Assembly (NCBI GenBank): GCA_045125245.1
Contig: JBGVNF010000118.1
Span: forward strand, 2,378-66,377
Direction: 5' to 3'
DNA: 64,000 bases
DNA from: Lachnospiraceae bacterium
GTDB taxonomy: Bacteria; Bacillota; Clostridia; Lachnospirales; Lachnospiraceae
In this document: positions 1 through 64,000 of the stretch, piece after piece
Position numbering within the stretch: the first letter of the stretch is position 1
Layout: the number at the start of each line of letters is the position of its first letter
The notes under the pieces: model-generated
Told to the model about the DNA's origin: nothing
Seen by the model: only the letters and a program-made list of their open reading frames with translations
The model's database searches: none
Made by a program: the position numbers and the translations under genes

Positions 1-110
1 GAACGAAGTTCAAGACGCTTGAATGCTAAAGCCCGATACCGAGACGAAGCGAAGCGTAGTCGAGCTTGGCTCGTTGCGTAATGAAACTAAATAGAAGGAT
101 ATATAGTTAT

Positions 111-148
111 AAATGCCTACTTTATCATTGTTGATAAAGTAGGCATTT
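111..148. terminator. terminator-like hairpin with 17-bp perfect arms
   Basis: AAATGCCTACTTTATCA (111-127) pairs with TGATAAAGTAGGCATTT (132-148), 4-nt loop; flanking T-run is weak. Confidence 0.4.
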
Positions 149-231
149 TATGTTAAAATCCACATAAAAATAACTTGAAAAATCTCAAAAGAAGAGAAGT
201 AATTAGAAAAGGATAAAAGGGTGAGGTTAAT

Positions 232-1725
232 ATGAATGATAAAAGAGGCATAGTTACACTCAAGAGTATATTTGCGCTGTTGACTATTATTTTGGTACCG
301 ATTATTTCAACTATTATAATTGTAAGAATAGTAGAATGGTTTGTGCCGTACATAGTATTGACTAATAAAACAACACTATTCTGTATTTTGATACTTGGCT
401 TGATATATTTAGCGTTAGGTGGTTTGATGTACAAGTGTAGAAAGAGTGAACAGGCGGAGCAGACGAGACTTTATAAAGTTATGCATGTTGTGATTTGTAT
501 GTTACCAGCGTATGTGGTGGGATTATTTAGTGTAGGATTTGGACTTAACATTGTATTTAGAGCTATTTGGTCAAGGGAATATAATAATAATCCTGCTGAG
601 AGTATGTATTATTATGGATTGATTATTACCCTTGTTCTTTCAGCTGTTTTGTATCTATTATGCGAATTAATTGTAACAAAAAGTTGGAGTGAAGTAAAAA
701 GAAGTATTAAATACTTGCCGATTCTAGTTGCGACTATATTATTCAGTGGGCTTGTTATTTTTTTAGGAATAAATGCTTCTATTAACAGAGAGGTTGATGC
801 TGACAAGATAAAATATATTGAATTTGCAGGATGGTGTGTTGAAGAATATGCTTGGTATGGTAAAGAATATGTTCAGTATGATAAAGCGGATAAAGTTAAG
901 ATAGTTGATGAACAGCTTTTTGAAGCAGTTGAAGAAGCGTATAGCAATCATATAGATAATTATCTTACAACTGGAAAAAATGAATTATATTATCGCTCGG
1001 CAGAATACGGTAGAATAAATTATGGACATGTCGTTGGAATTAATCAAGGTGGGACGACATTTTATAGATTGATTTCTTTTGAACATGATATAAATGAATA
1101 TATCGAAAGTTTATATGTGTTCAAGATAAATGAAAAAAATGGCAAATTTATACTTCCAGACTATGACGATGTTGCAGAAATAGGTTTGAGTGGATTATCT
1201 GGTGTTAGTTTTAATGAAAAAGAAATATATAATCTTTTAAAGGAGGATTTAAATACTACATTATATTCTGAGATAAGAGAAGTTAGTGATGAGGAGTTAT
1301 TATGTTATGCAACCATATATTTTGAAGGTGAGATATATACTAGAGCTAGGATTCCGATTTCAGTAAAAACACCTAAAACATATAAATATATCATGAATGA
1401 AATTGCTAGCATCAATAATGAAAAACTTAGTTCATATATTGACGAGGTTAGTATGTCGGGAACACGTTTTATTATCTTCTCGTTTATATGCGTGGATGAC
1501 GATAAAGTAATTGCATCAGGTGAAAATTATGCTTTTGAAGTTTCAGAATATGATAAATTTTGTGAGTTGTTGCAGCGCTTTAAGAATGAGCAGGGAGATA
1601 TGTTTGTATATATGGAAATTGCCAATAATTCAGATACCTGTGAAGGCACATATGTTGTTTCTAAAAGTGTTCCAAAAGATTTAGGAGATGAAATGTGTGA
1701 AATTATGGGAGTTGATGGACAGTAA
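232..1725 (+). CDS. hypothetical membrane protein (N-terminal multi-pass hydrophobic half, soluble C-terminal half)
   Basis: 497-aa ORF with GGTGAGG RBS upstream of the ATG; several hydrophobic helices in the first ~200 aa; no family recognised. Confidence 0.6.
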   Translation: MNDKRGIVTLKSIFALLTIILVPIISTIIIVRIVEWFVPYIVLTNKTTLFCILILGLIYLALGGLMYKCRKSEQAEQTRLYKVMHVVICMLPAYVVGLFSVGFGLNIVFRAIWSREYNNNPAESMYYYGLIITLVLSAVLYLLCELIVTKSWSEVKRSIKYLPILVATILFSGLVIFLGINASINREVDADKIKYIEFAGWCVEEYAWYGKEYVQYDKADKVKIVDEQLFEAVEEAYSNHIDNYLTTGKNELYYRSAEYGRINYGHVVGINQGGTTFYRLISFEHDINEYIESLYVFKINEKNGKFILPDYDDVAEIGLSGLSGVSFNEKEIYNLLKEDLNTTLYSEIREVSDEELLCYATIYFEGEIYTRARIPISVKTPKTYKYIMNEIASINNEKLSSYIDEVSMSGTRFIIFSFICVDDDKVIASGENYAFEVSEYDKFCELLQRFKNEQGDMFVYMEIANNSDTCEGTYVVSKSVPKDLGDEMCEIMGVDGQ

Positions 1726-1751
1726 AGATGATATGTTGAAAGGATTTAATT

Positions 1752-2261
1752 ATGATTATTCGAAAAGCAGAAAAAAAAGAACTTGAAGAAATTCTAACCA
1801 TTTACAAAGAAGCTAGAGAATACATGGCTCTTAATGGTAACAGGAATCAGTGGGGAGACAATTACCCGCCAAGAGAACTTATCGAAGAAGATATCGCGTC
1901 AGGAAAATGTTATATCGCAGTAGATGAAAAAATATGCGGTGTATTTTACTTTGCCATAGAAGCTGACCCTGTGTATGCCATTATAAAAGAAGGGCAATGG
2001 CTGAATGACAATAAATATGCTGTGGTTCATAGAATTGCAGTTTCTAAAAATACTCATAATAAAGGTATAGCAGGTACTTGCATTGATTACGCAGTTGAAA
2101 TGTGTAAAGCGCAAAAAATATATGATTTAAGAATGGATACCCATAGAGATAACCAACCGATGCAACGTTTTCTTGAGAAAAAAGGTTTTGAAGGTTGCGG
2201 TATCGTTTTTGTAGAGGATGGTTCAGAACGTATAGCGTATCATAAGATAATAAATACTTAA
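1752..2261 (+). CDS. GNAT family N-acetyltransferase
   Basis: 169-aa ORF with AAAGGA RBS; acetyl-CoA motif region VHRIAVSKNTHNKGIAG is typical of GNAT motif A. Confidence 0.8.
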   Translation: MIIRKAEKKELEEILTIYKEAREYMALNGNRNQWGDNYPPRELIEEDIASGKCYIAVDEKICGVFYFAIEADPVYAIIKEGQWLNDNKYAVVHRIAVSKNTHNKGIAGTCIDYAVEMCKAQKIYDLRMDTHRDNQPMQRFLEKKGFEGCGIVFVEDGSERIAYHKIINT

Positions 2262-2306
2262 AATGATTTTAAGTGAAAATAATGCTATTGTATTGAAATA
2301 TAGTGA

Positions 2307-2336
2307 AAATGGCTAGTTATTAACTAGCCATTTTTA
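2307..2336 (+). terminator. intrinsic terminator after the GNAT gene
   Basis: AAAATGGCTAGTTA / TAACTAGCCATTTT hairpin followed by a T-run. Confidence 0.7.
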
Positions 2337-2367
2337 TATGCTAATTTGACAAAACAATACAAAAAAG

Positions 2368-2396
2368 TTGTAATAAATATTAAATCGTGATATAAT
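2368..2396 (+). promoter_or_regulatory. sigma-70-type promoter for the MCP gene
   Basis: TTGTAA, 17-nt spacer ending in TGA, then TATAAT (2391-2396); an imperfect leader hairpin lies further downstream. Confidence 0.55.
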
Positions 2397-2540
2397 ATCA
2401 GAAAATAGCTCGTAAAAAATAAAATTACATAAGCGTTAGAAAATTGAAAAGTCTTCATTGTTGAATATATGTGTTTGTAAAGCACTTATATTCAGTAATG
2501 AAGTTTTGCTAATTTATAAGGCTGGAAGGAGAAGGTGCGA

Positions 2541-4262
2541 ATGAGTAAAGAAGGAAAAGTATCTAAGAAGGATTTAAAGATTGGGGATCGTATAGTAAGG
2601 GCGGTTATTCAGGTTGCGATGATTATGTGTATTGGTTCGGTGGCATCGATAATTGCAATGTTTGTAATGTCAAGTCGCTATGAACATGGTATGGAAAATT
2701 ACGGTTTTTCGCAGGGTGATATCGGTAAGGCGATGACAGTTCTTACAGATACACGAAGTGCAGTTCGAGGAGCTATTGGATATGAGACTGAAGCTGAGAT
2801 AAAGCAGCTTGTAACACAGTATGATGAGAAGAAGGCAGCTTTCTGGGATTATATGAAAGATGTAGAAGCATGTATGGTTACGCCAGAAGGTAAAGCTTCG
2901 TATAAGAAGATTAAGGATTCGGCAGATAAATATTTTGCAATTACAGATGATATTATAAAGAAAGGTGCAACTACAGACGAAACAGCATCTTTGGAAGCGC
3001 AACATAGAGCATTCACTGAGATGGCTCCGGCATATCAGACGGTATATGATGAAGTTCTTGGCCTTATGAATGTTAACGTTGAAAAAGGTGATGGCGTTAA
3101 GGAGACAATGGCTATATTAAAGTTTGTAATAACAGCAGCACTTGTTGCAATAGTTGTAGTAGCGGCCTTGGTAGCTGTTAAGATAGGAAGAAATATAGCA
3201 AAGGGAATCGTTAATCCACTTGCAGCACTTGGAGATAGAATGGAAACATTTGCTCATGGTGATTTAGATAGCCCATTCCCAACAAATGAACACAATGATG
3301 AAATTACAGATATTATTAAAGACTGTGAAGAGATGGCAGAAAATCTTAATGAGATTATTTCTGATGCAGGATATCTTCTTGGTGAGATGGCAGATGGTAA
3401 CTTTGCTATCGCTACAAGAATTGAAGAGAAGTATGAGGGAGATTTCCGTCAGTTGCTTATGTCTATGAGACAGCTTAACCGCCAGCTTGATAGCACATTG
3501 AAGATGATTAATGAAGCGGCTGAACAGGTTACACAAGGTGCATCACAGTTAGCATACAGTGCGCAGGATCTTGCAGAAGGCGCAACAGATCAGGCAGGTG
3601 CAGTAGAAGAGCTTACAGCTACAGTTGAGAATGTAACAAGTATTTCTGAGGATAGTGCTGAGTCAGCTAAGCAGACAGCTATGCAGGCTAAGGAATCAGC
3701 TAATGTTGCTAATACAAGCAGAACAGGTATGAACGAACTTATCCAGGCTATGGATAATATTACAGAGACATCAAGGGAAATTGAAAATATTATCGCTGCT
3801 ATTGAAGATATTGCATCGCAGACAAATCTTCTTTCACTTAACGCTTCTATTGAGGCGGCTAGAGCTGGAGAAGCTGGTAGAGGTTTTGCGGTAGTAGCAG
3901 ATCAGATTGGTAAGCTTGCTAATGATAGTGCCCAGTCAGCGATTTCAACTAAGGAACTTATCGTTAAGTCATTAGAAGAAATTGAAAAGGGTAACAAGAT
4001 TGTACATGAGACAATGGAAACTATTGGAAAGATATTAGAAAGTATGGAAGCATTTGCGGAGAATGCAAATGGTGCAGCAGAAGCATCAAGATCACAGGCA
4101 GATATGCTTGAACAGATTGAAGCTGGTATTGAGCAGATTTCTACAGTTGTTCAGAGTAACTCGGCAGCATCTGAAGAGACATCGGCTATTAGTGAAGAGT
4201 TATCAGCACAGGCTATTTCTCTTAAAGAGATGGTTTCGGCATTTAAGCTTCGCGAAGAATAA
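2541..4262 (+). CDS. methyl-accepting chemotaxis protein
   Basis: Two TM segments flank a sensor domain, followed by a HAMP-like segment and the conserved signalling hairpin ([33 protein letters not shown]). ATG at 2541 chosen over GTG 2535 because of AGGAGA RBS spacing. Confidence 0.92.
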
Positions 4263-4293
4263 TTAAGAAATGAAACGTTAATGTAATAATATA

Positions 4294-4338
4294 AAACAGG
4301 TCATAACTTTTCGGATAAACGAAGGTTATGACCTGTTT
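4294..4338. terminator. bidirectional terminator between convergent genes
   Basis: AAACAGGTCATAAC / GTTATGACCTGTTT, 14-bp arms. Confidence 0.7.
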
Positions 4339-4374
4339 CGTTATGAGTATAATTGATAACAAATATGTAAGTAT

Positions 4375-5235
4375 TTATTTGCTCCAACGACCTGATGCAC
4401 CGCAAGGTAATACTAATCCAGTGTTCTTTACGGGAAGTCCAATTTCTTGCGACTCTACATGACCGCCAAAAGGTTTTACAATCTCTGTTGATATCATGTA
4501 TGTAAGTACAGCGGGAGCAAGTCCTGTAGTATATGAGTTGATTAAGAAAAACAATGGATTGTCTGAAAGTAGGTTTGCACATAATTTTACAAAACTATGA
4601 ATAGACTCTTCGATTTTCCATATTTCTCCCTTTGGTCCTCTTCCGTATGAAGGAGGGTCCATGATGATGCCGTCATATTTATTTCCGCGTCTTATTTCAC
4701 GTTCAACAAATTTTACACAGTCATCCACAAGCCAACGAATTGGTGCATCGCCGAGTCCTGAGGATACGGCATTTTCTTTTGCCCAGCCTACCATACCTTT
4801 TGAAGCGTCTACATGTGTTACGCTTGCACCAGCAGCAGCTGCAGCTAAAGTAGCACCGCCTGTATAAGCGAAAAGGTTAAGAACTTTTATAGGTCGACCA
4901 GCATTTTTTATCTTTTCTGAGAACCAATCCCAGTTAGTTGCCTGCTCCGGGAAAAGACCAGTGTGTTTAAAACTAAATGGTTTTAAGTTAAAAGTTAATG
5001 ATTTGTAATTAATGCTCCACTGTTCTGGCAAGTCGAAGAATTCCCATTCACCACCACCTTTTGCACTACGGTGATAATGACCGTTTATATTCTTCCATTG
5101 ATTTTTGATTTTTTCTGTATTCCATATAACCTGAGGGTCTGGACGAACTAATCTATAGTCACCCCAACGTTCTAATTTTTCGCCTGATGAACAGTCGATA
5201 ACCTCATAATCTTTCCATTGATCTGCAATCCACAT
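4375..5235 (-). CDS. class I SAM-dependent (rRNA-type) methyltransferase
   Basis: 286-aa ORF with AAGGAAG RBS; SAM-binding motif VLNLFAYTGGATLAAAAAG and DPPSYG catalytic-type motif, as in RlmI/RlmK-like enzymes. Confidence 0.8.
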   Translation of the reverse strand: MWIADQWKDYEVIDCSSGEKLERWGDYRLVRPDPQVIWNTEKIKNQWKNINGHYHRSAKGGGEWEFFDLPEQWSINYKSLTFNLKPFSFKHTGLFPEQATNWDWFSEKIKNAGRPIKVLNLFAYTGGATLAAAAAGASVTHVDASKGMVGWAKENAVSSGLGDAPIRWLVDDCVKFVEREIRRGNKYDGIIMDPPSYGRGPKGEIWKIEESIHSFVKLCANLLSDNPLFFLINSYTTGLAPAVLTYMISTEIVKPFGGHVESQEIGLPVKNTGLVLPCGASGRWSK

Positions 5236-5342
5236 AAATTTTTCTTCCTTATATAAATATTATTTTGTAGTTGTTGTTTAAATAGTAGTTAAATACACAA
5301 TAATTATAACGGGTAGATATATATGTGTCAATTGAGTTTCTA

Positions 5343-5405
5343 CTATATTATAATGTGTTTGTTCTATATGATAATGTGTTTGTTCTATATTATAATATGT
5401 TTCTT
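5343..5405. repeat. 3 x 21-bp tandem direct repeat
   Basis: CTATATTATAATGTGTTTGTT / CTATATGATAATGTGTTTGTT / CTATATTATAATATGTTTCTT in the divergent intergenic region between the methyltransferase gene and rpsJ. Confidence 0.9.
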
Positions 5406-5537
5406 ATAAATGTTAATATTTGATTTGAAAAGTCACTTATCAAAAAAATTATTAGCCTACATTATTATAGAAGAAATCCAAAAATAATATTATGAAAAAA
5501 ACTTATAAAAAAATTTCAAAAAAATGTAAAAAAGTAC

Positions 5538-5566
5538 TTGCAATATGGGAAAGAATAATGTAAACT
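5538..5566 (+). promoter_or_regulatory. candidate S10-operon promoter
   Basis: TTGCAA (5538-5543), 17 nt, TAAACT (5561-5566); the 12-mer AGTACTTGCAAT is repeated exactly at the rpmJ promoter (18913-18924). Confidence 0.5.
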
Positions 5567-5574
5567 AACAAATG

Positions 5575-5809
5575 CTGTGACATTGATAGCGTAGAAACGA
5601 GAGGTTGCTGCTAGAAAATAGCAGGTTTTCCGTGGAGCGAATGTCAAGTTAGGAAACTGGCGACAAGTCACTGTACAAGAAAATCGTCCGTAATAATACG
5701 GAAACAACGTGTGAAACTTGTAAAGAAATTTACGACACACACGGAAGAGTGTACAGTCACCGCTTGTCGTACTTAAATCAAAAAGTGCGAAAAGGAGGCG
5801 ACTTTTTTT
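5575..5809 (+). promoter_or_regulatory. long structured 5' leader of rpsJ (S10 operon)
   Basis: Hairpin CTGCTA/TAGCAG (5608-5624) followed by GTTTT. Long-range helices 5661-5667/5763-5769 and 5670-5676/5751-5757 enclose hairpins TCCGTA/TACGGA (5687-5702) and CGTGTG...CACACG (5708-5743), with an inner TTGTAAA/TTTACGA stem. Confidence 0.5.
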
Positions 5810-6127
5810 ATGGCAAGTCAAGTCATGAGAATCACATTGAAGGCTTACGATCATCAGTTAATCGATCAGTCAGCTGGAAAAATCATCGAAACTGTAAAGA
5901 AGACAGGTGCAAAGGTTAGCGGACCAGTGCCACTTCCAACAAAGAAGGAAGTAGTTACAATTCTTAGAGCCGTTCACAAGTACAAGGATTCTAGAGAGCA
6001 GTTCGAGCAGAGAACTCATAAGAGACTCATCGACATCGTAACACCATCACAGAAGACTGTAGATGCATTATCTAGATTAGAGATGCCAGCTGGTGTTTAC
6101 ATCGATATTAAGATGAAGACAAAGTAG
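5810..6127 (+). CDS. rpsJ: 30S ribosomal protein S10 (uS10)
   Basis: Conserved uS10 sequence (RITLKAYDH...[16 protein letters not shown]); AAGGAGG RBS; first gene of the canonical order. Confidence 0.97.
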
Positions 6128-6135
6128 TTCTTGAC

Positions 6136-6158
6136 CAAAATTTCCAATGGAAATTTTG
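6136..6158. repeat. stop-proximal palindrome CAAAATTTCCA / TGGAAATTTTG
   Basis: Perfect 11-nt arms 9 nt after the rpsJ stop; related CAAAATT...AATTTTG palindromes at 8086-8114, 12779-12805 and 18775-18801. Confidence 0.8.
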
Positions 6159-6397
6159 CTCCAGTATGTAGATTAATAGAAAACATATGGGAGTCAAAAA
6201 CAGAAATGTGCAATCCTGAAGGGTTTAGATATAAAAGCAACACTCATTTTTTATGAGGGAATCAACATTTTGATTTTTTCAATTTAGTGTTCCACGTATA
6301 TTAGACTGTTCTAGGATGTTTTCAAACCTACTTATTATAAGTAAGATTGAAAACCGCTGTAGAAAAGCCAAGCAAATTGGCAAACAGGAGGTAAAAA

Positions 6398-7033
6398 ATG
6401 AAGAAAGCGATTTTAGCAACAAAAGTCGGAATGACTCAAATCTTCAACGAAGATGGTGTGTTAACACCAGTTACTGTACTTCAGGCTGGTCCTTGTGTTG
6501 TTACACAGGTTAAGACAGTTGAAAATGATGGTTACAGTGCAGTTCAGGTTGGTTTTGCTGACAAGAGAGAAAAGCTTGTTAATAAGCCAATGAAAGGACA
6601 TTTTGATAAGGCTGGAGTTTCTTACAAGAGATATGTAAGAGAGTTCAAGTTTGAAAATGCCGAGGAATACTCAGTTAAGGATGAAATCAAGGCTGATATC
6701 TTTGCAGCTGGCGACAAGGTAGACGCTACAGCAATTGCAAAGGGTAAGGGATTCCAGGGCGCAATCAAGAGACATGGTCAGTCAAGAGGACCTATGGCTC
6801 ATGGTTCTAAGTTCCACCGTCATCAGGGTTCTAACGGTGCTTGTTCAAGCCCAAGTAAGGTATTCAAGGGAAAAGGAATGCCAGGTCACATGGGTGCTAA
6901 GAAGATCACAATTCAGAATCTTGAGATCGTTAAAATTGATGCAGACAACAACTTAATTCTTGTTAAGGGCGCAGTTCCAGGACCAAAGAAAGCATTGGTT
7001 ACAATTAAGGAAACTGTTAAGTCTGGCAAGTAA
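6398..7033 (+). CDS. rplC: 50S ribosomal protein L3 (uL3)
   Basis: Conserved uL3 sequence (GMTQIF...KGKGFQG.IKRHG); AGGAGG RBS; operon order. Confidence 0.97.
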
Positions 7034-7058
7034 TTAATTAGGAAGGAGGAACACACAG

Positions 7059-7679
7059 ATGGCAAAGGTATCTGTTTACAATATGGAAGGCAAGCAGGTT
7101 GGTGATATCGAGCTTAATGATGCTGTATTTGGTGTTGAGGTAAACAATCACTTAGTACACATGGCTGTTGTAAATCAGCTTGCAAACAATCGTCAGGGCA
7201 CACAGAGCGCTAAGACACGTTCAGAAGTTAGCGGTGGCGGAAGAAAGCCTTGGAAGCAGAAGGGTACAGGACACGCTAGACAGGGTTCTACAAGATCTCC
7301 ACAGTGGACTGGCGGTGGTATCGTATTTGCTCCAAAGCCAAGAGATTACTCTTTCAAGATGAACAAGAAAGAGAAGCAGTTAGCTCTTAAGTCAGCATTG
7401 ACATCAAGAGTATTAGAGAACAAGTTCATCGTTGTAGATGAAATTAAGTTAGAGGAAGCTAAGACAAAGAAGTTTGCTGAGGCAATGAACAACTTAAAGG
7501 TTTCTAAGGCATTAGTAGTATTAAATACAAACGATGCTAACGTTGTTAGATCAGCAAAGAACATTCCTACAGTTAAGACAGCTTTAACAAATACAATTAA
7601 TGTATACGACATCTTAAAGTACGATACAGTAGTTATTGATAAGGCAGCTGTAGCAACAATCGAGGAGGTGTACGCATAA
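7059..7679 (+). CDS. rplD: 50S ribosomal protein L4 (uL4)
   Basis: Conserved uL4 sequence ([19 protein letters not shown]); RBS; operon order. Confidence 0.97.
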
Positions 7680-7978
7680 TGGCAGACATTAAATACTATG
7701 ATGTAATCCTCAAGCCTGTAATTACAGAGAAGAGCATGAACGATATGAGCGCAAAGAAGTATACATTCTTAGTTCATACAGAAGCTAATAAGGTACAGAT
7801 TAAAGAGGCTGTTGAGAAGATGTTCGAAGGAACAAAGGTAGCAAGCGTTAACACAATGAACATGGACGGCAAGAATAAGAGACGTGGCATGGTTACAGGA
7901 AAGACTGCTAAGACAAAGAAGGCAATCGTTCAGTTAACAGCAGACAGCAAGGACATTGAAATCTTTGAAGGATTATAA
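7679..7978 (+). CDS. rplW: 50S ribosomal protein L23 (uL23)
   Basis: 99-aa uL23-like sequence; start overlaps the rplD stop (TAATG). Confidence 0.96.
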
Positions 7979-8009
7979 AATATAATCGAGAAGAAAAAAT
8001 GTTAGAGTA

Positions 8010-8114
8010 GTTTCATCAGAAAACAATATTGGTGAAACGGTTTGGAGGAAACAGCGAAGCTGGCGAGGCTCCAAACATACAGTAAATTTTGCTAGAAAAC
8101 AATATTAGCAAAAT
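8010..8114 (+). repeat. three-hairpin module upstream of rplB, with two hairpins presenting the identical loop AGAAAACAATATT
   Basis: GTTTCATC/GGTGAAAC stem (8010-8038) with loop 8018-8030; TTTGGAG/CTCCAAA stem (8041-8075); ATTTTGCTA/TAGCAAAAT stem (8086-8114) whose loop holds the same 13-mer at 8094-8106. Confidence 0.8.
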
Positions 8115-8134
8115 AGTTGAAAGGAGATAAAACA

Positions 8135-8977
8135 ATGGGAATTAGAACATATAACCCATATACACCTTCTAGAAGAAATATGACAGGTCTTGATTTCGCA
8201 GAAGTAACAAAGTCAACTCCTGAGAAGTCATTAGTTGTATCATTAAAGAAGAATTCTGGTCGTAACAACCAGGGTAAGATCACAGTTAGACATCGTGGTG
8301 GCGGTGTTAGAAGAAAGTACAGAATCGTTGACTTCAAGAGAAGAAAAGACGATATTCCAGCTACTGTAATTGGTATCGAGTACGATCCAAACAGAACAGC
8401 TAATATAGCATTAATCTGCTACGCAGATGGTGAGAAGGCATACATCTTAGCTCCTAACGGACTTAAGGATGGTATGAAGGTTATGAACGGCGCTAACGCT
8501 GAAATCAAGGTTGGTAACTGCTTACCACTTGAGGCTATTCCAGTTGGTACAGAAGTACACAACGTTGAGTTATACCCAGGCAAGGGTGGACAGTTAGTTC
8601 GTTCAGCAGGTAACTCAGCTCAGCTTATGGCTAAGGAAGGCAAGTATGCTACACTTAGATTACCATCAGGCGAAATGAGAATGGTTCCAGTTGTTTGCCG
8701 TGCAACAATCGGTACAGTTGGTAACATCGAGCACGACTTAGTTAACGTTGGTAAGGCAGGTCGTAAGCGTCATATGGGTATTAGACCTACAGTTCGTGGT
8801 TCTGTTATGAACCCTAATGACCATCCACACGGTGGTGGTGAAGGTAAGACAGGTATTGGTCGTCCAGGTCCATGTACACCTTGGGGTAAACCAGCACTTG
8901 GCTTAAAGACAAGAAAGAAGAACAAGCAGTCTAACAAGCTCATCGTAAGAAGACGCGATGGCAAGAACTTTAAATAA
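8135..8977 (+). CDS. rplB: 50S ribosomal protein L2 (uL2)
   Basis: Conserved uL2 sequence ([12 protein letters not shown]...[15 protein letters not shown]); ATG 8135 chosen over the track start 8117 because AAAGGAG lies 7 nt upstream. Confidence 0.97.
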
Positions 8978-8989
8978 GGAGGATTACCA

Positions 8990-9268
8990 ATGGCTAGATC
9001 ATTAAAAAAAGGTCCATTTGCGGATGCAAGTTTACTTAAGAAAGTAGACGCTATGAACGAGGCTGGACAGAAGTCAGTTATCAAGACTTGGTCAAGACGT
9101 TCAACAATCTTCCCACAAATGGTTGGACATACAATTGCAGTTCACGATGGAAGAAAGCACGTTCCAGTATATGTGACAGAAGACATGGTTGGACACAAGC
9201 TTGGTGAATTCGTTGCTACCAGAACTTTCAGAGGACATGGTAAAGACGATAAGAAGTCAAGACGTTAG
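8990..9268 (+). CDS. rpsS: 30S ribosomal protein S19 (uS19)
   Basis: Conserved uS19 sequence ([10 protein letters not shown]...GHKLGEF..TR.F.GH). Confidence 0.97.
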
Positions 9269-9298
9269 TGGAAAGAAGATTGAAAGGAGGTCACATCC

Positions 9299-9688
9299 AT
9301 GGCAAAAGGACATAGAAGTCAGATAAAGAGAGAAAGAAATGCTAATAAGGACACAAGACCATCAGCAAAACTTTCTTACGCTAGAATTTCAGTACAGAAG
9401 GCATGCTTCGTACTTGATGCAATCAGAGGAAAGGACGTACAGTCTGCACTTGGTATCTTAGCATACAATCCAAGATATGCATCTTCAGTTATAGAGAAAC
9501 TCTTAAAGTCAGCAATCGCAAATGCTGAGAACAACAATGGTATGAACCCAGAAAACCTCTACATTGAAGAGTGTTACGCAAATCAGGGTCCTATCATGAA
9601 GAGAATCAGACCAAGAGCACAGGGTAGAGCTTACAGAATCGAGAAGAGAATGTGTAACTTAACAATAGTGCTCAATGAAAAGAAATAG
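9299..9688 (+). CDS. rplV: 50S ribosomal protein L22 (uL22)
   Basis: uL22-like sequence; operon order; AAGGAGG RBS. Confidence 0.96.
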   Translation: MAKGHRSQIKRERNANKDTRPSAKLSYARISVQKACFVLDAIRGKDVQSALGILAYNPRYASSVIEKLLKSAIANAENNNGMNPENLYIEECYANQGPIMKRIRPRAQGRAYRIEKRMCNLTIVLNEKK

Positions 9689-9710
9689 TTAGCGGAAAGG
9701 AGAACGCGAA

Positions 9711-10382
9711 ATGGGACAGAAAGTTAATCCTCACGGCATAAGAGTCGGCGTTATTAAAGATTGGGATTCAAAGTGGTACGCAGAGGCTGATTTCGCTGAT
9801 AATCTTGTAGAAGATCACAAAATCAGAGAGTACCTTAAGAAGAAGTTATATAGCGCAGGTGTTTCTAAGATTGAAATCGAAAGAACATCTGACAGATGTA
9901 AGGTTATCGTTTACACAGCTAAGCCTGGTGTTGTTATCGGTAAGGGCGGTGCTGAAATCGATAAGTTAAAAGATGAAGTACAGAAGTTATCAGCAATGAA
10001 AGTACTTGTTGATGTTAAAGAAATTAAGAAGCCAGATAGAGATGCTCAGTTAGTAGCAGAGAACATTGCTCTCCAGTTAGAGAACCGTGTTTCTTTCAGA
10101 AGAGCTATGAAGTCAGCAATGGGTAGAACACTCAAGGCTGGTGCTAAGGGTATCAAGGCTGCATGTTCAGGACGTCTTGGTGGAGCTGATATGGCTCGTA
10201 CAGAGTTCTATACAGAAGGAACTATTCCACTTCAGACATTACGTGCTGATATTGATTATGGATTCGCAGAGGCTGATACAACATATGGTAAGGTTGGTAT
10301 CAAGGTTTGGATTTACAATGGTGAAGTTCTTCCTACAAAGGCTGCTGCAAAAGAAGATAGCAAGGAAGGGAGCGATAAATAA
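9711..10382 (+). CDS. rpsC: 30S ribosomal protein S3 (uS3)
   Basis: Conserved uS3 N-terminus [11 protein letters not shown] and KH domain. Confidence 0.97.
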
Positions 10383-10819
10383 TGTTAATGCCAAAGAGAG
10401 TTAAGCGTCGTAAGCAATTCCGTGGAACAATGTCTGGTAAGGCATTAAGAGGTAACAAGATTACTAACGGTGAATATGGTATCGTCGCTATGGAACCAGC
10501 ATGGATAAGATCTAATCAGATCGAAGCTGCCCGTATTGCTATGACACGTTATATCAAGCGTGGTGGTAAGGTTTGGATTAAGATTTTCCCAGATAAGCCA
10601 GTAACTACAAAACCAGCAGAAACAAGAATGGGTTCCGGAAAAGGAACACTCGAGTACTGGGTTGCAGTTGTTAAGCCAGGCAGAGTATTATTCGAGATCT
10701 CTGGTGTAGCTGAAGAAGTAGCTAGAGAAGCTCTTCGTCTCGCAACTCATAAATTACCTGTAAAGTGCAAGATCGTTTCTCGCGCAGATTTAGAAGGCGG
10801 TGATAACAGTGAAAATTAA
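10382..10819 (+). CDS. rplP: 50S ribosomal protein L16 (uL16)
   Basis: Conserved N-terminus [10 protein letters not shown]; start overlaps the rpsC stop. Confidence 0.97.
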
Positions 10820-11015
10820 TAAGTATGTAGAAGATTTAAAGGCAAAATCAGCTGCAGAATTAAATGATGAATTAGTAGCTGCTAAAAAGGAACTTTTCAA
10901 TTTAAGATTCCAGAACGCAACAAACCAGTTGGATAACACAAGCAGAATCAAGGAAGTTAGAAAGAATATCGCAAGAATTCAGACAGTACTTTCAGAGCAG
11001 GCTAAGGCTAACTAG
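10809..11015 (+). CDS. rpmC: 50S ribosomal protein L29 (uL29)
   Basis: uL29-like sequence (ELF.LRFQ.ATNQL.NTSRI..VRK.IARI). GTG 10809 (MKINKY...) preferred over GTG 10800 on RBS spacing; the start is uncertain by 9 nt. Confidence 0.9.
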
Positions 11016-11051
11016 TTGTAAATTGGAAATCTGAGAAAGGAGACATTTGTC

Positions 11052-11306
11052 GTGGAAAGAAATTTAAGAAAAACACGTACCGGTAAGGTAGTAAGTGACA
11101 AGATGGACAAGACAATTGTTGTAGCAGTTCAGGATAACGTAAAGCATCCATTATACAACAAGATTGTTAAGAGAACTTATAAATTAAAGGCTCATGATGA
11201 GAACAACGAGTGCGGTATCGGTGATACTGTAAAGGTTATGGAGACAAGACCATTATCAAGAGATAAGAGATGGAGACTTGTTGAAATCATCGAGAAGGCT
11301 AGATAG
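11052..11306 (+). CDS. rpsQ: 30S ribosomal protein S17 (uS17)
   Basis: uS17-like sequence (R....[13 protein letters not shown]...); GTG start after AAGGAGA. Confidence 0.96.
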
Positions 11307-11324
11307 TAGGAAGGGAGAATTATT

Positions 11325-11693
11325 ATGATTCAACAGGAAAGTAGACTTAAAGTTGCTGATAATACAGGCGCTAAAGAATTACTTTGTATCAGAGTAATGG
11401 GCGGTTCTACTAGAAGATATGCTAATATCGGTGATATCATCGTTGCTTCAGTTAAAGAAGCAACACCAGGCGGTGTTGTAAAGAAGGGCGATGTAGTAAA
11501 GGCTGTAGTAGTTCGTTCCGTTAAGGGCGCTCGTCGTAAGGACGGATCTTATATTAAATTTGATGAGAACGCAGCTGTTATCATCAAAGATGATAAGACA
11601 CCAAAAGGAACACGTATTTTTGGACCAGTTGCAAGAGAGCTTAGAGAGAAGCAGTTCATGAAGATTGTTTCATTAGCTCCAGAAGTATTATAA
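11325..11693 (+). CDS. rplN: 50S ribosomal protein L14 (uL14)
   Basis: Conserved [18 protein letters not shown]-terminus. Confidence 0.98.
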
Positions 11694-11704
11694 GGAGGTT
11701 CCTA

Positions 11705-12016
11705 ATGTCAGCAATGAAGATTAAAAAAGGCGACCTTGTAAAGGTAATCGCTGGTAAGGATAAAGACAAAGAAGGCAAGGTTATCAGTGTAGATCAGAAG
11801 AACGGAAAGGTTCTCGTTGAAGGCGTAAACATGATGACTAAGCACACAAAGCCAAGCGCTGCTAATCAGCAGGGTGGTATCGTTACAGCAGAAGCTCCAA
11901 TCGATGCTTCAAACGTTATGTTAGTTGTAGACGGTAAGGCTACAAGAGTTGGTTTTAAGATGGAAGGCGACAAGAAAGTTCGTTTTGCAAAATCAACAGG
12001 TAAGGTTATTGATTAA
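11705..12016 (+). CDS. rplX: 50S ribosomal protein L24 (uL24)
   Basis: KOW motif [17 protein letters not shown]. Confidence 0.96.
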
Positions 12017-12036
12017 TTAGAGAGGAGGACCGTAAA

Positions 12037-12576
12037 GTGAGCAGACTTAGAGAAACATACAAGAACGAAATCGTAGACGCTATGGCTAAGAAGTTTGGTT
12101 ATGCAAACGTTATGCAGGTACCAAAGCTTGATAAGATCGTTATAAACATGGGTGTTGGTGAAGCTAAGGACAACGCTAAGGTTTTAGACGCAGCAGTTAA
12201 GGATCTTGAGACAATCGCAGGTCAGAAGGCTGTACTTACAAGAGCAAAGAAGTCAATTGCTAACTTCAAGATTAGAGAAGGTTTAGCAATCGGATGTAAG
12301 GTTACTCTTAGAGGTGAGAAGATGTACGAATTCCTCGATAGATTAGTAAACCTTGCACTTCCTCGTGTTCGTGACTTTAGAGGTGTAAACCCTAATTCAT
12401 TTGACGGAAGAGGAAATTACGCTTTAGGTATTAAGGAACAGATCATTTTCCCTGAAATCGAATATGATAAGGTTGATAAAGTAAGAGGTATGGATATCAT
12501 CTTCGTTACAACAGCTAACACAGATGAAGAAGCTCGTGAATTATTGACATTATTCAATATGCCATTTCAGAAGTAA
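12037..12576 (+). CDS. rplE: 50S ribosomal protein L5 (uL5)
   Basis: Conserved uL5 sequence (P.L.KIV.NMGVGEA...RGMDI); GTG start after GAGGAGG. Confidence 0.97.
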
Positions 12577-12591
12577 TTAGGAGGTAAATCC

Positions 12592-12777
12592 ATGGCTAAG
12601 ACAGCAATGAAAGTTAAGCAGTCACGTAAGGCAAAATTTTCAACACAGGAATACTCACGTTGTAGAATTTGTGGACGTCCACACGCTTATTTAAGAAAAT
12701 ACGGAATCTGCAGAATTTGCTTCCGTGAATTAGCATACAAAGGTCAGATCCCAGGTGTTAAGAAAGCATCTTGGTAA
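12592..12777 (+). CDS. rpsZ: 30S ribosomal protein S14, zinc-binding type Z
   Basis: 61 aa with [23 protein letters not shown] (CxxC...CxxC). Confidence 0.97.
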
Positions 12778-12778
12778 A

Positions 12779-12837
12779 GTTCAAAATTGCTAAGCAATTT
12801 TGAACAGCTCGAGCGGGAGCGAGAGCCCCTGCCAAAG
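12779..12837 (+). repeat. intergenic repeat module: palindrome plus TTTTGAACAG-hairpin unit
   Basis: GTTCAAAATTGC/GCAATTTTGAAC palindrome (12779-12805), then GCTC-GAGCGGGAGCGA-GAGC hairpin (12807-26) and CCCCTGCCAAAG; homologous to 18775-18872. Confidence 0.85.
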
Positions 12838-13071
12838 AAAACAATAAATTTTCTGACACGTCAGATGATACTATGACAACATCACAAGTCATCTGACACA
12901 GAAACTCGGTAAGTATGATGGTAAAACCTAGATATGTCGAATTTGCGTTGCAAATTCTCTCACGGCACTTATAAGTTGTATAAGGATATAGGTTTTCTCA
13001 CGAAATTCGCTTTGCGAATTTCGGCCTCGTATACTGCCATTACACAATGTAATCAATAGGAGGAAAAAACA

Positions 13072-13473
13072 ATGGCAATGACAGATCCAATTGCAGATAT
13101 GCTTACAAGAATCCGTAATGCAAATACTGCTAAGCATGACACAGTAGATGTTCCAGCATCTAAGATTAAGTTAGCAATCGCTGAAATTCTTTTAAACGAA
13201 GGTTTCATTAAGAGCTATGAAGTAGTTGAAGATGGTAACTTCAAGACTATCAAGATTACTTTAAAGTATGGTAAGGATAAGACAGAGAAGATCATCACAG
13301 GTCTTAAGAGAATTTCTAAGCCAGGTTTAAGAGTATATGCTGGTAAGGATGAGCTCCCAAGAGTACTTGGTGGACTCGGTATCGCAATCATTTCAACAAA
13401 CAAGGGTATCGTTACAGACAAGGAAGCTAGAAAGCTTCAGGTTGGTGGCGAAGTACTTGCATTTGTTTGGTAG
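13072..13473 (+). CDS. rpsH: 30S ribosomal protein S8 (uS8)
   Basis: Conserved [16 protein letters not shown]-terminal region. Confidence 0.97.
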
Positions 13474-13494
13474 TATTATAAAGGAGGTGCGGGC

Positions 13495-14034
13495 ATGTCA
13501 CGTATAGGAAGAATGCCTATCGCTATTCCTGCAGGTGTAACTGTAGAAGTAGCAGAAAATAACAAGGTTACTGTAAAAGGACCAAAGGGAACTCTTGAGA
13601 GAGTTTTAGCACCAGAGATGAATATCGCAATCGAAGGTGAAGAAGTTGTTGTTACAAGACCAAATGACTTAAAGAGAATGAAGTCATTACATGGTTTAAC
13701 AAGAACATTAATCAACAACATGGTTGTTGGTGTATCGACAGGATACGAGAAGAAACTTGAAGTAAACGGTGTTGGTTACAAGGTTTCTAAGCAGGGCAAC
13801 AAGATCGTTCTTGCACTTGGTTACTCTCATCCAGTAGAGATGGAAGATCCAGCAGGTCTTGAGTCTGTAGTAGAAGGTAACACAATTACTGTTAAGGGTA
13901 TTGATAAAGAAAAAGTTGGCCAGTACGCTGCTGAAATCAGAAGCAAGAGAGAGCCTGAACCATACAAGGGTAAGGGTATTAAGTATGTTGATGAAGTAAT
14001 CAGACGTAAAGTTGGTAAGACTGGTAAGAAATAA
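13495..14034 (+). CDS. rplF: 50S ribosomal protein L6 (uL6)
   Basis: Conserved MSRIG..PI..P.GV.V N-terminus; operon order. Confidence 0.97.
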
Positions 14035-14051
14035 TAAAGGAGTGAACAAAG

Positions 14052-14420
14052 ATGGTTAGTAAAGATTGTAGAGCGGCTCTCCGCGAAAATAAGCATAGAA
14101 GATTACGTAATCGTTTTTCTGGTACAGCTGAAAGACCACGTTTAGCAGTTTTTAGAAGCAATAATCATATGTACGCTCAGGTTATTGACGATACAGTTGG
14201 AAACACTTTAGTTGCTGCTTCAACACTTGAGAAAGATGTTAAAGCTGAATTAGAGAAGACTAACAACGTTGATGCTGCTGCATACTTAGGTACTGTTATT
14301 GCTAAGAGAGCATTAGAAAAGGGTATTTCAACAGTTGTATTTGACAGAGGCGGATTCATTTATCAGGGAAAGATCAAGGCTTTAGCTGACGCTGCTAGAG
14401 AAGCCGGTCTCGAATTCTAA
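14052..14420 (+). CDS. rplR: 50S ribosomal protein L18 (uL18)
   Basis: uL18-like sequence (RPRL.VFRSN.H.YAQ.IDD...FDRGG..Y.G...ALAD.AREAGL.F). Confidence 0.97.
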
Positions 14421-14438
14421 TAAGGAGGAAAACAACAA

Positions 14439-14948
14439 ATGAAACATACGATTATTGATGCTAGTCAGTTAGAATTAGAAGAAAAAGTAGTTAACATCAA
14501 GCGTGTAACTAAGGTTGTTAAGGGTGGTCGTCACTTCAGATTTGCAGCTTTAGTAGTTGTTGGAGACGGCAAAGGTCACGTAGGTGCAGGTTTAGGCAAG
14601 GCAATGGAAATTCCTGAAGCTATTCGTAAGGGTAAAGAAGACGCTATGAAGAAGCTCGTTGAGGTTCCAATTGATGCAAACAACAGTATTCCTCATGATT
14701 TAGTAGGAAACTTTGGTAGTGCTTCAGTTTTACTTAAGAGAGCTCCAGAAGGTACTGGTATTATCGCTGGTGGTCCTGCTCGTAATGTATTAGAGCTTGC
14801 AGGTATCAAGAATATCCGTACAAAGTCATTAGGTTCAAACAATAAGCAGAACGTAGTTTTAGCTACAATTAAGGGCTTATCTGAATTAAAGACTCCTGAA
14901 GAAGTTGCTAAGCTTCGCGGTAAATCTGTTGAAGAGATATTAGGCTAA
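14439..14948 (+). CDS. rpsE: 30S ribosomal protein S5 (uS5)
   Basis: uS5-like sequence (V..I.RV.KVVKGGR.F.F.A.VVVGD..G.VG.G.GKA). Confidence 0.97.
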
Positions 14949-14964
14949 TAGGAGGTAATGTAAA

Positions 14965-15147
14965 ATGGCAGATAAGTTAAAGATTACATTAGTTAAATCA
15001 CCAATTGGTGCGGTTCCAAAGCATGTTAAGACAGTTGAAGCTTTAGGCTTAAAGAAGCTTAACAAGTCAGTAGAAATGCCTGATAACGCAGCAACAAGAG
15101 GAATGATTCAGCAGGTAAGACATTTAGTTAAAGTTGAAGAAATCTAA
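14965..15147 (+). CDS. rpmD: 50S ribosomal protein L30 (uL30)
   Basis: 60 aa, L.ITLVKS.IG......T..ALGL.K pattern. Confidence 0.95.
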
Positions 15148-15170
15148 TGAATAAATAAGGAGGTGCAGTG

Positions 15171-15611
15171 ATGAATTTATCAAATTTACAGCCAGCAGAT
15201 GGCTCAAAGCATAATGATAACTTCAGAAGAGGACGTGGCCACGGTTCAGGTAACGGTAAGACAGCTGGTAAGGGTCACAAGGGTCAGAAGGCACGTTCAG
15301 GAGCTACAAGACCAGGTTTTGAAGGTGGTCAGATGCCTTTATATAGAAGAATTCCTAAGAGAGGTTTCACAAACAGAAACACTCTTGAGATTATCGGTAT
15401 CAACGTAAGCGCTCTTGAAGCTTTCGAGGCTGGTTCAGAGGTAACAGTTGAAACTCTCATTGAGGCTGGTATCGTAAAGAACCCAAGAGACGGCGTTAAG
15501 ATTCTTGGTAACGGTGAACTTACAAAGAAGCTTACAGTTAAAGCAAATGCTTTCTCAGCAGGCGCTAAGGAAAAAATCGAAGCTGTTGGTGGAACTTGCG
15601 AGGTGATCTAA
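15171..15611 (+). CDS. rplO: 50S ribosomal protein L15 (uL15)
   Basis: uL15-like sequence (GRG.GSG.GKT.G.GHKGQ.ARSG); ATG 15171 preferred over GTG 15168 on AAGGAGGTG spacing. Confidence 0.96.
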
Positions 15612-16975
15612 TGTTTAAGACATTTAAGAACGCACTCAAAGTTAAAGAGATAAGACAAAAGCTTTTATATACTTTCATAATGATGGTAATTGTCCGTATC
15701 GGATGTCAGCTCCCAATTCCGGGAACAAGTCAGTCAGCTATCCAGTCAGTAATGGGTAGCTTGGCTGCAAGTGACGCATATAGCTTTTTCAGTGCTTTCA
15801 CAGGTGGTTCATTAGAAAAAATGTCGGTGTTTGCTCTTAGTATTACACCATATATTACATCTTCAATTATTATGCAGCTTTTAACAATAGCTATTCCAAA
15901 GCTTGAAGAGATGCAGAATGAAGGCGAATCAGGAAGAAAGAAAATTCAGGAGATTACAAGATATGTTACAGTAGCTCTTGCAGTTGTTGAATCAATTGCT
16001 ATGGCAATTGGTTTTGGTAACCAGGGAGTATTTGGTAATGTAAAAGCAATGTCTGGTATGAGATATTTCTTCACAATGTTTACAGTAGTTGTAACAATGA
16101 CAGCTGGTTCTGCTGTACTTATGTGGATCGGTGAAAGAATTACTGAGAAGGGTGTTGGTAACGGTATATCAGTCATCCTTATGATTAATATTATTGCAAG
16201 AATTCCAAGTGACCTTTATGCATTATATGTAACAAAGGTTCAGATTACAGAGACTAATGGACGTTCTCTTGGTGGTGCTGCATTAGCTGCATTTATCATT
16301 GTATTCGTTATCGTTGCAATGATAGCATTTGTAGTTGCATTACAGGCTGCTCAGAGAAAGATTCCAGTACAGTACGCTAAGAAGGTACAGGGAAGACAGA
16401 TGGTTGGTGGCAATTCAAGCCATATTCCATTAAAGGTTAATACAGCCGGTGTAGTTCCAGTTATCTTCGCTTCATCATTAATGCAGTTCCCAATCATTAT
16501 CGCATCAATGTTTGGCAAGGCTGCTGGTTATGGATCAGTTGGAGGTACAATCCTTAAGGTATTAAATTCAGGTTCATGGTTTAATACAAAGAGCCTTAAG
16601 GAGTTTGCATTTACAGGTGGATTTGTTCTTTATGCAATCCTCGTAATCGCATTTGCATACTTCTATACATCAATTACTTTCAACCCAATTGAGGTTGCTA
16701 ATAATATGAAGAAGTCAGGTGGCTTTATCCCTGGTATCAGACCTGGTAAGCCAACAGAAGAATACTTAACAAGAATATTGAATTATGTCGTATTCATCGG
16801 AGCAATCGCATTATTAATTATTGCAGGACTTCCAATTGTATTCTCAGGTGTATTTAGTGCGAGTGTATCATTTGCAGGTACTTCATTAATCATCGTAGTA
16901 GGTGTTATACTTGATTGTATAGCAAAGATTGAATCTATGATGGTAGTTCGTAACTATAAAGGATTTTTAGGCTAA
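15611..16975 (+). CDS. secY: preprotein translocase subunit SecY
   Basis: 10-TM SecY sequence; ATG 15611 (MFKTF...) overlaps the rplO stop as TAATG, with GAGGTGA RBS; the track start 15596 lies inside rplO. Confidence 0.96.
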   Translation: MFKTFKNALKVKEIRQKLLYTFIMMVIVRIGCQLPIPGTSQSAIQSVMGSLAASDAYSFFSAFTGGSLEKMSVFALSITPYITSSIIMQLLTIAIPKLEEMQNEGESGRKKIQEITRYVTVALAVVESIAMAIGFGNQGVFGNVKAMSGMRYFFTMFTVVVTMTAGSAVLMWIGERITEKGVGNGISVILMINIIARIPSDLYALYVTKVQITETNGRSLGGAALAAFIIVFVIVAMIAFVVALQAAQRKIPVQYAKKVQGRQMVGGNSSHIPLKVNTAGVVPVIFASSLMQFPIIIASMFGKAAGYGSVGGTILKVLNSGSWFNTKSLKEFAFTGGFVLYAILVIAFAYFYTSITFNPIEVANNMKKSGGFIPGIRPGKPTEEYLTRILNYVVFIGAIALLIIAGLPIVFSGVFSASVSFAGTSLIIVVGVILDCIAKIESMMVVRNYKGFLG

Positions 16976-17003
16976 TAATAGCCGTTGCAATTAAACATAA
17001 TAG

Positions 17004-17035
17004 CCCGCGGCATTGTACCGCGGGTTAGTGTGTTT
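17004..17035 (+). terminator. possible weak terminator or processing hairpin after secY
   Basis: CCCGCGG/CCGCGGG GC-rich stem followed by an interrupted T-run (TTAGTGTGTTTT). Confidence 0.4.
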
Positions 17036-17122
17036 TAGTAAATCGCAGTTGAAAGTCGACTATGATTCAGTTTATTACAATAAAAAAACTATAGAAAAAT
17101 ATTAATGTTAGGAGGAAAGTAT

Positions 17123-17764
17123 ATGAAGATTATTATGTTAGGTGCTCCTGGTGCTGGAAAAGGTACACAGGCTAAGATGCTTGCTGATAAGTATATGATT
17201 CCACATATCTCAACAGGAGATATTTTTAGAGCAAATATTAAGAATGGTACAGAGCTTGGTCAGAAGGCTAAGACATATATGGATCAGGGACTTTTAGTTC
17301 CAGATGAGCTTGTATGTGATTTGGTTGTAGATAGAGTTCAGCAGGAGGATTGTAAGGAAGGTTACATCCTTGACGGTTTCCCAAGAACTATTCCACAGGC
17401 AGAAGCTTTAGATGCAGCTCTTGCAAATATCGGCTCAAAGATTGACTATGCTGTAAACGTTGAGGTTCCAGATGAGAACATCGTAAACAGAATGTCAGGT
17501 AGAAGAGCTTGTGTTGCATGTGGTGCAACATATCATATAGTACACAGCCCTACAAAAGAAGAGGGTATCTGTGATAGATGTGGTAAGGAGTTAATCGTAA
17601 GAGAAGACGACAAGCCAGAGACAGTTACAAAGCGTTTAAATGTATATCATGAGCAGACACAGCCATTAATCGACTACTACACAAAGCAGGGTGCTTTAAA
17701 AGAGGTTGATGGAACAATGAACATGGACGAAGTATTTAACGCTATCGTTAATATTTTAGGCTAA
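17123..17764 (+). CDS. adk: adenylate kinase (zinc-lid type)
   Basis: P-loop GAPGAGKGT; lid CVACG...CDRCG; ATG 17123 follows the AGGAGG RBS. Confidence 0.97.
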
Positions 17765-17786
17765 GCAGGTCCTGGAGGATATAGAT

Positions 17787-18536
17787 ATGGTTTCTATAAA
17801 ATCTCAAAGCGAAATTGCTCTTATGAGAGAGGCAGGAAAGATTCTTGCTAAGGTTCATGAGGAACTTAAAGATGCTATTAGACCTGGAATGTCTACATTA
17901 GACATTGATAGACTTGGCGAAAAAATCATCCGTGGATATGGATGTATTCCTTCATTTTTAAATTATAATGGCTATCCTGCTTCAATCTGTGTCTCAGTAA
18001 ATGATGAAGTGGTACACGGAATTCCTCATAAGGATCATATACTTTATGAAGGAGATATAGTTAGTCTTGATGCGGGAGTTATCTACAAGGGATATCATGC
18101 TGATGCAGCAAGAACATACGGAGTAGGTAAAATCAGTGATGAAGCAGCGAAACTTATAGAAGTTACAAAGCAAAGCTTTTTTGAAGGAATTAAAATGGCA
18201 AAAGATGGTAATCATTTACATGACATATCAAATGCAATTGCAGATTACTGTGAGAGCTTTGGTTATGGAGTGGTAAGGGATTTGGTAGGCCATGGAATAG
18301 GTAAAAACTTACACGAAGACCCACAGATTCCAAACTTCCATCAGAGAAGAAGAGGAATTAAGCTTCAGAAGGGAATGACACTTGCTATCGAACCAATGGT
18401 AAACGCAGGAACATATGAAGTTGCTTGGTTGGATGATGATTGGACAGTTGTTTCCGATGATGGTTCATTATCAGCTCACTACGAGAATACAATTCTTATT
18501 ACAGACGGTGAGCCAGAGATTTTAACAATTCTTTAA
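17787..18536 (+). CDS. map: type I methionine aminopeptidase
   Basis: MetAP-I metal ligand context (VHGIP...D.G....Y..D..RT...GHG.G...HE). Confidence 0.96.
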   Translation: MVSIKSQSEIALMREAGKILAKVHEELKDAIRPGMSTLDIDRLGEKIIRGYGCIPSFLNYNGYPASICVSVNDEVVHGIPHKDHILYEGDIVSLDAGVIYKGYHADAARTYGVGKISDEAAKLIEVTKQSFFEGIKMAKDGNHLHDISNAIADYCESFGYGVVRDLVGHGIGKNLHEDPQIPNFHQRRRGIKLQKGMTLAIEPMVNAGTYEVAWLDDDWTVVSDDGSLSAHYENTILITDGEPEILTIL

Positions 18537-18555
18537 TAGATGGAGGTTTTAGAAT

Positions 18556-18774
18556 ATGGCAAAGACAGACGTTATTGAAATAGAAGGAACAGTATTAGAG
18601 AAGTTACCTAATGCAATGTTCAAGGTAGAGTTAGAGAACGGTCATCAGGTTTTCGCACATATCAGCGGAAAGCTTCGTATGAATTTCATCCGAATCATTC
18701 CAGGTGATAAGGTTACAATAGAACTTTCACCATACGACTTATCAAAAGGCAGAATAGTATGGAGAGATAAATAA
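18556..18774 (+). CDS. infA: translation initiation factor IF-1
   Basis: 72 aa with the conserved MAK.DVIE.EG.V.E.LPNAMF.V.LENGH pattern. Confidence 0.97.
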
Positions 18775-18872
18775 GTTCAAAGTTTCGTAGAAACTTTGAA
18801 CAGTCCGAACGGAAGTGAGGACCCCCGCCAAAATTTTGAACAGTCCGAACGGAAGTGAGGACCCTAGCCAAG
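18775..18872 (+). repeat. intergenic repeat module: palindrome plus two tandem TTTGAACAGTCCGAACGGAAGTGAGGACCC units
   Basis: GTTCAAAGTTTC/GAAACTTTGAAC palindrome (18775-18801). Units sit at 18795-18832 and 18834-18872, each with a GTCC-GAACGGAAGTGA-GGAC hairpin. Confidence 0.9.
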
Positions 18873-18917
18873 GATTCCGAGTGTTATAATAAATTTGTAA
18901 ATTCTGTAAATTAGTAC

Positions 18918-18946
18918 TTGCAATTTGACAAATGCTATGTTACTAT
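18918..18946 (+). promoter_or_regulatory. candidate internal promoter ahead of rpmJ
   Basis: TTGCAA, 17 nt, TACTAT (overlapping TATAAT at 18944-18949); shares the 12-mer AGTACTTGCAAT with the rpsJ promoter. Confidence 0.5.
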
Positions 18947-18981
18947 AATACTCGGACTTTTTTTGAAAGGAGGATTTTACT

Positions 18982-19095
18982 GTGAAGGTTAGATCATCAG
19001 TTAAACCAATTTGCGAAAAATGCAAAATCATTAAGAGAAAAGGAAGCATTAGAGTAATCTGTGAAAATCCAAAGCACAAGCAGAGACAGGGCTAA
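18982..19095 (+). CDS. rpmJ: 50S ribosomal protein L36 (bL36)
   Basis: Not in the ORF track because it is too short. GTG start after AAAGGAGG; translates to [37 protein letters not shown] (37 aa, zinc-ribbon CxxC...C...H). Confidence 0.95.
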
Positions 19096-19394
19096 TTATA
19101 TAGCGTCTTTGTGATGTAATCGCGGTTGTAAAACAACTACGGTTATATTTGTATGCGGCTGCAGCGATGGAACACCAGGATGCGTGTGACTATAATACTC
19201 TCAATTAGGAGCACGAGAAATGATGGGAAATTGCTTAACTATAAACGGAATTGTACTTATATAAGAAGAATTCCTCACATTGAGAAGAAGCGTTGGGCTA
19301 CGCACACATTTCAGACGTTCATTGAACGGGCTGCGCAAGTAATGGTTCTTTATTACTATTTAATTAAGAATATTTTGATGGAGGTGTAATACAC
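19096..19394 (+). promoter_or_regulatory. 299-nt spacer/leader upstream of rpsM with nested inverted repeats
   Basis: TCTCAAT (19199-19205) / ATTGAGA (19279-19285) enclose GGAATT (19247-52) / AATTCC (19269-74); a TATAAT sits at 19191-19196; function not established. Confidence 0.3.
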
Positions 19395-19763
19395 ATGGCT
19401 CGTATTTCAGGTGTAGACTTACCAAGAGAAAAGCGTATTGAAATCGGATTAACTTACATTTACGGTATCGGTAGAGTAACAGCTACAAAGATTCTTGAAG
19501 CTGCTGGCGTAAATCCAGATACACGTGTTAGAGACTTAACAGATGATGAAGTTAAGAAGATTAGTGCTGTAATCGATGAGAATCACACTGTAGAAGGTGA
19601 TTTAAGAAGAGAAATCATCATGAACATCAAGAGATTACAGGAAATCGGATGCTACAGAGGTATCCGTCATAGAAAGGGACTTCCAGTTCGTGGTCAGAAG
19701 ACAAAGACAAACGCTAGAACAAGAAAAGGTCCTAAGAAGACAGTTGCTGGTAAGAAGAAATAA
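19395..19763 (+). CDS. rpsM: 30S ribosomal protein S13 (uS13)
   Basis: Conserved [23 protein letters not shown]-terminus. Confidence 0.97.
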
Positions 19764-19866
19764 GTTTAATAAACTTATGACAGCTTAGTATGTGAAAAAT
19801 CGCATACATTATTATAATGAAACAAATAACGAAAAATTAGATACCCATAAGGGAGGTTAGTTTAAA

Positions 19867-20259
19867 ATGGCTAAAGTTACAAAGAAAGTGACAAAAAAGC
19901 GTGTAAAGAAAAACGTTGAACGCGGACAGGCACATATTCAGGCATCTTTCAACAATACAATTGTTACATTAACAGATGCTGAAGGTAATGCATTATCTTG
20001 GGCAAGTGCTGGTGGTCTAGGATTTAGAGGTTCAAAGAAATCTACTCCTTATGCAGCTCAGATGGCAGCAGAAACTGCTACTAAGGCAGCTTTAGTGCAC
20101 GGCTTAAAGTATGTAGATGTAATGGTTAAGGGACCAGGTTCAGGAAGAGAAGCAGCAATTCGTGCTCTCTCAGCTTGCGGTCTTGAAGTAACAAGTATTA
20201 AGGACGTTACTCCAGTTCCACATAACGGATGTCGCCCACCAAAGCGTAGAAGAGTCTAA
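19867..20259 (+). CDS. rpsK: 30S ribosomal protein S11 (uS11)
   Basis: uS11-like sequence ([17 protein letters not shown]...W.S.G..GF.GS.KSTP.AAQ). Confidence 0.97.
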
Positions 20260-20280
20260 TCTAATAGGAGGTGCAGATAA

Positions 20281-20874
20281 ATGGCAGTAAATAGAGTTCC
20301 AGTTCTTAAAAGATGTAGATCACTTGGTTTGGATCCTATCTATTTAGGAATCGACAAGAAGTCAAATAGAGAATTAAAGAGAGCAAATAAGAAGATCAGC
20401 GAGTACGGTCTTCAGTTAAGAGAAAAGCAGAAGGCTAAATTCATCTATGGTGTATTAGAGAAGCCTTTCAGAAATTTATTTGAGAAGGCTCAGAAGATGC
20501 AGGGTCGTTCAGGTGAAAACCTTATGACACTCCTTGAGCTTAGACTTGATAACGTAATTTTCCGTTTAGGATATGCTAGAACAAGAAAAGAAGCTAGACA
20601 GATCGTTGACCACAAGCACGTATTAGTAAACGGCAAGTGTGTAAACATCCCTTCATACCTTGTTAAGGCTGGCGATGTTATCGAAATTAAGGAAAAGAAT
20701 AGAGATTCTCAGAGATATAAGGATATCCTCGAAGTAACAGAAGGAAGACTTGTTCCAGAGTGGCTTGAGGCTGATCATGATAACTTCAAGGGTTCTGTTA
20801 AGCAGGTACCTACAAGAGATATCATTGATGTTCCTGTGGACGAAATGCTTATCGTCGAGTTATATTCTAAGTAA
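20281..20874 (+). CDS. rpsD: 30S ribosomal protein S4 (uS4)
   Basis: uS4 sequence with S4 RNA-binding domain (LE.RLDNV.FR.G.A.TR..ARQ.V.H.H..VNG). Confidence 0.97.
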
Positions 20875-20906
20875 TTCGATTAATCCAAAGAAGGAGGGGC
20901 TTTACA

Positions 20907-21866
20907 GTGTTCGATTTTGAGAAACCAAATATTGAGATTGTAGAAATCTCAGAAGACAAGAAATATGGTAAGTTTGTTGTTGAACCACTTGAAAGAGGAT
21001 ATGGTACAACACTTGGTAATTCTTTAAGAAGAATTATGCTTTCCTCATTACCAGGCGCTGCTGTTAGCCAGGTTAAGATTGAGGGCGTTCTTCATGAGTT
21101 TACATCAATTCCTGGAGTAAAGGAAGATGTAACAGAGATTATCATGAATCTTAAGAGCTTATCTATTAAGAATAACAGCGAAACAAATGAACCTAAAGTA
21201 GCATACATCGAATTCAGCGGTGAAGGTGTTGTAACAGCAGCAGATATTCACGCAGACGCTGATATTGAGATATTAAATCCTGATTTGGTTATTGCTACAC
21301 TTAATGGTGGCGCAGATAGCAAATTGTACATGGAACTTACTATCACAAAGGGTAGAGGCTATGTAAGTGCTGATAAGAATAAGAATGATGATTTACCAAT
21401 CGGTGTTATCGCCGTTGATTCAATCTACACTCCAGTTGAGAGAGTGAACTTATCTATTCAGAACACACGTGTAGGTCAGATTACTGACTACGATAAGCTT
21501 ACATTAGATGTATACACAAATGGTACATTAGCTCCAGACGAGGCTGTTTCTTTAGCAGCTAAGGTATTAAGCGAGCATTTAAGCTTATTCATTGATCTTT
21601 CTGAAATCGCAGACAAGGCTGATGTCATGGTTGAGAAGGAAGAAAGCGAAAAGGAAAAAGTTTTAGAGATGAACATTGATGAGTTAGAATTATCAGTTCG
21701 TTCATACAACTGCTTAAAGAGAGCAGGTATCAATACTGTAGAAGAGCTTACAAATAAGACTTCAGAAGATATGATGAAGGTTAGAAACTTAGGCCGTAAG
21801 TCACTTGAAGAAGTACTTGCAAAGCTTAAGGAGTTAGGCTTACAGTTAAAGGCAGGAGACGAGTAA
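20907..21866 (+). CDS. rpoA: DNA-directed RNA polymerase alpha subunit
   Basis: N-terminal dimerisation domain (GYG.TLGN.LRR.LLSS.PG.A) and C-terminal domain (LELSVRS.NCLK.AGI.TV.EL); GTG start after GGAGGGG. Confidence 0.97.
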
Positions 21867-21973
21867 TCGTTCCACGTGCATATAATGTACGTTAAAGTAA
21901 TTTATGGAAATAGATGTTCAGATAGTAAGACCAAAGGGCATTCTGAAGATCCCACAAATGGAGGTAAAATAAA

Positions 21974-22510
21974 ATGGCTGGATATAGAAAGCTTAGTAGA
22001 GAAACATCAGTAAGAAAGGCATTAATCAGAGCACAGGTAACAAGCTTACTTGAGCATGGTAAGATCCGCACAACAGAAGCTAAGGCTAAGGAAATCCGTA
22101 AGGAAGTTGAGCACTTAATCGCACTTGCAGTTAAGGAAAAGGATAACTTCGAGGAAGTAACAGTTAAGGCTAAGGTTGCTAAGAAGGATGCTGATGGCAA
22201 GAGAGTTAAAGAAGTAGTAGACGGTAAGAAGGTTACAGTTTACGAAGAAGTTGAGAAGACAATTAAGAAGGATCTTCCTTCAAGACTTCATGCTAGAAGA
22301 CAGATGAACAAGGTTCTTTACACAGTAAAGGAAGTTCCAACAGATGCTGCTGGTAAGAAGAGAAACACAAAGGTTGTTGACTTAACAGATAAGTTATTCA
22401 ATGAATATGCTCCAAAGTATGCAAATCGTAAGGGTGGTTACACAAGAATCGTGAAGATCGGCCTTAGAAAAGGTGATGCAGCTATGGAAGTTCTCATCGA
22501 GTTAGTTTAA
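21974..22510 (+). CDS. rplQ: 50S ribosomal protein L17 (bL17) with a long internal insertion
   Basis: N-terminal (GYRKL.R....R.AL.R......L..HG.I.TT..KAKE.R) and C-terminal (R.GGYTRI.K.G.R.GD.A..V.IELV) bL17 blocks are separated by a K/E/V-rich segment; total 178 aa. Confidence 0.93.
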   Translation: MAGYRKLSRETSVRKALIRAQVTSLLEHGKIRTTEAKAKEIRKEVEHLIALAVKEKDNFEEVTVKAKVAKKDADGKRVKEVVDGKKVTVYEEVEKTIKKDLPSRLHARRQMNKVLYTVKEVPTDAAGKKRNTKVVDLTDKLFNEYAPKYANRKGGYTRIVKIGLRKGDAAMEVLIELV

Positions 22511-22540
22511 TTAAATATTAAGGCGTGAGCCATATATATT

Positions 22541-22592
22541 AAAACAAGAAGTCTTAGATTGATGCTATCATCATCTAGGACTTCTTGTTTTA
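22541..22592 (+). terminator. intrinsic terminator after rplQ
   Basis: AAAACAAGAAGTCTTAGAT / ATCTAGGACTTCTTGTTTT, 19-bp arms (one mismatch) ending in a T-run. Confidence 0.8.
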
Positions 22593-22761
22593 TAATCATA
22601 AGAATGATAATATAGAACTTAAGGTACAGTTGTAAAGACTTAATCGTAGGAAGTGTTTGGGAAAGATATTGTAAATTTAATGATAAATTGATTTAGTACA
22701 TAAAAAGTACATATAGAAAATATATCCTTCGTGTATAACAAATTACAAAGGAGTTGGGATT

Positions 22762-25302
22762 ATGAAAAAATGGAAAATTATATTAAGTGTTTTATTGGCA
22801 AATATAATATTTTTTAGTGGAGCAGCTTTTATAGTTACTGCTACACAGGCATATGGAATCTTAGAAGAAATGAAATGGCATAGTGAAGGCGAAGCAAAAT
22901 TGATTTTAAGGGATGATTCGTATATTCCTATATATGCTGGTGGCCTTAATAATGCTTTTGTTAATCAAAGAATTGTTAATTACATAGCAGACCTGCATTG
23001 TACGGATTATTCAGCTAGTTATGCAGTAGCTATGGAAGATAATAATGTTATAGCTGATCCATTAAATAAGCTTGTATTTCCTCGTTACGGAATAAATTAT
23101 TATTCTGAAGAGGATAGAATCATTGATTTCGATAAATTCTTTACAGATGATGAAATCAAAGATATGAAGAAGTTTTTTGAAAGTAATATAGGTAAACTTG
23201 ATGAAGAAATAACTAGGATAGTTTGTTTTGGAAAGATGGATGATAAATATATTTATCCTACACATATTGCTATCGGAAATGTGTATGATGAGGAGCTTAC
23301 GAGAGAGAATATTCTAATAAATACGGATGAGAAAGCTTTAAATAAGAGCTATGCGATGCTTGTATATGAGATTCATAAGGAATATGTATATGAAAATGAA
23401 GAAAGATTAGTTGATATAGATTTGCAATCTTATCTACATCCAGATGATGCAAAAGAATATATTTGGCCAATTACTTTTGATAGTTATTGTCCGGAGTATA
23501 AAGGTGATTTTGAACAAGTAGTAACAAATGTAAATAAATATAAAAAGTATATAAGTGAAAATGGAACATATGAGAGAAATTCTATTTTTACTTATAAGAA
23601 GATTTCGTCAAAACAGATAGAGGATTGCGGTCATGTTATCACCGAGTATTATTCGTTTGTAGGAAAGCCATTTAAGCAGGCGATTGATGAGTGCCCAGAA
23701 AAATATATAGCGATATTACTTTTGCTTATTCCTGTTAATTTGTTTGTTATAATGGTAATTAATTCGCTGAAAAAAAACTATTATAAAGGAAATGGAGTAA
23801 AAGTAAAAAAATCAGACATAGTATTAGCAAATATAATGTTATTTGTTGCGTTGGTACTAGATATTACTATTATGCAGACAAAAAATATATTAATATCATT
23901 AGCTTATACATATTTTTTGCATCCACATATTATTATAGGAATGTTTTTATTTAATATATTTATCATATATTCTGCAAAAAAAATATATAATCGTCAGGTG
24001 ATAAACGATAAAATTGCTAGCCAGATATTTTTCAGTGTTACTGATAAATTAATAGACTGTGTGGATGAATTAGAAAGTATTAATCGTGGTATTTCCTTAG
24101 ATTCTGATAAGTCAGATAGAGAGCTTTTTGATAAAGAGATAAGGAATTTAGATGGTTATATAAGGGATGTAATAGAGTGGTCCAAGATGCAAGTAGGAGT
24201 ACTTGAAATACATCCAGAAGAGGTGGAATTTGGCTATTTAGTAGAGGCGGTTATAAAAGATGTTAGTAAAGATACTAGAATAAAGATAATAACCAATATA
24301 GATATGAATATTGTAATAGAGGCAGATTTATCAAGACTAGCAAAGGCAGTAGCTGCATTTATAAGATTTGTAATAAGATTCTCAGAAGATAGAGAAGCCA
24401 TATATGTGATTGTAGAAGAATCTGAGGACAAGGCATATTTTAAGGTTTCAAATAATCAGAATATCAAAAATCTAAATAGGAGAGCGTATAAGAACAAATC
24501 TAAGATGTTGGCGACATTTGATATGCTATTAGGCAAAAGCTATATTAGATTACATAATGGTGAGCATTGGTACTATGATGAGGAAGATGAATTTACTCAA
24601 TATTTTGCGGTACCGCTTAAGTATATTGCTAAAAAGAAAAGCAAGAAGGATGTAAATCTTAAAGAAATATATGGAGTAATTGCTCATGAGCTTAAGACTC
24701 CTTTAAATGTTATGAAGCTATATAATGAGGCTCTTATGATTGGAAATGTATCAGAAGAAAAGATAGAGAGATATAATTTAATTATTAAGACGCAATTAGA
24801 ACTTATTGTGAATCAGGTACATGAATTTGTGGATTCGAACTATGTTAGTAGGGGAATTGTACATCCTAAAAAAGAAAGTGTGGATTTAGTAGAAGTTATT
24901 AATAAAACACTTGATAAATATAGTGTGATAATGGAAGATAAAGAGCTAACAGCTAATATAGAGGGAGTAGATAAGGCGGAGTTTATTTCAGATGCAACAG
25001 GTGTAAGAAGTATTGTATCAAATTATATTAATAATGCTATTAAGTATAGTATGGTAGCTGAAACAATTAATATTTCTGTGGAAAAAGATGAAAGATTTGC
25101 TATAATAAAAATAGCAAATAAGGTGCCTGAAAATTTAAGATATAATACTGAGGATAAGGACAAAAAGGTTATTAATCGAATAGAAAGAGATGGTTTAGGT
25201 TTAATTATAGCTAGGACATATCTTGATATTTGTAAGGCTAGCTACGGATGTAATTATGCTGATGACAACGTGGAGTATTGGTTTAAGTTTCGTATAAAAT
25301 AG
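22762..25302 (+). CDS. sensor histidine kinase with a large N-terminal extracytoplasmic domain, multi-TM block and an extra degenerate kinase-like core
   Basis: H-box IAHELKTPLNV, N-box SNYINNAIKYS and G-box RDGLGLIIAR in the last ~220 aa; AAAGGAG RBS. Confidence 0.85.
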   Translation: MKKWKIILSVLLANIIFFSGAAFIVTATQAYGILEEMKWHSEGEAKLILRDDSYIPIYAGGLNNAFVNQRIVNYIADLHCTDYSASYAVAMEDNNVIADPLNKLVFPRYGINYYSEEDRIIDFDKFFTDDEIKDMKKFFESNIGKLDEEITRIVCFGKMDDKYIYPTHIAIGNVYDEELTRENILINTDEKALNKSYAMLVYEIHKEYVYENEERLVDIDLQSYLHPDDAKEYIWPITFDSYCPEYKGDFEQVVTNVNKYKKYISENGTYERNSIFTYKKISSKQIEDCGHVITEYYSFVGKPFKQAIDECPEKYIAILLLLIPVNLFVIMVINSLKKNYYKGNGVKVKKSDIVLANIMLFVALVLDITIMQTKNILISLAYTYFLHPHIIIGMFLFNIFIIYSAKKIYNRQVINDKIASQIFFSVTDKLIDCVDELESINRGISLDSDKSDRELFDKEIRNLDGYIRDVIEWSKMQVGVLEIHPEEVEFGYLVEAVIKDVSKDTRIKIITNIDMNIVIEADLSRLAKAVAAFIRFVIRFSEDREAIYVIVEESEDKAYFKVSNNQNIKNLNRRAYKNKSKMLATFDMLLGKSYIRLHNGEHWYYDEEDEFTQYFAVPLKYIAKKKSKKDVNLKEIYGVIAHELKTPLNVMKLYNEALMIGNVSEEKIERYNLIIKTQLELIVNQVHEFVDSNYVSRGIVHPKKESVDLVEVINKTLDKYSVIMEDKELTANIEGVDKAEFISDATGVRSIVSNYINNAIKYSMVAETINISVEKDERFAIIKIANKVPENLRYNTEDKDKKVINRIERDGLGLIIARTYLDICKASYGCNYADDNVEYWFKFRIK

Positions 25303-25311
25303 AGGAATGAA

Positions 25312-25980
25312 ATGAGTGAAAGAATATTATTAGTAGAAGATAATGTTCAGGCAAATAATGTGGTGAAGGATTATTTCGTGGAAAAGGGATATGAGGTAGA
25401 GGCTGCCTTTGATGGAACAACGGGACTAAAGATGGCTAGAGCTAATGAATACGATGTAATCTTTCTTGATGCAATGATGCCTGGCATAGATGGGTTTACA
25501 TTTTGCAAAATGATTAGACAAGAGAAAATTGTGCCAATCATTATGCTTACAAGCTTAGCTGATGAAGAAAATATGCTAAAAGGTTATGAGAACGGAGCAG
25601 ATGATTATGTGACAAAGCCATTTTCAATGGCTGTATTACACGCAAAAACAGTAGCTTTGTTAAAGCGTAGAAAGCTGACAATGGGTGATACAGATATTAT
25701 TGATTGCGGTGCTTTGAAGGTTAATGTAGCAACTCATACCATAGATGTGGATTTAGAAACTAAGAAGCTACCTAAAAAGCAGTTTGAGATACTTATGTAC
25801 TTAATAGAGAATAAGGGTATGATTCTTACCAGAGAGCAGATTTTGGAGCGTGCGTGGAGAGATGAATATGGTGTCTATGACAGAGTGGTAGATACGCATA
25901 TAAAGAAGCTTCGAGCGTTGCTTGGAAGTGCAAGTGATATGATAGAAACTGTAGTTGGTGTAGGGTATATGTGGAAGTAG
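25312..25980 (+). CDS. OmpR-family response regulator
   Basis: Receiver domain (LLVEDN...DVIFLDAMMPG.DG) plus winged-helix output (REQILERAWRDEYGVYDRVVDTHIKKLR). Confidence 0.93.
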   Translation: MSERILLVEDNVQANNVVKDYFVEKGYEVEAAFDGTTGLKMARANEYDVIFLDAMMPGIDGFTFCKMIRQEKIVPIIMLTSLADEENMLKGYENGADDYVTKPFSMAVLHAKTVALLKRRKLTMGDTDIIDCGALKVNVATHTIDVDLETKKLPKKQFEILMYLIENKGMILTREQILERAWRDEYGVYDRVVDTHIKKLRALLGSASDMIETVVGVGYMWK

Positions 25981-25997
25981 AGGATAAAGGTGTAGCA

Positions 25998-26519
25998 ATG
26001 AGAGAACTATTTACAATTGATTTGAAAAATTATAAGGAGAATGGAACAGTAGGAAAAAGGCCTTCTGTTAGAGGAATCATTATAAAGGATGGAAAGATTG
26101 CTATGATGCATAGCCTTAAATATGATTACTATAAACTTCCAGGTGGTGGCATAGAAGAGGGTGAGGAATTAAGAGATACTCTTGTGCGTGAAGTAAAGGA
26201 AGAGAGCGGACTTGTAGTTAAGAAGGAAACTATCAAGGAATTTGGCTATGTCAGACGTATTGAGAAGGGGATGTTTGAAGATATATTTATGCAGGAAAAT
26301 TATTATTTTTTGTGTGATGTGGAGGATGAGATATCTAGTCAGGAATTGGATGATTACGAAGCTGAAGAAGGATTTACATTAGAGTTTGTTACACCAGAGC
26401 AAGCTATTAATGTTAATAATACCGGTGACCATAGGGAAAAGGTAGAGAAGCAGACTTTTACAGGTATGCTGACAAGAGAAAATAGAGTCCTTCAGATGGT
26501 TAGAGATGAATTGCTATAA
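25998..26519 (+). CDS. NUDIX hydrolase
   Basis: NUDIX box GGGIEEGEELRDTLVREVKEESGL; ATG 25998 preferred over the track start 25971, which overlaps the response-regulator gene. Confidence 0.85.
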   Translation: MRELFTIDLKNYKENGTVGKRPSVRGIIIKDGKIAMMHSLKYDYYKLPGGGIEEGEELRDTLVREVKEESGLVVKKETIKEFGYVRRIEKGMFEDIFMQENYYFLCDVEDEISSQELDDYEAEEGFTLEFVTPEQAINVNNTGDHREKVEKQTFTGMLTRENRVLQMVRDELL

Positions 26520-26531
26520 ATATATTGGAGT

Positions 26532-27176
26532 ATGTATATGGATTTGAAAGAATTTGAAAAAGAGTTTGCTACATTAGGAAATAATTATAAAACCAAGGAT
26601 GTGGATAGGTTTAATAAGGGACTTATCAAGAGAGGGATAGAGGTTTCATTTCTTAGAGAATTGGTTTTGGATAAACAGGAGTATCATAGGACATATTTTC
26701 AAGTATCTTTAGAACAGATGAAGACCATAGAAGAAAAGCTTGATTTTATAGAGGAAAATTTTGATAAGCTTGATGATTGGTGGCATGTGGATCAGCTGGC
26801 ACAGTTTGTTGATAAGCAGCTTACCTTTGATTTAGTATATAAAAGAGCGAAAGAATATATTAAGAGTGATTTGACATTTGCCAGAAGATGGGGCTATGTG
26901 ATATTTATGCCAAGTCTTGTAAAAGATGTGAAGAAGGCAGACAAGATATTTAAATTATTTAAGGATGATGAAGAGTATTATGTTCAGATGGCAGAGGCAT
27001 GGTTAATATCGTATCTTGGAATATATGTACCAGAAATGACTTATGAATACTTAAAAGGATGTCCATTAAAATATAATATAGCAGGTAAGGGTATTCAAAA
27101 GATTTGTGACTCGTATAGGGTGAGTGATGAGTGGAAGGGTAAATTTAAATCATTAAGAGAATTGTATAAGAAGTAG
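26532..27176 (+). CDS. DNA alkylation repair (AlkD/HEAT-like repeat) family protein, tentative
   Basis: About 214 aa; DDWWHVDQL resembles the family WWD.VD motif, and ARRWGYV / AEAWLISYL resemble later family repeats; recalled from memory only. Confidence 0.5.
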   Translation: MYMDLKEFEKEFATLGNNYKTKDVDRFNKGLIKRGIEVSFLRELVLDKQEYHRTYFQVSLEQMKTIEEKLDFIEENFDKLDDWWHVDQLAQFVDKQLTFDLVYKRAKEYIKSDLTFARRWGYVIFMPSLVKDVKKADKIFKLFKDDEEYYVQMAEAWLISYLGIYVPEMTYEYLKGCPLKYNIAGKGIQKICDSYRVSDEWKGKFKSLRELYKK

Positions 27177-27258
27177 AAGTTGATGAATATTTATTAATGT
27201 CTTGGATGCTATACAGGGTATTTTTGAACATATTTGATAATGAGATAGGAGATAATAA

Positions 27259-27696
27259 ATGCTTACAATTATTCGAAATATGACAGAAGCAGACAGGGTT
27301 GAAGTTCGAAAAATGATGGAAGTTTTTTATGCATCACCCGCAGTTTTAAGTAACGGTTCTGCAGAAATTTTTGAAAATGATATAGCTAATTGTGTAAATG
27401 AATGTCCTTATTTGGAGGGATATATTTTTGAAGAGCAAAATGTAATCAAGGGTTATGCTATGGTTGCGAAAAGCTTTTCGACTGAATTTGGTAAGCCTTG
27501 CATATGGATAGAAGATTTGTATGTAAAAGATGAATTTAGAGGACAGGGTATAGGAACAATGTTTTTTGAATTTATAGGAAAAAAATATGAAGGATATGTG
27601 CAGCGTCTAGAGGTTGAAGAGGAAAATGAGAAGGCGGTTGCGGTGTATGAGAAGTGTGGTTTTGAAGAGATTCCTTATATGGAGATGAAGAGGTAG
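27259..27696 (+). CDS. GNAT family N-acetyltransferase
   Basis: Motif A FRGQGIGTMFF; 145 aa. Confidence 0.85.
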   Translation: MLTIIRNMTEADRVEVRKMMEVFYASPAVLSNGSAEIFENDIANCVNECPYLEGYIFEEQNVIKGYAMVAKSFSTEFGKPCIWIEDLYVKDEFRGQGIGTMFFEFIGKKYEGYVQRLEVEEENEKAVAVYEKCGFEEIPYMEMKR

Positions 27697-27702
27697 TATT
27701 CT

Positions 27703-28368
27703 ATGAGTATGGAATTGGTTTTTGAGAAATATTTTCCTTTTTGGGAAGAATTGAATGAAGCAGACAAAAAATATTTACAAGAGAATACAACTACTAAACA
27801 TTTTGATAAAGAACAATCAGTTCATAGTAATATGGAGTGTTCGGGAGTGTTCATAGTGAAGAGTGGCAAGTTGCGTTTATATATGTGTTCTGATGAAGGA
27901 AAGGAAATTACATTATATAGACTTTCGCCAGGAGAGATGTGTATGTTATCGGCTTCTTGCGTGTTACAAAGTATTACGTTTGATGTATTTGTTGATGCAG
28001 AGACATCGACCGATTGTTATATTATATCAGGAGCAGCATTTAATAAAGTGGCAGAAAAAGTTCCTGCGATGAAAATATTTGCGCTAGAGGCAGCAGTTTC
28101 ACGTTTTTCTGATGTTATGTGGATTATGCAGCAGATTGTGTTTATGAATCAGGATAAAAGGTTGGCGATTTTCTTGTTAGAAGAGGCGGAATCAAAGGGA
28201 GATAATATTATTACATTGACTCATGAGCAAATAGCAAGACATTTGGGTACAGCCAGAGAAGTTGTAAGTAGGATGTTAAAGCATTTGGCAAGTGATGGAG
28301 TCCTTGAAGTTACACGAAAGGGAATAAACATTATAGATATAAAGAAATTAAGGAACATAGCATATTAG
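27703..28368 (+). CDS. Crp/Fnr family transcriptional regulator
   Basis: cNMP-binding-like beta-barrel N-domain and C-terminal HTH LTHEQIARHLGTAREVVSRMLKHL. Confidence 0.9.
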   Translation: MSMELVFEKYFPFWEELNEADKKYLQENTTTKHFDKEQSVHSNMECSGVFIVKSGKLRLYMCSDEGKEITLYRLSPGEMCMLSASCVLQSITFDVFVDAETSTDCYIISGAAFNKVAEKVPAMKIFALEAAVSRFSDVMWIMQQIVFMNQDKRLAIFLLEEAESKGDNIITLTHEQIARHLGTAREVVSRMLKHLASDGVLEVTRKGINIIDIKKLRNIAY

Positions 28369-28955
28369 AGTTCGTTGTTTTCTGTTGGATTTTTGATTTT
28401 ACAAATCATTTGTGTCATTGTGCCCATTGGGCAATATACACACCAAGAGCGAGGCTTGAATAACACCATTGTTAATAAACCAAGCAATGTAGATGTAAGC
28501 ATTATGCTATAAAAGCCAAAAGCAAATTGTGCAACACCTGCAGAAAATAAAGTGCCATAATATGCCCAATTCCAGGGAACTTTAAAAGTCCAGAAGAGAG
28601 TAATTACTTGTTTAAGACTCTTTACGTCTGCAAAAACTAGATATGTATTCCATAACATTAGCCCAAACATAATCATAAAAAAGGTTAGGAAGCCGTATCT
28701 AAACCATGGGGAAACCATCCATCTTGGCGTATCTTTTTTTTTTGATAATCCAAAGCGTCCACCTAGCATAGAGAAAAGCTGACCTTTTCCGCAGTAGCGA
28801 TTGCAGTAGCCTTTATTGCCTTTGATTATAGAAATCGCGAGAGGTGTTATAAAGCATATAAGACCTAACCAGGCGAATAAAATATTTACAAATCCAAGAA
28901 GTAAATAGATTGTTGAAAATATCCATAAATAGTCGTACCATTTCTTTTTATTCAT
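28365..28955 (-). CDS. integral membrane 4Fe-4S-binding (Cys-motif) protein
   Basis: Five to six hydrophobic helices; Cys motifs GYCNRYCGKG and SWCVYCPMG; translationally coupled to the upstream ferredoxin gene. Confidence 0.6.
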   Translation of the reverse strand: MNKKKWYDYLWIFSTIYLLLGFVNILFAWLGLICFITPLAISIIKGNKGYCNRYCGKGQLFSMLGGRFGLSKKKDTPRWMVSPWFRYGFLTFFMIMFGLMLWNTYLVFADVKSLKQVITLFWTFKVPWNWAYYGTLFSAGVAQFAFGFYSIMLTSTLLGLLTMVLFKPRSWCVYCPMGTMTQMICKIKNPTENNEL

Positions 28956-29148
28956 TGTCGGTCACCTCGCTTATAGTAATAATGCTTGCAGGACATTTCT
29001 TTGCACACATTCCGCAGCCAACACATTTATCTGAATTGACAATGGCGTTAGTTCCTGTAGGAATTGATATAGCGTCAAGTTTACAGGCTGTAAGGCAACA
29101 GCCACATGCTACACATAGTTTTTTATTGATTATTGCTTTCTTTTTCAT
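28948..29148 (-). CDS. 2x[4Fe-4S] ferredoxin
   Basis: CVACGCCLTAC and CVGCGMCAKKCP cluster motifs in 66 aa. Confidence 0.88.
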   Translation of the reverse strand: MKKKAIINKKLCVACGCCLTACKLDAISIPTGTNAIVNSDKCVGCGMCAKKCPASIITISEVTDNE

Positions 29149-29320
29149 AGTTTAATACCTCCTGTTTATTTGATTATACAAAATAAAAATTTTTTTTCAG
29201 TGACTTTTATCACAATAGAGGGTTGGTGGATTATATTACATAAATATTGTAAAGAGAGGTTAATTGCGGCATAATAGTTATGATTAAATTCGATTAAAAA
29301 CATAATTAATGGAGGATATA

Positions 29321-29935
29321 ATGATGACAGAGAAGGAGAAAATGCTACAAGGAAAAATATACGATACATCAGATAAAGAGTTGGCAGGTATGCGTCTTAA
29401 AGCTCATAAGCTATCAAAAGCTTACAATGATACATTTGAGGATGAGGAAGAGAAGCGTACAAGTATTTTAGATGAACTGTTACCTAATAGGGGAAAGAAT
29501 ACATATATCCAAGGTCCAATCCAATTTGATTATGGTGAGTTTACTACCTTTGGGGAAAGATGCTTTGCTAATTTTAATCTTACAGTTTTGGATTGTTGTC
29601 CGGTTACAATTGGCAATGATGTGTTTTTCGGACCTAATTGTACATTGGCAACACCGATACATCCTCTGTTAAACGAAGAGCGTAAGTTAAGATTCAAAGA
29701 TGATGGTACAGCGTATGACTATGAATATGCCAAGCCTATTGTTATCGAGGATGGATGCTGGCTAGCTACCAATGTAACTGTATGTGGTGGAGTGACTATA
29801 GGAAAGAATTCTGTGATAGGTGCTGGAAGTGTAGTTACAAGAGATATACCGCAAGGTTGTATTGCAGTGGGAAATCCATGTAGGGTGGTAAGGGAAATAA
29901 CAGATAAGGACGCTGTGTTGAAAGAGATGGTATAA
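29321..29935 (+). CDS. maa: maltose/galactoside O-acetyltransferase (hexapeptide-repeat family)
   Basis: N-terminal Mac domain (KEKMLQGKIYD) and left-handed beta-helix hexapeptides (GKNSVIGAGSVVTRDIP...VGNPCRVVR); ATG 29321 follows GGAGG. Confidence 0.85.
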   Translation: MMTEKEKMLQGKIYDTSDKELAGMRLKAHKLSKAYNDTFEDEEEKRTSILDELLPNRGKNTYIQGPIQFDYGEFTTFGERCFANFNLTVLDCCPVTIGNDVFFGPNCTLATPIHPLLNEERKLRFKDDGTAYDYEYAKPIVIEDGCWLATNVTVCGGVTIGKNSVIGAGSVVTRDIPQGCIAVGNPCRVVREITDKDAVLKEMV

Positions 29936-29942
29936 CAAAAAT

Positions 29943-29981
29943 TCCCTCGTTTTATTGATAAGATAAAATGAGGGGATTTTT
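29943..29981 (+). terminator. intrinsic terminator after maa
   Basis: TCCCTCGTTTTAT / ATAAAATGAGGGGA stem followed by TTTTT. Confidence 0.8.
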
Positions 29982-30012
29982 GTGTAATAAAAGGTTGTTT
30001 TTAATCTAAAAC

Positions 30013-30041
30013 TTTACACATGAAATTATATAAAGTATAAT
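30013..30041 (+). promoter_or_regulatory. candidate promoter of the ecf operon
   Basis: TTTACA, 17 nt, TATAAT. Confidence 0.5.
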
Positions 30042-30098
30042 GTGCTATGTAATAATTTAAAATACTAAAGTGAGTTTATATATAGAAAGGAGAGCCCT

Positions 30099-31859
30099 AT
30101 GAGTATAATTAAATCTGAAAATCTTGTACATAGATTTTCTGTTACAGATGAAAATGATAATGTAATAGAAGAAAATAGTGCTCTCGACGGAGTTAATATA
30201 GAGGTCGAGGAAGGTCAGTTTATAGCCATATTAGGACATAATGGTTCTGGTAAATCAACATTTGCAAGGCATATCAATGCCCTTCTTACACCAGATGAGG
30301 GAACCTTATATGTAAATGGTTGGGATACTAAGGATGAAAGTAAGCTATGGCAGATTAGACAGAATGCAGGTATGGTATTCCAAAATCCTGACAATCAGAT
30401 AATAGCAACTGTTGTGGAAGAGGATGTAGGATTTGGTCCAGAAAACTTAGGGGTATCTACTGAGGAAATATGGGAAAGAGTCGAAAAGGCCCTTTCAGCT
30501 GTAGGAATGCTTGAGTATAGACATAGCTCTCCTAATAAGCTTTCCGGTGGACAGAAGCAGCGTGTGGCTATAGCTGGTGTGGTGGCTATGAAGCCAAAAT
30601 GTATAGTTCTAGATGAGCCTACAGCTATGCTTGATCCAAACGGTCGTAAGGAAGTTTTAAAGACAGTAAAAGAATTAAATAAGCAGGAAAATGTTACAGT
30701 TATTCTTATTACGCATCATATGAATGAGGTCATAGATGCTGATAAAGTATTTGTAATGGATAGCGGCAAGGTGGTTTTAGAGGGAACACCTAGAGAGATT
30801 TTTAGTAAAGTATCTGAGCTTAAGAAATTAGGCCTTGATGTTCCGCAAGCAACAGAGATTGCTTATAATCTTAAGGGTAAGGGAATCGATTTAGGAGATT
30901 GTGTTTTAAGTATTAAAGAGTTTAAAGAAAGATATAAGCAGGTTACAGGAAAAGATATAGCATCTTTGAATTTGCAGGAAAGTCATAGTAGGCTTGATGA
31001 TAATTTAGACGAAAATCTTTCGGATAAAGAGAATGCAAATAAGAAGCTTATCTTAGAAGCTAAAAATCTGTCTTATATTTACGAAGAAGGAACTGCCAAT
31101 GAAAAGGGAGCTCTTGATGAGGTAAGCCTTAATATTCATGAAGGAGAATTCCTTGCTATTATCGGCCATACTGGTTCTGGTAAGTCAACTCTTATCCAGC
31201 ATCTTAATGGTCTTATGAGGGCAGATTCAGGCTCGATATATTTTAATGGTGAGGATATATATGCCAAGGAATTTTCTATGCCATTTTTAAGAAAACATGT
31301 AGGGCTTGTGTTCCAGTATCCAGAGCATCAGTTATTTGAGACAACGGTATTAACAGATGTTTGCTTTGGCCCTAAGAATTTAGGACTTAGTAAAGATGAA
31401 GTGGTGGAAGCAGCTAAGAAGGCACTTAAGCAGGTTGGCTTAGGAGAGGAATATTATGAGAAGTCACCATTTGAATTATCAGGTGGAGAAAAGAGAAGAG
31501 TAGCTATCGCAGGCGTGCTAGCTATGAATCCAGAGGTGCTTATATTGGATGAGCCTACAGCTGGTTTGGACCCTAAGGGAAGAGATAAGATTTTAAATCA
31601 GTTAAAGAAATTGCAGACTGAGAGAAATATTGCCATAGTGCTTGTGTCACATAGCATGGAGGATGTGGCAAAGTATGCAGAGAGATTAGTTGTAATGAGT
31701 GGCGGCAAGAAGCTTTATGATGGGGCTTGTAGAGAAGTGTTTAGTCATTATAAGGAATTGGAAAATATCGGTTTAGCGGCACCACAGGTTACATATCTTA
31801 TGGCTGAGTCGGGTAGGACAGTAATGACAGTTGATGAAGCTGTGGAGATTTTAGGGTAA
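30099..31859 (+). CDS. ecfA: fused ECF-transporter ATPase (EcfA1-EcfA2 in one polypeptide)
   Basis: Two complete ABC ATPase domains: [23 protein letters not shown] and [23 protein letters not shown], joined by an acidic linker of about 40 aa; followed by ecfT. Confidence 0.92.
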
Positions 31860-31902
31860 TTGCAATTGTTTAGCAGTTACGATTTTTATGAGAGGAAGTT
31901 TG

Positions 31903-32730
31903 ATGATTAGAGATATTACGATTGGACAATATTATCAGGTGGATTCTATAATTCATAGGTTAGATCCAAGAGTGAAGTTGCTAGCTACACTTATATATGT
32001 AATAAGCCTTTTTGTAGTTAATTCGCCTATAGGTTATGGAATAGCGATACTGTTTTTAATAGTATGTATAGCTATGTCTAAAGTGCCTGCAAAATATATG
32101 CTAAAGGGTCTTAAATCTTTAGTATTTATTTTGGTGTTCAGTGCTACCTTCATAGTATTGTTTACTAGTGGAGAGCATATTATTTTTAAGTATGGCATTA
32201 TAAAGATATCCAGAGAAGGTATTATAAATGCTATTGAAATGATAGTTAGATTGACACTTTTACTTATAGGTTCTTCTGTGATGACACTTACAACTAAACC
32301 AACTGATATAGCGGATGGTCTAGAGAAGGCATTTGGGTTCCTAAAGGTAATAAAAGTTCCAGTTCATGAACTGGCTATGATGATTTCAATTGCGTTTAGA
32401 TTTATACCGATTCTTATAGAGGAAACAGATAAGATAATGAAGGCGCAGATTGCCAGAGGCGCAGACTTTGAAAGTGGCGGGCTTATAAAGAAGGCAAAGA
32501 GCTTGATACCACTTCTTGTGCCACTTATTATTTCTGCTATTAAACGAGCACTTGATTTGGCAACTGCTATGGAAGCTAGATGCTATAATGGTGGAGAAGG
32601 CAGAACAAAGATGAAACCACTTAAATATAAGAAGTGTGATTATGTGGCATATGGTGTACAGGCTGGGTATTTGGCGGTAATTATTGTAGCGAATATTGTT
32701 GTGAAGTTGGTATTGAAGAATTTTGTGTAA
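31903..32730 (+). CDS. ecfT: ECF transporter transmembrane component EcfT
   Basis: CbiQ/EcfT-like membrane protein with coupling-helix region (AR.. motifs: KAQIARGADF, MEARCY); ATG 31903 follows GAGAGGAAG. Confidence 0.9.
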   Translation: MIRDITIGQYYQVDSIIHRLDPRVKLLATLIYVISLFVVNSPIGYGIAILFLIVCIAMSKVPAKYMLKGLKSLVFILVFSATFIVLFTSGEHIIFKYGIIKISREGIINAIEMIVRLTLLLIGSSVMTLTTKPTDIADGLEKAFGFLKVIKVPVHELAMMISIAFRFIPILIEETDKIMKAQIARGADFESGGLIKKAKSLIPLLVPLIISAIKRALDLATAMEARCYNGGEGRTKMKPLKYKKCDYVAYGVQAGYLAVIIVANIVVKLVLKNFV

Positions 32731-32863
32731 GTATATGAAGCAATATACTAAGAAAAGGTATATAAGTGATATTTAATATATATTAAAAAAATCGTAGTTG
32801 CAATGCATCTGCGATTTAGTTAAGAGTTTATGCTATTGTATAATTGGTTATTGAGGAAATATT

Positions 32864-33619
32864 ATGGGAAAAAGAGTTTTACTTAGAATTGCATATGATG
32901 GAACTGCATATTGTGGATGGCAGATACAGATTAATGGAATCACTGTGGAAGAAATCATTAATCGTGAGTTATCGAATCTTCTTGGAGAGGAAATAGCTGT
33001 TATCGGTGCAAGTCGTACGGATTCAGGTGTGCACGCTCTTGCAAATGTAGCCGTATTTGATACAGAGTCTAGAATTCCGGCTGAAAAAATGTGTTTTGCA
33101 TTAAATCAAAGACTTCCAGAGGATATTAGAATTCAGGAATCTTTTGAAGTGCCAGCAGATTTTCATCCTAGATATACAAATAGCAAGAAAACTTATGAAT
33201 ATAAAATATTGAATAGACGCTTGCCGATTCCTACAGAGAGGCTTTATTCTCATTTTGTGTATATGCCACTTGATGTGGAGAAGATGAAGCAGGCAGCAGA
33301 GTACATAGTGGGTGAGCATGATTTTAAGAGCTTTTGTTCTAATCGTACTCAGGTAGAAAATACAGTTAGAACTGTGTATCAGTTAGACGTAAATGTGGAA
33401 AACGATATGATTCACATTGTTATATGTGGAAATGGTTTTCTTTATAACATGGTGCGTATAATAGTTGGTACTTTGATTAAGGTAGGACTGGGCGTGTATC
33501 CTCCAGAGCATGTGAAGGAAATTATTGAAGCTAAGAATCGTGATGCGGCGGGACCAAAATCACCGGCAGCAGGATTGACATTAGTAAAGATACAGTACGA
33601 GGAATTGGGGGAATATTAA
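32864..33619 (+). CDS. truA: tRNA pseudouridine(38-40) synthase TruA
   Basis: Conserved Y.G..Y.G.Q.Q and catalytic GASRTDSGVHA motif. Confidence 0.96.
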   Translation: MGKRVLLRIAYDGTAYCGWQIQINGITVEEIINRELSNLLGEEIAVIGASRTDSGVHALANVAVFDTESRIPAEKMCFALNQRLPEDIRIQESFEVPADFHPRYTNSKKTYEYKILNRRLPIPTERLYSHFVYMPLDVEKMKQAAEYIVGEHDFKSFCSNRTQVENTVRTVYQLDVNVENDMIHIVICGNGFLYNMVRIIVGTLIKVGLGVYPPEHVKEIIEAKNRDAAGPKSPAAGLTLVKIQYEELGEY

Positions 33620-33655
33620 TTTTATTAAAATGTTAAAGAAAAATAGAAAAAAGGT

Positions 33656-33684
33656 TTGACATACGGAAACTATTGGCATATAAT
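33656..33684 (+). promoter_or_regulatory. consensus sigma-70 promoter of rplM-rpsI
   Basis: TTGACA (33656-61), 17 nt, TATAAT (33679-84). Confidence 0.75.
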
Positions 33685-33689
33685 GTTTA

Positions 33690-33896
33690 ATTGTGGCAGC
33701 GTGTGTTTTGACTGATTATCAAACACAGGATACCACGAGTCGCTAATTTGCTAGCCTCTCTTACAAGGCAAGGCAAATATGTTGGAGGAACTGCTAGAGG
33801 CAGTTCGGGTTTTCTTTATTTTGTACATTAACCCAAGTCAAAATACTGAAAATCAAAAATAGTCTTTTTAAATCAAACTTATAGGAGGAATAACCA
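33690..33896 (+). promoter_or_regulatory. structured rplM leader (L13-leader-like) with terminator-like attenuator hairpin
   Basis: About 200-nt leader between the consensus promoter and rplM; GAACTGC/GCAGTTC hairpin (33788-33806) followed by GGGTTTTCTTTATTTT. A Firmicutes L13 leader is a known r-protein autoregulatory RNA class; the match was not verified with a covariance model. Confidence 0.45.
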
Positions 33897-34325
33897 ATGA
33901 AGACTTTTATGGCTAGTCCAGAGAAAATTGAAAGAAAATGGTATGTAGTTGACGCTGAAGGTTGTACATTAGGTCGTCTCTCATCTGAAATCGCTAAGGT
34001 TTTAAGAGGAAAGAATAAGCCAGAGTACACACCACACGTTGATACAGGTGATTATGTAATCGTAATCAACGCTGAGAAGATTGCTGTAACAGGCAAGAAG
34101 ATGGATCAGAAGATGTATTACCATCATTCAGATTACATCGGTGGTTTAAGAGAAACTACATTAAAAGAAATGTTAGCTAAGCATCCTGAAAGAGTTATTG
34201 AGCATGCAGTTAAGGGTATGCTTCCAAAGGGACCTTTAGGAAGACAGATGTACACAAAGCTTCACGTATACGCTGGTGCGGAGCATCCACATGCAGCTCA
34301 GAAGCCTGAGACATTAACATTTTAA
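33897..34325 (+). CDS. rplM: 50S ribosomal protein L13 (uL13)
   Basis: Conserved uL13 sequence (W.V.DA.G..LGRL.S.IA..LRGK.KP.YTPH.D.GD.V). Confidence 0.97.
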
Positions 34326-34350
34326 TTAGATCTGGAAGGAGGAAATTACA

Positions 34351-34749
34351 TTGGCTAAAGCAAGTTCAAAGTTCTACGGAACAGGTAGAAGAAAAAGCAG
34401 TATCGCAAGAGTATATTTAGTACCTGGTACAGGTAAGATCACAATAAACAAGAGAAGCATCGATGAGTACTTCGGTCTTGAGACATTAAAGGTTATCGTT
34501 CGTCAGCCGTTAGTTGCTACAGAGACAGTTGATAAGTACGATGTATTAGTAAACGTACACGGTGGTGGTTACACAGGTCAGGCTGGTGCTATCAGACACG
34601 GTATCTCAAGAGCTTTATTACAGGCAGATGCAGACTTCAGACCAACTTTAAAGAAGGCAGGTTTCTTAACAAGAGATCCAAGAATGAAGGAAAGAAAGAA
34701 GCCAGGTTTAAAGGCAGCGAGAAGAGCACCACAGTTTTCAAAGAGATAG
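34351..34749 (+). CDS. rpsI: 30S ribosomal protein S9 (uS9)
   Basis: Conserved uS9 sequence (GTGRRK.S.ARV.L.PG.G...GGG..GQA.A.RHGI.RAL...RD.R..ERKK.G...ARR..QFSKR); TTG start after GGAAGGAGG. Confidence 0.96.
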
Positions 34750-34910
34750 TTATATCTGCGATGGCAGAATATATGGAAAGAGCGAATGGCGAGTTTACTC
34801 GTCAGGCGCTCTTTTTATATATTCTGACCATCATAGGATGGCTGAGATGACCGAGAAGAAAGGAGCGGAGCGACTGTATTCGAGGTTATCTCAGTTATCG
34901 CAGATATAAC
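34749..34910. repeat. 14-bp terminal inverted repeat pair GTTATATCTGCGAT / ATCGCAGATATAAC enclosing two hairpin modules
   Basis: Arms at 34749-34762 and 34897-34910; the interior holds the rpsI terminator and a CTGAGAT...ATCTCAG hairpin (34842-34894) with a purine-rich GAGAAGAAAGGAGCGGAGCGAC loop. Confidence 0.8.
34765..34826 (+). terminator. extended terminator hairpin after rpsI
   Basis: CAGAATATAT..AAAGAGCG / CGCTCTTT..ATATATTCTG arms; apical GCGAGTTTACTCGTC; internal T-run after CGCTC. Confidence 0.7.
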
Positions 34911-34939
34911 GTAGGGAAGAAATAAATAGATAGGAAGAA

Positions 34940-34971
34940 GAAACCCAGAGTTTACTCATGGGTTTCTTTTT
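34940..34971 (+). terminator. second terminator hairpin sharing the GAGTTTACTC apex
   Basis: GAAACCCA-GAGTTTACTCA-TGGGTTTC followed by TTTTT. Confidence 0.7.
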
Positions 34972-35215
34972 ATATGCTGTAATTCATTGGAAGACAAGAG
35001 ATGATGAGCAAGACACGAAGTGTCTGCGAATTCATATCTTGGGTTTGCAGTAATCCGTAGTTATGCAATTCCGCAGATAAGCGAATTACAGATGTTATAC
35101 ATAAAACTCGTGTAATCTAATTATTAGTTTAGTAAATCTTTTATTTGAACAGCTCTTGAATAAAAATAATAATATGTTAATATTAATATTAATAAATATA
35201 TAAAGGAGGAAACAG

Positions 35216-36769
35216 ATGCTTAATAGATTATGGAAGAAAAAAGAACATGTTAAGTTGATAGATATAGAATATTCAACTAAAAAAATGTTAGATTTATCGG
35301 ATAGTAATATTAATGAATGTGCAAAACTGTTTAGTAACTCCTATGGAAAATATAATGAGAAATCGGATAGAAATCCAGGACAACAAGTAAAGATGGGTAT
35401 AGGTTACTACAAGAAGAATTATTGTAGAGAAGGCGTATATATTGCTACAGCAAGAGATGGTGATAAATTAGTAGGACATGCAATTTATATTAGAAAACAG
35501 TATGAAGATTATGGAACTATGACGTGGGTATTACAGTTAGTTGTAGATCAAGAATATCGCAGACAAGGTATTGCTAGTACATTGTTAAGGTCTATATGGG
35601 GCTTTTCTGATGATTTTGCATGGGGCTTAGCATCGGCAAATCCGTGTACAGTCCGTACATTAGAGAGTGCAACATTTAGAAAGTGTAAGCCGACGATTAT
35701 TAAGAAAAATTTAAAAGCCATAAAAATGATCGGAAATGATACAACATTTGTTGCTAGTGATGCCTATGTGGTAAATAATTCATCGTCGCAGGTTAATACA
35801 CATTTTTATATAGATAATTCAGAATTTGGTCAAGATCTGGAATGTGAAAAAAATCTTGGCGTCTTAAGACCGGGGTATGAATGGTTAGCATTTACATTTA
35901 GAGATCAAGGTGTACAACAAGATAAATATGAAGCTCATTTTAATGATTTTATTGCATTTTCGGAAAAAAAGCTAAAAGATGCTTATAGCAGAATGGATAT
36001 GATATCTCATGGATGGGCAAAAGGAACTGCAAATGAAGTTGAATTTTTGGCTGATATATGTAAGCAGGGTAAAATTCTAGATTTAGGATGTGGTATAGGT
36101 AGACATTCTTTAGCGTTAGCTGAACAGGGTTTTTATGTTAAAGGTGTGGATTTTTCAAAAAAACATATAGAATTTTCTTGTGAGGAAAGGTGTAGACGAA
36201 ATATAAAGGCAAGTGACTGTGAATTTGTATGCGCTGATGTCAGGGAATATAAAGATAATACGAAATATGATAGTGTTATTTGTTTATTTGATGTAATAGG
36301 ATCTTTTCCAGAGGAAAAGGATAATATTTCTATATTAAAAACAGCAGAAAAACAGTTAAAAAAAGGCGGATTATTGGTAGTATCAGTTATGAATATGGAA
36401 CTTACTGAACATATTGTTCCTCAAGAAAGAAAAGTTTCATTAAAGCAAAATCCAAATGTTTTGATGAAATTGCCACCAAGTAATATTATGCAATCAAACG
36501 GTAATATTTTTAATCCAGACTATTTAGCTATAGATACTGATACCGGTGTGGTATTCAGAAAGGAGCAGTTTTCTGGAGATGAAAGCTTAGCAGCAGAGTA
36601 TGTTATTCGAGATAAACGCTATACAAAAAATGAAATCTGTAATTTAATACAAAATCAAGGATTTGACATATTAAACGTATATTTTGTTAGAGCAGGACAT
36701 TTTGATGAACCATTAGATGCATTAGATATGCATGCTAAAGAAATTTGTATTGTGGCAAAGAAAAAATAA
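35216..36769 (+). CDS. two-domain protein: N-terminal GNAT acetyltransferase-like plus C-terminal class I SAM-dependent methyltransferase
   Basis: GNAT motif A VVDQEYRRQGIASTLL around aa 110-125; SAM motif ILDLGCGIGRHSLALAEQG and post-I/II motifs (GVDFS, DSVICLFDVIG, LKKGGLLVV) in aa 285-400; AAAGGAGG RBS. Confidence 0.8.
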   Translation: MLNRLWKKKEHVKLIDIEYSTKKMLDLSDSNINECAKLFSNSYGKYNEKSDRNPGQQVKMGIGYYKKNYCREGVYIATARDGDKLVGHAIYIRKQYEDYGTMTWVLQLVVDQEYRRQGIASTLLRSIWGFSDDFAWGLASANPCTVRTLESATFRKCKPTIIKKNLKAIKMIGNDTTFVASDAYVVNNSSSQVNTHFYIDNSEFGQDLECEKNLGVLRPGYEWLAFTFRDQGVQQDKYEAHFNDFIAFSEKKLKDAYSRMDMISHGWAKGTANEVEFLADICKQGKILDLGCGIGRHSLALAEQGFYVKGVDFSKKHIEFSCEERCRRNIKASDCEFVCADVREYKDNTKYDSVICLFDVIGSFPEEKDNISILKTAEKQLKKGGLLVVSVMNMELTEHIVPQERKVSLKQNPNVLMKLPPSNIMQSNGNIFNPDYLAIDTDTGVVFRKEQFSGDESLAAEYVIRDKRYTKNEICNLIQNQGFDILNVYFVRAGHFDEPLDALDMHAKEICIVAKKK

Positions 36770-36906
36770 AAGTTAAATTAATCAGTGGTTATCTCAAGGC
36801 ATCAGCGATATAACGTAGTTGATTCATTAGAACACAAGAAATGACAAAATTAGTTTTATATTTGAAAATGATGTGATAGAATATAAACATTATTGGAGGT
36901 TGAAGA

Positions 36907-37461
36907 GTGCATATGAAAACAGTAAGTGGGAAAATTATAATTATGTCATTAATTGCAACAGTGGTAACTTTAATAATGGGGATAATATTTTTTATCAACA
37001 CTAACAGCGATTTTGTTGAAACTAAGACTATATGGGGAAGAATGACTGCTGGAGTTAGTGGTGATACCCCAGGTTCAGGAGAATTGGTTTTAATAGCATC
37101 GTTGATAAGTGGTTTAACATTTCTAGGTGAATTAACTGCAATTGTTATAATTATTTTCGCATATTTTCTTATTCCGTTTGCAGCAAATGCGCTTATAATG
37201 GTGTTTAATCTTATTGCTAGATTATTTCAAATTGGAAAAAATAAGGAGTGGAAGGATGTAACTACTAAGGCATTGTTGATTTTCGCTATAGTGTTGCAGG
37301 GAATTTTAAATCTTTACATATTGTTTTTATGTTTTACAGGATACGGATTAGCATATATAGCAGTATATTTGATGTTAATTATTAATGTATTTGCATTTGT
37401 AAAGAATATAGTTAATTTAAGGAAAAGTAATAATCAAATAAATGTAGTGAATTATTATTAG
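36907..37461 (+). CDS. hypothetical small multi-pass membrane protein
   Basis: 184-aa ORF with about 4 hydrophobic helices; GGAGG upstream; start could be GTG 36907 or ATG 36913. Confidence 0.55.
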   Translation: MHMKTVSGKIIIMSLIATVVTLIMGIIFFINTNSDFVETKTIWGRMTAGVSGDTPGSGELVLIASLISGLTFLGELTAIVIIIFAYFLIPFAANALIMVFNLIARLFQIGKNKEWKDVTTKALLIFAIVLQGILNLYILFLCFTGYGLAYIAVYLMLIINVFAFVKNIVNLRKSNNQINVVNYY

Positions 37462-37467
37462 AAAGAA

Positions 37468-37501
37468 AATAGAATTATCAATTTTGGTAATTCTATTTTT
37501 T
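37468..37501 (+). terminator. intrinsic terminator
   Basis: AAATAGAATTA / TAATTCTATTT stem followed by a T-run. Confidence 0.7.
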
Positions 37502-37512
37502 ATAAAAACTTC

Positions 37513-38109
37513 TTGACTCTTCCCCTAGGTAACCCTTTATTATTATCTTATGCATTGAAACATACAGCTAATGCGAAAGATTGGTATGAATGTATATATG
37601 ATTTGCTTGATATAAATCAGAATAGCCGAGTGTTAGATATTGGATGTGGATTTGGTAAGTTATGGAGAAATAATTGGAGTAAAATTCCAGAGGGAATCGC
37701 TATTAATGGAATCGACCTACATGGAAGTTGGGCTGATGATTTCCAAAAGTATATAAGTGAAAATAAAAAAGAGTTATCAAATAATACATCAGTTTCGTTG
37801 TATTGGGGCGATGTAGAAAATGAAGATATTTGGAATGAAGTTAGCAATATTCTATATGTAAATAAAGAAGATAATACTTATGACTATGTCATAGCACATT
37901 ACATTGTTGAAATTAAAAGCCTTGATAATAGTATGAGATATGATAATGCGGATGAAGTATTTGAAAAGCTTTGCAAGACTTATCCTGAAAACATTAAATA
38001 TATCAAGGAAAATGAGAGTGCCATAAAAGCTTATTTTGAAGATATATTACAGGAAAACGGTGAAATAATTGTAAGTAATAGCACAGAATTTTGGCGTTGT
38101 CAGAAATAG
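37513..38109 (+). pseudogene. methyltransferase-like remnant without a credible translation start
   Basis: SAM motif VLDIGCGFGKLW is present, but the track start is a TTG that forms a TTGACT -35-like box just after a terminator, with no RBS. There is no in-frame ATG for about 140 codons, and the region after motif II does not look like a class I fold. Confidence 0.4.
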
Positions 38110-38133
38110 TAGGAATGGAAGGGAGAGATACTT

Positions 38134-38907
38134 ATGATATTACGTGAATTTGATGAGAGCAAAGAAGCAATTATTAATCCTTGGGACCTTGTGTGTAAGG
38201 AAGTTAGAGTTAAAGGTGAAATGCCGAAGATAGCAGTATGTTGCTTTGAGGGGAAGATGTTTTATAGATTGGTAGAACTTCTTAATGGAGAGTTAATTGC
38301 TGTGACAAAAAATGCAAATGGCGAAGAACCAATATATAAAGTTACATATAAAGGAAAAGAAATTGCACTTGTTATGTTAGAGGTAGGTGCTCCTGGTGCA
38401 GGAGGACAGTTAGAGGAATTATTTGCGTTAGGAGTAGAAAAGGTTATAGTGTATGGTTCTTGCGGAGTATTATATGAAGACATAGAGGATTGCTCTATCA
38501 TTATTCCTAATGCTGCGGTAAGAGATGAGGGAATGAGTTATCATTACGCACCACCTTCAGATGAGATAGAGGCAAATCCAAAATACATACCAGAGTTTAC
38601 AGCGTTTCTTGATGAATTGGAAATAGGATATAAAATTGGAAAGACATGGACTACAGATGCTTTTTATCGTGAGACAAGGGCGAAGATGGAAAGAAGAAAA
38701 GAACAAGGATGTATATGTGTGGAGATGGAATGCTCTGCATTGGCAGCAGTAGCCCGTTTTAGAGAGAAGGAGCTATTTCAATTTTTCTATACAGCAGATT
38801 GTTTAGGGGGTAAAGAGTGGGATGAAAGAAGCTTAAGTGATGAAGTGAAATTTGATGAGAAGGATTTCTTTTCAAAGCTTGCTATGGAATTTGCAGTGCG
38901 TATATAG
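38134..38907 (+). CDS. nucleoside phosphorylase (PNP/UDP family, uridine phosphorylase-like)
   Basis: Family hallmarks GAPGAGGQLEELF, R.EG.SYHY and VEMECSALAAVA. Confidence 0.8.
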   Translation: MILREFDESKEAIINPWDLVCKEVRVKGEMPKIAVCCFEGKMFYRLVELLNGELIAVTKNANGEEPIYKVTYKGKEIALVMLEVGAPGAGGQLEELFALGVEKVIVYGSCGVLYEDIEDCSIIIPNAAVRDEGMSYHYAPPSDEIEANPKYIPEFTAFLDELEIGYKIGKTWTTDAFYRETRAKMERRKEQGCICVEMECSALAAVARFREKELFQFFYTADCLGGKEWDERSLSDEVKFDEKDFFSKLAMEFAVRI

Positions 38908-38956
38908 AAAAGTGTAGATTTATGAAGGCAACAATAGTATTAATTGCATATAACAT

Positions 38957-38983
38957 AAAAACCATCATTTTGATGGTTTTTTT
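38957..38983 (+). terminator. intrinsic terminator
   Basis: AAAACCATCA / TGATGGTTTT followed by TTT. Confidence 0.75.
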
Positions 38984-39047
38984 GTATTTACAAACCATTA
39001 AAATAATGGTTTAATCTAGCTATAAAAGAAAATACGAAGGTGATGTT

Positions 39048-39893
39048 ATGAAAGTACAAATTTTAGTAGAAAATACAACCAATTCAAATTTAATAGCTGA
39101 GCATGGCTTAAGCATATTTATCGAATATAATGATAAAAAAATATTACTTGATGCAGGTACAACATCTGCTTTTATAGATAACGCAGAAAAGATGAATGTG
39201 GATATAAGCAAGGTAGATTTTTGTGTATTATCTCACGGTCATTATGATCATTCAGGTGGATTTGCAGAATACTTACGACAGAATCCAACTAAAAAAGTGT
39301 ATGCTATGAAAGCAATTACGGATGAATATTATTCTGCGTCAGGTGGAAATATACATCCCATTGGTGTGCCCAAGGAAGTATATCCTGAGTATAAAGAGAA
39401 TTTTATTTTACTTGATGAAGCTACAAAGCTCGGTGATGAAATATATGTGATACCCCATAAAAATTGTAGTGAGTTAGAGAAGATAGGTGCACGAGCTAAG
39501 TTATATAAAAAGGTTGAGGGTGAATATGGACCAGATGATTTTAGTCATGAACTTAGCCTAGTGTTTGATACAGATGAGGGACTTGTCATTTTCAATAGTT
39601 GTTCACATAGTGGTATTGTGAATATTATAGAAGAAGTTAAAGAATATTTTGGTGCTGATAAAAAAGTGATATCTTTCATTGGCGGGCTTCATATGAAAGG
39701 AAAGTCTGGAGATAAAGAGATTTGTACCTTTTCGGAAAGTGAAATCGAAAGTATAGTAAAATATCTTAGAGATAATAATGTGGAACGATTATATACAGGT
39801 CATTGCACTGGTATGGTGGGTTATGAGTTAATCAAAAAATATATGGGTGAAAATGTAGAATATATTTTTACAGGCAAAGAGATTGTAATGTGA
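39048..39893 (+). CDS. MBL-fold metallo-hydrolase
   Basis: HxHxDH motif LSHGHYDHSGG; 281 aa. Confidence 0.85.
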   Translation: MKVQILVENTTNSNLIAEHGLSIFIEYNDKKILLDAGTTSAFIDNAEKMNVDISKVDFCVLSHGHYDHSGGFAEYLRQNPTKKVYAMKAITDEYYSASGGNIHPIGVPKEVYPEYKENFILLDEATKLGDEIYVIPHKNCSELEKIGARAKLYKKVEGEYGPDDFSHELSLVFDTDEGLVIFNSCSHSGIVNIIEEVKEYFGADKKVISFIGGLHMKGKSGDKEICTFSESEIESIVKYLRDNNVERLYTGHCTGMVGYELIKKYMGENVEYIFTGKEIVM

Positions 39894-39981
39894 AGAAATT
39901 AAATAGTATTTTTTATAATTAAGATATATAATGAACATAATACTCTGAACTAATTTAATGCAAAAGAAAAGGAGATTTATT

Positions 39982-41670
39982 ATGCGCAAGAGAAAAATAT
40001 TTAGCAAAAGTAAATATATTTTATTTTCTGTATTAATGTGCTCTACATTATTTATAGGTTGCGAGAAAAAGGATACAAATAATGTTACAAAAACAAAGGA
40101 AGACATTATTATTTTATATACCAGTGATGTTCATTGCGGCATAGAAGAAGATATCGGATATGCAGGCCTTGCTTCATATAAAGAAGCAGTGATGGAAAAA
40201 ACACCATATGTAACACTTGTAGATTGTGGTGATGCCATACAAGGTGAATATATAGGTATGGCTTCTAGCGGTGAGTATATGGTCGATATAATGAATGAGG
40301 TTGGATATGACTTTGCCATTCTTGGAAATCATGAATTTGATTATGGAATGGGGCAGTTGGAAAAATTGATTAGCAAATCAAATGCACAGTATTTAAGCTG
40401 TAATATTACGTATACAGGGAAAAATGAGAATGCATTGACACAGGTAAAGCCATATGAAATCGTTGAATATGGTGATACTAAGATTGCATATATAGGTATT
40501 GCTACACCAGAAACAACTACAAAGACCACACCAACATATTTTATGGAGGATGGAGAATTTGTTTATGATTTTGCTGGAGGCAGCGGTGAAGAATTTTATG
40601 GTGTGATTCAAAAATATATAGATGAATGTAAGAAAAATGAAGCGGATTACATAATACTTCTTTCTCATTTAGGTGATGCTCCTGAGTCGGCACCATTTAA
40701 CAGCACAGAATTGATAGGGGCTGTGGAAGGCGTGGACGTGTTGCTTGATGCTCATTCACACAGTACAGTCTCTTGCAGAGTGCTAAAGGACAAGGCAGGG
40801 GAAGAGGTACTTGTAAGTTCTACGGGAACAAAATTAAATAATATTGGACAAGTAGTTATTACTTGTGATGGAAATATTTCAACAGGTCTTATCGATTTTT
40901 ATGATGCAAAAGATGAAGAGATTGGTAAATTTATTGGCGATATAAAATCTGAATATGAAGAAGAGATGGAAAAGAAGGTTGCCTACAGTGATATTTCATT
41001 GAAATGTGCTAATGAAGATGGCATACGACTTGTGCGTAACAGGGAAACTGCAATAGGAAATTTCTGCGCCGATGCATATCGCGTAGTTGCAGGTGCTGAT
41101 ATAGGTATGGTAAATGGTGGCGGCGTGCGTGCTGATCTTCTAGAAGGAGATATTACATATGCAGATTTAACAGCAGTTCATCCTTTTGGAAATACATTAT
41201 GCATGGCTAAAGTATCAGGACAAGAAATTGCAGATATTTTGGAGATTGGCGCAGTAAACACTATGAATGTAGAAGTTAAGGATGACCAGGCAGCTGGTGA
41301 AAACGGCAGCTTTATGAGTGTATCAGGTCTTAAATATACTGTGGATACTTCGGTGGAATCTTCAGTTATATTTGATGAAAATGGAATGTTTATAGAAGTA
41401 AAAGGTGACCGTCGAGTAAAGGACATTATGATTATGAACGACGAGGGTGAATATGAACCTATTGATTTAAAGGGTGAGTATACTTTGGCATCACATAATT
41501 ATTTATTAAAGGAGCAAGGTTCGGGAGCAACCTTCTTTGATGATAATGAATTTATCATTGATGAAGGAATGACAGATTATCAGATGCTTATATTATATCT
41601 TACAGAATATTTAAATGGAGATTTAGCTAGTAAATATTCAGATGTAGAAGGTAGAATAACAATAGAATAA
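39982..41670 (+). CDS. lipoprotein, bifunctional metallophosphatase/5'-nucleotidase
   Basis: Lipobox LFIGC; calcineurin-like motifs (YTSDVHCG, DCGDAIQG, GNHEFD, LSHLG) and C-terminal 5'-nucleotidase domain; ATG 39982 follows AAGGAGA. Confidence 0.88.
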   Translation: MRKRKIFSKSKYILFSVLMCSTLFIGCEKKDTNNVTKTKEDIIILYTSDVHCGIEEDIGYAGLASYKEAVMEKTPYVTLVDCGDAIQGEYIGMASSGEYMVDIMNEVGYDFAILGNHEFDYGMGQLEKLISKSNAQYLSCNITYTGKNENALTQVKPYEIVEYGDTKIAYIGIATPETTTKTTPTYFMEDGEFVYDFAGGSGEEFYGVIQKYIDECKKNEADYIILLSHLGDAPESAPFNSTELIGAVEGVDVLLDAHSHSTVSCRVLKDKAGEEVLVSSTGTKLNNIGQVVITCDGNISTGLIDFYDAKDEEIGKFIGDIKSEYEEEMEKKVAYSDISLKCANEDGIRLVRNRETAIGNFCADAYRVVAGADIGMVNGGGVRADLLEGDITYADLTAVHPFGNTLCMAKVSGQEIADILEIGAVNTMNVEVKDDQAAGENGSFMSVSGLKYTVDTSVESSVIFDENGMFIEVKGDRRVKDIMIMNDEGEYEPIDLKGEYTLASHNYLLKEQGSGATFFDDNEFIIDEGMTDYQMLILYLTEYLNGDLASKYSDVEGRITIE

Positions 41671-41771
41671 AAACAAGTCTCGCTTGATGAAATTAATTGA
41701 CTAAAGAAGCAGAAGTTGGTACTATAATATCAAGTTGAATATGTGGAGAGAGCTGAATATGGAGGTTAATT

Positions 41772-43202
41772 ATGAGAAGACAGTTTTGCAAAAGATTAGT
41801 CTGCTTATTTGTTGCATCTATTTTTATGCTTACAAATCTAGTAGGTTGCAGTAAAGGTAAGGATATTCCAACAAGTGAGACGGCGTCAGAAGTATCTGGA
41901 GAAACAACAGATTTATCTGTGGATGATTTGTCTAATACAACTCAAAAAACAGATGTAGAAACAAAAACGGAACAAGCTTCATCAGAGGAAGAGACGACTT
42001 TAGAAAAATCTGATGAGACATCGAAAAGTGAATCAGAGAATGCTACATCTACAGAAGGGGCGAATAAGGAAACAACATCAAAAGTTATAGAGACAACGAA
42101 GAAACAAGAACAGACAACAAAAAAGCCAGTACAGACAACAAAAAAGCCTAATAATAAGACGACGGAAAAGACAACTGCTAAGCCAAAACCTGTGGAGCAG
42201 ACGACTACAGCGCCAAAGGTGTCAAAGGCAGAGCAGATGGCAAAAGACATAGTTGACGATATTATTACATCAAAGATGTCGGAGTTTGAGAAGGCTCTAA
42301 CGATTCATGATTGGTTAATATTTAATTTGGATTATGATTTTACATTTTCGAATTATTATGTAGAGGAAACGCTCACAGATAGAAAATGTGTGTGTCAAGG
42401 GTATGCGTTGACATTTCAGTTGATGTGCAAGCTGGCTGGATTAGAATCTATTTTCGTATCTGGTACAGGCTATTCCTCAGGAGAATGGGGAGGGCACGCA
42501 TGGAATCAAGTTCGTATAGATGGGGTATGGTACAATGTAGATGTTACATGGGATGACCCGGCATCACCAGGAAAGGATTTTAACAATCATGCTGGTAACA
42601 GACATGATTATTTTCTAATATCCGATGCTAGAATTAATAAAGACCACAAGGCAACTTCTTCAGGCAGACAAAACTGTTCAAAAGATTATGATAGAGTTGC
42701 TATTGTAAAGGCAGCAACGAATAATGTATATCACAGTAACTGTGGATTTGCGACTAATGTCGAAGAAATGGCAGCGGCCATAAATAAATTAGTTGAAGCA
42801 AATAAGAGTGAAATATATATAAAATATTATGATCCAAAATTGACATTAGATAATATGTGGAATGGTATATGGGATAAGTTAAAGATGGCTAAATATCCAA
42901 TTGGCTCAGTATCTGCATATGCACCTGTTGATGGAATTGTTACATATGTGTTATCTGTTATACCATTGAAGGAGTGGAATAAGATAACTGTAATTACAAG
43001 TGAACAACAATTAAATGAACTTATGGATACCACATATAATAGTGGAAAGACGACACTTACTGTTCGATATGAACCAGTGGATGGAGAAGTGTGGTTTGGT
43101 TCAGAAAAATATATATTTAGTCAAAATGGCAGGGCGGAATATAATGGTGGTAAAGCTATCTATACCACTATTGAAATCATGGGTTTACAAACGATGCCTT
43201 AG
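41772..43202 (+). CDS. lipoprotein with T/K/E-rich low-complexity linker and transglutaminase-like (Cys-His-Asp) core
   Basis: Lipobox LVGC; linker with TTKKQEQTTKKPVQTTKKPNNKTT; core CVCQGYA...GHAWNQV...NVDVTWDD. Confidence 0.8.
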   Translation: MRRQFCKRLVCLFVASIFMLTNLVGCSKGKDIPTSETASEVSGETTDLSVDDLSNTTQKTDVETKTEQASSEEETTLEKSDETSKSESENATSTEGANKETTSKVIETTKKQEQTTKKPVQTTKKPNNKTTEKTTAKPKPVEQTTTAPKVSKAEQMAKDIVDDIITSKMSEFEKALTIHDWLIFNLDYDFTFSNYYVEETLTDRKCVCQGYALTFQLMCKLAGLESIFVSGTGYSSGEWGGHAWNQVRIDGVWYNVDVTWDDPASPGKDFNNHAGNRHDYFLISDARINKDHKATSSGRQNCSKDYDRVAIVKAATNNVYHSNCGFATNVEEMAAAINKLVEANKSEIYIKYYDPKLTLDNMWNGIWDKLKMAKYPIGSVSAYAPVDGIVTYVLSVIPLKEWNKITVITSEQQLNELMDTTYNSGKTTLTVRYEPVDGEVWFGSEKYIFSQNGRAEYNGGKAIYTTIEIMGLQTMP

Positions 43203-43204
43203 AA

Positions 43205-44260
43205 TTATTTTTTCATTTTCCTTCGCATGTGATTTAGATGGCGTTCAAAATTACCGCTGGAAATAAATTCAGCGAGAATATACTGGTCCATAACAGGAAC
43301 AGAACAAGAAAGATTACCAAGAATCTGGTCATACTTTTCAAGTAATGCATCAGGCAATATCATATAGCCTATTCTCATAGCTGGGGATAGGCTTTTTGAA
43401 AATGTATTTATATATATAACGTGATTAAAATGGTCTAATGAGTATAACGACTCAATAGGATGACCAGGTATGAAAAATTCACTGTCAAAGTCATCCTCTA
43501 TAATATAATTCTCTGTATTTTCAGCCCATTTTAAGTACTCGTAACGTTTTGAGATAGATGTGGTTACGCCAGAAGGATAGCTATGAAATGGTGTAACATG
43601 AAGTACATCAAATGTGGAATTGTTTAATGCTTGGGATGTAATGCCATTTGCGCCCATTTTAAGTGGACATACAGAAGCACCCATACCTTCATAAGCTAGA
43701 CGAATCTGGTCATAAGATGGGTTTTCTATACCGTATATTTTATCGCGACCAAGAATTTTGGCAGCAGTTTCATATAGCTGCTCTGCACCAGAACCTATGA
43801 CGATATTGTTAGGCTGAGCTATCATTCCACGATATCTATGTAAATAATCAGCGATAGCATTTCTAAGGATAGAGCATCCCTTGTTTGGTGCTTTAACAAA
43901 GAGCTTATCGCCATTATCAGATATAACTTTTCTTACAGTTTTAAACCATACAGAATATTCGAAGTCTTGGACAGTATATTCATCTGCCACAGGTAGATAA
44001 TTTATAGCCATAGTTTCATTTTGATTTTTAGGGGGAATATATCCTTTGATATCGCACACAAAATAACCAGAACGCTGCCTTGGAGCGATGTATCCTTCGT
44101 CTTCAAGCATAAAGTAAGCTCGTTCTATAGTGATAAGACTATAACCAGTTTTATCGGACATAATACGTTTTGAAGGAAGCTTAGTACCCGCCATAAATTC
44201 TCCGGTTAAAATCTTGTTTTTTACATCTTTATATAAATTATAATATTTCTTATCGCTCAT
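43205..44260 (-). CDS. pdxR: MocR/PdxR-type regulator (GntR wHTH fused to an aminotransferase-like domain)
   Basis: N-terminal LPSKRIMSDKTGYSLITIERAY wHTH; C-terminal fold-type-I PLP domain with lysine motif FSKSLSPAMRIGY; divergent from pdxK. ATG 44260 (MSDKKYY) preferred over 44308; the start is uncertain. Confidence 0.75.
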   Translation of the reverse strand: MSDKKYYNLYKDVKNKILTGEFMAGTKLPSKRIMSDKTGYSLITIERAYFMLEDEGYIAPRQRSGYFVCDIKGYIPPKNQNETMAINYLPVADEYTVQDFEYSVWFKTVRKVISDNGDKLFVKAPNKGCSILRNAIADYLHRYRGMIAQPNNIVIGSGAEQLYETAAKILGRDKIYGIENPSYDQIRLAYEGMGASVCPLKMGANGITSQALNNSTFDVLHVTPFHSYPSGVTTSISKRYEYLKWAENTENYIIEDDFDSEFFIPGHPIESLYSLDHFNHVIYINTFSKSLSPAMRIGYMILPDALLEKYDQILGNLSCSVPVMDQYILAEFISSGNFERHLNHMRRKMKK

Positions 44261-44353
44261 CTGGTTATAAAAAAATCTCCTTTTTTGATTATATACATAA
44301 TACCACATTGATATTATAATTATGAAAAAATAAAAAGTAAAGAGGAATTAATC

Positions 44354-45187
44354 ATGGCTTATCCAAAGATTTTAACAATACAAGATATATCGTGTATGGG
44401 ACAGTGCTCCTTGACAGTTGCATTGCCTATTATTTCCGCGTGTGGAGTGGAAACCTGTGTACTTCCATCAGCCGTATTATCAACGCATACAGGTGGATTT
44501 ACAGGCTTTACATTTAGAGATTTGACAGAGGATATGCCGTCTATAAATAATCATTGGCAGAAGGAAGGCATTAAGTTTGATGCGGTCTATACAGGATACC
44601 TTGGAAGTGCTAAGCAGATAGAGTACGTTAAGGAAATTGTGGTGACATCTAAAAAAGAGGCGGCTCCATTTATCGTGGATCCAGCTATGGCGGATAATGG
44701 AAAGTTATATGCAGGCTTTGATGATGCTTTCGTTCAGGAGATGAAGGAACTTTGTAGAGTTGCAGATTATGTACTTCCAAATATAACAGAAGCTTGTCTG
44801 CTTACAGACACAGAGTATAAGGAAGAGTATGACAGAGTTTATATTGATGACATTCTTGAGAAACTTTGTGCTTTAGGTTGTAAGAATATTATTATGACAG
44901 GTATTTCGTATAATGATAAGACTACAGGTGTCGTAATTATGGAAAATGGTGTCTATAATTATTATGAGCATATTAAGCTTCCTAGAATATGTCATGGAAC
45001 AGGTGATATATATGCGTCAACATTTGTAGGTGCGTTAATAAGAGGGAAGAGTGCATACGCCGCAGCGAAGCTGGCAGCAGATTACACATTAGAATGTGTA
45101 AAGGCGACAATGGAAGAAGAGGGACATTGGTACGGAGCAAAATTTGAGCCAGTGCTTCCATATTTAATTAATGAGATAAATAAGTAA
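44354..45187 (+). CDS. pdxK: pyridoxal/pyridoxamine kinase
   Basis: Ribokinase-fold PdxK-type sequence (ILTIQDISC.GQCSL.VALPI.SA.G, GTGDI.AS). Confidence 0.85.
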   Translation: MAYPKILTIQDISCMGQCSLTVALPIISACGVETCVLPSAVLSTHTGGFTGFTFRDLTEDMPSINNHWQKEGIKFDAVYTGYLGSAKQIEYVKEIVVTSKKEAAPFIVDPAMADNGKLYAGFDDAFVQEMKELCRVADYVLPNITEACLLTDTEYKEEYDRVYIDDILEKLCALGCKNIIMTGISYNDKTTGVVIMENGVYNYYEHIKLPRICHGTGDIYASTFVGALIRGKSAYAAAKLAADYTLECVKATMEEEGHWYGAKFEPVLPYLINEINK

Positions 45188-45240
45188 TCGAAATTAATAA
45201 AACTTTAACATTTCATAAATTAATCTTACTAATAATAACG

Positions 45241-45277
45241 GTTAAAAAACAGAGGTAAAATACCTCTGTTTTTTAAC
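45241..45277. terminator. bidirectional terminator
   Basis: GTTAAAAAACAGAGGTA / TACCTCTGTTTTTTAAC, perfect 17-bp arms between convergent genes. Confidence 0.85.
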
Positions 45278-45291
45278 GATAAAGCAATTTA

Positions 45292-46212
45292 TTATTGATC
45301 TTTTGAAATTTCTAATAAATTTGGAATAGATGCATTAAGAGGGGAAATAACGCTTTGTCCAATAGATTTTTCTAGTTCTTTACGTGCGTTGCCAGCAATG
45401 GTGCCACCTTCCATAACGGTGTCTTTTGTTTGCGAAAATCCTGTAGGATTTTTTGCTTTTGCAATAGCTGTGGCAGATACTTCTGCTAATTGATTCAGCG
45501 CCAACTCAATATTGGTCATGTTGTCACGAAGACTTTCTTTTTTTAATCCTTTGAATTGTTTATATTCTTTGATAGTTTTTCCAGACCATGTTTTTGTAAG
45601 TATATTTGTGAGGGTAGCGTATTCCTTAGGGTGTTTTACACCTGCACGGTCCCACTCGGCAGTTAATTGTTTGCGAACATCTATTGCCTGGAGTCTTTGT
45701 TCGATCCATTTTTCTGAATAGCCTTTTTCACGGTAAGTGTAAATTGCGCGTTCAAAGGCGAGCTCTGGATCTATTATTTCATCTAAACGTTCTTTTCCAA
45801 CTTGAGCAAGCCATTGCTTAAACGGTTCGGCTTTTTTTGAAGGAATGGACTGAATAATACGAAGAAGTTGTTCCGTATTAGCGCAATCAGTAACACGCAT
45901 CTTATCATCTGAGGCCTTCATTTTATATTTTTTCAAACCGTGACAATTTGTCACGGTTTCATTTCCCTCTGTTAATAGTCGTTGTTTTAATTTTCTCCAA
46001 TAAGATGTTGCATCAACAGAATCTGTCAGTACTTGGCATACATCAATGATTGAGAAATACCATTCTTCTTCTTTTGGATTCCAGAGTTTTCTAACAGCAT
46101 TATCATAAAAAAATTCAAGTTCCTGTTTGTTTTCGATGATTAATTCCTCTACAGGTACCGGAACTGAGTTGCCTGTTTCTTCATCGTAAATATAAAAAAA
46201 GAAATTATTCAC
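45292..46212 (-). CDS. BRO-N domain protein (DinD / antirepressor-like)
   Basis: BRO-N-like block VRKLWNPKEEEWYFSIIDVCQVLT; C-terminal region resembles DinD-type proteins. The GTG start abuts the GGAAGG RBS, so the exact start is uncertain. Confidence 0.65.
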   Translation of the reverse strand: MNNFFFYIYDEETGNSVPVPVEELIIENKQELEFFYDNAVRKLWNPKEEEWYFSIIDVCQVLTDSVDATSYWRKLKQRLLTEGNETVTNCHGLKKYKMKASDDKMRVTDCANTEQLLRIIQSIPSKKAEPFKQWLAQVGKERLDEIIDPELAFERAIYTYREKGYSEKWIEQRLQAIDVRKQLTAEWDRAGVKHPKEYATLTNILTKTWSGKTIKEYKQFKGLKKESLRDNMTNIELALNQLAEVSATAIAKAKNPTGFSQTKDTVMEGGTIAGNARKELEKSIGQSVISPLNASIPNLLEISKDQ

Positions 46213-46431
46213 CTTCCTTCAAAATATGTATGTAATAAATTGCTAAAACAATAAATATATTATAACATATTCCAAACATATGTTCAAGTGGATCGTTGTG
46301 ATTTTTAGAAAGTATTTAAGGATTTAGTAGTTCATTAACAAAACTTTAACAATTTAAAAACAACATATAAATAATTCCTTGTTATATTGATACTGTAAAA
46401 GAAAACAGGTTAATCTAAGGAGGAATTTTTT

Positions 46432-46800
46432 ATGAATAAGAACGATCAGCAGTTTATGGCACAGAAGATACGCACACAGTATATGGAGAAGGAAGAGAAG
46501 AGTACAGACCTTGATAAATTAAAAGAATTAGATAGAAAAGTTAAGCGTCCTGCAAATATTTTTGGATATACATTTGGAACTATCAGTGCTCTTATAATGG
46601 GTAGCGGAATGAGTCTTGTTATGACAGATATTGGAGAAAAGTTAGGACTTGGCGATATGATGGTACATGGAATTGTGATTGGGGTAATTGGGATGGGGAT
46701 TGTTGTAGTTGCGTATCCTGTATATACAAGAATTTTAAAGAAAGAAAGAGAAAAAATAGCACCGGAAATATTGAGATTAACGGAAGAGATTATGCATTAG
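46432..46800 (+). CDS. small two-TM membrane protein, hypothetical
   Basis: 122-aa ORF with AAGGAGG RBS; charged N-terminus and two hydrophobic helices. Confidence 0.6.
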   Translation: MNKNDQQFMAQKIRTQYMEKEEKSTDLDKLKELDRKVKRPANIFGYTFGTISALIMGSGMSLVMTDIGEKLGLGDMMVHGIVIGVIGMGIVVVAYPVYTRILKKEREKIAPEILRLTEEIMH

Positions 46801-46832
46801 CATAGAAATATAGATAACAGATATGGAAGAGA

Positions 46833-46864
46833 AAAGAGCTTATGCAATCTGGCATAAGCTCTTT
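46833..46864. terminator. bidirectional terminator
   Basis: AAAGAGCTTATGC / GCATAAGCTCTTT arms between convergent genes. Confidence 0.75.
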
Positions 46865-46887
46865 GTAATCTGATAATTAAAGCGATA

Positions 46888-47571
46888 CTATATCTTAAAA
46901 GCCTTATCTACCGGCACCGAACATACAACACCCTTTGCCTCAGAACGCAAGCCAAATTCCTTATTAACCTCTTCCATAATTTGGTTTCTAACAGTATCTG
47001 GTGCAAGGATTGCGATAATCTCCTTCTCATCCTGAATCTGAAGGTCTGCCATATCACTTGTTTTACTTGTGTCAGCTTTTCTGGCACGGATGATAGTTCC
47101 GCCAGTAGCACCAGCTTTTTTAGCTACACTCATAATCACGTCAGTGTAACCAGGATTAACATTTATAAATATTAAGCTATGTTGATATTCACTCTTCATT
47201 GCGTTTGAATCTCCTTTCAAATCAGTCTTGCCAGTTCTTTGTAAGATAACTTCAGCAGTAAGCTTACTCATAGCGGAGGTTGATAAAATCATAAGTAAAC
47301 CTCCAAAACCCATGCCAGTACCTAAGTCATTGGCTAATTCAGTAGCTAAGATTTCTACATTTTTTCTAGGTGCGTAGCTGATGACAATGTCCTTATCACT
47401 GCTACCAAGTCCTAAGATATCCATCATTTCAGAAGAAGCAGTACCGGCTCCCACTGCCTGCATATGAAGGAAAATGTCTTTATTGTTAAGCATATTCATA
47501 TAAGACTTTGCTTTGCCACGTTCGATAATGGATATAATAAGCATAATCTGTTCATCTTTTTTATAACTCAT
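46888..47571 (-). CDS. tandem P-II-like (GlnB-fold) signal protein
   Basis: Two units of about 100 aa each starting with a beta-strand (MLIISIIERGKA..., SLIFINVNPGYT...); second unit has KKAGATGGTIIRARKA resembling the P-II G..G.T motif. GAGGAGG RBS; start overlaps the upstream gene end by 11 nt. Confidence 0.5.
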   Translation of the reverse strand: MSYKKDEQIMLIISIIERGKAKSYMNMLNNKDIFLHMQAVGAGTASSEMMDILGLGSSDKDIVISYAPRKNVEILATELANDLGTGMGFGGLLMILSTSAMSKLTAEVILQRTGKTDLKGDSNAMKSEYQHSLIFINVNPGYTDVIMSVAKKAGATGGTIIRARKADTSKTSDMADLQIQDEKEIIAILAPDTVRNQIMEEVNKEFGLRSEAKGVVCSVPVDKAFKI

Positions 47572-49090
47572 TTACATTTTCCTCCTCTTCATCATAATAT
47601 ATAATGCAATCTTCTATCTGGCTGATTTCGAAATGAGCCTTCTCTATAAGTTTCTTTCTCTTTACATTGCCGTATAAGCCCATTACCTGAATTGTAATAA
47701 GAGGTGTCATAGCAACCATAGCAACAAGACCGAATGCATCATTTAAAATATTGCCACCGCAGGCTTCACATGCGCCTATTGCAAATGGAAGCATAAAGGT
47801 TGTGGTCATAGGTCCGCTGGCAACTCCACCGGAGTCGAAGGCGATACCAGTGTAGATAGCAGGTACGTAGAATGTAATAACTAGTGATATTAAATATCCA
47901 ATTATAAGGAATGGATAGATAGGAATGCCTGTCAAAACTCTAAGCATTGAGAGTCCAACAGATACGCCTACACCGATTGATAATGCGTATCCGATAGAAC
48001 GCTGTGAGATAGCACCGTTTGTTATCTCTTCAACCTGTTTCTTAAGTGTATGAACAGCAGGCTCCGCAGATACTACAAAGTATCCCATAACCATACCTAT
48101 TAAAATAAGCCAGTATTTATTTTCGCTGCTAGCGATTTTTGCACCAATCAAACGTCCAGCAGGCATAAAGCCTACGTTTGCACCTGTAAGGAAAAGTCCT
48201 ATATATGTATAGATTAAACCGACGCTGATTTTTATTACTTGATGCATATGGAAACGACGACAGAATAACTGGAATATAATAAATACGCCAACAATAGGTA
48301 GGAAAGCTATAAGGACTTCCTTGCCATATTCTGGTATCTCGTTTACAAAATGTATAAAAGCATCTTTAGTTGTCAAATAATGTCCAAGAACAGTTTCTGT
48401 TGTCTCAGGTTTTGGAGAAAAGCATATACTTAATATAAGCACAGCTAAAATTGGACCGATACTACATAAAGCTACGAGACCGAAGCTGTCTTCACCAGAA
48501 CGCTTGTCACTTCTTATGGAAGCCATACCTGCTCCTAATGCCATGATAAACGGAACTGTTATAGGACCAGTAGTTACACCGCCTGAATCAAATGCAGTAG
48601 GTATAAAATCCTTTGGTGCGAAAATGGCCAAAATCATCGCTCCAATATAGAAGAAAACTAATAGCTTGGAAAGTGGAATACCAAGCCTTGTTCTAAGCAT
48701 TGAAATGGCAAGAAATATTCCTACACCTGTAGCAACCGCAAGGATAAGTACCATATTTGGAATAGCAGGTACCTGATTGGCGAGCACCGTTAAGTCAGGC
48801 TCTGCGATGGTTATTAAAGCGCCTAATATAAGGCATATTGCTATTGGAATAATATATTTTTTCGATTTATTAATAGTAATACCGATACCTTCGCCAAGAG
48901 GCTGCATTGAAATAGTTGAACCTATAGTGAAAAGGCTCATGCCTACTATTAGCATAAGTGTACCGAATACAAATAAAACTAGAATGCCGGAGTCCATAGG
49001 TGCCAAAGTAACGCTTAAGAACAATACAATTGCAGCTATTGGCAATACAGAGCTCACAGATTCACCCATTGCTCCTCGTAAATGTTTCAC
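47561..49090 (-). CDS. internally duplicated polytopic membrane protein (DUF1538-like putative transporter)
   Basis: Two homologous halves, each with a GGV(T/A)(T/S)GP(I/M)T..F motif (DSGGVTTGPITVPF, DSGGVASGPMTTTF). GTG 49090 (MKHLRG) preferred over ATG 49129 because GGGAGA lies 6 nt upstream. Confidence 0.6.
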   Translation of the reverse strand: MKHLRGAMGESVSSVLPIAAIVLFLSVTLAPMDSGILVLFVFGTLMLIVGMSLFTIGSTISMQPLGEGIGITINKSKKYIIPIAICLILGALITIAEPDLTVLANQVPAIPNMVLILAVATGVGIFLAISMLRTRLGIPLSKLLVFFYIGAMILAIFAPKDFIPTAFDSGGVTTGPITVPFIMALGAGMASIRSDKRSGEDSFGLVALCSIGPILAVLILSICFSPKPETTETVLGHYLTTKDAFIHFVNEIPEYGKEVLIAFLPIVGVFIIFQLFCRRFHMHQVIKISVGLIYTYIGLFLTGANVGFMPAGRLIGAKIASSENKYWLILIGMVMGYFVVSAEPAVHTLKKQVEEITNGAISQRSIGYALSIGVGVSVGLSMLRVLTGIPIYPFLIIGYLISLVITFYVPAIYTGIAFDSGGVASGPMTTTFMLPFAIGACEACGGNILNDAFGLVAMVAMTPLITIQVMGLYGNVKRKKLIEKAHFEISQIEDCIIYYDEEEENVNEL

Positions 49091-49315
49091 ATTAAATCTC
49101 CCTTCTTTGTTTGTATTACAATATAGCATATAAATGTTTAAATGGTAAGACTTTTTAATAAGAAAGAAAATTTTCGTAAAATCTTCACAAAATGTTCATA
49201 GAATAATAAGGAAAGCATTTGACAAATGAGGTGGATTGGAACTAAAATGTTATCTAGCTGTATAAAAAAGCTATAAATACATAATAGATATATAAATATA
49301 TAAGGAGGAAATAGA

Positions 49316-51058
49316 ATGTTAAAACGATTAAGTGCAAGTATTCGAGAATATAAGGCGCCAACGATTGTTACAGTGGTGCTTATAGTATTTGAAGTAATAT
49401 TTGAATGTATTATTCCGTTCATGACAGCTTCGTTAGTTAACAGAGTTAAAGCGGGAACTACAACTAAGGATATCCTTATAACAGGTGCAATTCTTGTTTT
49501 GATGGCAGTATTATCTTTGGTATGTGGTGGTGTGGCAGCAGTTACATCTTCTAAAGCTTCAGCTGGTTTTGCGAAGAATTTACGTCATGATATGTTCTCA
49601 AAGATTCAGACATATTCTTTTGAGAATATCGATAAATTCTCATCATCATCATTGGTAACACGTCTTACAACAGATGTTTCTAATGTACAGATGGCCTATA
49701 TGATGATCAGTAGAATTGCTATAAGATGTCCGCTTATGCTTACTTTTGCTATATTCATGGCATGGAAGATGGGTGGTTCATTAGCTGCTACATTTGTATT
49801 TGCAGTACCAGTGATGGCATTTGGTTTGATTCTTATAGCAAAGACTGCTATGCCAGCTTTTAAGAGAGTGTTTAAGAAGTACGATAAGTTAAATGAATCT
49901 ATTGAAGAGAATGTTCGTGCTATGCGTGTGGTAAAGGGCTTCGCTAGAGAAGAGTATGAGAAGGAAAAGTTTGGAAATGCAGCTGAAGAAATTTGTAAAG
50001 ACTTTACAAAAGCTGATAGAATAGTTGCCTTCAATACACCGCTTATGCAGTTGTGTCTTTACTTTAATATGATATTCATTTTAATAGTTGGTTCCAAGCT
50101 TACTATTTCAAGCATGGGAACAGAGTTAAATATTGGTCAGATTTCAGCTATGCTTACATATGCTATGCAGACTCTTATGTCTCTTATGATGTTATCAGTA
50201 GTTTATGTTATGGTGACAATTTCTCTTGAACCAGCAAAACGTATTTGCGAAGTGCTTGGTGAAGAGCCAGTTATTCTTAATCCTGAGAATCCACACTTAG
50301 AGGTTGAGGATGGAAGCATTACTTTTGAAAATGTAAGCCTTAAGTATTCAAAAAAAGCTAAAAAGTCAGCTCTTAATGATATTGATTTACATATAGAGTC
50401 TGGAATGACTGTAGGTATTATTGGTGGTACAGGTTCTAGTAAGTCATCACTAGTACAGCTTATTCCACGTCTATACGATGCAACGGAAGGTGTTGTAAAG
50501 GTTGGTGGCATAGATGTTAAGGAATATGATATCAACGTTCTTAGAGATAGTGTAGCTATGGTTTTACAGAAGAACCTTTTATTCTCTGGAACTATAAAGG
50601 AAAATCTTCGTTGGGGTAATGAAAATGCTACAGAAGAAGAAATTATAGAGGCATGTAAGCTTGCTGACGCTCATGAGTTCGTTTCTAGTTTCGAAGATGG
50701 TTACGATACATTTATCGAGCAAGGCGGAACGAATGTATCTGGTGGTCAGAAGCAGAGACTATGTATTGCAAGAGCACTTCTTAAGAAACCTAAGATTCTT
50801 ATCTTAGATGATTCAACAAGTGCTGTAGATACTAAGACAGATGCTAAGATTAGAGCAGCCTTTAAGTCATATATTCCTGATACTACTAAGATTATTATCG
50901 CTCAGCGTATATCTTCAGTACAGGATTCAGATATGATAATTGTAATGGACAATGGTCATATTTCTGACGTGGGGACACATGATGAACTCCTTAAGAAGAG
51001 TGAAATTTACCGTGAGGTATATGTACAGCAGACGGAAGGAGGTAAGGATAATGAGTAA
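49316..51058 (+). CDS. ABC exporter half-transporter, subunit with degenerate ATPase site
   Basis: Six TM helices plus NBD; Walker A GGTGSSKSS, signature VSGGQKQR; Walker B ILILDD (Asp replaces the catalytic Glu); H-loop IAQRIS (Gln replaces His). Confidence 0.92.
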   Translation: MLKRLSASIREYKAPTIVTVVLIVFEVIFECIIPFMTASLVNRVKAGTTTKDILITGAILVLMAVLSLVCGGVAAVTSSKASAGFAKNLRHDMFSKIQTYSFENIDKFSSSSLVTRLTTDVSNVQMAYMMISRIAIRCPLMLTFAIFMAWKMGGSLAATFVFAVPVMAFGLILIAKTAMPAFKRVFKKYDKLNESIEENVRAMRVVKGFAREEYEKEKFGNAAEEICKDFTKADRIVAFNTPLMQLCLYFNMIFILIVGSKLTISSMGTELNIGQISAMLTYAMQTLMSLMMLSVVYVMVTISLEPAKRICEVLGEEPVILNPENPHLEVEDGSITFENVSLKYSKKAKKSALNDIDLHIESGMTVGIIGGTGSSKSSLVQLIPRLYDATEGVVKVGGIDVKEYDINVLRDSVAMVLQKNLLFSGTIKENLRWGNENATEEEIIEACKLADAHEFVSSFEDGYDTFIEQGGTNVSGGQKQRLCIARALLKKPKILILDDSTSAVDTKTDAKIRAAFKSYIPDTTKIIIAQRISSVQDSDMIIVMDNGHISDVGTHDELLKKSEIYREVYVQQTEGGKDNE

Positions 51059-52979
51059 GCCAAAGAATATGGGCAAGGGTATGCCGATGGGAAAACCAGG
51101 ATTTAATGGTGGAACATTTAAACGAGTCTTAAAGATGCTTATGCAGTATTATCCTGTGTTATTTCCTGTGTCTATAGCTTGTATAGTATTTTGTTCTGTT
51201 ACAGCAACACTTCCTGCTATATTCCAGCAGCAGGTAATTGAAGCCATTGAGAAATGGGCGCCAACAGGCGATTGGGCTGGTGCTAGTAAGGTAATCGTAC
51301 CAAAGGTACTTATACTTGCAGGATTTTATGTAATCTCTATTATAGGTATTACACTTCAGTCACAGCTTATGGTTTATATAACTCAGGGATTTTTAAATAA
51401 ATCCAGAGTAAGTATGTTTAATGGTATGCAGAATCTTCCTGTTAAGTATTTTGATACGCATAAGCATGGAGATATAATGAGTCATTATACAAATGATATT
51501 GATACATTAAGAATGCTTATTTCTCAAGCATTACCTACATTGATACAGTCTTCGATTGTTATAATGTGTGTACTTGGAATTATGATTTATTATAGTATTC
51601 CAATGACGTTTGTTGTGCTTGTAGGTGTAGTGATTATGCTTATGGTTTCGAAAAAACTTGCAGGTGGTTCGGCGAAGTTCTTTATGAAGCAACAGGTTTC
51701 CATCGGTAAAGCTGAAGGTTATATTCAGGAAATGATGAATGGCCAGAAGGTAATCAAGGTATTCAATCATGAGGATAATGTTAAAGAAGAATTTGATAAG
51801 ATAAACGAAGAATTATGTAATGATAGTTTCAAAGCAAATGCATATGCAAACTGCCTTGGACCAATTATTATGAATATTGGAAATGTTTTATATGTAACAG
51901 TTATAACAATAGGTGGAATTTTACTTGTAACAGGATTTAAGAATTTTAGTATTTCAGGTATTGCTTTTGGTATTAGTATAGTAGTTCCTTTCCTTAACAT
52001 GACAAAGCAGTTTACGGGAAATATCAATACATTCTCGCAGCAAATCAACCATGTAGTAATGGGTCTTGCAGGCGCACAGAGAGTGTTTGAAGTAATGGAT
52101 GCAACTCCTGAAACAGATGATGGATATGTAACACTTGTTAACGCTAAGATTGATGCGGCTGGAAATATTACAGAGGTTCCAGAGCATACAGGTGTATGGG
52201 CATGGAAGCATCCACATGGTGATGGTACACTTACTTATACTAAGCTTGAGGGTGATGTAACACTTGATGATGTAGACTTTGCATACGAGGAAGGCAAGAA
52301 TGTTCTTCATAATGTAACAGTTTTCGCAAAGCCAGGTCAGAAGGTTGCTTTCGTAGGCTCGACAGGTGCGGGTAAGACAACTATCACAAATCTTATCAAT
52401 AGATTTTATGATATCGCAGATGGTAAGATTAGATATGATGGAATCAATATCAATAAGATAAAGAAAGCAGACTTAAGACGTTCCTTAGGAATCGTTTTAC
52501 AGGAGACAAATCTCTTTACAGGAAGCGTAATGGACAATATTCGTTACGGTAACTTAGATGCCACAGATGAGCAGTGTATCGATGCAGCTAAGCTTGCAGG
52601 TGCAGATGATTTTATCACACGTTTACCACAGGGTTATGATACACAGCTTTCTAACAATGGTTCAAACCTTTCACAGGGACAGCGCCAGTTAATCGCTATC
52701 GCTAGAGCAGCGGTTGCTGATCCGCCAGTTATGATTCTTGATGAAGCTACATCTTCTATCGATACTAGAACAGAGGCTATTGTACAGCGTGGTATGGATA
52801 AGCTTATGGAAGGTAGGACAGTATTTGTAATTGCACATAGACTTTCTACTATTAAGAATTCAGATGTGATTATGGTGCTTGAACATGGCCGTATTATAGA
52901 GCGTGGAAACCACGAGAAATTGTTAGAGGAGAAGGGAACCTACTATCAGTTATATACAGGTGCCTTCGAACTCGAATAA
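51051..52979 (+). CDS. ABC exporter half-transporter, subunit with consensus ATPase site
   Basis: Walker A GSTGAGKTT, Walker B MILDEATS, H-loop IAHRLS, but signature LSQGQ. ATG 51051 follows GGAAGGAGG and overlaps the upstream stop; the track start 50952 lies inside the upstream gene. Confidence 0.92.
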   Translation: MSKPKNMGKGMPMGKPGFNGGTFKRVLKMLMQYYPVLFPVSIACIVFCSVTATLPAIFQQQVIEAIEKWAPTGDWAGASKVIVPKVLILAGFYVISIIGITLQSQLMVYITQGFLNKSRVSMFNGMQNLPVKYFDTHKHGDIMSHYTNDIDTLRMLISQALPTLIQSSIVIMCVLGIMIYYSIPMTFVVLVGVVIMLMVSKKLAGGSAKFFMKQQVSIGKAEGYIQEMMNGQKVIKVFNHEDNVKEEFDKINEELCNDSFKANAYANCLGPIIMNIGNVLYVTVITIGGILLVTGFKNFSISGIAFGISIVVPFLNMTKQFTGNINTFSQQINHVVMGLAGAQRVFEVMDATPETDDGYVTLVNAKIDAAGNITEVPEHTGVWAWKHPHGDGTLTYTKLEGDVTLDDVDFAYEEGKNVLHNVTVFAKPGQKVAFVGSTGAGKTTITNLINRFYDIADGKIRYDGININKIKKADLRRSLGIVLQETNLFTGSVMDNIRYGNLDATDEQCIDAAKLAGADDFITRLPQGYDTQLSNNGSNLSQGQRQLIAIARAAVADPPVMILDEATSSIDTRTEAIVQRGMDKLMEGRTVFVIAHRLSTIKNSDVIMVLEHGRIIERGNHEKLLEEKGTYYQLYTGAFELE

Positions 52980-52988
52980 AAATGAAAG

Positions 52989-53022
52989 GTAGATTAGGTG
53001 TCAAAATCCTAATCTACTTTTT
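52989..53022 (+). terminator. intrinsic terminator after the ABC operon
   Basis: GTAGATTAGG / CCTAATCTAC stem followed by TTTTT; its loop and 3' arm overlap the left end of repeat copy A. Confidence 0.75.
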
Positions 53023-53292
53023 GTTTTGGCAGGTTATAAAATTTATACTGTATTTTTACATACTTCGTATATTTGATTTTCTAAATACTTTGAATTGAAT
53101 TTATTATGACGGACGTGACCGGCGTCTATTCGCCCTCCATGGCTCAGAGACGCCTTTTTTCAACATCGTGTTGAAAAATCACTGTTTAAAGAACAAAGTA
53201 TTAAGAAAATCTAAATACACTACGCTATCGTAAAAGATACAGTATAAATTTTTATAACCTGCAGTTTAAATTGTGATAGGATTTTGACACCT
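52998..53292 (+). repeat. nested-palindrome element, copy A (MITE-like or structured-RNA-like)
   Basis: Ends GGTGTCAAAATCCT (52998-53011) / AGGATTTTGACACC (53279-53292); imperfect arms of about 60 bp (53031-53092 vs 53195-53259). Central module has hairpins GGCGTCT/AGACGCC plus T6 (53121-53160) and TTTTCAACA/TGTTGAAAA (53157-53177). Confidence 0.85.
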
Positions 53293-53310
53293 AGTTTTAT
53301 TTTCTGAACC

Positions 53311-53332
53311 GGTGATAGGATTTTGACATCCA
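53311..53332 (+). repeat. solo extra copy of the element A right end
   Basis: GGTGATAGGATTTTGACATCC repeats GTGATAGGATTTTGACACC (53274-53292). Confidence 0.8.
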
Positions 53333-53413
53333 AATTTTTTTTTTGATATTTTCTATAATATTTTATGAGTGTGAATCGAGTTCGAAGGCACCTAGAGAAG
53401 GTGGAGCCTTAGT

Positions 53414-54376
53414 TTATAAATCTACGGACTTCATGATGTCTTTAAGAAGTCTTGCGGAGTTTTTGAGGGCTTCGATTTCTTCGTCGTCTAAGGAGATTGG
53501 TACTTTGGTTTCGACGCCGTCTTTTCCTACGATGGCTGGGAAGCTTAAGGCTATGTCTTCTATGCCATATTCTCCATGCATCATATTTGAAATAGGTAGG
53601 ATGGATTTTTCGTCTCGAAGGATTACTTCACAGATTCTTCTTACAGAGACAGCGATGCCGTAGTAGGTTGCTTGCTTTCTTTTTATTATTTCGTAGGCGC
53701 TATTTTTTACTTTGTCTCCGATTTTATCCATTTCTTCATCATGACTATAATGACCACGCATTTCACAGAAATCATCAATAGGGATGCCTGAAATGTTTGC
53801 ACTGCTCCAAGCTGCGATTTCACTGTCGCCGTGTTCGCCGATGATAAAGGCGTGTACGCTTCGGCTGTCTACGCCGAGAAGCTCTCCTGTTTGATATTTA
53901 AGGCGCGCGGTGTCTAGAACAGTGCCTGAGCCTATGACATGGTTTTCAGGGAGGCCTGAAAGCTTCATAGCTACATAAGTTAGGATATCTACAGGATTAG
54001 ATACGATTAGAAGAATACCGTTGAAGCATCTTTTTGATATTTCTGGGATGATACTTTTGTAGATAGCTACATTTTTGTGGACTAGGTCTAGGCGTGTTTC
54101 ACCAGGTTTCTGGTTTGCACCTGCTGTGATAATTATAATTTCTGCGCCACATATATCGTCATAGGTGCCTGCGTATATCTTCATTGGTTTACCAAATGGT
54201 ACACCGTGGCTTATGTCCATAGCTTCACCTTCGGCTTTTGTATGGTCTACATCAATAAGTACGATTTCGGAAAAAAGACCACTTTCCATTAAACTGAAAA
54301 CGGAAGCTGAGCCTACATAACCGCAGCCTATCATTACAGCTTTTCGAGTGTTGATAATAGTGTTTGAATTATTCAT
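53414..54376 (-). CDS. ldh: L-lactate dehydrogenase
   Basis: NAD motif GCGYVGSA, catalytic-region GEHGDSE, LDH length (320 aa); GGAGGG RBS. Confidence 0.95.
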   Translation of the reverse strand: MNNSNTIINTRKAVMIGCGYVGSASVFSLMESGLFSEIVLIDVDHTKAEGEAMDISHGVPFGKPMKIYAGTYDDICGAEIIIITAGANQKPGETRLDLVHKNVAIYKSIIPEISKRCFNGILLIVSNPVDILTYVAMKLSGLPENHVIGSGTVLDTARLKYQTGELLGVDSRSVHAFIIGEHGDSEIAAWSSANISGIPIDDFCEMRGHYSHDEEMDKIGDKVKNSAYEIIKRKQATYYGIAVSVRRICEVILRDEKSILPISNMMHGEYGIEDIALSFPAIVGKDGVETKVPISLDDEEIEALKNSARLLKDIMKSVDL

Positions 54377-54483
54377 GGATACCCTCCTATATTTATGATT
54401 GAAACGATTTAATGTTACAACTATATGCTAGTATATCCATGAAGTGACATATAAATTCAAAAGAAGGCTTAGTTATATTTGTT

Positions 54484-55539
54484 TTATTTAAAGATAGATT
54501 TTGCACTAAAAATACAGTAGCTACCGATAGGCCTAGAGGAAGTTTTTATGTATTTGTTTGCGCCTGATTCGAAAATACAGTAGATATTATCATCATTTAT
54601 ATTGATTTGCTCTGCCATTGAAGGCAATGTAAGAGTTCTGTATGCAGGACCTTTTAATATTTGTTTTGTGTTATTGAAAATGTCGGAAGGTGCATTATAG
54701 TCTTTTAAATCATAGCATCTTAGAACGGAATTATGTCGACGTCCGTAAGAGGTTGATACACAGAGGAAAATATTATTATCTTCTTTGTAAAAACATATTC
54801 CCTGAGCTTTTTTTGGTGCTTCTATGTAACGCTTAGGAACTAAGGATAGAAGTCCTTTATCGGAGCAAACAGAATAACCGTAGATATGATTTGTGTTATC
54901 TAAGCTGAAGGTGCCAATCCATAGAAGGTTGTCATAAAAGGTGCAAAAGCTTGTGTATTTTAATTCAGCAGCATTTATATGCATAATGTTTTTAAGTGCT
55001 ATAGATTTTGCATTTAGATTTATGGAAGCTTCGATAGCACAAAAAAATTCGTCCTTCTTTATAGCACCCATGCCATTTCCATTTTTACTTCCACCACCTT
55101 CTGCAATCCAAATATATTTTCCATCATAAGCTATACCGCCCATATGAGCTTTTTTATCATATACAAGAGTGGCGATTAGGTGATTGCTTTTTAAAACATA
55201 TATTATGGAATTGTATATATTTAATGCATCATAAGCCGTCGTTAAAACATATTCCTCGCAGATGCAGATTCCCTGTGGAACCATAGAAGAACAGTTTTGA
55301 CCTAATACATTTGTATTGGTAAGCCCTGGAATAGAATAGTAGCTATTATAAATAGAAAGATAATCTACCATTCGATTTTTATGTGAAGTTTTGCTTATAA
55401 TATTTTTTTCGAGAACATAATAGTTAGGTATTTTACTGTCTTTAATACGTCTAGCTGTTGGCATTATGCTTGTATAATTTCCAAAAATGGAGTAATCATA
55501 TTCTGAGTTTTTGTTAATATTATTTGACAAATTTTCCAT
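54484..55539 (-). CDS. hypothetical protein, possibly beta-propeller-like
   Basis: 351-aa ORF with AGGAGA RBS; no signal peptide. Recurrent hydrophobic-G-x blades (QGICICEEY, GGIAYDGKYIWIA, LLWIGTF, QGICFYKED); no family recognised. Confidence 0.55.
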   Translation of the reverse strand: MENLSNNINKNSEYDYSIFGNYTSIMPTARRIKDSKIPNYYVLEKNIISKTSHKNRMVDYLSIYNSYYSIPGLTNTNVLGQNCSSMVPQGICICEEYVLTTAYDALNIYNSIIYVLKSNHLIATLVYDKKAHMGGIAYDGKYIWIAEGGGSKNGNGMGAIKKDEFFCAIEASINLNAKSIALKNIMHINAAELKYTSFCTFYDNLLWIGTFSLDNTNHIYGYSVCSDKGLLSLVPKRYIEAPKKAQGICFYKEDNNIFLCVSTSYGRRHNSVLRCYDLKDYNAPSDIFNNTKQILKGPAYRTLTLPSMAEQININDDNIYCIFESGANKYIKTSSRPIGSYCIFSAKSIFK

Positions 55540-55680
55540 GGAGTTGTCTCCTTTTACGATGTAATTATGATTACATTATTCTTTATTATCATCATTGTCA
55601 AGAAGTATAAAAATAATTTTTATAAAAATTGATGTAATATTGAAAAATGGTATTGAACAGGCTGTTATAGTAGAGCTGCT

Positions 55681-56100
55681 ATGGAAGGACTCATAGATGC
55701 AGCAGATAAGGCTACAGAGCAGGATGTGACACTTATTTACTTAGACCTTAATAAGTTTAAATATGTCAATGATACATATGGACACGAGGCGGGAGATAAA
55801 GTATTAAAGATATATAGCAAGAGCTTAAGGAAGATTTTTGGCAAGATTGGCTTCGTGGGACGTATGGGTGGCGATGAGTTTATGGTTATTCTTACGGGAA
55901 TTAACAAGGATATTGCTAAGAAATTATGTGAAAAGCTTCAAGAAGTGCTTGCAGTGGATAGCAAGGAGTTGTATTTTGAATATACCATAAGTACATCTTA
56001 TGGAATTGCTACGAGAGCAAGAGGAAGCTATACATCTATAGAGGATGTTATGGTGGAAGCGGACGAGAGTATGTATAAGTTCAAAGAAGAACATAGATAG
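55681..56100 (+). CDS. stand-alone, N-terminally truncated GGDEF domain (possible gene remnant)
   Basis: Has IYLDLNKFKYVNDTYGHEAGDKVL and GRMGGDEFMVIL, but lacks the usual D.LT.L.NR start and any sensor domain. No RBS before the ATG; a VLNRLL-like peptide followed by two stops sits just upstream in another frame. Confidence 0.5.
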   Translation: MEGLIDAADKATEQDVTLIYLDLNKFKYVNDTYGHEAGDKVLKIYSKSLRKIFGKIGFVGRMGGDEFMVILTGINKDIAKKLCEKLQEVLAVDSKELYFEYTISTSYGIATRARGSYTSIEDVMVEADESMYKFKEEHR

Positions 56101-56109
56101 AGAAGATGA

Positions 56110-56161
56110 AATAATACAGTTTTTTGTACTTAAAATGTAAAAAACTGTATTATTTTTTTTT
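56110..56161 (+). terminator. intrinsic terminator
   Basis: AATAATACAGTTTTTT / AAAAAACTGTATTATT arms followed by a long T-run. Confidence 0.8.
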
Positions 56162-56233
56162 AACCTATAGTATAATAAAAATCGATTTATACAATAATAG
56201 GTAATGATATTTTAATTATAAAGGAGCGGGCGC

Positions 56234-57652
56234 ATGAGAAAGACAAAGATTATATGTACATTAGGGCCTTCTACAGATAAAGAAGGAATACTTGAAAAAT
56301 TAGTACAAGCAGGTATGAATACAGCGCGTATGAATTTCTCACATAGCACATATGAGGATCACAGCAGAAGATTAGAGGAAATTAAGGAACTTAGAAAGAA
56401 GTACAATAAGCACATTTCAGTACTTCTTGACACTAAGGGACCTGAGATTCGTACAAAGAATTTCAAGGATGGCAAGGTATTTCTTACAGAGGGACAGGAA
56501 TTTATGCTTTCTTGTGAGGATATAGAGGGAACTGAGACAGGCGTAAGTGTTACATACACTGACCTTTATAAAGAGGTTAAGCAGGGAACAGTTATTCTTA
56601 TCGATGATGGTCTTGTAGAGCTTAGAGTGGCTCGTATTGAAGGCAAAAATATTCATTGTATAGTTAAGAATGATGGATATGTAGGAAATCACAAGGGTAT
56701 CAATGTTCCAGATGTTCACATTAATATGCCTTTCGTAAGCGATAAGGATAGAGAAGATATTTTATTTGGTATCGAAAATGATGTAGATTTTATAGCAGCT
56801 TCATTTGTTCGTTCTGCAGATGATGTTAAGGAGATTAGAACTCTTCTTGATGAGAATGGGGGTAAAGCTATTAAGATTATTTCCAAGATTGAGAATGGTG
56901 AAGGTGTAGAAAATATTGACGAGATTATAGAAGTATCTGATGGTATCATGATAGCCAGAGGTGATATGGGTGTTGAGCTTCCAGTAGAAGAGGTACCTAT
57001 CGTTCAGAAGATGATTATTCGTAAGGTGTATGAAGCTGGAAAGCTTGTTATCACAGCTACACAGATGCTTGAGTCAATGATTAATAATCCTAGACCAACT
57101 AGAGCAGAGGCGACAGATATCGCTAACGCTATTTACGATGGAACAAGTGCTATTATGCTTTCAGGTGAAACTGCTGCAGGACATTTCCCAGTAGAGGCAG
57201 TTAGAACTATGGTAAGAATTGCAGAAAGAGCAGAAAATGATATTAATTATAAGAATCGTTTCTTTAATTTAGAGAAGAAAAAGAGTCCTAATACAACAGA
57301 TGCTATATGTCATGCTACTTGTACAACTGCTTATGATTTAGGAGCAAGTGCTATTGTTACAGTTACGAAGTCTGGTACATCAGCTAGAATGATTTCTAGA
57401 TATCGTCCAGATTGTATGATTATTGCTGGTAGTACAGATGAGAAGGTTTGCCGTCAGCTTAATCTTTCGTGGGGTGTTAACCCTATTCTCTTAAAGGAGA
57501 AGCAGGACGTATTCAGTTTGTTTGAACATGTTGTTGAGATAGGTAAGAGACAGGGATATCTTGATATTGGACAGCTAGTGGTTATCACATCAGGTGTGCC
57601 AATGGGTATTTCTGGAACAACTAATATGCTTAAAGTTCACGTTGTTGACTAA
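56234..57652 (+). CDS. pyk: pyruvate kinase
   Basis: Conserved MRKTKI.CT.GP...NFSH, MIARGDMGVE and GETA.G motifs; 472 aa. Confidence 0.97.
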   Translation: MRKTKIICTLGPSTDKEGILEKLVQAGMNTARMNFSHSTYEDHSRRLEEIKELRKKYNKHISVLLDTKGPEIRTKNFKDGKVFLTEGQEFMLSCEDIEGTETGVSVTYTDLYKEVKQGTVILIDDGLVELRVARIEGKNIHCIVKNDGYVGNHKGINVPDVHINMPFVSDKDREDILFGIENDVDFIAASFVRSADDVKEIRTLLDENGGKAIKIISKIENGEGVENIDEIIEVSDGIMIARGDMGVELPVEEVPIVQKMIIRKVYEAGKLVITATQMLESMINNPRPTRAEATDIANAIYDGTSAIMLSGETAAGHFPVEAVRTMVRIAERAENDINYKNRFFNLEKKKSPNTTDAICHATCTTAYDLGASAIVTVTKSGTSARMISRYRPDCMIIAGSTDEKVCRQLNLSWGVNPILLKEKQDVFSLFEHVVEIGKRQGYLDIGQLVVITSGVPMGISGTTNMLKVHVVD

Positions 57653-57659
57653 AATTTAT

Positions 57660-57693
57660 GAAACCCGCCATACTATTCGTGTGGCGGGTTTTA
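57660..57693 (+). terminator. intrinsic terminator after pyk
   Basis: AAACCCGCCA / TGGCGGGTTT stem followed by T. Confidence 0.8.
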
Positions 57694-57706
57694 CATTGTT
57701 GAATGA

Positions 57707-58007
57707 GGTGTCAAAAACCTTAATTAAAAGTATATGAGTCATATTTGGCAAAGTTTATACTATGTTTTTCACATGCTTCGTATATTTGATTTTCTAAATA
57801 CTTTGAGAAAGAGTTTGATTACGTACGTGACCGGCACATATTCGCCATCCATGGCTCAGATGTGCCTTTTTCTAACATCGTGTTAGAAAATCACTAGTAT
57901 AGAACAAAGTATTAAGAAAATCTAAATATACTACGCTATCGTGAAAGTACATAGTATAAATTTGCAAAATATGACAAATATAGTATTGTAAAAGGTTTTT
58001 GACACCT
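57707..58007 (+). repeat. nested-palindrome element, copy B
   Basis: Ends AGGTGTCAAAAACCTT (57707-57722) / AAGGTTTTTGACACCT (57992-58007); same arm and central modules as copy A, with compensated stem differences. Confidence 0.85.
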
Positions 58008-58097
58008 TATTTACGTTGTGACAGTAAGCAATGAAAACTTCATGTGAATAGATGGAGGATGCGAGTTTTATAAATTTTAGGATAAGGGGGAGTGTGC

Positions 58098-59036
58098 ATG
58101 TGTACTGGGATTTGGTTTGGGAATAGATTTTTTGGGAGGACTCTCGATTGGATGGAGTCTTATGGGGAGGTGTTGGTGGTGGCACCGAGGAATTATAAGT
58201 TTGAGTTTAAGTTTGAGGAAGGCTTAGAGAGCCATTTTGCGATTATGGGGATGGCGGTGGTGTCAGACAATTATCCACTTTTTTATGAGGGTTTTAATGA
58301 GGCTGGTCTTGGTATGGCAGGATTATATTTTAAGGATGAGACTGTGTATCACAAAAGGTGCGAGGGAAAGATTAATGTGGCGCCTTTTGAGATTGTTCCG
58401 TATATTTTGGGACAGTGTAAGAGTGTGAGGGAGGCTAGAGAAAGGTTAGATAAAATGAATATTGTTGATGAGGGCTTCAATGATAGATGGGGGACTTCTC
58501 CACTTCATTGGATTGTGGCTGATAAGGAGGAGTGTATAGTGATAGAGTCCTTAGAGGATGGGCTTAAGATTTATGAAAATAGTTATGGTGTTCTTACTAA
58601 TGCACCGTCCTTTGATAGTCAAGTTGCAAATTATAATAATTATATGAATTTACACCATAAGCTTCCGGGGAATTGGACTTCTATGTCAAGATTCGTGAGG
58701 GCAGTTTATGTGAGGAATAATTCCAAAGTGAGAACGAGAATTAATAACTATTTGAAAAGTGATGATATTACTTTTGAAGATACGATTTTAAAAATGAATG
58801 AAATGGAAATGGTAAATCATTATTTTCGTATGTTGGATTCTGTATGTCAGATAAGGGGCTGCAATAAAGAAGTGGATAGAGAGGATGAAATAACCATTTA
58901 CAGTTGTTGTCAAGATTTAGATAAAGGTATATACTATTATACAACATATGAGTGTAGGGATATAAAGTCCTTATGCTTTGATGAAGTAGAGCTTAATGGA
59001 GATAAGCTTTATATTAGGGATATTAGGAGGATATAA
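58098..59036 (+). CDS. choloylglycine hydrolase family Ntn hydrolase (bile salt hydrolase / penicillin V acylase-like)
   Basis: With ATG 58098 the protein begins MCTGIWF, placing the nucleophile Cys at position 2 as in this family; AAGGGGGAG RBS 5-6 nt upstream. Confidence 0.85.
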   Translation: MCTGIWFGNRFFGRTLDWMESYGEVLVVAPRNYKFEFKFEEGLESHFAIMGMAVVSDNYPLFYEGFNEAGLGMAGLYFKDETVYHKRCEGKINVAPFEIVPYILGQCKSVREARERLDKMNIVDEGFNDRWGTSPLHWIVADKEECIVIESLEDGLKIYENSYGVLTNAPSFDSQVANYNNYMNLHHKLPGNWTSMSRFVRAVYVRNNSKVRTRINNYLKSDDITFEDTILKMNEMEMVNHYFRMLDSVCQIRGCNKEVDREDEITIYSCCQDLDKGIYYYTTYECRDIKSLCFDEVELNGDKLYIRDIRRI

Positions 59037-59038
59037 AA

Positions 59039-60238
59039 TTGAAAAAAATATTACAGTTTATTTTATCGTTGGGAATAGGAGCAGTACTAGGTGTTATCTT
59101 GCTGTGGGTTATCGGTTTCGACAATATGGATAAGATGGAGTTTTGGCAATTTTTTATGGCTTATACATTCATGTTTTTTGGCGTATATGCGATTTTGATA
59201 TTTACTACAATTATTCATGAAGCGGGTCATCTTGTGTGTGGTCTTATGTCGGGGTATGGGTATCTTAATTTTAGAATACTTAGTTTTAATTTTTGTAAAT
59301 ATGAGTATGGTTTTAAGATAAAGAGATTTGCTATTCCAGGTACTGGTGGACAGTGTCTTATGGCGCCACCAGAATATAACGACGGCAATTTTAAGTATAA
59401 GTTGTACCTTGCTGGCGGAAATATGGCTACCTTTATATTGTTTGCTATTGAGGTAATGATTGTTGCCGTGACAGGCATTGATACATTTATAGGTAGATTT
59501 GTATTGTTGACAGCCGTGATTTCTTTATATTTGCTATTATTAAATGCAATACCTATGAAGCTAGGTGGTATCGCCAATGATGCTTTTGATTTGAAAAGCT
59601 TAGGAAAAAATCCAGAGCATAAAAAAGAGTTTTGGTTGAGTTTAGATGTGAATGCAAAAACAAATAGAGGTGCATTATTGTCAGAGGTAGGGATTGATTT
59701 TGATGCTATAGATGACGATGAGTTGATGAAGGAAATCGATGGCATCGCCATACAGATTAAGCTTAATATAAAGGTTAATTATCTTATAGGTGAAAAAAGA
59801 TTTGAAGAGGCATATACATTATGTAAGAAGCTTCTTGATGAAAAAGCTGTTATTGAGTTATATAAATATGAATTAAAATGTGATAAAATGTTTTTAGAAA
59901 TTGTTCTTGGAAAAGAAGGTAAAGTAAAGAAAACATATTCTGATGAACTGAAATTATATATAAATAAGACTCATAAATATATGATAACAAGAATGAGACT
60001 TATGTATGCTTATTATCTCTTGATAGAAAAAGATGAAGCTAAGGCTTTAAAGGAGAAGGCGGCATTTGAAAAAGCGTGCCTTAGATATCCTGATTTAGGT
60101 GAAATAAAGAATGAGAAAGCACTTATGGAATATATAGATTCCATACATAAAAACAATATGGAAACTACCAAGAATACAGAAATAAATGACAGTATGGAAG
60201 CTGATACAAATGAAGAAACTGTGGAGAAGGAGGCGTAA
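59039..60238 (+). CDS. membrane zinc metalloprotease, M50 (site-2 protease)-like, with helical C-terminal domain
   Basis: HExxH in a TM helix (IIHEAGHLVCG) and a second motif LLNAIPMKLGGIANDAFD resembling NxxPxxxxDG; TTG start 3 nt after the upstream stop. Confidence 0.65.
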   Translation: MKKILQFILSLGIGAVLGVILLWVIGFDNMDKMEFWQFFMAYTFMFFGVYAILIFTTIIHEAGHLVCGLMSGYGYLNFRILSFNFCKYEYGFKIKRFAIPGTGGQCLMAPPEYNDGNFKYKLYLAGGNMATFILFAIEVMIVAVTGIDTFIGRFVLLTAVISLYLLLLNAIPMKLGGIANDAFDLKSLGKNPEHKKEFWLSLDVNAKTNRGALLSEVGIDFDAIDDDELMKEIDGIAIQIKLNIKVNYLIGEKRFEEAYTLCKKLLDEKAVIELYKYELKCDKMFLEIVLGKEGKVKKTYSDELKLYINKTHKYMITRMRLMYAYYLLIEKDEAKALKEKAAFEKACLRYPDLGEIKNEKALMEYIDSIHKNNMETTKNTEINDSMEADTNEETVEKEA

Positions 60239-60696
60239 TGCGTTTAACTACATTATGTTATATAGAAAAAGATGAAAACTACCTTATGCTTCATAGAGTA
60301 AAGAAGGTCAACGACGAAAACCATGATAAATGGATAGGCGTAGGAGGTAAGTTTGAAGAAGGAGAAAGTCCAGAGGATTGTTTACTTCGCGAGGTATACG
60401 AAGAGACAGGACTTACTCTTACGTCATACAAATATAGAGGTCTAGTAACTTTTATCTCAGATCAATGGGAGAATGAATATATGCATCTTTTTACAGCGAC
60501 GGAGTATGAAGGCGATATAAAAGAATGTGATGAAGGTGAACTAGTGTGGGTACCTAAGAAAGATTTAGACAAGCTTAAATTATGGGAAGGAGATAAAATC
60601 TTTTTAAAGTTACTTGAAGAGGAAGAAAGATTCTTTACATTGAAGCTGACATATGAAGGTGAAGAGCTTGTAGGTGCAGAAACTAAATTATATTAG
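60238..60696 (+). CDS. NUDIX hydrolase, MutT/8-oxo-dGTPase-like
   Basis: NUDIX box GVGGKFEEGESPEDCLLREVYEETGL; start overlaps the upstream stop (TAATG). Confidence 0.85.
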   Translation: MRLTTLCYIEKDENYLMLHRVKKVNDENHDKWIGVGGKFEEGESPEDCLLREVYEETGLTLTSYKYRGLVTFISDQWENEYMHLFTATEYEGDIKECDEGELVWVPKKDLDKLKLWEGDKIFLKLLEEEERFFTLKLTYEGEELVGAETKLY

Positions 60697-60859
60697 GGGA
60701 ATCGAACCCCTATTAATAACGTAACCAGTCATATTTCACAAATTTATGCTGTGATTTTTACGATAGCGGAGAAAATCAAATATTCGTAGTATGTAAAAAT
60801 CATAGTATAAACTTTGTGCAATATGACGTAATGAATTCATCAGGGGTTCGATGCCCCTA
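60694..60859 (-). repeat. nested-palindrome element, copy C (short form, inverted orientation)
   Basis: Ends TAGGGGAATCGAACCCCT (60694-60711) / AGGGGTTCGATGCCCCTA (60842-60859). Inner layers GTCATATTTCACAAATTTAT / ATAAACTTTGTGCAATATGAC and the core TTTATGCTGTGATTTTTACGATAGCG...CGTAGTATGTAAAAATCATAGTATAAA are homologous to the arms of A and B. Confidence 0.8.
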
Positions 60860-60884
60860 AATATAAACATATAGGAGGTAACTT

Positions 60885-63065
60885 ATGCCGATTTATATCG
60901 ATGAGAAGGAGCTTGTATTTCATCTTAAGACACCTAATACAAGCTATATTATGAAGGTGTGGCGTGGTAAATATTTAGCTCACATTTATTGGGGCAAGAA
61001 GATAGATGATTTCTCTATGGAAAATGCATTGCTTAGTAGAACTTCTGGTTGGTCTCCGATGACAGATAAAGAAGATTATACATTAGATTTTATATGTCAG
61101 GAATATCCAACTGGCTGTGGCACTGATTATAGAATACCGGCTATTAGTGCGGTATATGATGATGGCAGCAGAACTGTGGAGTTGGTTTATGAAGGGTACA
61201 AGCTATCAAAAGGTAAGTCTAAGTTAAAGGGGCTTCCAGCTACTTATGTAGAGTCAGAGGAAGAGGCAGAGACATTAGAGATTACTCTTAGAGACAAGGT
61301 TAAAAATCTCAAGGTTGTTCTAATGTATACAGTGTTTAACGACTATGACGCAATTACAAGAAGTGTCCGAGTTGTTAATGAAAGTGATAAGGATATTTTA
61401 CTTGAAAAGGTTTTAAGTGGTAGTGTGGATTTCGAGGATTCGGACTATGACCTTGTAACTCTTAGTGGAGCTTGGGGTAGAGAGCGTAGAATAGAGAGAG
61501 GACCTATCAGAAGTGGTATTCAGAGTGCTAGTAGCAATAGAGGTTCTTCGAGTCATTACCTTAATCCATTTTTTGCTATGTGCTCTAAAAATGCAAATGA
61601 GGAATATGGTGATGTATACGGATATAGCTTGGTATATAGCGGAAGCTTTACAGCAGGCGTGGAGGTTGATTTATTCTATAAATCAAGAGCTTATATGGGT
61701 ATAAATGATTATGATTTTTCTTGGAAGCTTGAGCCAAATGATGAATTTACAGCACCAGAGATGGTTATGGTTTATTCAGATGCAGGCTTTGGTAAAATGT
61801 CTAGAACCTTCCATAAGCTTTATAGAAAAAGATTAGTTAGAGGAAAATATAGAGACGAGGTTCGTCCGATACTTGTAAATAACTGGGAAGCAACTTATTT
61901 TGATTTTACAGAAGAAAAAATCGTAAATTTAGCCAAATCAGCTAAGGAGCTTGGCATAGAATTGCTAGTTTTAGATGATGGATGGTTTGGTAAAAGAAAT
62001 AGTGATAATTCTTCCTTGGGAGACTGGTTTGTCAATAGAGAAAAGCTTCCTTTAGGAATAGATGGATTGGCCAAGAGGGTAAATGAAGAGGGCTTAAAGT
62101 TTGGTTTGTGGTTAGAACCAGAGATGATATCGGTGGATAGTGATTTGTATAGAGCTCATCCAGATTGGTGTATCCATGTGCCAGAACGAGTTAGATGTGA
62201 GGCTAGAAATCAGTTGATACTGGATTTAAGCAGAAAAGAAGTATGCTATTATATAAAGGATACTGTTAATAGATTGCTTAAAGAAGCGAATATTTCTTAT
62301 GTTAAATGGGATATGAATAGAAATATGTCTCAGTTTGGTTCGGCAGGCTTGCCAGCTGACAGACAAAAGGAAATGCCACATAGATATATGTTAGGTTTAT
62401 ATAGCATATTGGAAGATATTATAACCAATAATCCAGATGTATTATTTGAAGGCTGTTCAGGCGGTGGTGGAAGATTTGATCCAGGTATGCTTTATTATAT
62501 GCCACAGATTTGGGCGAGTGATGATACAGATGCTGTGGAACGACTTTATATACAGTATGGAACAAGTTTGGTATATCCAATCAGTGCAATGGGTGCTCAT
62601 GTATCGGTGACACCAAATCATCAGACAGGAAGAATGACATCTCTAAAGATTAGAGGAGATGTAGCTATGAGTGGAAACTTTGGCTATGAGCTAGATTTGA
62701 CTAAGTTTACTGATGAAGAAAAAGAGGAAGTAAAGAAACAAATTGAACAGTATAAGGAGCTTCGTACTTTCCTGCCAAAGAGTGATATGTATAGACTAAA
62801 GAGTCCATATGAGGGCAATGATATAGCGTGGATGTTCATATCGGAGGACGGATGCGATATATTCGCAGGATACTTTAGAATTCTATGTAAGGTAAACGGT
62901 GGAATATATAGAATGAAGTTTACCGCTTTGGATGAAAATGCTATTTATAAGGTGGTAGATGAGGATAAGGAATATACAGGTGCAGAGCTTATGTATATAG
63001 GATTGGAAGTAGATATGTGGGGCGATTATACAAGTAAGACATGGAGATTGAAGAAAAAGAGTTAA
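60885..63065 (+). CDS. alpha-galactosidase, GH36
   Basis: GH36 hallmarks KWDMNR and CSGGGGRFD; 726 aa; AGGAGG RBS. Confidence 0.93.
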   Translation: MPIYIDEKELVFHLKTPNTSYIMKVWRGKYLAHIYWGKKIDDFSMENALLSRTSGWSPMTDKEDYTLDFICQEYPTGCGTDYRIPAISAVYDDGSRTVELVYEGYKLSKGKSKLKGLPATYVESEEEAETLEITLRDKVKNLKVVLMYTVFNDYDAITRSVRVVNESDKDILLEKVLSGSVDFEDSDYDLVTLSGAWGRERRIERGPIRSGIQSASSNRGSSSHYLNPFFAMCSKNANEEYGDVYGYSLVYSGSFTAGVEVDLFYKSRAYMGINDYDFSWKLEPNDEFTAPEMVMVYSDAGFGKMSRTFHKLYRKRLVRGKYRDEVRPILVNNWEATYFDFTEEKIVNLAKSAKELGIELLVLDDGWFGKRNSDNSSLGDWFVNREKLPLGIDGLAKRVNEEGLKFGLWLEPEMISVDSDLYRAHPDWCIHVPERVRCEARNQLILDLSRKEVCYYIKDTVNRLLKEANISYVKWDMNRNMSQFGSAGLPADRQKEMPHRYMLGLYSILEDIITNNPDVLFEGCSGGGGRFDPGMLYYMPQIWASDDTDAVERLYIQYGTSLVYPISAMGAHVSVTPNHQTGRMTSLKIRGDVAMSGNFGYELDLTKFTDEEKEEVKKQIEQYKELRTFLPKSDMYRLKSPYEGNDIAWMFISEDGCDIFAGYFRILCKVNGGIYRMKFTALDENAIYKVVDEDKEYTGAELMYIGLEVDMWGDYTSKTWRLKKKS

Positions 63066-63131
63066 TATAGTTGCAAGCCAAGATTTATGAGATAAAACTG
63101 ATATAAGTAACGGATTTAACCTAGATTTAAC

Positions 63132-63160
63132 TTGTACAATGTAAAAAATGGGTGTATAAT
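63132..63160 (+). promoter_or_regulatory. candidate promoter for the ATPase leader
   Basis: TTGTAC, 17 nt, TATAAT. Confidence 0.5.
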
Positions 63161-63171
63161 CACGGAACACA

Positions 63172-63299
63172 TATTGAAGAGGGAGTAGTCTCGCTTAGGC
63201 GTGATGTTACCAACAAGCTCGGATAATATCCTGGTACATCTTAAAGACAAGACTCATTAGGGATTTAGCAAGTCCCTAATGAGTTTTTGTCTTTTTTTA
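63172..63299 (+). promoter_or_regulatory. candidate yybP-ykoY-like (Mn2+) riboswitch with intrinsic terminator
   Basis: GAGGGAGTAG (cf. conserved GGGGAGUAG), internal hairpins TCTCGC/GCGTGA and GGAT/ATCC, then GGTACATC and AAAGACAAGAC (cf. UUGACAUA and CAAGACC). The 3' segment is shared with the terminator AAAGACAAGACTCATTAGGGA / TCCCTAATGAGTTTTTGTCTTT plus T-run (63243-63299); the downstream gene is a P-type ATPase. Confidence 0.4.
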
Positions 63300-63329
63300 T
63301 ACTTTAAATATGTGGGATAGGAGGACAAA

Positions 63330-64000
63330 ATGGTATATCAAAAGGAAGTATCAAAGGTACTAGAGGAATGTAAATCGTCGATAAACGGTTTAACTAAGGA
63401 ACAGGTAAAGGAGCATTTAAGAATTTACGGTGACAATGTTCTTGCAGAAAAGAAGAATGATTCACCATTATTAATTTTCTTAAAGCAGTTTAAAGATTTG
63501 CTCGTTATTATCTTAATCATTGCGGCTGTTGTATCTGGTTTAAATAAGCAGATAGAGAGTGCAATCGTCATCGTAGTAGTTATTACACTTAATGCGATTC
63601 TTGGAACAGTGCAGACATTGAAGGCGCAGAAGTCTCTAGATAGTTTAAAGAAATTGTCAGTGCCAAAGGTTAAGGTATTGCGTGATGGTCAGCTTACAGA
63701 GATTGATTCTACATTACTTACAGTAGGTGATATTGTTCAGATAGAAGCTGGTGATATCGTAAGTGGTGATGGTAGAATTATCCAGTGTTCGTCACTACAG
63801 ATAAATGAAAGTGCCCTTACAGGTGAGGTAGAAAGTGTAGATAAGATAACAGATGTCATCCAGGGCGAAGTAGTAGTAGGCGACAGAAAGAATATGGTAT
63901 TCTCTGGAAGCTTAGTTACTAATGGAACAGGAAGATATGTGGTAACACACATTGGAATGGAAACAGAGATTGGTAAGATAGCTACTATGCTTAATGATAC
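63330..64000 (+). CDS. cation-transporting P-type ATPase (type II-like), 5' partial, continues past the window end
   Basis: Open to the window edge so absent from the ORF track. AGGAGG RBS; N-terminal cation-ATPase-N domain (GLTKEQVKEHLRIYGDNVL) and actuator region INESALTGE...NMVFSGSLVTNG. Confidence 0.9.
   Translation, partial: MVYQKEVSKVLEECKSSINGLTKEQVKEHLRIYGDNVLAEKKNDSPLLIFLKQFKDLLVIILIIAAVVSGLNKQIESAIVIVVVITLNAILGTVQTLKAQKSLDSLKKLSVPKVKVLRDGQLTEIDSTLLTVGDIVQIEAGDIVSGDGRIIQCSSLQINESALTGEVESVDKITDVIQGEVVVGDRKNMVFSGSLVTNGTGRYVVTHIGMETEIGKIATMLND

Follow-up and report, generated by a model that had tools for sequence, protein, structure and literature searches.

Long spacers of the S10-spc-alpha ribosomal-protein cluster in a Lachnospiraceae bacterium consist of gene-proximal leader-like elements and fast-changing hairpin cassettes

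A leader of ribosomal-protein mRNA in Clostridia is known as the Rfam family S10-Clostridia (RF03136), the features defining the S8 site in helix 21 (h21) of 16S rRNA have been described (PMC4176348), and the intergenic stem-loops of a Clostridia operon are endonuclease signals and stabilisers (PMC10311766). We analysed a stretch of 64,000 nucleotides (the window) that carries the S10-spc-alpha cluster; the host is a rumen Lachnospiraceae bacterium. When the cluster was searched against Rfam 15, the only match was the S10-Clostridia leader upstream of rpsJ, which was also found in the relatives L023 and L033.

An earlier note had listed eight junctions of this cluster as abnormally long, and this was borne out by open reading frames, Shine-Dalgarno (SD) sites and synteny: the spacers measure 270 nt (rpsJ-rplC), 156 nt (rplW-rplB), 294 nt (rpsZ-rpsH), 207 nt (infA-rpmJ), 299 nt (rpmJ-rpsM), 103 nt (rpsM-rpsK), 107 nt (rpoA-rplQ) and, at secY-adk, 147 nt with the adk start at 17123, which has a good SD, or 129 nt with the start at 17105. 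The remaining junctions range from -20 to 36 nt, and the gene identities are backed by Pfam labels on the same genes in relatives. The comparison of junctions across relatives proposed in that note gave medians of 98-348 nt where S8 is 72-88% identical (158 nt for rpsJ-rplC, 112 for rplW-rplB, 98 for rpsH-rplF, 144 for secY-adk, 155 for infA-rpmJ, 348 for rpmJ-rpsM and 191 for rpoA-rplQ) versus 13-42 nt at those junctions in more distant bacteria; neither group has long spacers elsewhere in the cluster. Long spacers at these junctions are a clade trait, the taxonomy of the metagenome relatives being an inferred one. The four module-bearing spacers are, furthermore, far more structured than their shuffled sequences (MFE z-scores of -4.5 to -5.5). 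The spacers are made of two layers and not of one repeat family; modules had been supposed to be common to all eight, but secY-adk, rpmJ-rpsM, rpsM-rpsK and rpoA-rplQ hold none. The elements of the first layer, together with the promoter, leader and terminator at the ends of the cluster, are as follows.

5538..5566, plus strand: promoter of the cluster (TTGCAA, 17 nt, TAAACT, A/T-rich stretch upstream), read from the sequence
5584..5666, plus strand: S10-Clostridia leader, RF03136 (92.6 bits, E 9e-18)
6212..6397, plus strand: candidate rplC (L3-L4-L23 block) leader, from cross-genus blocks and covariation
8086..8134, plus strand: hairpin L2b (8086-8114) and then the rplB SD, a conserved rplB-proximal element, from strain comparison
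12850..12905, plus strand: hairpin with a candidate S8 binding site, from its match to the 16S h21 S8-site core
13033..13071, plus strand: rpsH-proximal core, hairpin AUUACA-CAA-UGUAAU and SD, near-invariant in all strains and L003
17001..17040, plus strand: partial terminator after secY, GC-rich hairpin and then a U-rich tract, from a terminator scan
18918..18946, plus strand: internal promoter ahead of rpmJ (TTGCAA, 17 nt, TACTAT; alternatively TTGACA, 16 nt, AATACT), from a promoter scan
19096..19394, plus strand: rpsM leader with blocks kept across genera, from cross-genus comparison
19788..19817, plus strand: terminator-like hairpin and then an A/U-rich tract after rpsM, from a terminator scan
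21917..21973, plus strand: candidate rplQ (L17) leader, hairpin UUCAGA-[UAGUAAGACCAAAGGGCAU]-UCUGAA and then CCCACAAAUGGAGG, from cross-genus comparison
22540..22600, plus strand: intrinsic terminator of the cluster, a 20-bp inverted repeat (I5, 95% complementary) and then a T run

Blocks ahead of rplC, rplB, rpsM and rplQ are kept across genera, as seen in alignments of 6-8 sequences. The rplC leader is ordered as AUCCUGAAGGG...CUAGGAUG, a covarying hairpin (6318-6354), CCGCUGUAGA, a variable hairpin (6367-6381) and AACAGGAGG, and its blocks are common to the window, L003, L014, L022, L023, L040 and L041; it matched no Rfam family. By RNAalifold, the central hairpin has five compensatory pairs and UCCUG pairs with CAGGA of the SD; in L003 the variable hairpin is replaced by one resembling module A (see below). 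At rplB, a hairpin with the L2 loop and covarying stems adjoins the SD in 10/10 strains and in L003; ahead of rplB in other genera, a hairpin is followed by GAUAAUAAAACA and then by GAAAGGAG. L2a, the other hairpin of this spacer with the same loop on different stems (repeat D17), is also present in strains L006 and L010, and the L2 loops have AAAACAAU in common with the rplB initiation region (8129-8136). These two loops are where the repeated motif AGAAAACAATAT of the earlier note occurs exactly (8018 and 8094); of the further copies claimed, that at 12836, with one mismatch, is not kept among strains, and that at 6178 has a deletion. With up to one mismatch, the motif has five matches in the window versus 1.46 expected.

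The rpsM leader shares AUGCGGCUGCAGCG (19153-19166), CUAUAAUACUC (19190-19200) and GCACACAUUUCAG (19302-19314) with L022, L023, L037 and L041 and matched no Rfam family, S4 leaders included; CUAUAAUACUC is possibly the -10 element of a second promoter. In the rplQ leader, the loop UAAG(U/A)CCAAAGNGC and the tail CCACAAAUGGAGG are kept in L022, L023, L037 (two copies) and L041, and the stems around the constant loop differ among these loci and yet are complementary.

Ahead of rpsH, the candidate S8-binding hairpin reproduces the full S8-site core of 16S helix 21: with GAUG-AUACU at 12864-12872 and AAGU-CAUC at 12886-12893, it has all the defining nucleotides (A640, U641, A642, C643, U644, A595, A596, G597 and U598), and a second motif, GAAACU-CGG-UAAGU, lies at 12901-12914. 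The hairpin is kept in 9/9 strains of the species, is confined to one species-level cluster and is missing from the next relative, L003. A looser S8 pattern occurs 174 times in 1.9 Mb, i.e., by chance about 0.03 times per 300 nt; an unrelated locus, L048, has an independent S8-like hairpin 24 nt upstream of rpsH.

In assembled RNA contigs of four samples, abundance steps were noticed at secY/adk, infA/rpmJ, rpsM/rpsK, rpoA/rplQ and after rplQ. Depth drops ~2-4 fold from secY to adk-map-infA, where the hairpin of the partial terminator is kept in nine strains. It rises ~6-16 fold downstream of 18832 in all four samples, and the internal promoter ahead of rpmJ resembles that of the cluster (repeat D8; 5508-5552, 45 nt, is 76% identical to 18888-18932). 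Over rpsM there is another twofold rise in depth, followed by a ~2.5-fold drop to rpsK, and the pairing of the rpsM 3' hairpin is preserved despite changes in strain L097. The rplQ contigs have ~2 times the depth of the rpoA contigs, and past the cluster terminator depth drops ~10-20 fold when binned and, when individual contigs of X19 are compared, ~100 fold. From rplD to rpsE, by contrast with these steps, depth is flat. Since unique contigs in X19 flanking rplW/rplB and rpsZ/rpsH have similar depth (232, 241, 270, 266 and 345), the hairpin cassettes at these junctions have no visible effect on mRNA levels. Those cassettes and related hairpins form the second layer.

6132..6195, plus strand: dispensable 64-nt insert of two hairpins (6136-6158 and 6159-6193) directly 3' of the rpsJ stop, from a strain indel
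8010..8038, plus strand: hairpin L2a with the 11-nt loop GAAAACAAUAU, read from the sequence
8040..8076, plus strand: free-standing module B, GUUUGGAG-GAAA-[CAGC GAA GCUG]-GCGAGG-CUCCAAAC, from covariation over ten copies
12779..12838, plus strand: stop-proximal cassette of P hairpin (12779-12805), module A (12807-12826) and tail CCCCUGCCAAAG, from repeats and covariation
12923..13037, plus strand: variable module D, two AT-rich hairpins (12939-12957 and 13001-13023) flanking a 45-nt centre, from strain comparison
18775..18872, plus strand: cassette after the infA stop, P hairpin (18775-18801), module A (18803-18822) and a second 40-nt unit with A at 18843-18862, from repeats

Four stop-proximal palindromes had been described as one form. 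Those at 12779 and 18775, the P hairpins, are true relatives: they have 12 bp with compensatory differences and belong to a 60-nt repeat in three copies (family D1), whose pattern TTTGAACAGNNCGARCGGRAGYGAG has three matches versus none expected. The palindrome at 6136-6158 is only loosely similar, and that at 8086-8114, whose polarity is reversed (ATTTTGCTA...TAGCAAAAT), is a member of another element. The purine-rich GAGCGG/GAAGCG loops in the same description are real and make up the core of modules A and B. Module A, which reads GCUC-GA-GC-GGGA-GC-GA-GAGC at 12807-12826, has a fixed tandem G·A (GA/GA) and a fixed GNRA loop (GGRA), with 97% of cells paired and 4/6 pairs compensatory; a K-turn was ruled out by the missing 3-nt bulge. 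Module B, in ten distinct copies, has an outer stem paired at 100% (3/8 pairs compensatory) and inner stems that are all different and all complementary. Its asymmetric internal loop (GAAR/NNAGAGG) and GAA loop are invariant while the neighbouring pairs covary, and it is often nested inside the loop of module A.

All module copies are on the sense strand, at rplW/rplB, rpsZ/rpsH and infA/rpmJ and, in another species, at rplJ/rplL and the rplL 3' end. Their content changes quickly. The three long S10/spc spacers vary by 64-234 nt, and infA-rpmJ varies as well, among strains that are 97-100% identical and whose genes and short spacers have no indel over 8.7 kb; between strains ~98% identical, cassettes come and go by clean indels. 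The 64-nt insert is carried by the window, L004 and L009 and is cleanly missing from L005-L008, L010 and L011, and RNA contigs with a form skipping 6132-6195 were found. The 12779-12838 cassette is missing or replaced in other strains, and at infA the strains have a single or a double A, a different P, or an A on which a larger module C sits as a cap. Module D is full, partial or missing as a nested deletion series, and L092 has an insertion resembling it in its rpmJ-rpsM spacer. Since cassettes are wholly missing at rpsZ-rpsH in L007 and an RNA contig skips 12779-12832, none of them is essential.

The earlier note had left open whether a repetitive element has colonised the operon or the spacers hold functional RNA modules, and each proposal fits one of the two layers. 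For the gene-proximal parts, conservation across genera, helices that covary and base pairing extending to the SD argue for functional leaders, promoters and terminators. Within one species, the stop-proximal hairpins do undergo duplication, nesting and relocation from junction to junction, but as a family they are atypical of a colonising repeat in their low copy number, single strand and absence from 47 kb of other window sequence. We lean towards an explanation in which leaders next to the downstream gene are combined with stop-proximal hairpin cassettes.

The cassettes might instead be selfish or neutral DNA of the REP/BIME, BOX or IS200/IS605-derived kind, spread by single-strand transposition, slippage and ectopic gene conversion and persisting only where a long spacer tolerates it. 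Presence, absence and copy number varying among strains ~98% identical, the tandem 40-nt duplication in infA-rpmJ, near-identical P or A units at different junctions (e.g., the infA P of L095 and the rpsZ P of the window) and flat RNA depth across the two S10/spc module-bearing junctions would all fit; so would modules nested in another module's loop, as some insertion sequences nest in REP loops. Also, the operon is probably co-oriented with replication, and sense-only orientation could therefore reflect a strand-specific DNA mechanism. However, the strict module pattern matched only two loci in 185,579 species genomes (one per genome in both positive species), unitig depth points to ~2-4 copies, and no copy was found on either strand of 47 kb of other window sequence or strain flanks, or in viral contigs. 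Inverted pairs of modules were not seen, and the clean 64-nt indel has neither terminal inverted repeats nor a target-site duplication. Simple palindrome homogenisation would erase the G·A/A·G mismatches and the asymmetric loop of B, but both are fixed among covarying pairs; where simple un-nested copies have near-pairs, these are of the G·U type as read on the sense strand and not of the A·C type. Selfish DNA is thus rather unlikely, and cis-acting RNA hairpins are favoured over it.

Binding sites of one trans-acting protein (a ribosomal protein, an L7Ae-like or other RNA-binding protein, or an endoribonuclease) that punctuates or co-regulates translation-apparatus operons, with A and B as recognition hairpins and regulon signal, would account for the invariant sheared-type GA/GA, GNRA or GAA loops and GAAR/NNAGAGG within covarying helices, and for modules found only after translation genes at five kinds of junction in two species. 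At comparable sites, the relatives L033, L023, L024 and L042 have hairpins that follow the stem-GA/GA-stem grammar too but differ in sequence, and the Clostridia stem-loops mentioned at the outset (PMC10311766) offer a precedent. Zero to three copies per junction within one species would nevertheless be odd for a tuned operator, the module is not a K-turn, 81 spacers of other genera have no common 5-mer grammar, and mRNA levels show no change at these junctions, making this idea improbable. It is more doubtful still that the spacers are ordinary boundaries between independent operons with the hairpins as terminators: the promoter ahead of rpmJ is real and the hairpins after secY and rpsM are terminator-like, but P, A, B and L2 hairpins have no U tract, gene-spacer-gene RNA contigs cross rplW-rplB, secY-adk (a single contig covering 16892-17148) and rpoA-rplQ, depth is level from rplD to rpsE, and promoter-like sites in the S10/spc spacers (46 versus 49.7 expected from shuffles) show no excess. 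We consider it very improbable.

In the two-layer explanation, untranslated spacers with a high degree of structure would divide a transcription unit of ~17 kb into blocks of translation and regulation. Besides leaders, the first layer would include ordinary transcription signals, namely the partial terminator that follows secY, the promoter ahead of rpmJ and maybe one more ahead of rpsM, the hairpin 3' of rpsM and the terminator that ends the cluster after rplQ. The cassettes directly after the upstream stop, made of self-contained hairpin modules (P, A, B, C and D), would act, if at all, in cis in RNA: as stable hairpins that fold independently, they may insulate the leader from ribosomes terminating upstream or cap the upstream cistron. 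Their fast turnover would proceed by tandem duplication, by deletion, by nesting and by exchange from one junction to another. The conserved leaders ahead of rplC, rplB, rpsH, rpsM and rplQ would be operators at which a protein of the following block most likely binds and represses translation, through a stabilised fold reaching the SD or through rRNA mimicry. These gene-proximal cores look like autoregulatory leaders, by which individual ribosomal proteins probably limit their own synthesis.

The gene order of the cluster, from rpsJ (5810) to rplQ (22510), is canonical as judged from open reading frames, Shine-Dalgarno (SD) sites and start codons, and in syntenic relatives Pfam assigns these genes to the families expected of them. 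The same features bear out the lengths that the earlier note had assigned to eight spacers: 270 nt (rpsJ-rplC), 156 nt (rplW-rplB), 294 nt (rpsZ-rpsH), 147 nt (secY-adk, or 129 nt if an upstream ATG is taken as the adk start), 207 nt (infA-rpmJ), 299 nt (rpmJ-rpsM), 103 nt (rpsM-rpsK) and 107 nt (rpoA-rplQ), all of them long against the spacer sizes familiar from E. coli and B. subtilis. The remaining cluster junctions measure -20 to 36 nt. When compared with dinucleotide shuffles, the four spacers holding repeats were found to fold far better (z = -5.5, -5.1, -5.5 and -4.5), and the z score was -3.1 for secY-adk and -1.6 to -2.0 for the three other long spacers.

The window, with a G+C content of ~36%, occurs mainly in bovine, rumen and gut metagenomes and carries an S10-Clostridia leader as well as two full-length TwoAYGGAY RNAs (RF01731). 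The latter lie 4.5 kb apart at 53060-53227 (minus strand, 132 bits) and 57773-57938 (minus strand, 130 bits), each holding a 10-bp perfect hairpin (53156-53178 and 57868-57890). Nineteen same-species contigs were retrieved by exact match of the S10 and S13 proteins, while exact-protein look-ups with L17 and IF1 gave no match. Eight of the comparison loci, L004-L011, share 97-100% DNA identity with the window, and the 8.7 kb made up of their genes and short spacers contains zero indels; L003 is related a little more distantly. A further 80 metagenome loci, with taxonomy inferred from S8 identity (58-88%), were divided into 33 near (72-88%) and 47 more distant ones. Compared junction by junction in these relatives, the spacers that had been called abnormally long turn out to be a clade trait at fixed junctions, as listed below.

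Median spacer length in near (33) versus distant (47) loci
rpsJ-rplC: 158 nt near, 42 nt distant
rplW-rplB: 112 nt near, 25 nt distant
rpsH-rplF: 98 nt near, 26 nt distant
secY-adk: 144 nt near, 13.5 nt distant
infA-rpmJ: 155 nt near, 27 nt distant
rpmJ-rpsM: 348 nt near, 23 nt distant
rpoA-rplQ: 191 nt near, 21.5 nt distant

Junctions other than those seven are short in near and distant loci alike. Long spacers are therefore not peculiar to the window genome, and they are no assembly artefact, because RNA and DNA contigs of many samples have them. Within the spc operon, we also noticed unusually large gaps in two relatives (rpmD-rplO, 1460 nt in L040; rplO-secY, 712 nt in L083), which may be insertions or unrecognised genes.

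In same-species alignments, each spacer is sharply split: the side of the downstream gene is nearly invariant, and the part starting 0-5 nt past the upstream stop codon has undergone clean insertions, deletions, duplications and replacements between strains.

Length ranges among strains of the species
rpsJ-rplC: 205-270 nt
rplW-rplB: 131-188 nt
rpsZ-rpsH: 164-398 nt
infA to rpsM: 580-767 nt

Similar variation was noticed elsewhere. The 5' UTR segment that separates the S10-Clostridia leader from rpsJ is also polymorphic among strains, with RNA contig variants that skip 55-57 nt and 13 nt (window 5676-5734 and 5767-5781). In the str operon, a 140-nt stop-proximal insert rich in GAGGAAGAAGCGAAGCGAA follows fusA in the fusA-tuf spacer of L005 (4259-4400) and L008 and is absent in L006, resembling the strain polymorphism described here. 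Also, one strain (L092) has a ~120-nt two-hairpin element (CAAATTTTCTACGAAAATTTG ... CAAAATTTTCTACGAAAATTTTG) inserted in the rpmJ-rpsM spacer, interrupting the otherwise invariant rpsM leader; this insert resembles module D of rpsZ-rpsH (see below).

The invariant side holds candidate leaders. In the rplC leader (6212-6397), the blocks AUCCUGAAGGG, CUAGGAUG, CCGCUGUAGA and AACAGGAGG are shared by the window, L003, L014, L022, L023 and L040, and in part by L041; between CUAGGAUG and CCGCUGUAGA lies a hairpin, one helix of which shows five compensatory pairs among six genera-level sequences, and the consensus fold is predicted to pair UCCUG with CAGGA of the SD. The SD of rplB is adjoined in all strains by a hairpin with covarying stems and the loop GAAAACAAUAU, of which the window, L006 and L010 have a second copy, and the corresponding region in other genera consists of a hairpin followed by GAUAAUAAAACA and then GAAAGGAG. 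The 8-mer AAAACAAU is found in both hairpin loops (8021-8028 and 8097-8104) and again between the SD and the start codon of rplB (8129-8136), so that part of the initiation region is copied in the loops. Three blocks upstream of rpsM are common to several genera, and the hairpin upstream of rplQ keeps its loop UAAG(U/A)CCAAAGNGC and its tail CCACAAAUGGAGG while the stem changes. The rplQ product itself, L17 (21974-22510), is a protein of 178 aa with a lysine- and glutamate-rich insertion in its middle and of equal length in all strains; L17 of E. coli and B. subtilis is ~50-60 aa shorter.

The hairpins of rplB, rpsH and rplQ end 6-40 nt 5' of the SD. Conservation across species with compensatory changes was observed for the rplC, rplB and rplQ hairpins, the cross-genus alignments being small (6-10 sequences). 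Since RNA contigs run through rplW-spacer-rplB, secY-spacer-adk and rpoA-spacer-rplQ, the spacers are part of the mRNA, and the candidate leaders are untranslated RNA co-transcribed directly 5' of r-protein genes, as spanned by contigs at rplW-rplB and rpoA-rplQ. We read them as putative operators for translational feedback, block by block, with S8 as the best-supported candidate ligand judging from the sequence; L3 or L4, L2, S4 or S13, and L17 are guesses made from position.

The candidate S8 site is a hairpin ahead of rpsH:

12850-12905: candidate S8-site hairpin, GAUG-AUACU...AAGU-CAUC

It has equivalents of A640, U641, A642, C643 and U644 as well as A595, A596, G597 and U598, the defining nucleotides of the S8 site in 16S helix 21 (PMC4176348). 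Such likeness to an rRNA site was examined in the rpsH leader, where the S8-site nucleotides are flanked by a 9-bp helix. The hairpin is kept in nine of nine same-species strains despite other variation and is absent in L003, its conservation being limited to one species. A looser S8-site pattern gave 174 matches in 1.9 Mb, or ~0.03 per 300 nt; 12850-12905 is hence a good candidate for an S8 operator but no proof of one. Relative to rRNA helix 21 (around 588-651 of E. coli 16S), the hairpin is closed from the other side of the motif, and it lies ahead of rpsH itself, whereas the E. coli operator is at rplE. At an unrelated locus with 69% identical S8 (L048, 4390-4410), a hairpin AAGU-GGGG-AAGG-CCUC-AUACU presents the S8-site nucleotides in rRNA order 24 nt 5' of rpsH.

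In the S10-spc-alpha cluster of Clostridia, two leader families have been described so far, S10 and S4, the latter ahead of rpsM (PMC7247131). The S10-Clostridia leader is itself present in the window at 5584-5666, and the published Clostridia S4 family (PMC7247131) had no match in the cluster. Other than S10-Clostridia (RF03136) 5' of rpsJ, no Rfam 15 family matched window 5000-23000 at E<=5, nor did any match the internal spacers of L023, L033, L037 and L097 at E<=1. The elements described here resemble the autoregulatory r-protein leaders such as the S8 operator of E. coli spc, the S10/L4 leader, the S4 leader of the alpha operon, S10-Clostridia in Rfam and the r-leaders described by Eckert and Weinberg (2020, PMC7247131): they are structured, lie directly 5' of r-protein genes, are conserved in a lineage, have covarying helices and, in the predicted rplC fold, would pair with the SD, and the rpsH element, as a candidate, mimics the rRNA site of the encoded protein. 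They differ from the known leaders in lying inside the cluster (ahead of rplC, rplB, rpsH, rpsM and rplQ) and not at its 5' end, and in having no Rfam 15 family. They would thus be new members of the classical kind of r-protein leader.

RNA levels were examined in assembled contigs (Logan) from four rumen metatranscriptomes, matched at 99% identity, the contig depth being a crude measure. Searching with the relative L023 yielded only raw-read runs that carry a host label.

Unique-contig depth in one of the four rumen samples (X19)
rplD to rpsE: ~230-345
map-infA: 121
rpoA-rplQ: 550
downstream of rplQ: 4.6

Across runs, adk-map-infA contigs had depths of 43-121. The depth steps at secY|adk, infA|rpmJ, rpsM|rpsK and rpoA|rplQ, with similar values to either side of rplW|rplB and rpsZ|rpsH; in binned RNA, there was a 6-16 fold rise after 18832, a ~2.5 fold drop from rpsM to rpsK, and a ~10-20 fold drop past the rplQ terminator. 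The stretch 18888-18932, 5' of rpmJ, and the promoter region of the cluster (5508-5552) share 76% identity and the -35 element AGTACTTGCAAT. The GC-rich hairpin, U tract and RNA drop of an intrinsic terminator are evident at 22540-22600, partial at 17001-17040 and weak at 19788-19817. A terminator between infA and rpmJ is not claimed, because the long-range helix predicted around the rpmJ promoter in the window is not conserved in L002. The leaders would be complemented by an internal promoter and leaky terminators, which would set differing RNA levels for adk-map-infA, rpmJ-rpsM and rplQ.

The variable, stop-proximal side of the spacers is built of a few types of hairpin modules, which we call cassettes. 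P, an AT-rich hairpin of 12 bp, immediately follows the stop codon, and its two window copies differ by compensatory changes. Module A comes after P and the linker nucleotide A and has the consensus GYYY-GA-RC-GGRA-GY-GA-RRRC, then CCCnnGCCAA; among 13 distinct copies, 97% of the cells are paired, four of the six pairs show compensatory change, and the GA/GA mismatches and the loop are fixed. Module B (RUUYGGAG-GRAR-[stem-GAA-stem]-nnnGAGG-CUCCRAAY) has an outer stem that is 100% paired with three compensatory pairs and inner stems that are all different and all complementary. It is either free-standing (window 8040-8076) or inserted in the GNRA loop of A, lengthening the helix, and the larger module C is also inserted in that loop. 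Module D (12923-13037) and a 64-nt insert (6132-6195) are AT-rich hairpin units whose presence depends on the strain; the 64-nt indel is clean, with no target duplication and a terminal inverted repeat of at most 4 nt. None of the P, A, B and L2 hairpins has the U tract of an intrinsic terminator.

The A unit AGTCCGAACGGAAGTGAGGACCCTAG is found at rplW-rplB in L007, at rpsZ-rpsH in L005 and L011 and at infA-rpmJ in the window, and the infA P hairpin of L095 differs from the rpsZ P of the window by one loop base; cassette units evidently move between junctions. L001, which is another species, has two A units in its rplJ-rplL spacer and two B units between the rplL stop and the terminator. Being 3' of rplL and 5' of its terminator, the latter cannot belong to a downstream leader.

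Several known motifs were considered and rejected. A kink-turn (the L7Ae/YbxF site) does not fit A, whose GA/GA is symmetric with no 3-nt bulge, nor B, whose internal loop puts no GA beside a canonical stem in the K-turn register. As for a 5S rRNA mimic, one A variant is similar to CCGAAC(AC)GGAAGU and to the 3' end of 5S rRNA from Bacillus, but its AAC/GU covaries with AGC/GC as a hairpin, which would not be expected of loop C of 5S rRNA. Likeness to SRP RNA domain IV, to rrn boxA and to CsrA GGA sites is superficial, the supposed boxA positions varying freely between copies.

Other repeats were noticed near these genes. A second stop-proximal family begins with GCCGAAAGCAACUUA(A/G)YGA... and has near-identical 100-nt copies at rpsZ-rpsH and rpsH-rplF of L033, with relatives at rplW-rplB and rpsH-rplF in other genera (L023, L024, L027, L031, L041 and L042); its elements are stems separated by GA/GA. 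In 81 spacers of other relatives, there was no 5-mer enrichment and the purine content was like that of coding DNA; with no common purine grammar, the stem-GA/GA-stem look of L033, L023, L024 and L042 stays anecdotal. A composite palindromic element lies 3' of tuf (L005 5766-5978; L006 5586-5884, duplicated), enclosing the tuf terminator; it has a purine-rich hairpin with a GAA loop (CGAGCGAGGAAAUGCGAAGCAUUUUCGAG) as well as long-range arms, GCAACGAGCC.../...GGCUCGUUGC. Past the terminators of rplL (L001 5606-5680 and 5780-5825) and tuf (L003 ~6900-6952) lies another repeat, TTGTATAGGAAAGTT..GAAACTTTCCTATACAATAAAAATAAGATGAGCACTCGCACGAGAAGAAA; the two copies in L001 flank ~120 nt of GC-richer, possibly structured sequence with no Rfam match.

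In ~0.95 Mb of fetched DNA, every cassette copy was on the sense strand of a translation-gene operon. BLAST searches with every cassette type, covering the window and the loci of the strains, found none outside these junctions on either strand, and 47 kb of other window DNA and the strain flanks held no copy. A strict, P-linked P+A pattern had one match each in two of 185,579 species genomes; two GTDB genomes with the repeat of the window are Lachnospiraceae MAGs by label, and metagenome unitig depths suggest 2-4 cassette copies per genome. A generic stem-GA-stem-loop-stem-GA-stem expression was unspecific (16 short-loop matches in the window against a shuffle mean of 6.7 and maximum of 13; 84 nested-type matches against 83): three of its window matches are true A copies, and the others look like chance. 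A phage or other mobile origin was rejected, module A being absent from 2.9 million viral contigs and the 42 matches to a loose B pattern corresponding to the estimated chance level.

These comparisons show what we read as selection for particular hairpins, namely fixed non-canonical motifs in covarying stems and, in simple, un-nested copies, near-pairs that are G·U on the sense strand. Single copies are nonetheless dispensable, and the mRNA level is not visibly altered across rplW|rplB and rpsZ|rpsH. What fits most of the data is that a cassette acts as a cis-acting, independently folding RNA hairpin, which would protect the leader against ribosomes that terminate a few nt upstream, or cap the upstream cistron, and for which duplication, deletion and ectopic exchange would be the means of renewal. 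The strain polymorphism and the nesting would also suit a strand-specific selfish DNA repeat; indeed, as in REP/BIME and MITE elements, imperfect palindromic modules form mosaic, strain-variable arrays. Such a repeat is, however, rather unlikely given the low copy number, the site restriction and the preserved mismatches: in the window, in loci of up to 20 kb and in the P-linked genome scan, the many extragenic copies of a dispersed repeat were not found; the fetched copies gave no antisense orientation or inverted pairs, and the 64-nt indel no target duplication and no terminal inverted repeat above 4 nt. Recognition hairpins for a dedicated protein or ribonuclease would explain the fixed motifs and the restriction to translation genes, but the copy number varies, and we give this idea little credence. 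Equally doubtful is a small dedicated system of Lachnospiraceae, in which modules placed only just past the stops of translation genes and exchanged between junctions would be read by an RNA-binding protein or ribonuclease, punctuating or co-regulating operons; its modules would be stems with fixed tandem G·A and GNRA/GAA loops, one nested in the loop of another. If true, it would be a regulon mark written in RNA structure and evolving like a mobile element.

The cassettes can be compared with several known systems. E. coli REP within ~15 nt of a stop codon stalls terminating ribosomes and lowers expression of the upstream gene, and the cassettes likewise put a stable hairpin 0-5 nt past the upstream stop. 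With REP/BIME of enterobacteria and BOX of Streptococcus pneumoniae, they share short imperfect palindromes of few module types in variable number, transcription with their neighbours, strain polymorphism and insertions in hairpin loops. REP/BIME and BOX have tens to hundreds of copies, genome-wide and in both orientations, whereas the cassettes are few, all sense and only after translation genes. The cip-cel operon of Ruminiclostridium cellulolyticum, also a long, highly expressed operon of Clostridia, has intergenic stem-loops for selective RNA processing and stabilisation, with cleavage sites and stability effects measured, and they are proposed to set the stoichiometry of cistrons on one transcript (PMC10311766). 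In contrast, the cassettes are known from sequence and contigs with flat depth across rplW|rplB and rpsZ|rpsH, and form a strain-variable repeat family with conserved non-canonical motifs. The whole is a variation on known kinds and no new category.

To our knowledge, autoregulation of r-proteins is understood in detail almost only in E. coli and partly in Bacillus. Our results suggest that a major gut and rumen family would have rebuilt S10-spc-alpha with at least four or five internal leaders, none of them in Rfam and among them a candidate S8 operator ahead of rpsH. The candidate leaders are targets for protein-RNA studies, genome annotation and the tuning of expression in anaerobes that are hard to engineer. 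The strains of one species, differing only in cassette content, offer a natural experiment on RNA ends, stability and protein stoichiometry; even if neutral, the cassettes would still be the fastest-changing sites in an otherwise frozen locus and hence useful for strain typing.

Follow-up and report, generated by a model that had tools for sequence, protein, structure and literature searches.

Transcribed MITEs and palindromic repeats occur in several bacteria, for instance Correia/NEMIS in Neisseria, RUP in Streptococcus pneumoniae and ERIC/IRU in enterobacteria. In classical MITEs it is the termini that are conserved, and the middle drifts. Hairpins promote deletions between short direct repeats, and snap-back synthesis at palindromes or quasi-palindromes leads to tandem inversion duplications in Salmonella. 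Gut bacteria also carry invertons, DNA segments between inverted repeats that are flipped by site-specific invertases.

The described family closest to the repeats considered here is TwoAYGGAY (Rfam RF01731, clan CL00106), an RNA motif reported from Clostridiales and the human gut by Weinberg et al. (2010, Genome Biol 11:R31; PMC2864571). As first reported it was not consistently found in 5′ UTRs, and the supplement to that paper calls its stem P1 “often very large”. The motif was taken up again in 2014 by Gardner and Eldai, who hypothesised that it sequesters CsrA (PMC4333381); a search of the literature naming the motif found no function for it.

We analysed a window of 64,000 nucleotides from a Lachnospiraceae genome (contig JBGVNF010000118.1), which holds two repeats, A and B, that are approximately 84% identical to each other. 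Copy A (52996–53292, 297 nt) and copy B (57706–58007, 302 nt) lie on the minus strand and are delimited as full palindromic elements by exact terminal repeats and by their fold, and copy A also by end-to-end homology to copies in other genomes; copy B is present in all 10 strains examined. Both are genomic instances of the already catalogued TwoAYGGAY motif, on the minus strand. The core of A (53060–53227) matches model positions 1–168 with 132.3 bits and that of B (57773–57938) matches positions 1–168 of 168 with 129.5 bits, the curated gathering score being 43 bits, about a third of either value, and the covariance-model scan gave no plus-strand match at either copy, even at E≤1. The original prediction, made from the letters alone, had taken the repeat for a possibly undescribed structured small-RNA family and had suggested an Rfam scan, in which a match to a described family would remove the novelty; the scan found just such a match. 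Strong compensated secondary structure is what speaks for a previously undescribed family, but given full-length matches of 132 and 130 bits to a family published in 2010, the idea has practically no chance of being right. The prediction had recognised A and B as repeat copies, but overlooked their 14-nt terminal inverted repeats and a third repeat, copy C (60728–60827).

Its central observation, that the two copies differ by substitutions that preserve hairpins, was borne out. Copy A folds into a single hairpin of −115.6 kcal/mol (z of −14.7 against shuffles) and copy B into one of −115.8 kcal/mol (z of −13.8 against shuffles). When the 107 pairs of the minimum-free-energy hairpin of A are considered, 13 are changed on both sides in B and yet remain Watson–Crick, compared to roughly 1.3 expected by chance at 19% paired-site divergence; two more double changes are left unpaired, and the one-sided changes consist of seven to a mismatch and two to G-U. 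The stems that had been quoted are all present. Stem 1 is GGCGTCT/AGACGCC in A (53121–53127/53148–53154) and GGCACAT/ATGTGCC in B (57833–57839/57860–57866), with three compensated pairs between them, and two compensated pairs each are seen in stem 2 (TTTTTCAACA/TGTTGAAAAA in A, TTTTCTAACA/TGTTAGAAAA in B) and in the outer stem (TTTATACTGTAT/ATACAGTATAAA in A, TTTATACTATGT/ACATAGTATAAA in B). What had been described as a nearly invariant 20-nt loop is not one: Rfam draws a 15-bp hairpin here with UGGA as its tetraloop, and these nucleotides make up the upper part of it. Only open reading frames that are gene-caller artefacts overlap A and B, and the differences are stem-compensating and not codon-like.

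Alleles of copy B behave in the same way. Two main haplotypes, about 10% apart, are found among the 10 strains examined, and comparing them at this one locus reveals eight compensated pairs (two of them in the terminal repeats) against about 0.4 expected by chance, with four uncompensated. In one strain, L125, stem 1 of B is broken, the left arm being that of haplotype 1 and the right arm that of haplotype 2, which may mean that a broken stem is tolerated or that the assembly is chimeric. The compensated changes between A and B, between the alleles of B and in an alignment of 17 copies (below) uphold the claim that secondary structure, and not a peptide, is selected or otherwise maintained.

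The loops at the apex agree only in part with those of the published family. Hairpin 2 of copy A (53121–53154, minus strand) comprises stem 1 together with the supposed loop and reads GGCGUCUCUGAGCC-AUGGAG-GGCGAAUAGACGCC on the RNA strand, and hairpin 1 (53156–53178, minus strand), which is stem 2, carries the loop ACACGAUGU; both are placed by the cmscan alignment and as inverted repeats. The counterparts in B, also on the minus strand, are hairpin 2 at 57833–57866, with the loop context CCAUGGAUGG, and hairpin 1 at 57868–57890, again with ACACGAUGU. As AYGGAY loops, hairpin 2 thus has AUGGAU in B and AUGGAG in A; the first loop of the published motif, in hairpin 1, is here ACGAU in both copies, one base short and without GGA. 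For copy A the absence of the family-consensus GGA follows from a one-base gap at that position in the cmscan alignment. Most Lachnospiraceae copies collected likewise have no GGA in hairpin 1, and some subfamily members have CAGGACG there.

These loops bear directly on the proposal of Gardner and Eldai (2014) that the motif is a CsrA-sequestering small RNA of Clostridia, in which two GGA loops are predicted to bind a CsrA dimer. In the family consensus the loops are CAUGGAUG, in agreement with the consensus of CsrA sites (PMC4333381), as hairpin 2 of B and the CAGGACG of some subfamily members also suggest, and a GGA in a hairpin loop with a CANGGAUG-like context is shared with sponge RNAs of the CsrB/RsmZ type. 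By sequence, however, only one canonical CsrA-type site per copy is seen in A and B, the loop of hairpin 1 having none, and in copy A the closing A-U of the remaining site is replaced (AUGGAG). Known sponges have many sites, compared to one or two here with one lost in most copies, and in our case the sequence sits in a mobile-looking palindrome, with CsrA binding putative. Nor does the proposal account for the palindrome of 300 bp, its terminal repeats and target duplications or the divergent pairs, and no experimental support for it was found in the literature naming the motif. Judged from their sequences, these copies appear to fit it poorly, and we consider it unlikely to explain them.

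Which strand carries the function is a related question, as it had been noted that in the plus orientation stem 1 is followed by T5–6, like an intrinsic terminator. The T-run is indeed present, after hairpin 2 on the plus strand, and A and B both lie directly after plus-strand genes, as a plus-strand terminator or an mRNA-stabilising hairpin of REP/ERIC type would if it served the ABC-transporter and pyk genes and the motif were simply its reverse complement. In other genomes one end of the palindrome typically lies within about 30 nt of a gene end, and an inversion such as that seen at copy C would toggle a one-way terminator. The terminator reading is nevertheless not supported: the covariance model matches only minus, and G-U exceeds A-C in the inner stem when the minus strand is read. 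In this subfamily the stem of hairpin 1 is rich in A/U and gives rise to the T-run, which other subfamilies do not have, and a consensus scan flags nothing at 53121–53160 or 57833–57871, where the hairpin is long and interrupted. Furthermore, pyk has a terminator of its own at 57661–57691, and orientation relative to neighbouring genes is random among 66 copies. A plus-strand terminator or stabiliser therefore seems to us quite improbable as the main role.

The Rfam model ends at 168 nt, whereas the hairpin here goes on to about 300 nt. In other respects the agreement with TwoAYGGAY is close, with a two-hairpin apex closed by a long P1, the same taxa and full-length, high-scoring matches. P1 extends for some 60 bp more on each side beyond the model, up to the 14-nt terminal inverted repeats AGGTGTCAAAAWCC, and this extension covaries and closes with conserved termini. 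A full-length alignment of 17 copies has 81 consensus pairs in 11 helices, of which 63 show changes on both sides, and 92% of its cells are paired, compared to 74.7% in shuffles (none of 500 reaches the observed value) and 37–47% when the partners are slid as a control. The terminal-repeat helix in this alignment has double changes at 17 of its 20 pairs, and P1 helices 1–8 (alignment A2) are 82–96% paired, most pairs having changed on both sides. Among about 96 copies from other genomes, nearly all are near-perfect palindromes reaching 110–190 nt either side of the hairpin-2 loop. The ends of the element were placed by local alignment of the arms; global minimum-free-energy folding of 550-nt windows was rejected for this, as it gave spurious outer pairs.

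The inner and outer parts of this rod evolve differently. Inner P1 shows a marked strand bias on the minus strand (G-U against A-C of 71:22, p = 3e-7), and the outer arms give 156:132, which is not significant. Between orthologous alleles the outer stem diverges at about the rate of neighbouring non-coding DNA with its pairing kept, and the apex, with its loops, three-way junction and single-stranded joiners, is the best-conserved part across distant genomes. The pattern in the outer arms is what one would expect of a palindrome that exists as DNA only, in which repair of one arm on the template of the other (quasi-palindrome correction or gene conversion) preserves complementarity without selection or any RNA function, and the deletions, inverted flank copies and inversion at these loci are typical of palindromes. 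Arm-to-arm copying, however, cannot maintain an asymmetric apex, which is here the best-conserved element, nor does a DNA-only palindrome account for the strong strand bias of the inner stem or for the independent covariation by which Rfam backs the core. As an account of the whole element it is improbable. For the outer stem, either structure-only constraint or arm-to-arm DNA copying would fit the alignments. The apex, that is the two hairpins, the junction and inner P1, combines sequence conservation with strand-specific covariation as would come from a minus-strand RNA or a single-strand function, and its likeliest role would be to offer a protein the junction together with the conserved hairpin loop A-UGGA-U.

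We found no conserved internal promoter in the element, promoter-like matches being at chance level. Three candidate signals were rejected. A TATACT box immediately 5′ to the Rfam motif is confined to this subfamily; conserved sequence 5′ of the RNA (128 upstream similarities), considered as a promoter or a tRNA, proved to be a second, divergently oriented copy; and TAGCGT, which resembles the CS-6 of an ssoA-like single-strand origin, is not conserved outside this subfamily.

The termini are what make the unit look like a MITE. Copy A begins with AGGTGTCAAAATCC (52996–53009), the 3′ end of the RNA, which forms a local hairpin with 53008–53027 and is kept in a short allele of the locus, and ends with GGATTTTGACACCT (53279–53292), the 5′ end of the RNA. 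Copy B has AGGTGTCAAAAACC (57706–57719) on the left and GGTTTTTGACACCT (57994–58007) on the right, and in haplotype 2 the left repeat is AGATGTCAAAAGCC, with matching changes in the right. AGGTGTCAAAAWCC is thus exact at all four ends of A and B, as conserved terminal inverted repeats of a MITE would be, and in total six terminal-repeat matches were found against 0.74 expected, the other two being a degenerate one flanking A and an unrelated one with two mismatches. The termini are conserved across genomes, where the related form is ATTCGGGTGTCAAAAGG. Among close relatives, L038, L097 and copy C do not have the GGTGTCAAAA termini, so that outer layer and inner unit may be able to exist apart.

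Other traits agree. At 297 and 302 bp the unit is small, as MITEs are, and without coding capacity; it occurs in several copies per genome, with subfamilies set by their arms, and derivatives without the core are found with intact ends (L043) or, in the window, with both arms kept (copy C). Flanking direct repeats matching in at least 7 of 8 positions occur at 15 of 96 copies, compared to 5 expected, and perfect 8/8 repeats at three, compared to 0.1 expected (TTTTTAAG at L025, ATCCTATG at L069 and TTGATATG at L074). At copy B the target duplication is at best 7/8 with an offset, and none was found at copy A. Where copies are paired, the arrangement is head to head (divergent) in all 17 cases. 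The descriptions of TwoAYGGAY that we consulted do not include divergent pairing, target duplications, or deletion and inversion between strains.

No transposase with shared termini was found among the neighbouring genes of the window, in 117 loci of 8 kb, in viral contigs or on plasmids, the neighbouring genes encode no recombinase, and we know of no parent insertion sequence. A viral origin was considered and dropped, as neither the core pattern nor the 18-nt terminal repeat matched IMG/VR contigs. On plasmids the element had no match, and the one hit of a consensus end, on a Roseburia megaplasmid, is another copy, unannotated and without a transposase. Our literature search found no relevant Lachnospiraceae MITE. 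A clean empty site was not recovered either, since B is in all strains and the short allele at A retains part of the element; in related species the orthologous pyk regions have a different gene order after pyk and hence offer no usable empty site. Of the suggestion that this is a hairpin-dependent mobile element, the conserved terminal repeats, the 8-bp repeats in related copies, the multiple copies, the internal deletions and the polymorphism between strains stand; a transposase is missing, and the polymorphisms are deletions, a replacement and an inversion, with no clean pair of insertion and empty site. On these traits the unit looks like a MITE-type non-autonomous mobile element.

Comparison with named families narrows this further. 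Correia/NEMIS, RUP and ERIC/IRU are likewise small, non-coding, bounded by terminal inverted repeats and short target duplications and able to fold as a whole into a hairpin, and they too have many dispersed intergenic copies in either orientation with internally deleted variants. Unlike classical MITEs, however, it is the asymmetric centre that is most conserved here, and it covaries like a functional RNA. The size of about 300 bp, the terminal sequence and the 8-bp duplication set the unit apart from RUP and from Correia, with its TA duplication. The specific likenesses originally proposed do not survive. Correia elements are 100–155 bp long with 26-bp terminal repeats and a TA duplication and belong to Neisseria, so size, termini, duplication (about 8 bp here) and host all differ; REP/BIME are imperfect palindromes of 20–40 nt, often clustered and associated with a RAYT (Y1 HUH) transposase, compared to about 300 nt with an asymmetric structured apex here; and IS200/IS605 PATEs have subterminal hairpins but neither terminal inverted repeats nor target duplications, whereas terminal inverted repeats are present here and 8-bp duplications in relatives.

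Taken with the minus-strand matches, we think it likely that A and B represent TwoAYGGAY as the apex of a palindromic, MITE-like, rearrangement-prone repeat of about 300 bp, coded on the minus strand. The tendency to rearrange is apparent when strains are compared, a check that the original prediction had proposed: structural polymorphism was found at all three loci, though not the clean presence or absence that had been looked for.

At locus A, the codons with which the ABC transporter gene ends (G A F E L E; 52958–52975, plus strand) form the left arm of a perfect 18-nt inverted repeat in the flanks, the right arm of which (53376–53393; 18/18 match) is a derived, inverted copy of the 3′ end of the gene. 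About 115 of 120 homologues retain the C-terminus ...YTGAFELE. The inverted block is present in the window and in strain L163 and missing at the orthologous locus of a related species (L149); as L149 has the element without the block, the block arose after insertion. Between the element and the block lies a second, degenerate right-end repeat (53312–53346), a direct repeat with GGATTTTGACATCC at 53318–53331 that matches the terminal repeat with two mismatches. Strain L163 has a third allele, in which a different element has replaced copy A and ends exactly in this repeat, followed by the same flank. A deletion polymorphism spans 53034–53420, bounded by 7-nt TTATAAA repeats (53034–53040 and 53414–53420): the short allele has lost 380 bp between them and retains 45 nt of the element. 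It is carried by L122, L127, L128, L132–L135 and L165, and the long allele by the window, L129, L131, L136, L137 and L164. Since L149 carries the element at the orthologous locus, copy A is ancestral and the short ABC-ldh allele is a deletion; the 45 nt left behind and the element in L149 led us to reject the short allele as an “empty” site.

A similar flank is found at locus B. The host sequence at 57649–57705 (plus strand) holds the last base of pyk, its stop codon, the terminator hairpin (57661–57691) and a spacer, and a degenerate inverted copy of this pyk 3′ flank at 58008–58080 aligns to it end to end as its reverse complement. The copy includes an 18/20 block at 58061–58080 and is present too at the orthologous locus L148. 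For the 399-aa protein between B and C there was no exact match on record.

Copy C (60728–60827, plus strand) consists of both arms without the TwoAYGGAY core, a 138-nt deletion having removed the apex, with its junction near 60771/60772 at AGAA microhomology. Full-length alleles of C that bear the core are found in L153, L155–L158, L160 and L162. To the left lies a host hairpin, T1 (TTAGGGGAATCGAACCCCT, 60693–60711, plus strand), which overlaps the NUDIX stop codon, and to the right T1′ (AGGGGTTCGATGCCCCTAA, 60842–60860), an inverted copy of T1 (18/19), and these two are the boundaries of an invertible segment. L155 and L157 have the 272 nt between them in the opposite orientation to L153 and L156: 259 of 272 positions are identical as the reverse complement, compared to 199 of 272 in direct comparison, and the Rfam matches in the two orientations are on opposite strands.

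Copy C thus shares with invertons an intergenic segment, inverted repeats of about 19 nt and both orientations in one species; both orientations within bounding inverted repeats are seen for C only, and not at A or B. In contrast to invertons, no invertase gene is nearby, flipping is apparently rare, and each of A, B and C has flank repeats of its own, which are copies of host gene ends, so that there is no common recombinase site. One might still imagine a recombinase-independent phase-variation switch, the orientation of which decides read-through from upstream into the downstream gene. The two natural orientations of C have breakpoints inside the 19-nt flank repeats, comparable flank repeats of 18–20 nt exist at A and B, and the apex is directional, with a T-run after the hairpin on one strand only. 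Against such a switch, the 10 to 14 strains compared all have A and B the same way round, 13 of 272 positions differ between the two forms of C, which implies that flipping is infrequent, and most copies elsewhere have no flank repeats. We regard it as very unlikely.

For the MITE-like, rearrangement-prone palindrome that we favour, a replication-based explanation of the flanks can be sketched. The long palindrome may be a hot spot of replication-linked rearrangement of three types. Sequence would be lost between short direct repeats, the host flank upstream would be copied, inverted, to the far side of the element, and the flank repeats that this creates would let the unit invert as a whole. 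The nascent strand would fold back at the hairpin and copy the flank it had just made. In the window the leading strand is plus, by GC skew (+0.13 to +0.35) and by gene strand (30 of 37 large ORFs on plus), and at A, B and C the original host flank is upstream and the inverted copy downstream, whatever the orientation of the element, a polarity in three of three copies that fits fold-back copying by the nascent strand. Known template-switch rearrangements show the same three features: deletions that end in direct repeats of 4–7 nt, located in the hairpin or at it; flank copies, inverted, from the replication-upstream side; and inversion between the resulting repeats. Those mechanisms are mutational and belong to no element family, whereas here one conserved, dispersed hairpin would seem to nucleate them repeatedly, to judge from three loci.

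Two stricter versions were rejected. An inverted duplication of the host flank coupled to insertion is no general rule, as significant inverted flank copies (above the 99th percentile of the null) are found at only 5 of 92 copies and L149 has no inverted block, and copy C contradicts the idea that the flank copy always lies on one side with respect to the RNA strand. A more far-reaching idea, which we put forward as a doubtful speculation, is that TwoAYGGAY, instead of being a small-RNA gene in its own right, is the conserved apex of a mobile, self-extending palindrome, at which, once it has inserted, the replisome copies the host gene end in inverted form, so that locus-specific repeats arise and with them recombinase-independent, invertible and orientation-dependent RNA or terminator cassettes between the genes of gut Lachnospiraceae; the uniformly head-to-head pairs (17/17) could have arisen in the same way.

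Since 2010 TwoAYGGAY has remained an orphan among RNA motifs, its sole functional proposal being a predicted CsrA decoy that fits poorly here. What can be added here is that its Lachnospiraceae members form the apex of a 300-bp palindrome bounded by terminal inverted repeats, with target duplications in related copies and copies often head to head, and that within a single species the strains differ by repeated deletion, exchange and inversion of the element. The strand to assay is now indicated, as are natural control alleles in which the core is deleted, the unit inverted or a stem altered, and the partner to seek is a transposase, or a protein of the host, with a specificity for the apex or the ends. 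The elements are hot spots of structural variation beside housekeeping genes of abundant gut bacteria and, because contigs often break at them, are relevant to strain typing and metagenome assembly.

The cores of copies A (52996–53292) and B (57706–58007), both elements on the minus strand, are full-length matches to the TwoAYGGAY family (RF01731) when the window is searched with the Rfam 15 models: copy A matches at 53060–53227 on the minus strand with 132.3 bits and copy B at 57773–57938 on the same strand with 129.5 bits, compared to a gathering score of 43. The window copies gave no RF01731 match on the plus strand, even with permissive filters and E≤1. A and B add two members to a known Rfam family that is a functional orphan. 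The original prediction had proposed an undescribed family, its novelty to be dropped on a hit to a described one; the Rfam match refutes it, and its plus-strand reading concerned the wrong strand. The description of TwoAYGGAY in Weinberg et al. 2010 (PMC2864571) rated it a probable RNA that is not cis-regulatory, gave its sources as human gut, Clostridiales and gamma-proteobacteria, and noted in its supplement that P1, the long closing stem, is "often very large"; two covarying pairs were added to the model in Rfam 15. What had been taken for a stem 1 with an invariant 20-nt loop is Rfam hairpin 2, of which the stem stands but not the loop, the hairpin having a 15-bp stem and a UGGA tetraloop cap within A-UGGA-U. 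The predicted stem 2 is Rfam hairpin 1, and the predicted outer stem lies immediately beyond the model boundary.

The two copies were confirmed at the places first proposed, all the stems quoted proved exact, and the compensated substitutions between the copies are borne out. A and B are ~84% identical in an alignment spanning ~300 nt. When copy A was folded alone and copy B mapped onto its 107 predicted pairs, 13 had changed on both sides with Watson-Crick pairing retained, compared to about one expected by chance (simple arithmetic from 19% divergence at paired positions), and one-sided changes produced 7 mismatches and 2 G-U pairs. Folding of either unit yields one rod (about −116 kcal/mol), 14 SD lower than shuffled controls.

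The strongest test of compensated change is the comparison of orthologous alleles, for which we retrieved loci from other assemblies of the window's species via exact pyk, ldh, NUDIX and ABC proteins. All ten strains have copy B, in two main haplotypes that diverge by ~10% across the whole pyk–CBAH spacer. These differ by 8 compensated pairs where ~0.4 would arise by chance, and pair-breaking one-sided changes number only 4. Three of the eight lie in hairpin 2, which in haplotype 2 is GGCGTCT/AGACGCC, identical to the copy A stem; the remainder are in hairpin 1 (2), the outer stem (1) and the terminal repeats (2; AGGTGTCAAAAACC/GGTTTTTGACACCT vs AGATGTCAAAAGCC/GGCTTTTGACATCT). One strain locus (L125) has a mosaic hairpin 2: its left arm is that of haplotype 1 and its right arm that of haplotype 2, which leaves three mismatches; the scaffold contains runs of N, and the mosaic may be either a tolerated natural recombinant with a broken stem or a chimeric scaffold. 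A second structurally polymorphic spot is the GGDEF region ~1.5 kb from copy B, where the window has a 139-aa fragment as the gene preceding pyk (55681–56100), and in other strains (L118–L137) the gene calls are 469 aa (dCache+GGDEF), 338–343 aa (dCache only) or split ORFs.

The paired unit extends well past the Rfam motif. Exact 14-nt terminal inverted repeats (AGGTGTCAAAAWCC) bound both A and B, and the window holds 6 matches to them vs 0.74 expected (four exact, a degenerate one beside A and an unrelated one with 2 mismatches). Using the hairpin-2 pattern we gathered at least 117 loci from species-representative genomes, nearly all of those listed being Lachnospiraceae metagenome-assembled genomes, with many copies in each of several genomes among the matches listed. 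In ~96 usable copies among these matches, P1 extends as a near-perfect palindrome for 110–190 nt either side of the loop. Termini of the window type also occur in a subset of copies from different genomes (consensus ATTCGGGTGTCAAAAGG ... CCTTTTGACACCCGAAT), which share a second inner repeat (GGCAAATTGCACAAA / TTTGTGCAATTTGCC); other subfamilies have arms of their own. A full-length alignment of 17 copies gives 81 consensus pairs in 11 helices running from the terminal repeats to the apex, with changes on both sides in 63 of the 81, and in 17 of 20 pairs of the terminal-repeat helix. Paired cells make up 92% of this alignment, compared to 74.7% in column shuffles (the observed value was reached in 0 of 500) and 37–47% when partners are slid by 1–3 columns.

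Wobble-type departures, counted inside each copy's own long stem, bear on the level at which this pairing is constrained. On the Rfam strand, G-U outnumbers A-C by 71 to 22 in the inner, Rfam-covered stem (p = 3e-7); in the outer arms the difference (156 vs 132) is not significant. Because of this inner G-U excess, and because the asymmetric apex is the most sequence-conserved part in every subfamily, we read the apex and inner stem as probably under strand-specific selection, at the level of RNA or of a single DNA strand. Pairing of the outer stem persists with no strand preference. This could reflect a constraint on structure only, or equally arm-to-arm templated repair, which would yield 'compensated' changes without selection.

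The alternative first put forward, that of a mobile element, is partly borne out. Orientation relative to neighbouring genes is random among the matches listed (downstream gene 30 same-strand vs 36 opposite; upstream gene 28 vs 38). Flanking direct repeats agreeing at 7 or more of 8 positions occur in 15 of 96 listed copies, vs 5 expected from mismatched flank pairs, and perfect flanking 8-mers in 3 vs 0.1 expected (L025, TTTTTAAG; L069, ATCCTATG; L074, TTGATATG). A 150-nt core-less derivative (L043) has intact ends and a flanking repeat, and copy C (60728–60827) is another core-less copy, in the window; the close relatives L038, L097 and copy C lack the GGTGTCAAAA layer, having GTCATATT...AATATGAC as their ends. 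At B the direct repeats reach 7/8 at best, with an offset, and at A there are none. No transposase with the element's ends was found in the window's neighbouring genes, the 117 8-kb loci, viral contigs or plasmids. The element thus appears MITE-like, not a proven MITE.

Close TwoAYGGAY pairs (<700 nt) among the matches listed are divergent in 17 of 17 cases, with RNA 5′ ends facing (L002, L009, L018, L024, L039, L042, L054, L067, L068, L071, L076–L078, L086, L087, L095 and L113), and 60 other copies are single. Lachnospira sp. RGIG8763 has the same two-copy arrangement at three loci, with a non-conserved spacer. On the L113 contig, the catalytic domain of a group II intron (RF00029, 45 bits; 64–138) lies ~6.6 kb from the divergent pair and is probably unrelated to it. 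On the Roseburia sp. 831b megaplasmid NZ_CP135163.1 (L138 2677–3406) a copy separates a cobalamin riboswitch from the cobaltochelatase gene that this riboswitch presumably controls, and another (L043 6217–6624) is ~130 nt from a TPP riboswitch; insertion into such regulated 5′ leaders might alter riboswitch output.

Structural polymorphism is seen at each of the window's three loci. At locus A (ABC transporter–ldh) there are three alleles, the long one in the window, L129, L131, L136, L137 and L164, and the short one in L122, L127, L128, L132–L135 and L165. The short allele lacks 380 bp between TTATAAA repeats (53034–53040, 53414–53420) and retains 45 nt of copy A, including the left terminal repeat. 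The element also occupies this position in a related species (L149; 86% nucleotide identity for the ABC gene), which makes it ancestral at the locus and the short allele a deletion; on both grounds we rejected this allele as a clean empty site. The third allele (L163, 3430–3866) is a different element, with other arms and another hairpin 2. Its presence implies replacement or exchange between element copies at one locus, and its right end accounts for the second, orphan terminal repeat at window 53318–53331.

Copy C, on the plus strand between NUDIX and GH36, was missed originally. It is a third copy with its core deleted: 7 of 10 other strains have the full element, and the window and three strains share a 138-bp apex deletion at AGAA microhomology. 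Two 19-nt flank repeats, T1 (60693–60711) and T1′ (60842–60860), surround it, and in L155 and L157 the whole 272 bp between them is reverse-complemented relative to L153 and L156 (259/272 identities as reverse complement vs 199/272 direct), with RF01731 on opposite strands at the same coordinates. The suggested presence/absence comparison revealed deletion, replacement and inversion, but no clean empty site among the strains and related species compared.

The flanks at these loci carry inverted copies of host gene ends. At locus A, 53376–53393 repeats in inverted orientation, without mismatch, the 18 nt that end the ABC coding sequence (52958–52975). About 115 of 120 homologues share the encoded C-terminus YTGAFELE, which marks the coding copy as the original; L149 lacks the inverted copy, which hence arose after insertion. 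At locus B the right flank 58008–58080 aligns end to end with the reverse complement of 57649–57705 (pyk stop codon, terminator and spacer), and a more distant orthologue (L148) has a better-kept inverted pyk flank copy. At locus C the NUDIX stop codon is overlapped by T1, of which T1′ is an inverted copy (18/19). Plus-strand GC skew is +0.13 to +0.35 throughout the window and 30 of 37 ORFs of at least 200 codons are on the plus strand, which makes it the leading strand, with forks moving left to right. In 3 of 3 loci the original flank is upstream and the inverted copy downstream, with A and B pointing opposite to C. From these three loci we infer that the nascent strand may fold back at the hairpin and copy its own just-made flank, and inversion would then be possible between the flank repeats so formed. 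Among the matches listed from elsewhere, significant flank repeats occur in only 5 of 92 copies.

Among other features of the window, a minus-strand ORF of 306 aa (45292–46212) encodes a BRO-N domain (PF02498) and lies in a minus-strand block with lower GC skew (40–56 kb). Proteins of phages and mobile elements often contain BRO-N. An S10-Clostridia ribosomal-protein leader (RF03136, 92.6 bits; 5584–5666) is preceded at ~170 nt by three 21-nt repeats in tandem (TGTGTTTGTTCTATATGATAA-like; 5333–5416). Two tandem copies of a 40-nt unit (AAACTTTGAACAGTCCGAACGGAAGTGAGGACCCCCGCCA) lie at 18791–18870, in a ribosomal-protein gene region, with a further copy 6 kb upstream (12795–12834, 75% identity).

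The literature mentioning the motif assigns no function to TwoAYGGAY. The plus-strand T-run, originally likened to an intrinsic terminator, derives from the A/U-rich hairpin-1 stem of the window's subfamily and is not general, and promoter-like and terminator-like matches in the element are no more than chance; the terminator reading is unlikely. A published proposal that TwoAYGGAY is a CsrA decoy fits the family consensus but seems improbable, as the hairpin-1 loop ACACGAUGU lacks GGA in A, B and most listed Lachnospiraceae copies, leaving one site; CAGGACG is found in hairpin 1 of some relatives. We tentatively suggest that the conserved apex serves protein recognition, by an element-moving enzyme or a host RNA-binding protein. 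Four features appear to go beyond the published descriptions consulted: the covarying rod of 300 nt that extends to terminal repeats, the MITE-like traits, head-to-head pairs in other genomes, and strain-level deletion, replacement and inversion. Together they are of moderate interest as a route to the function of TwoAYGGAY.
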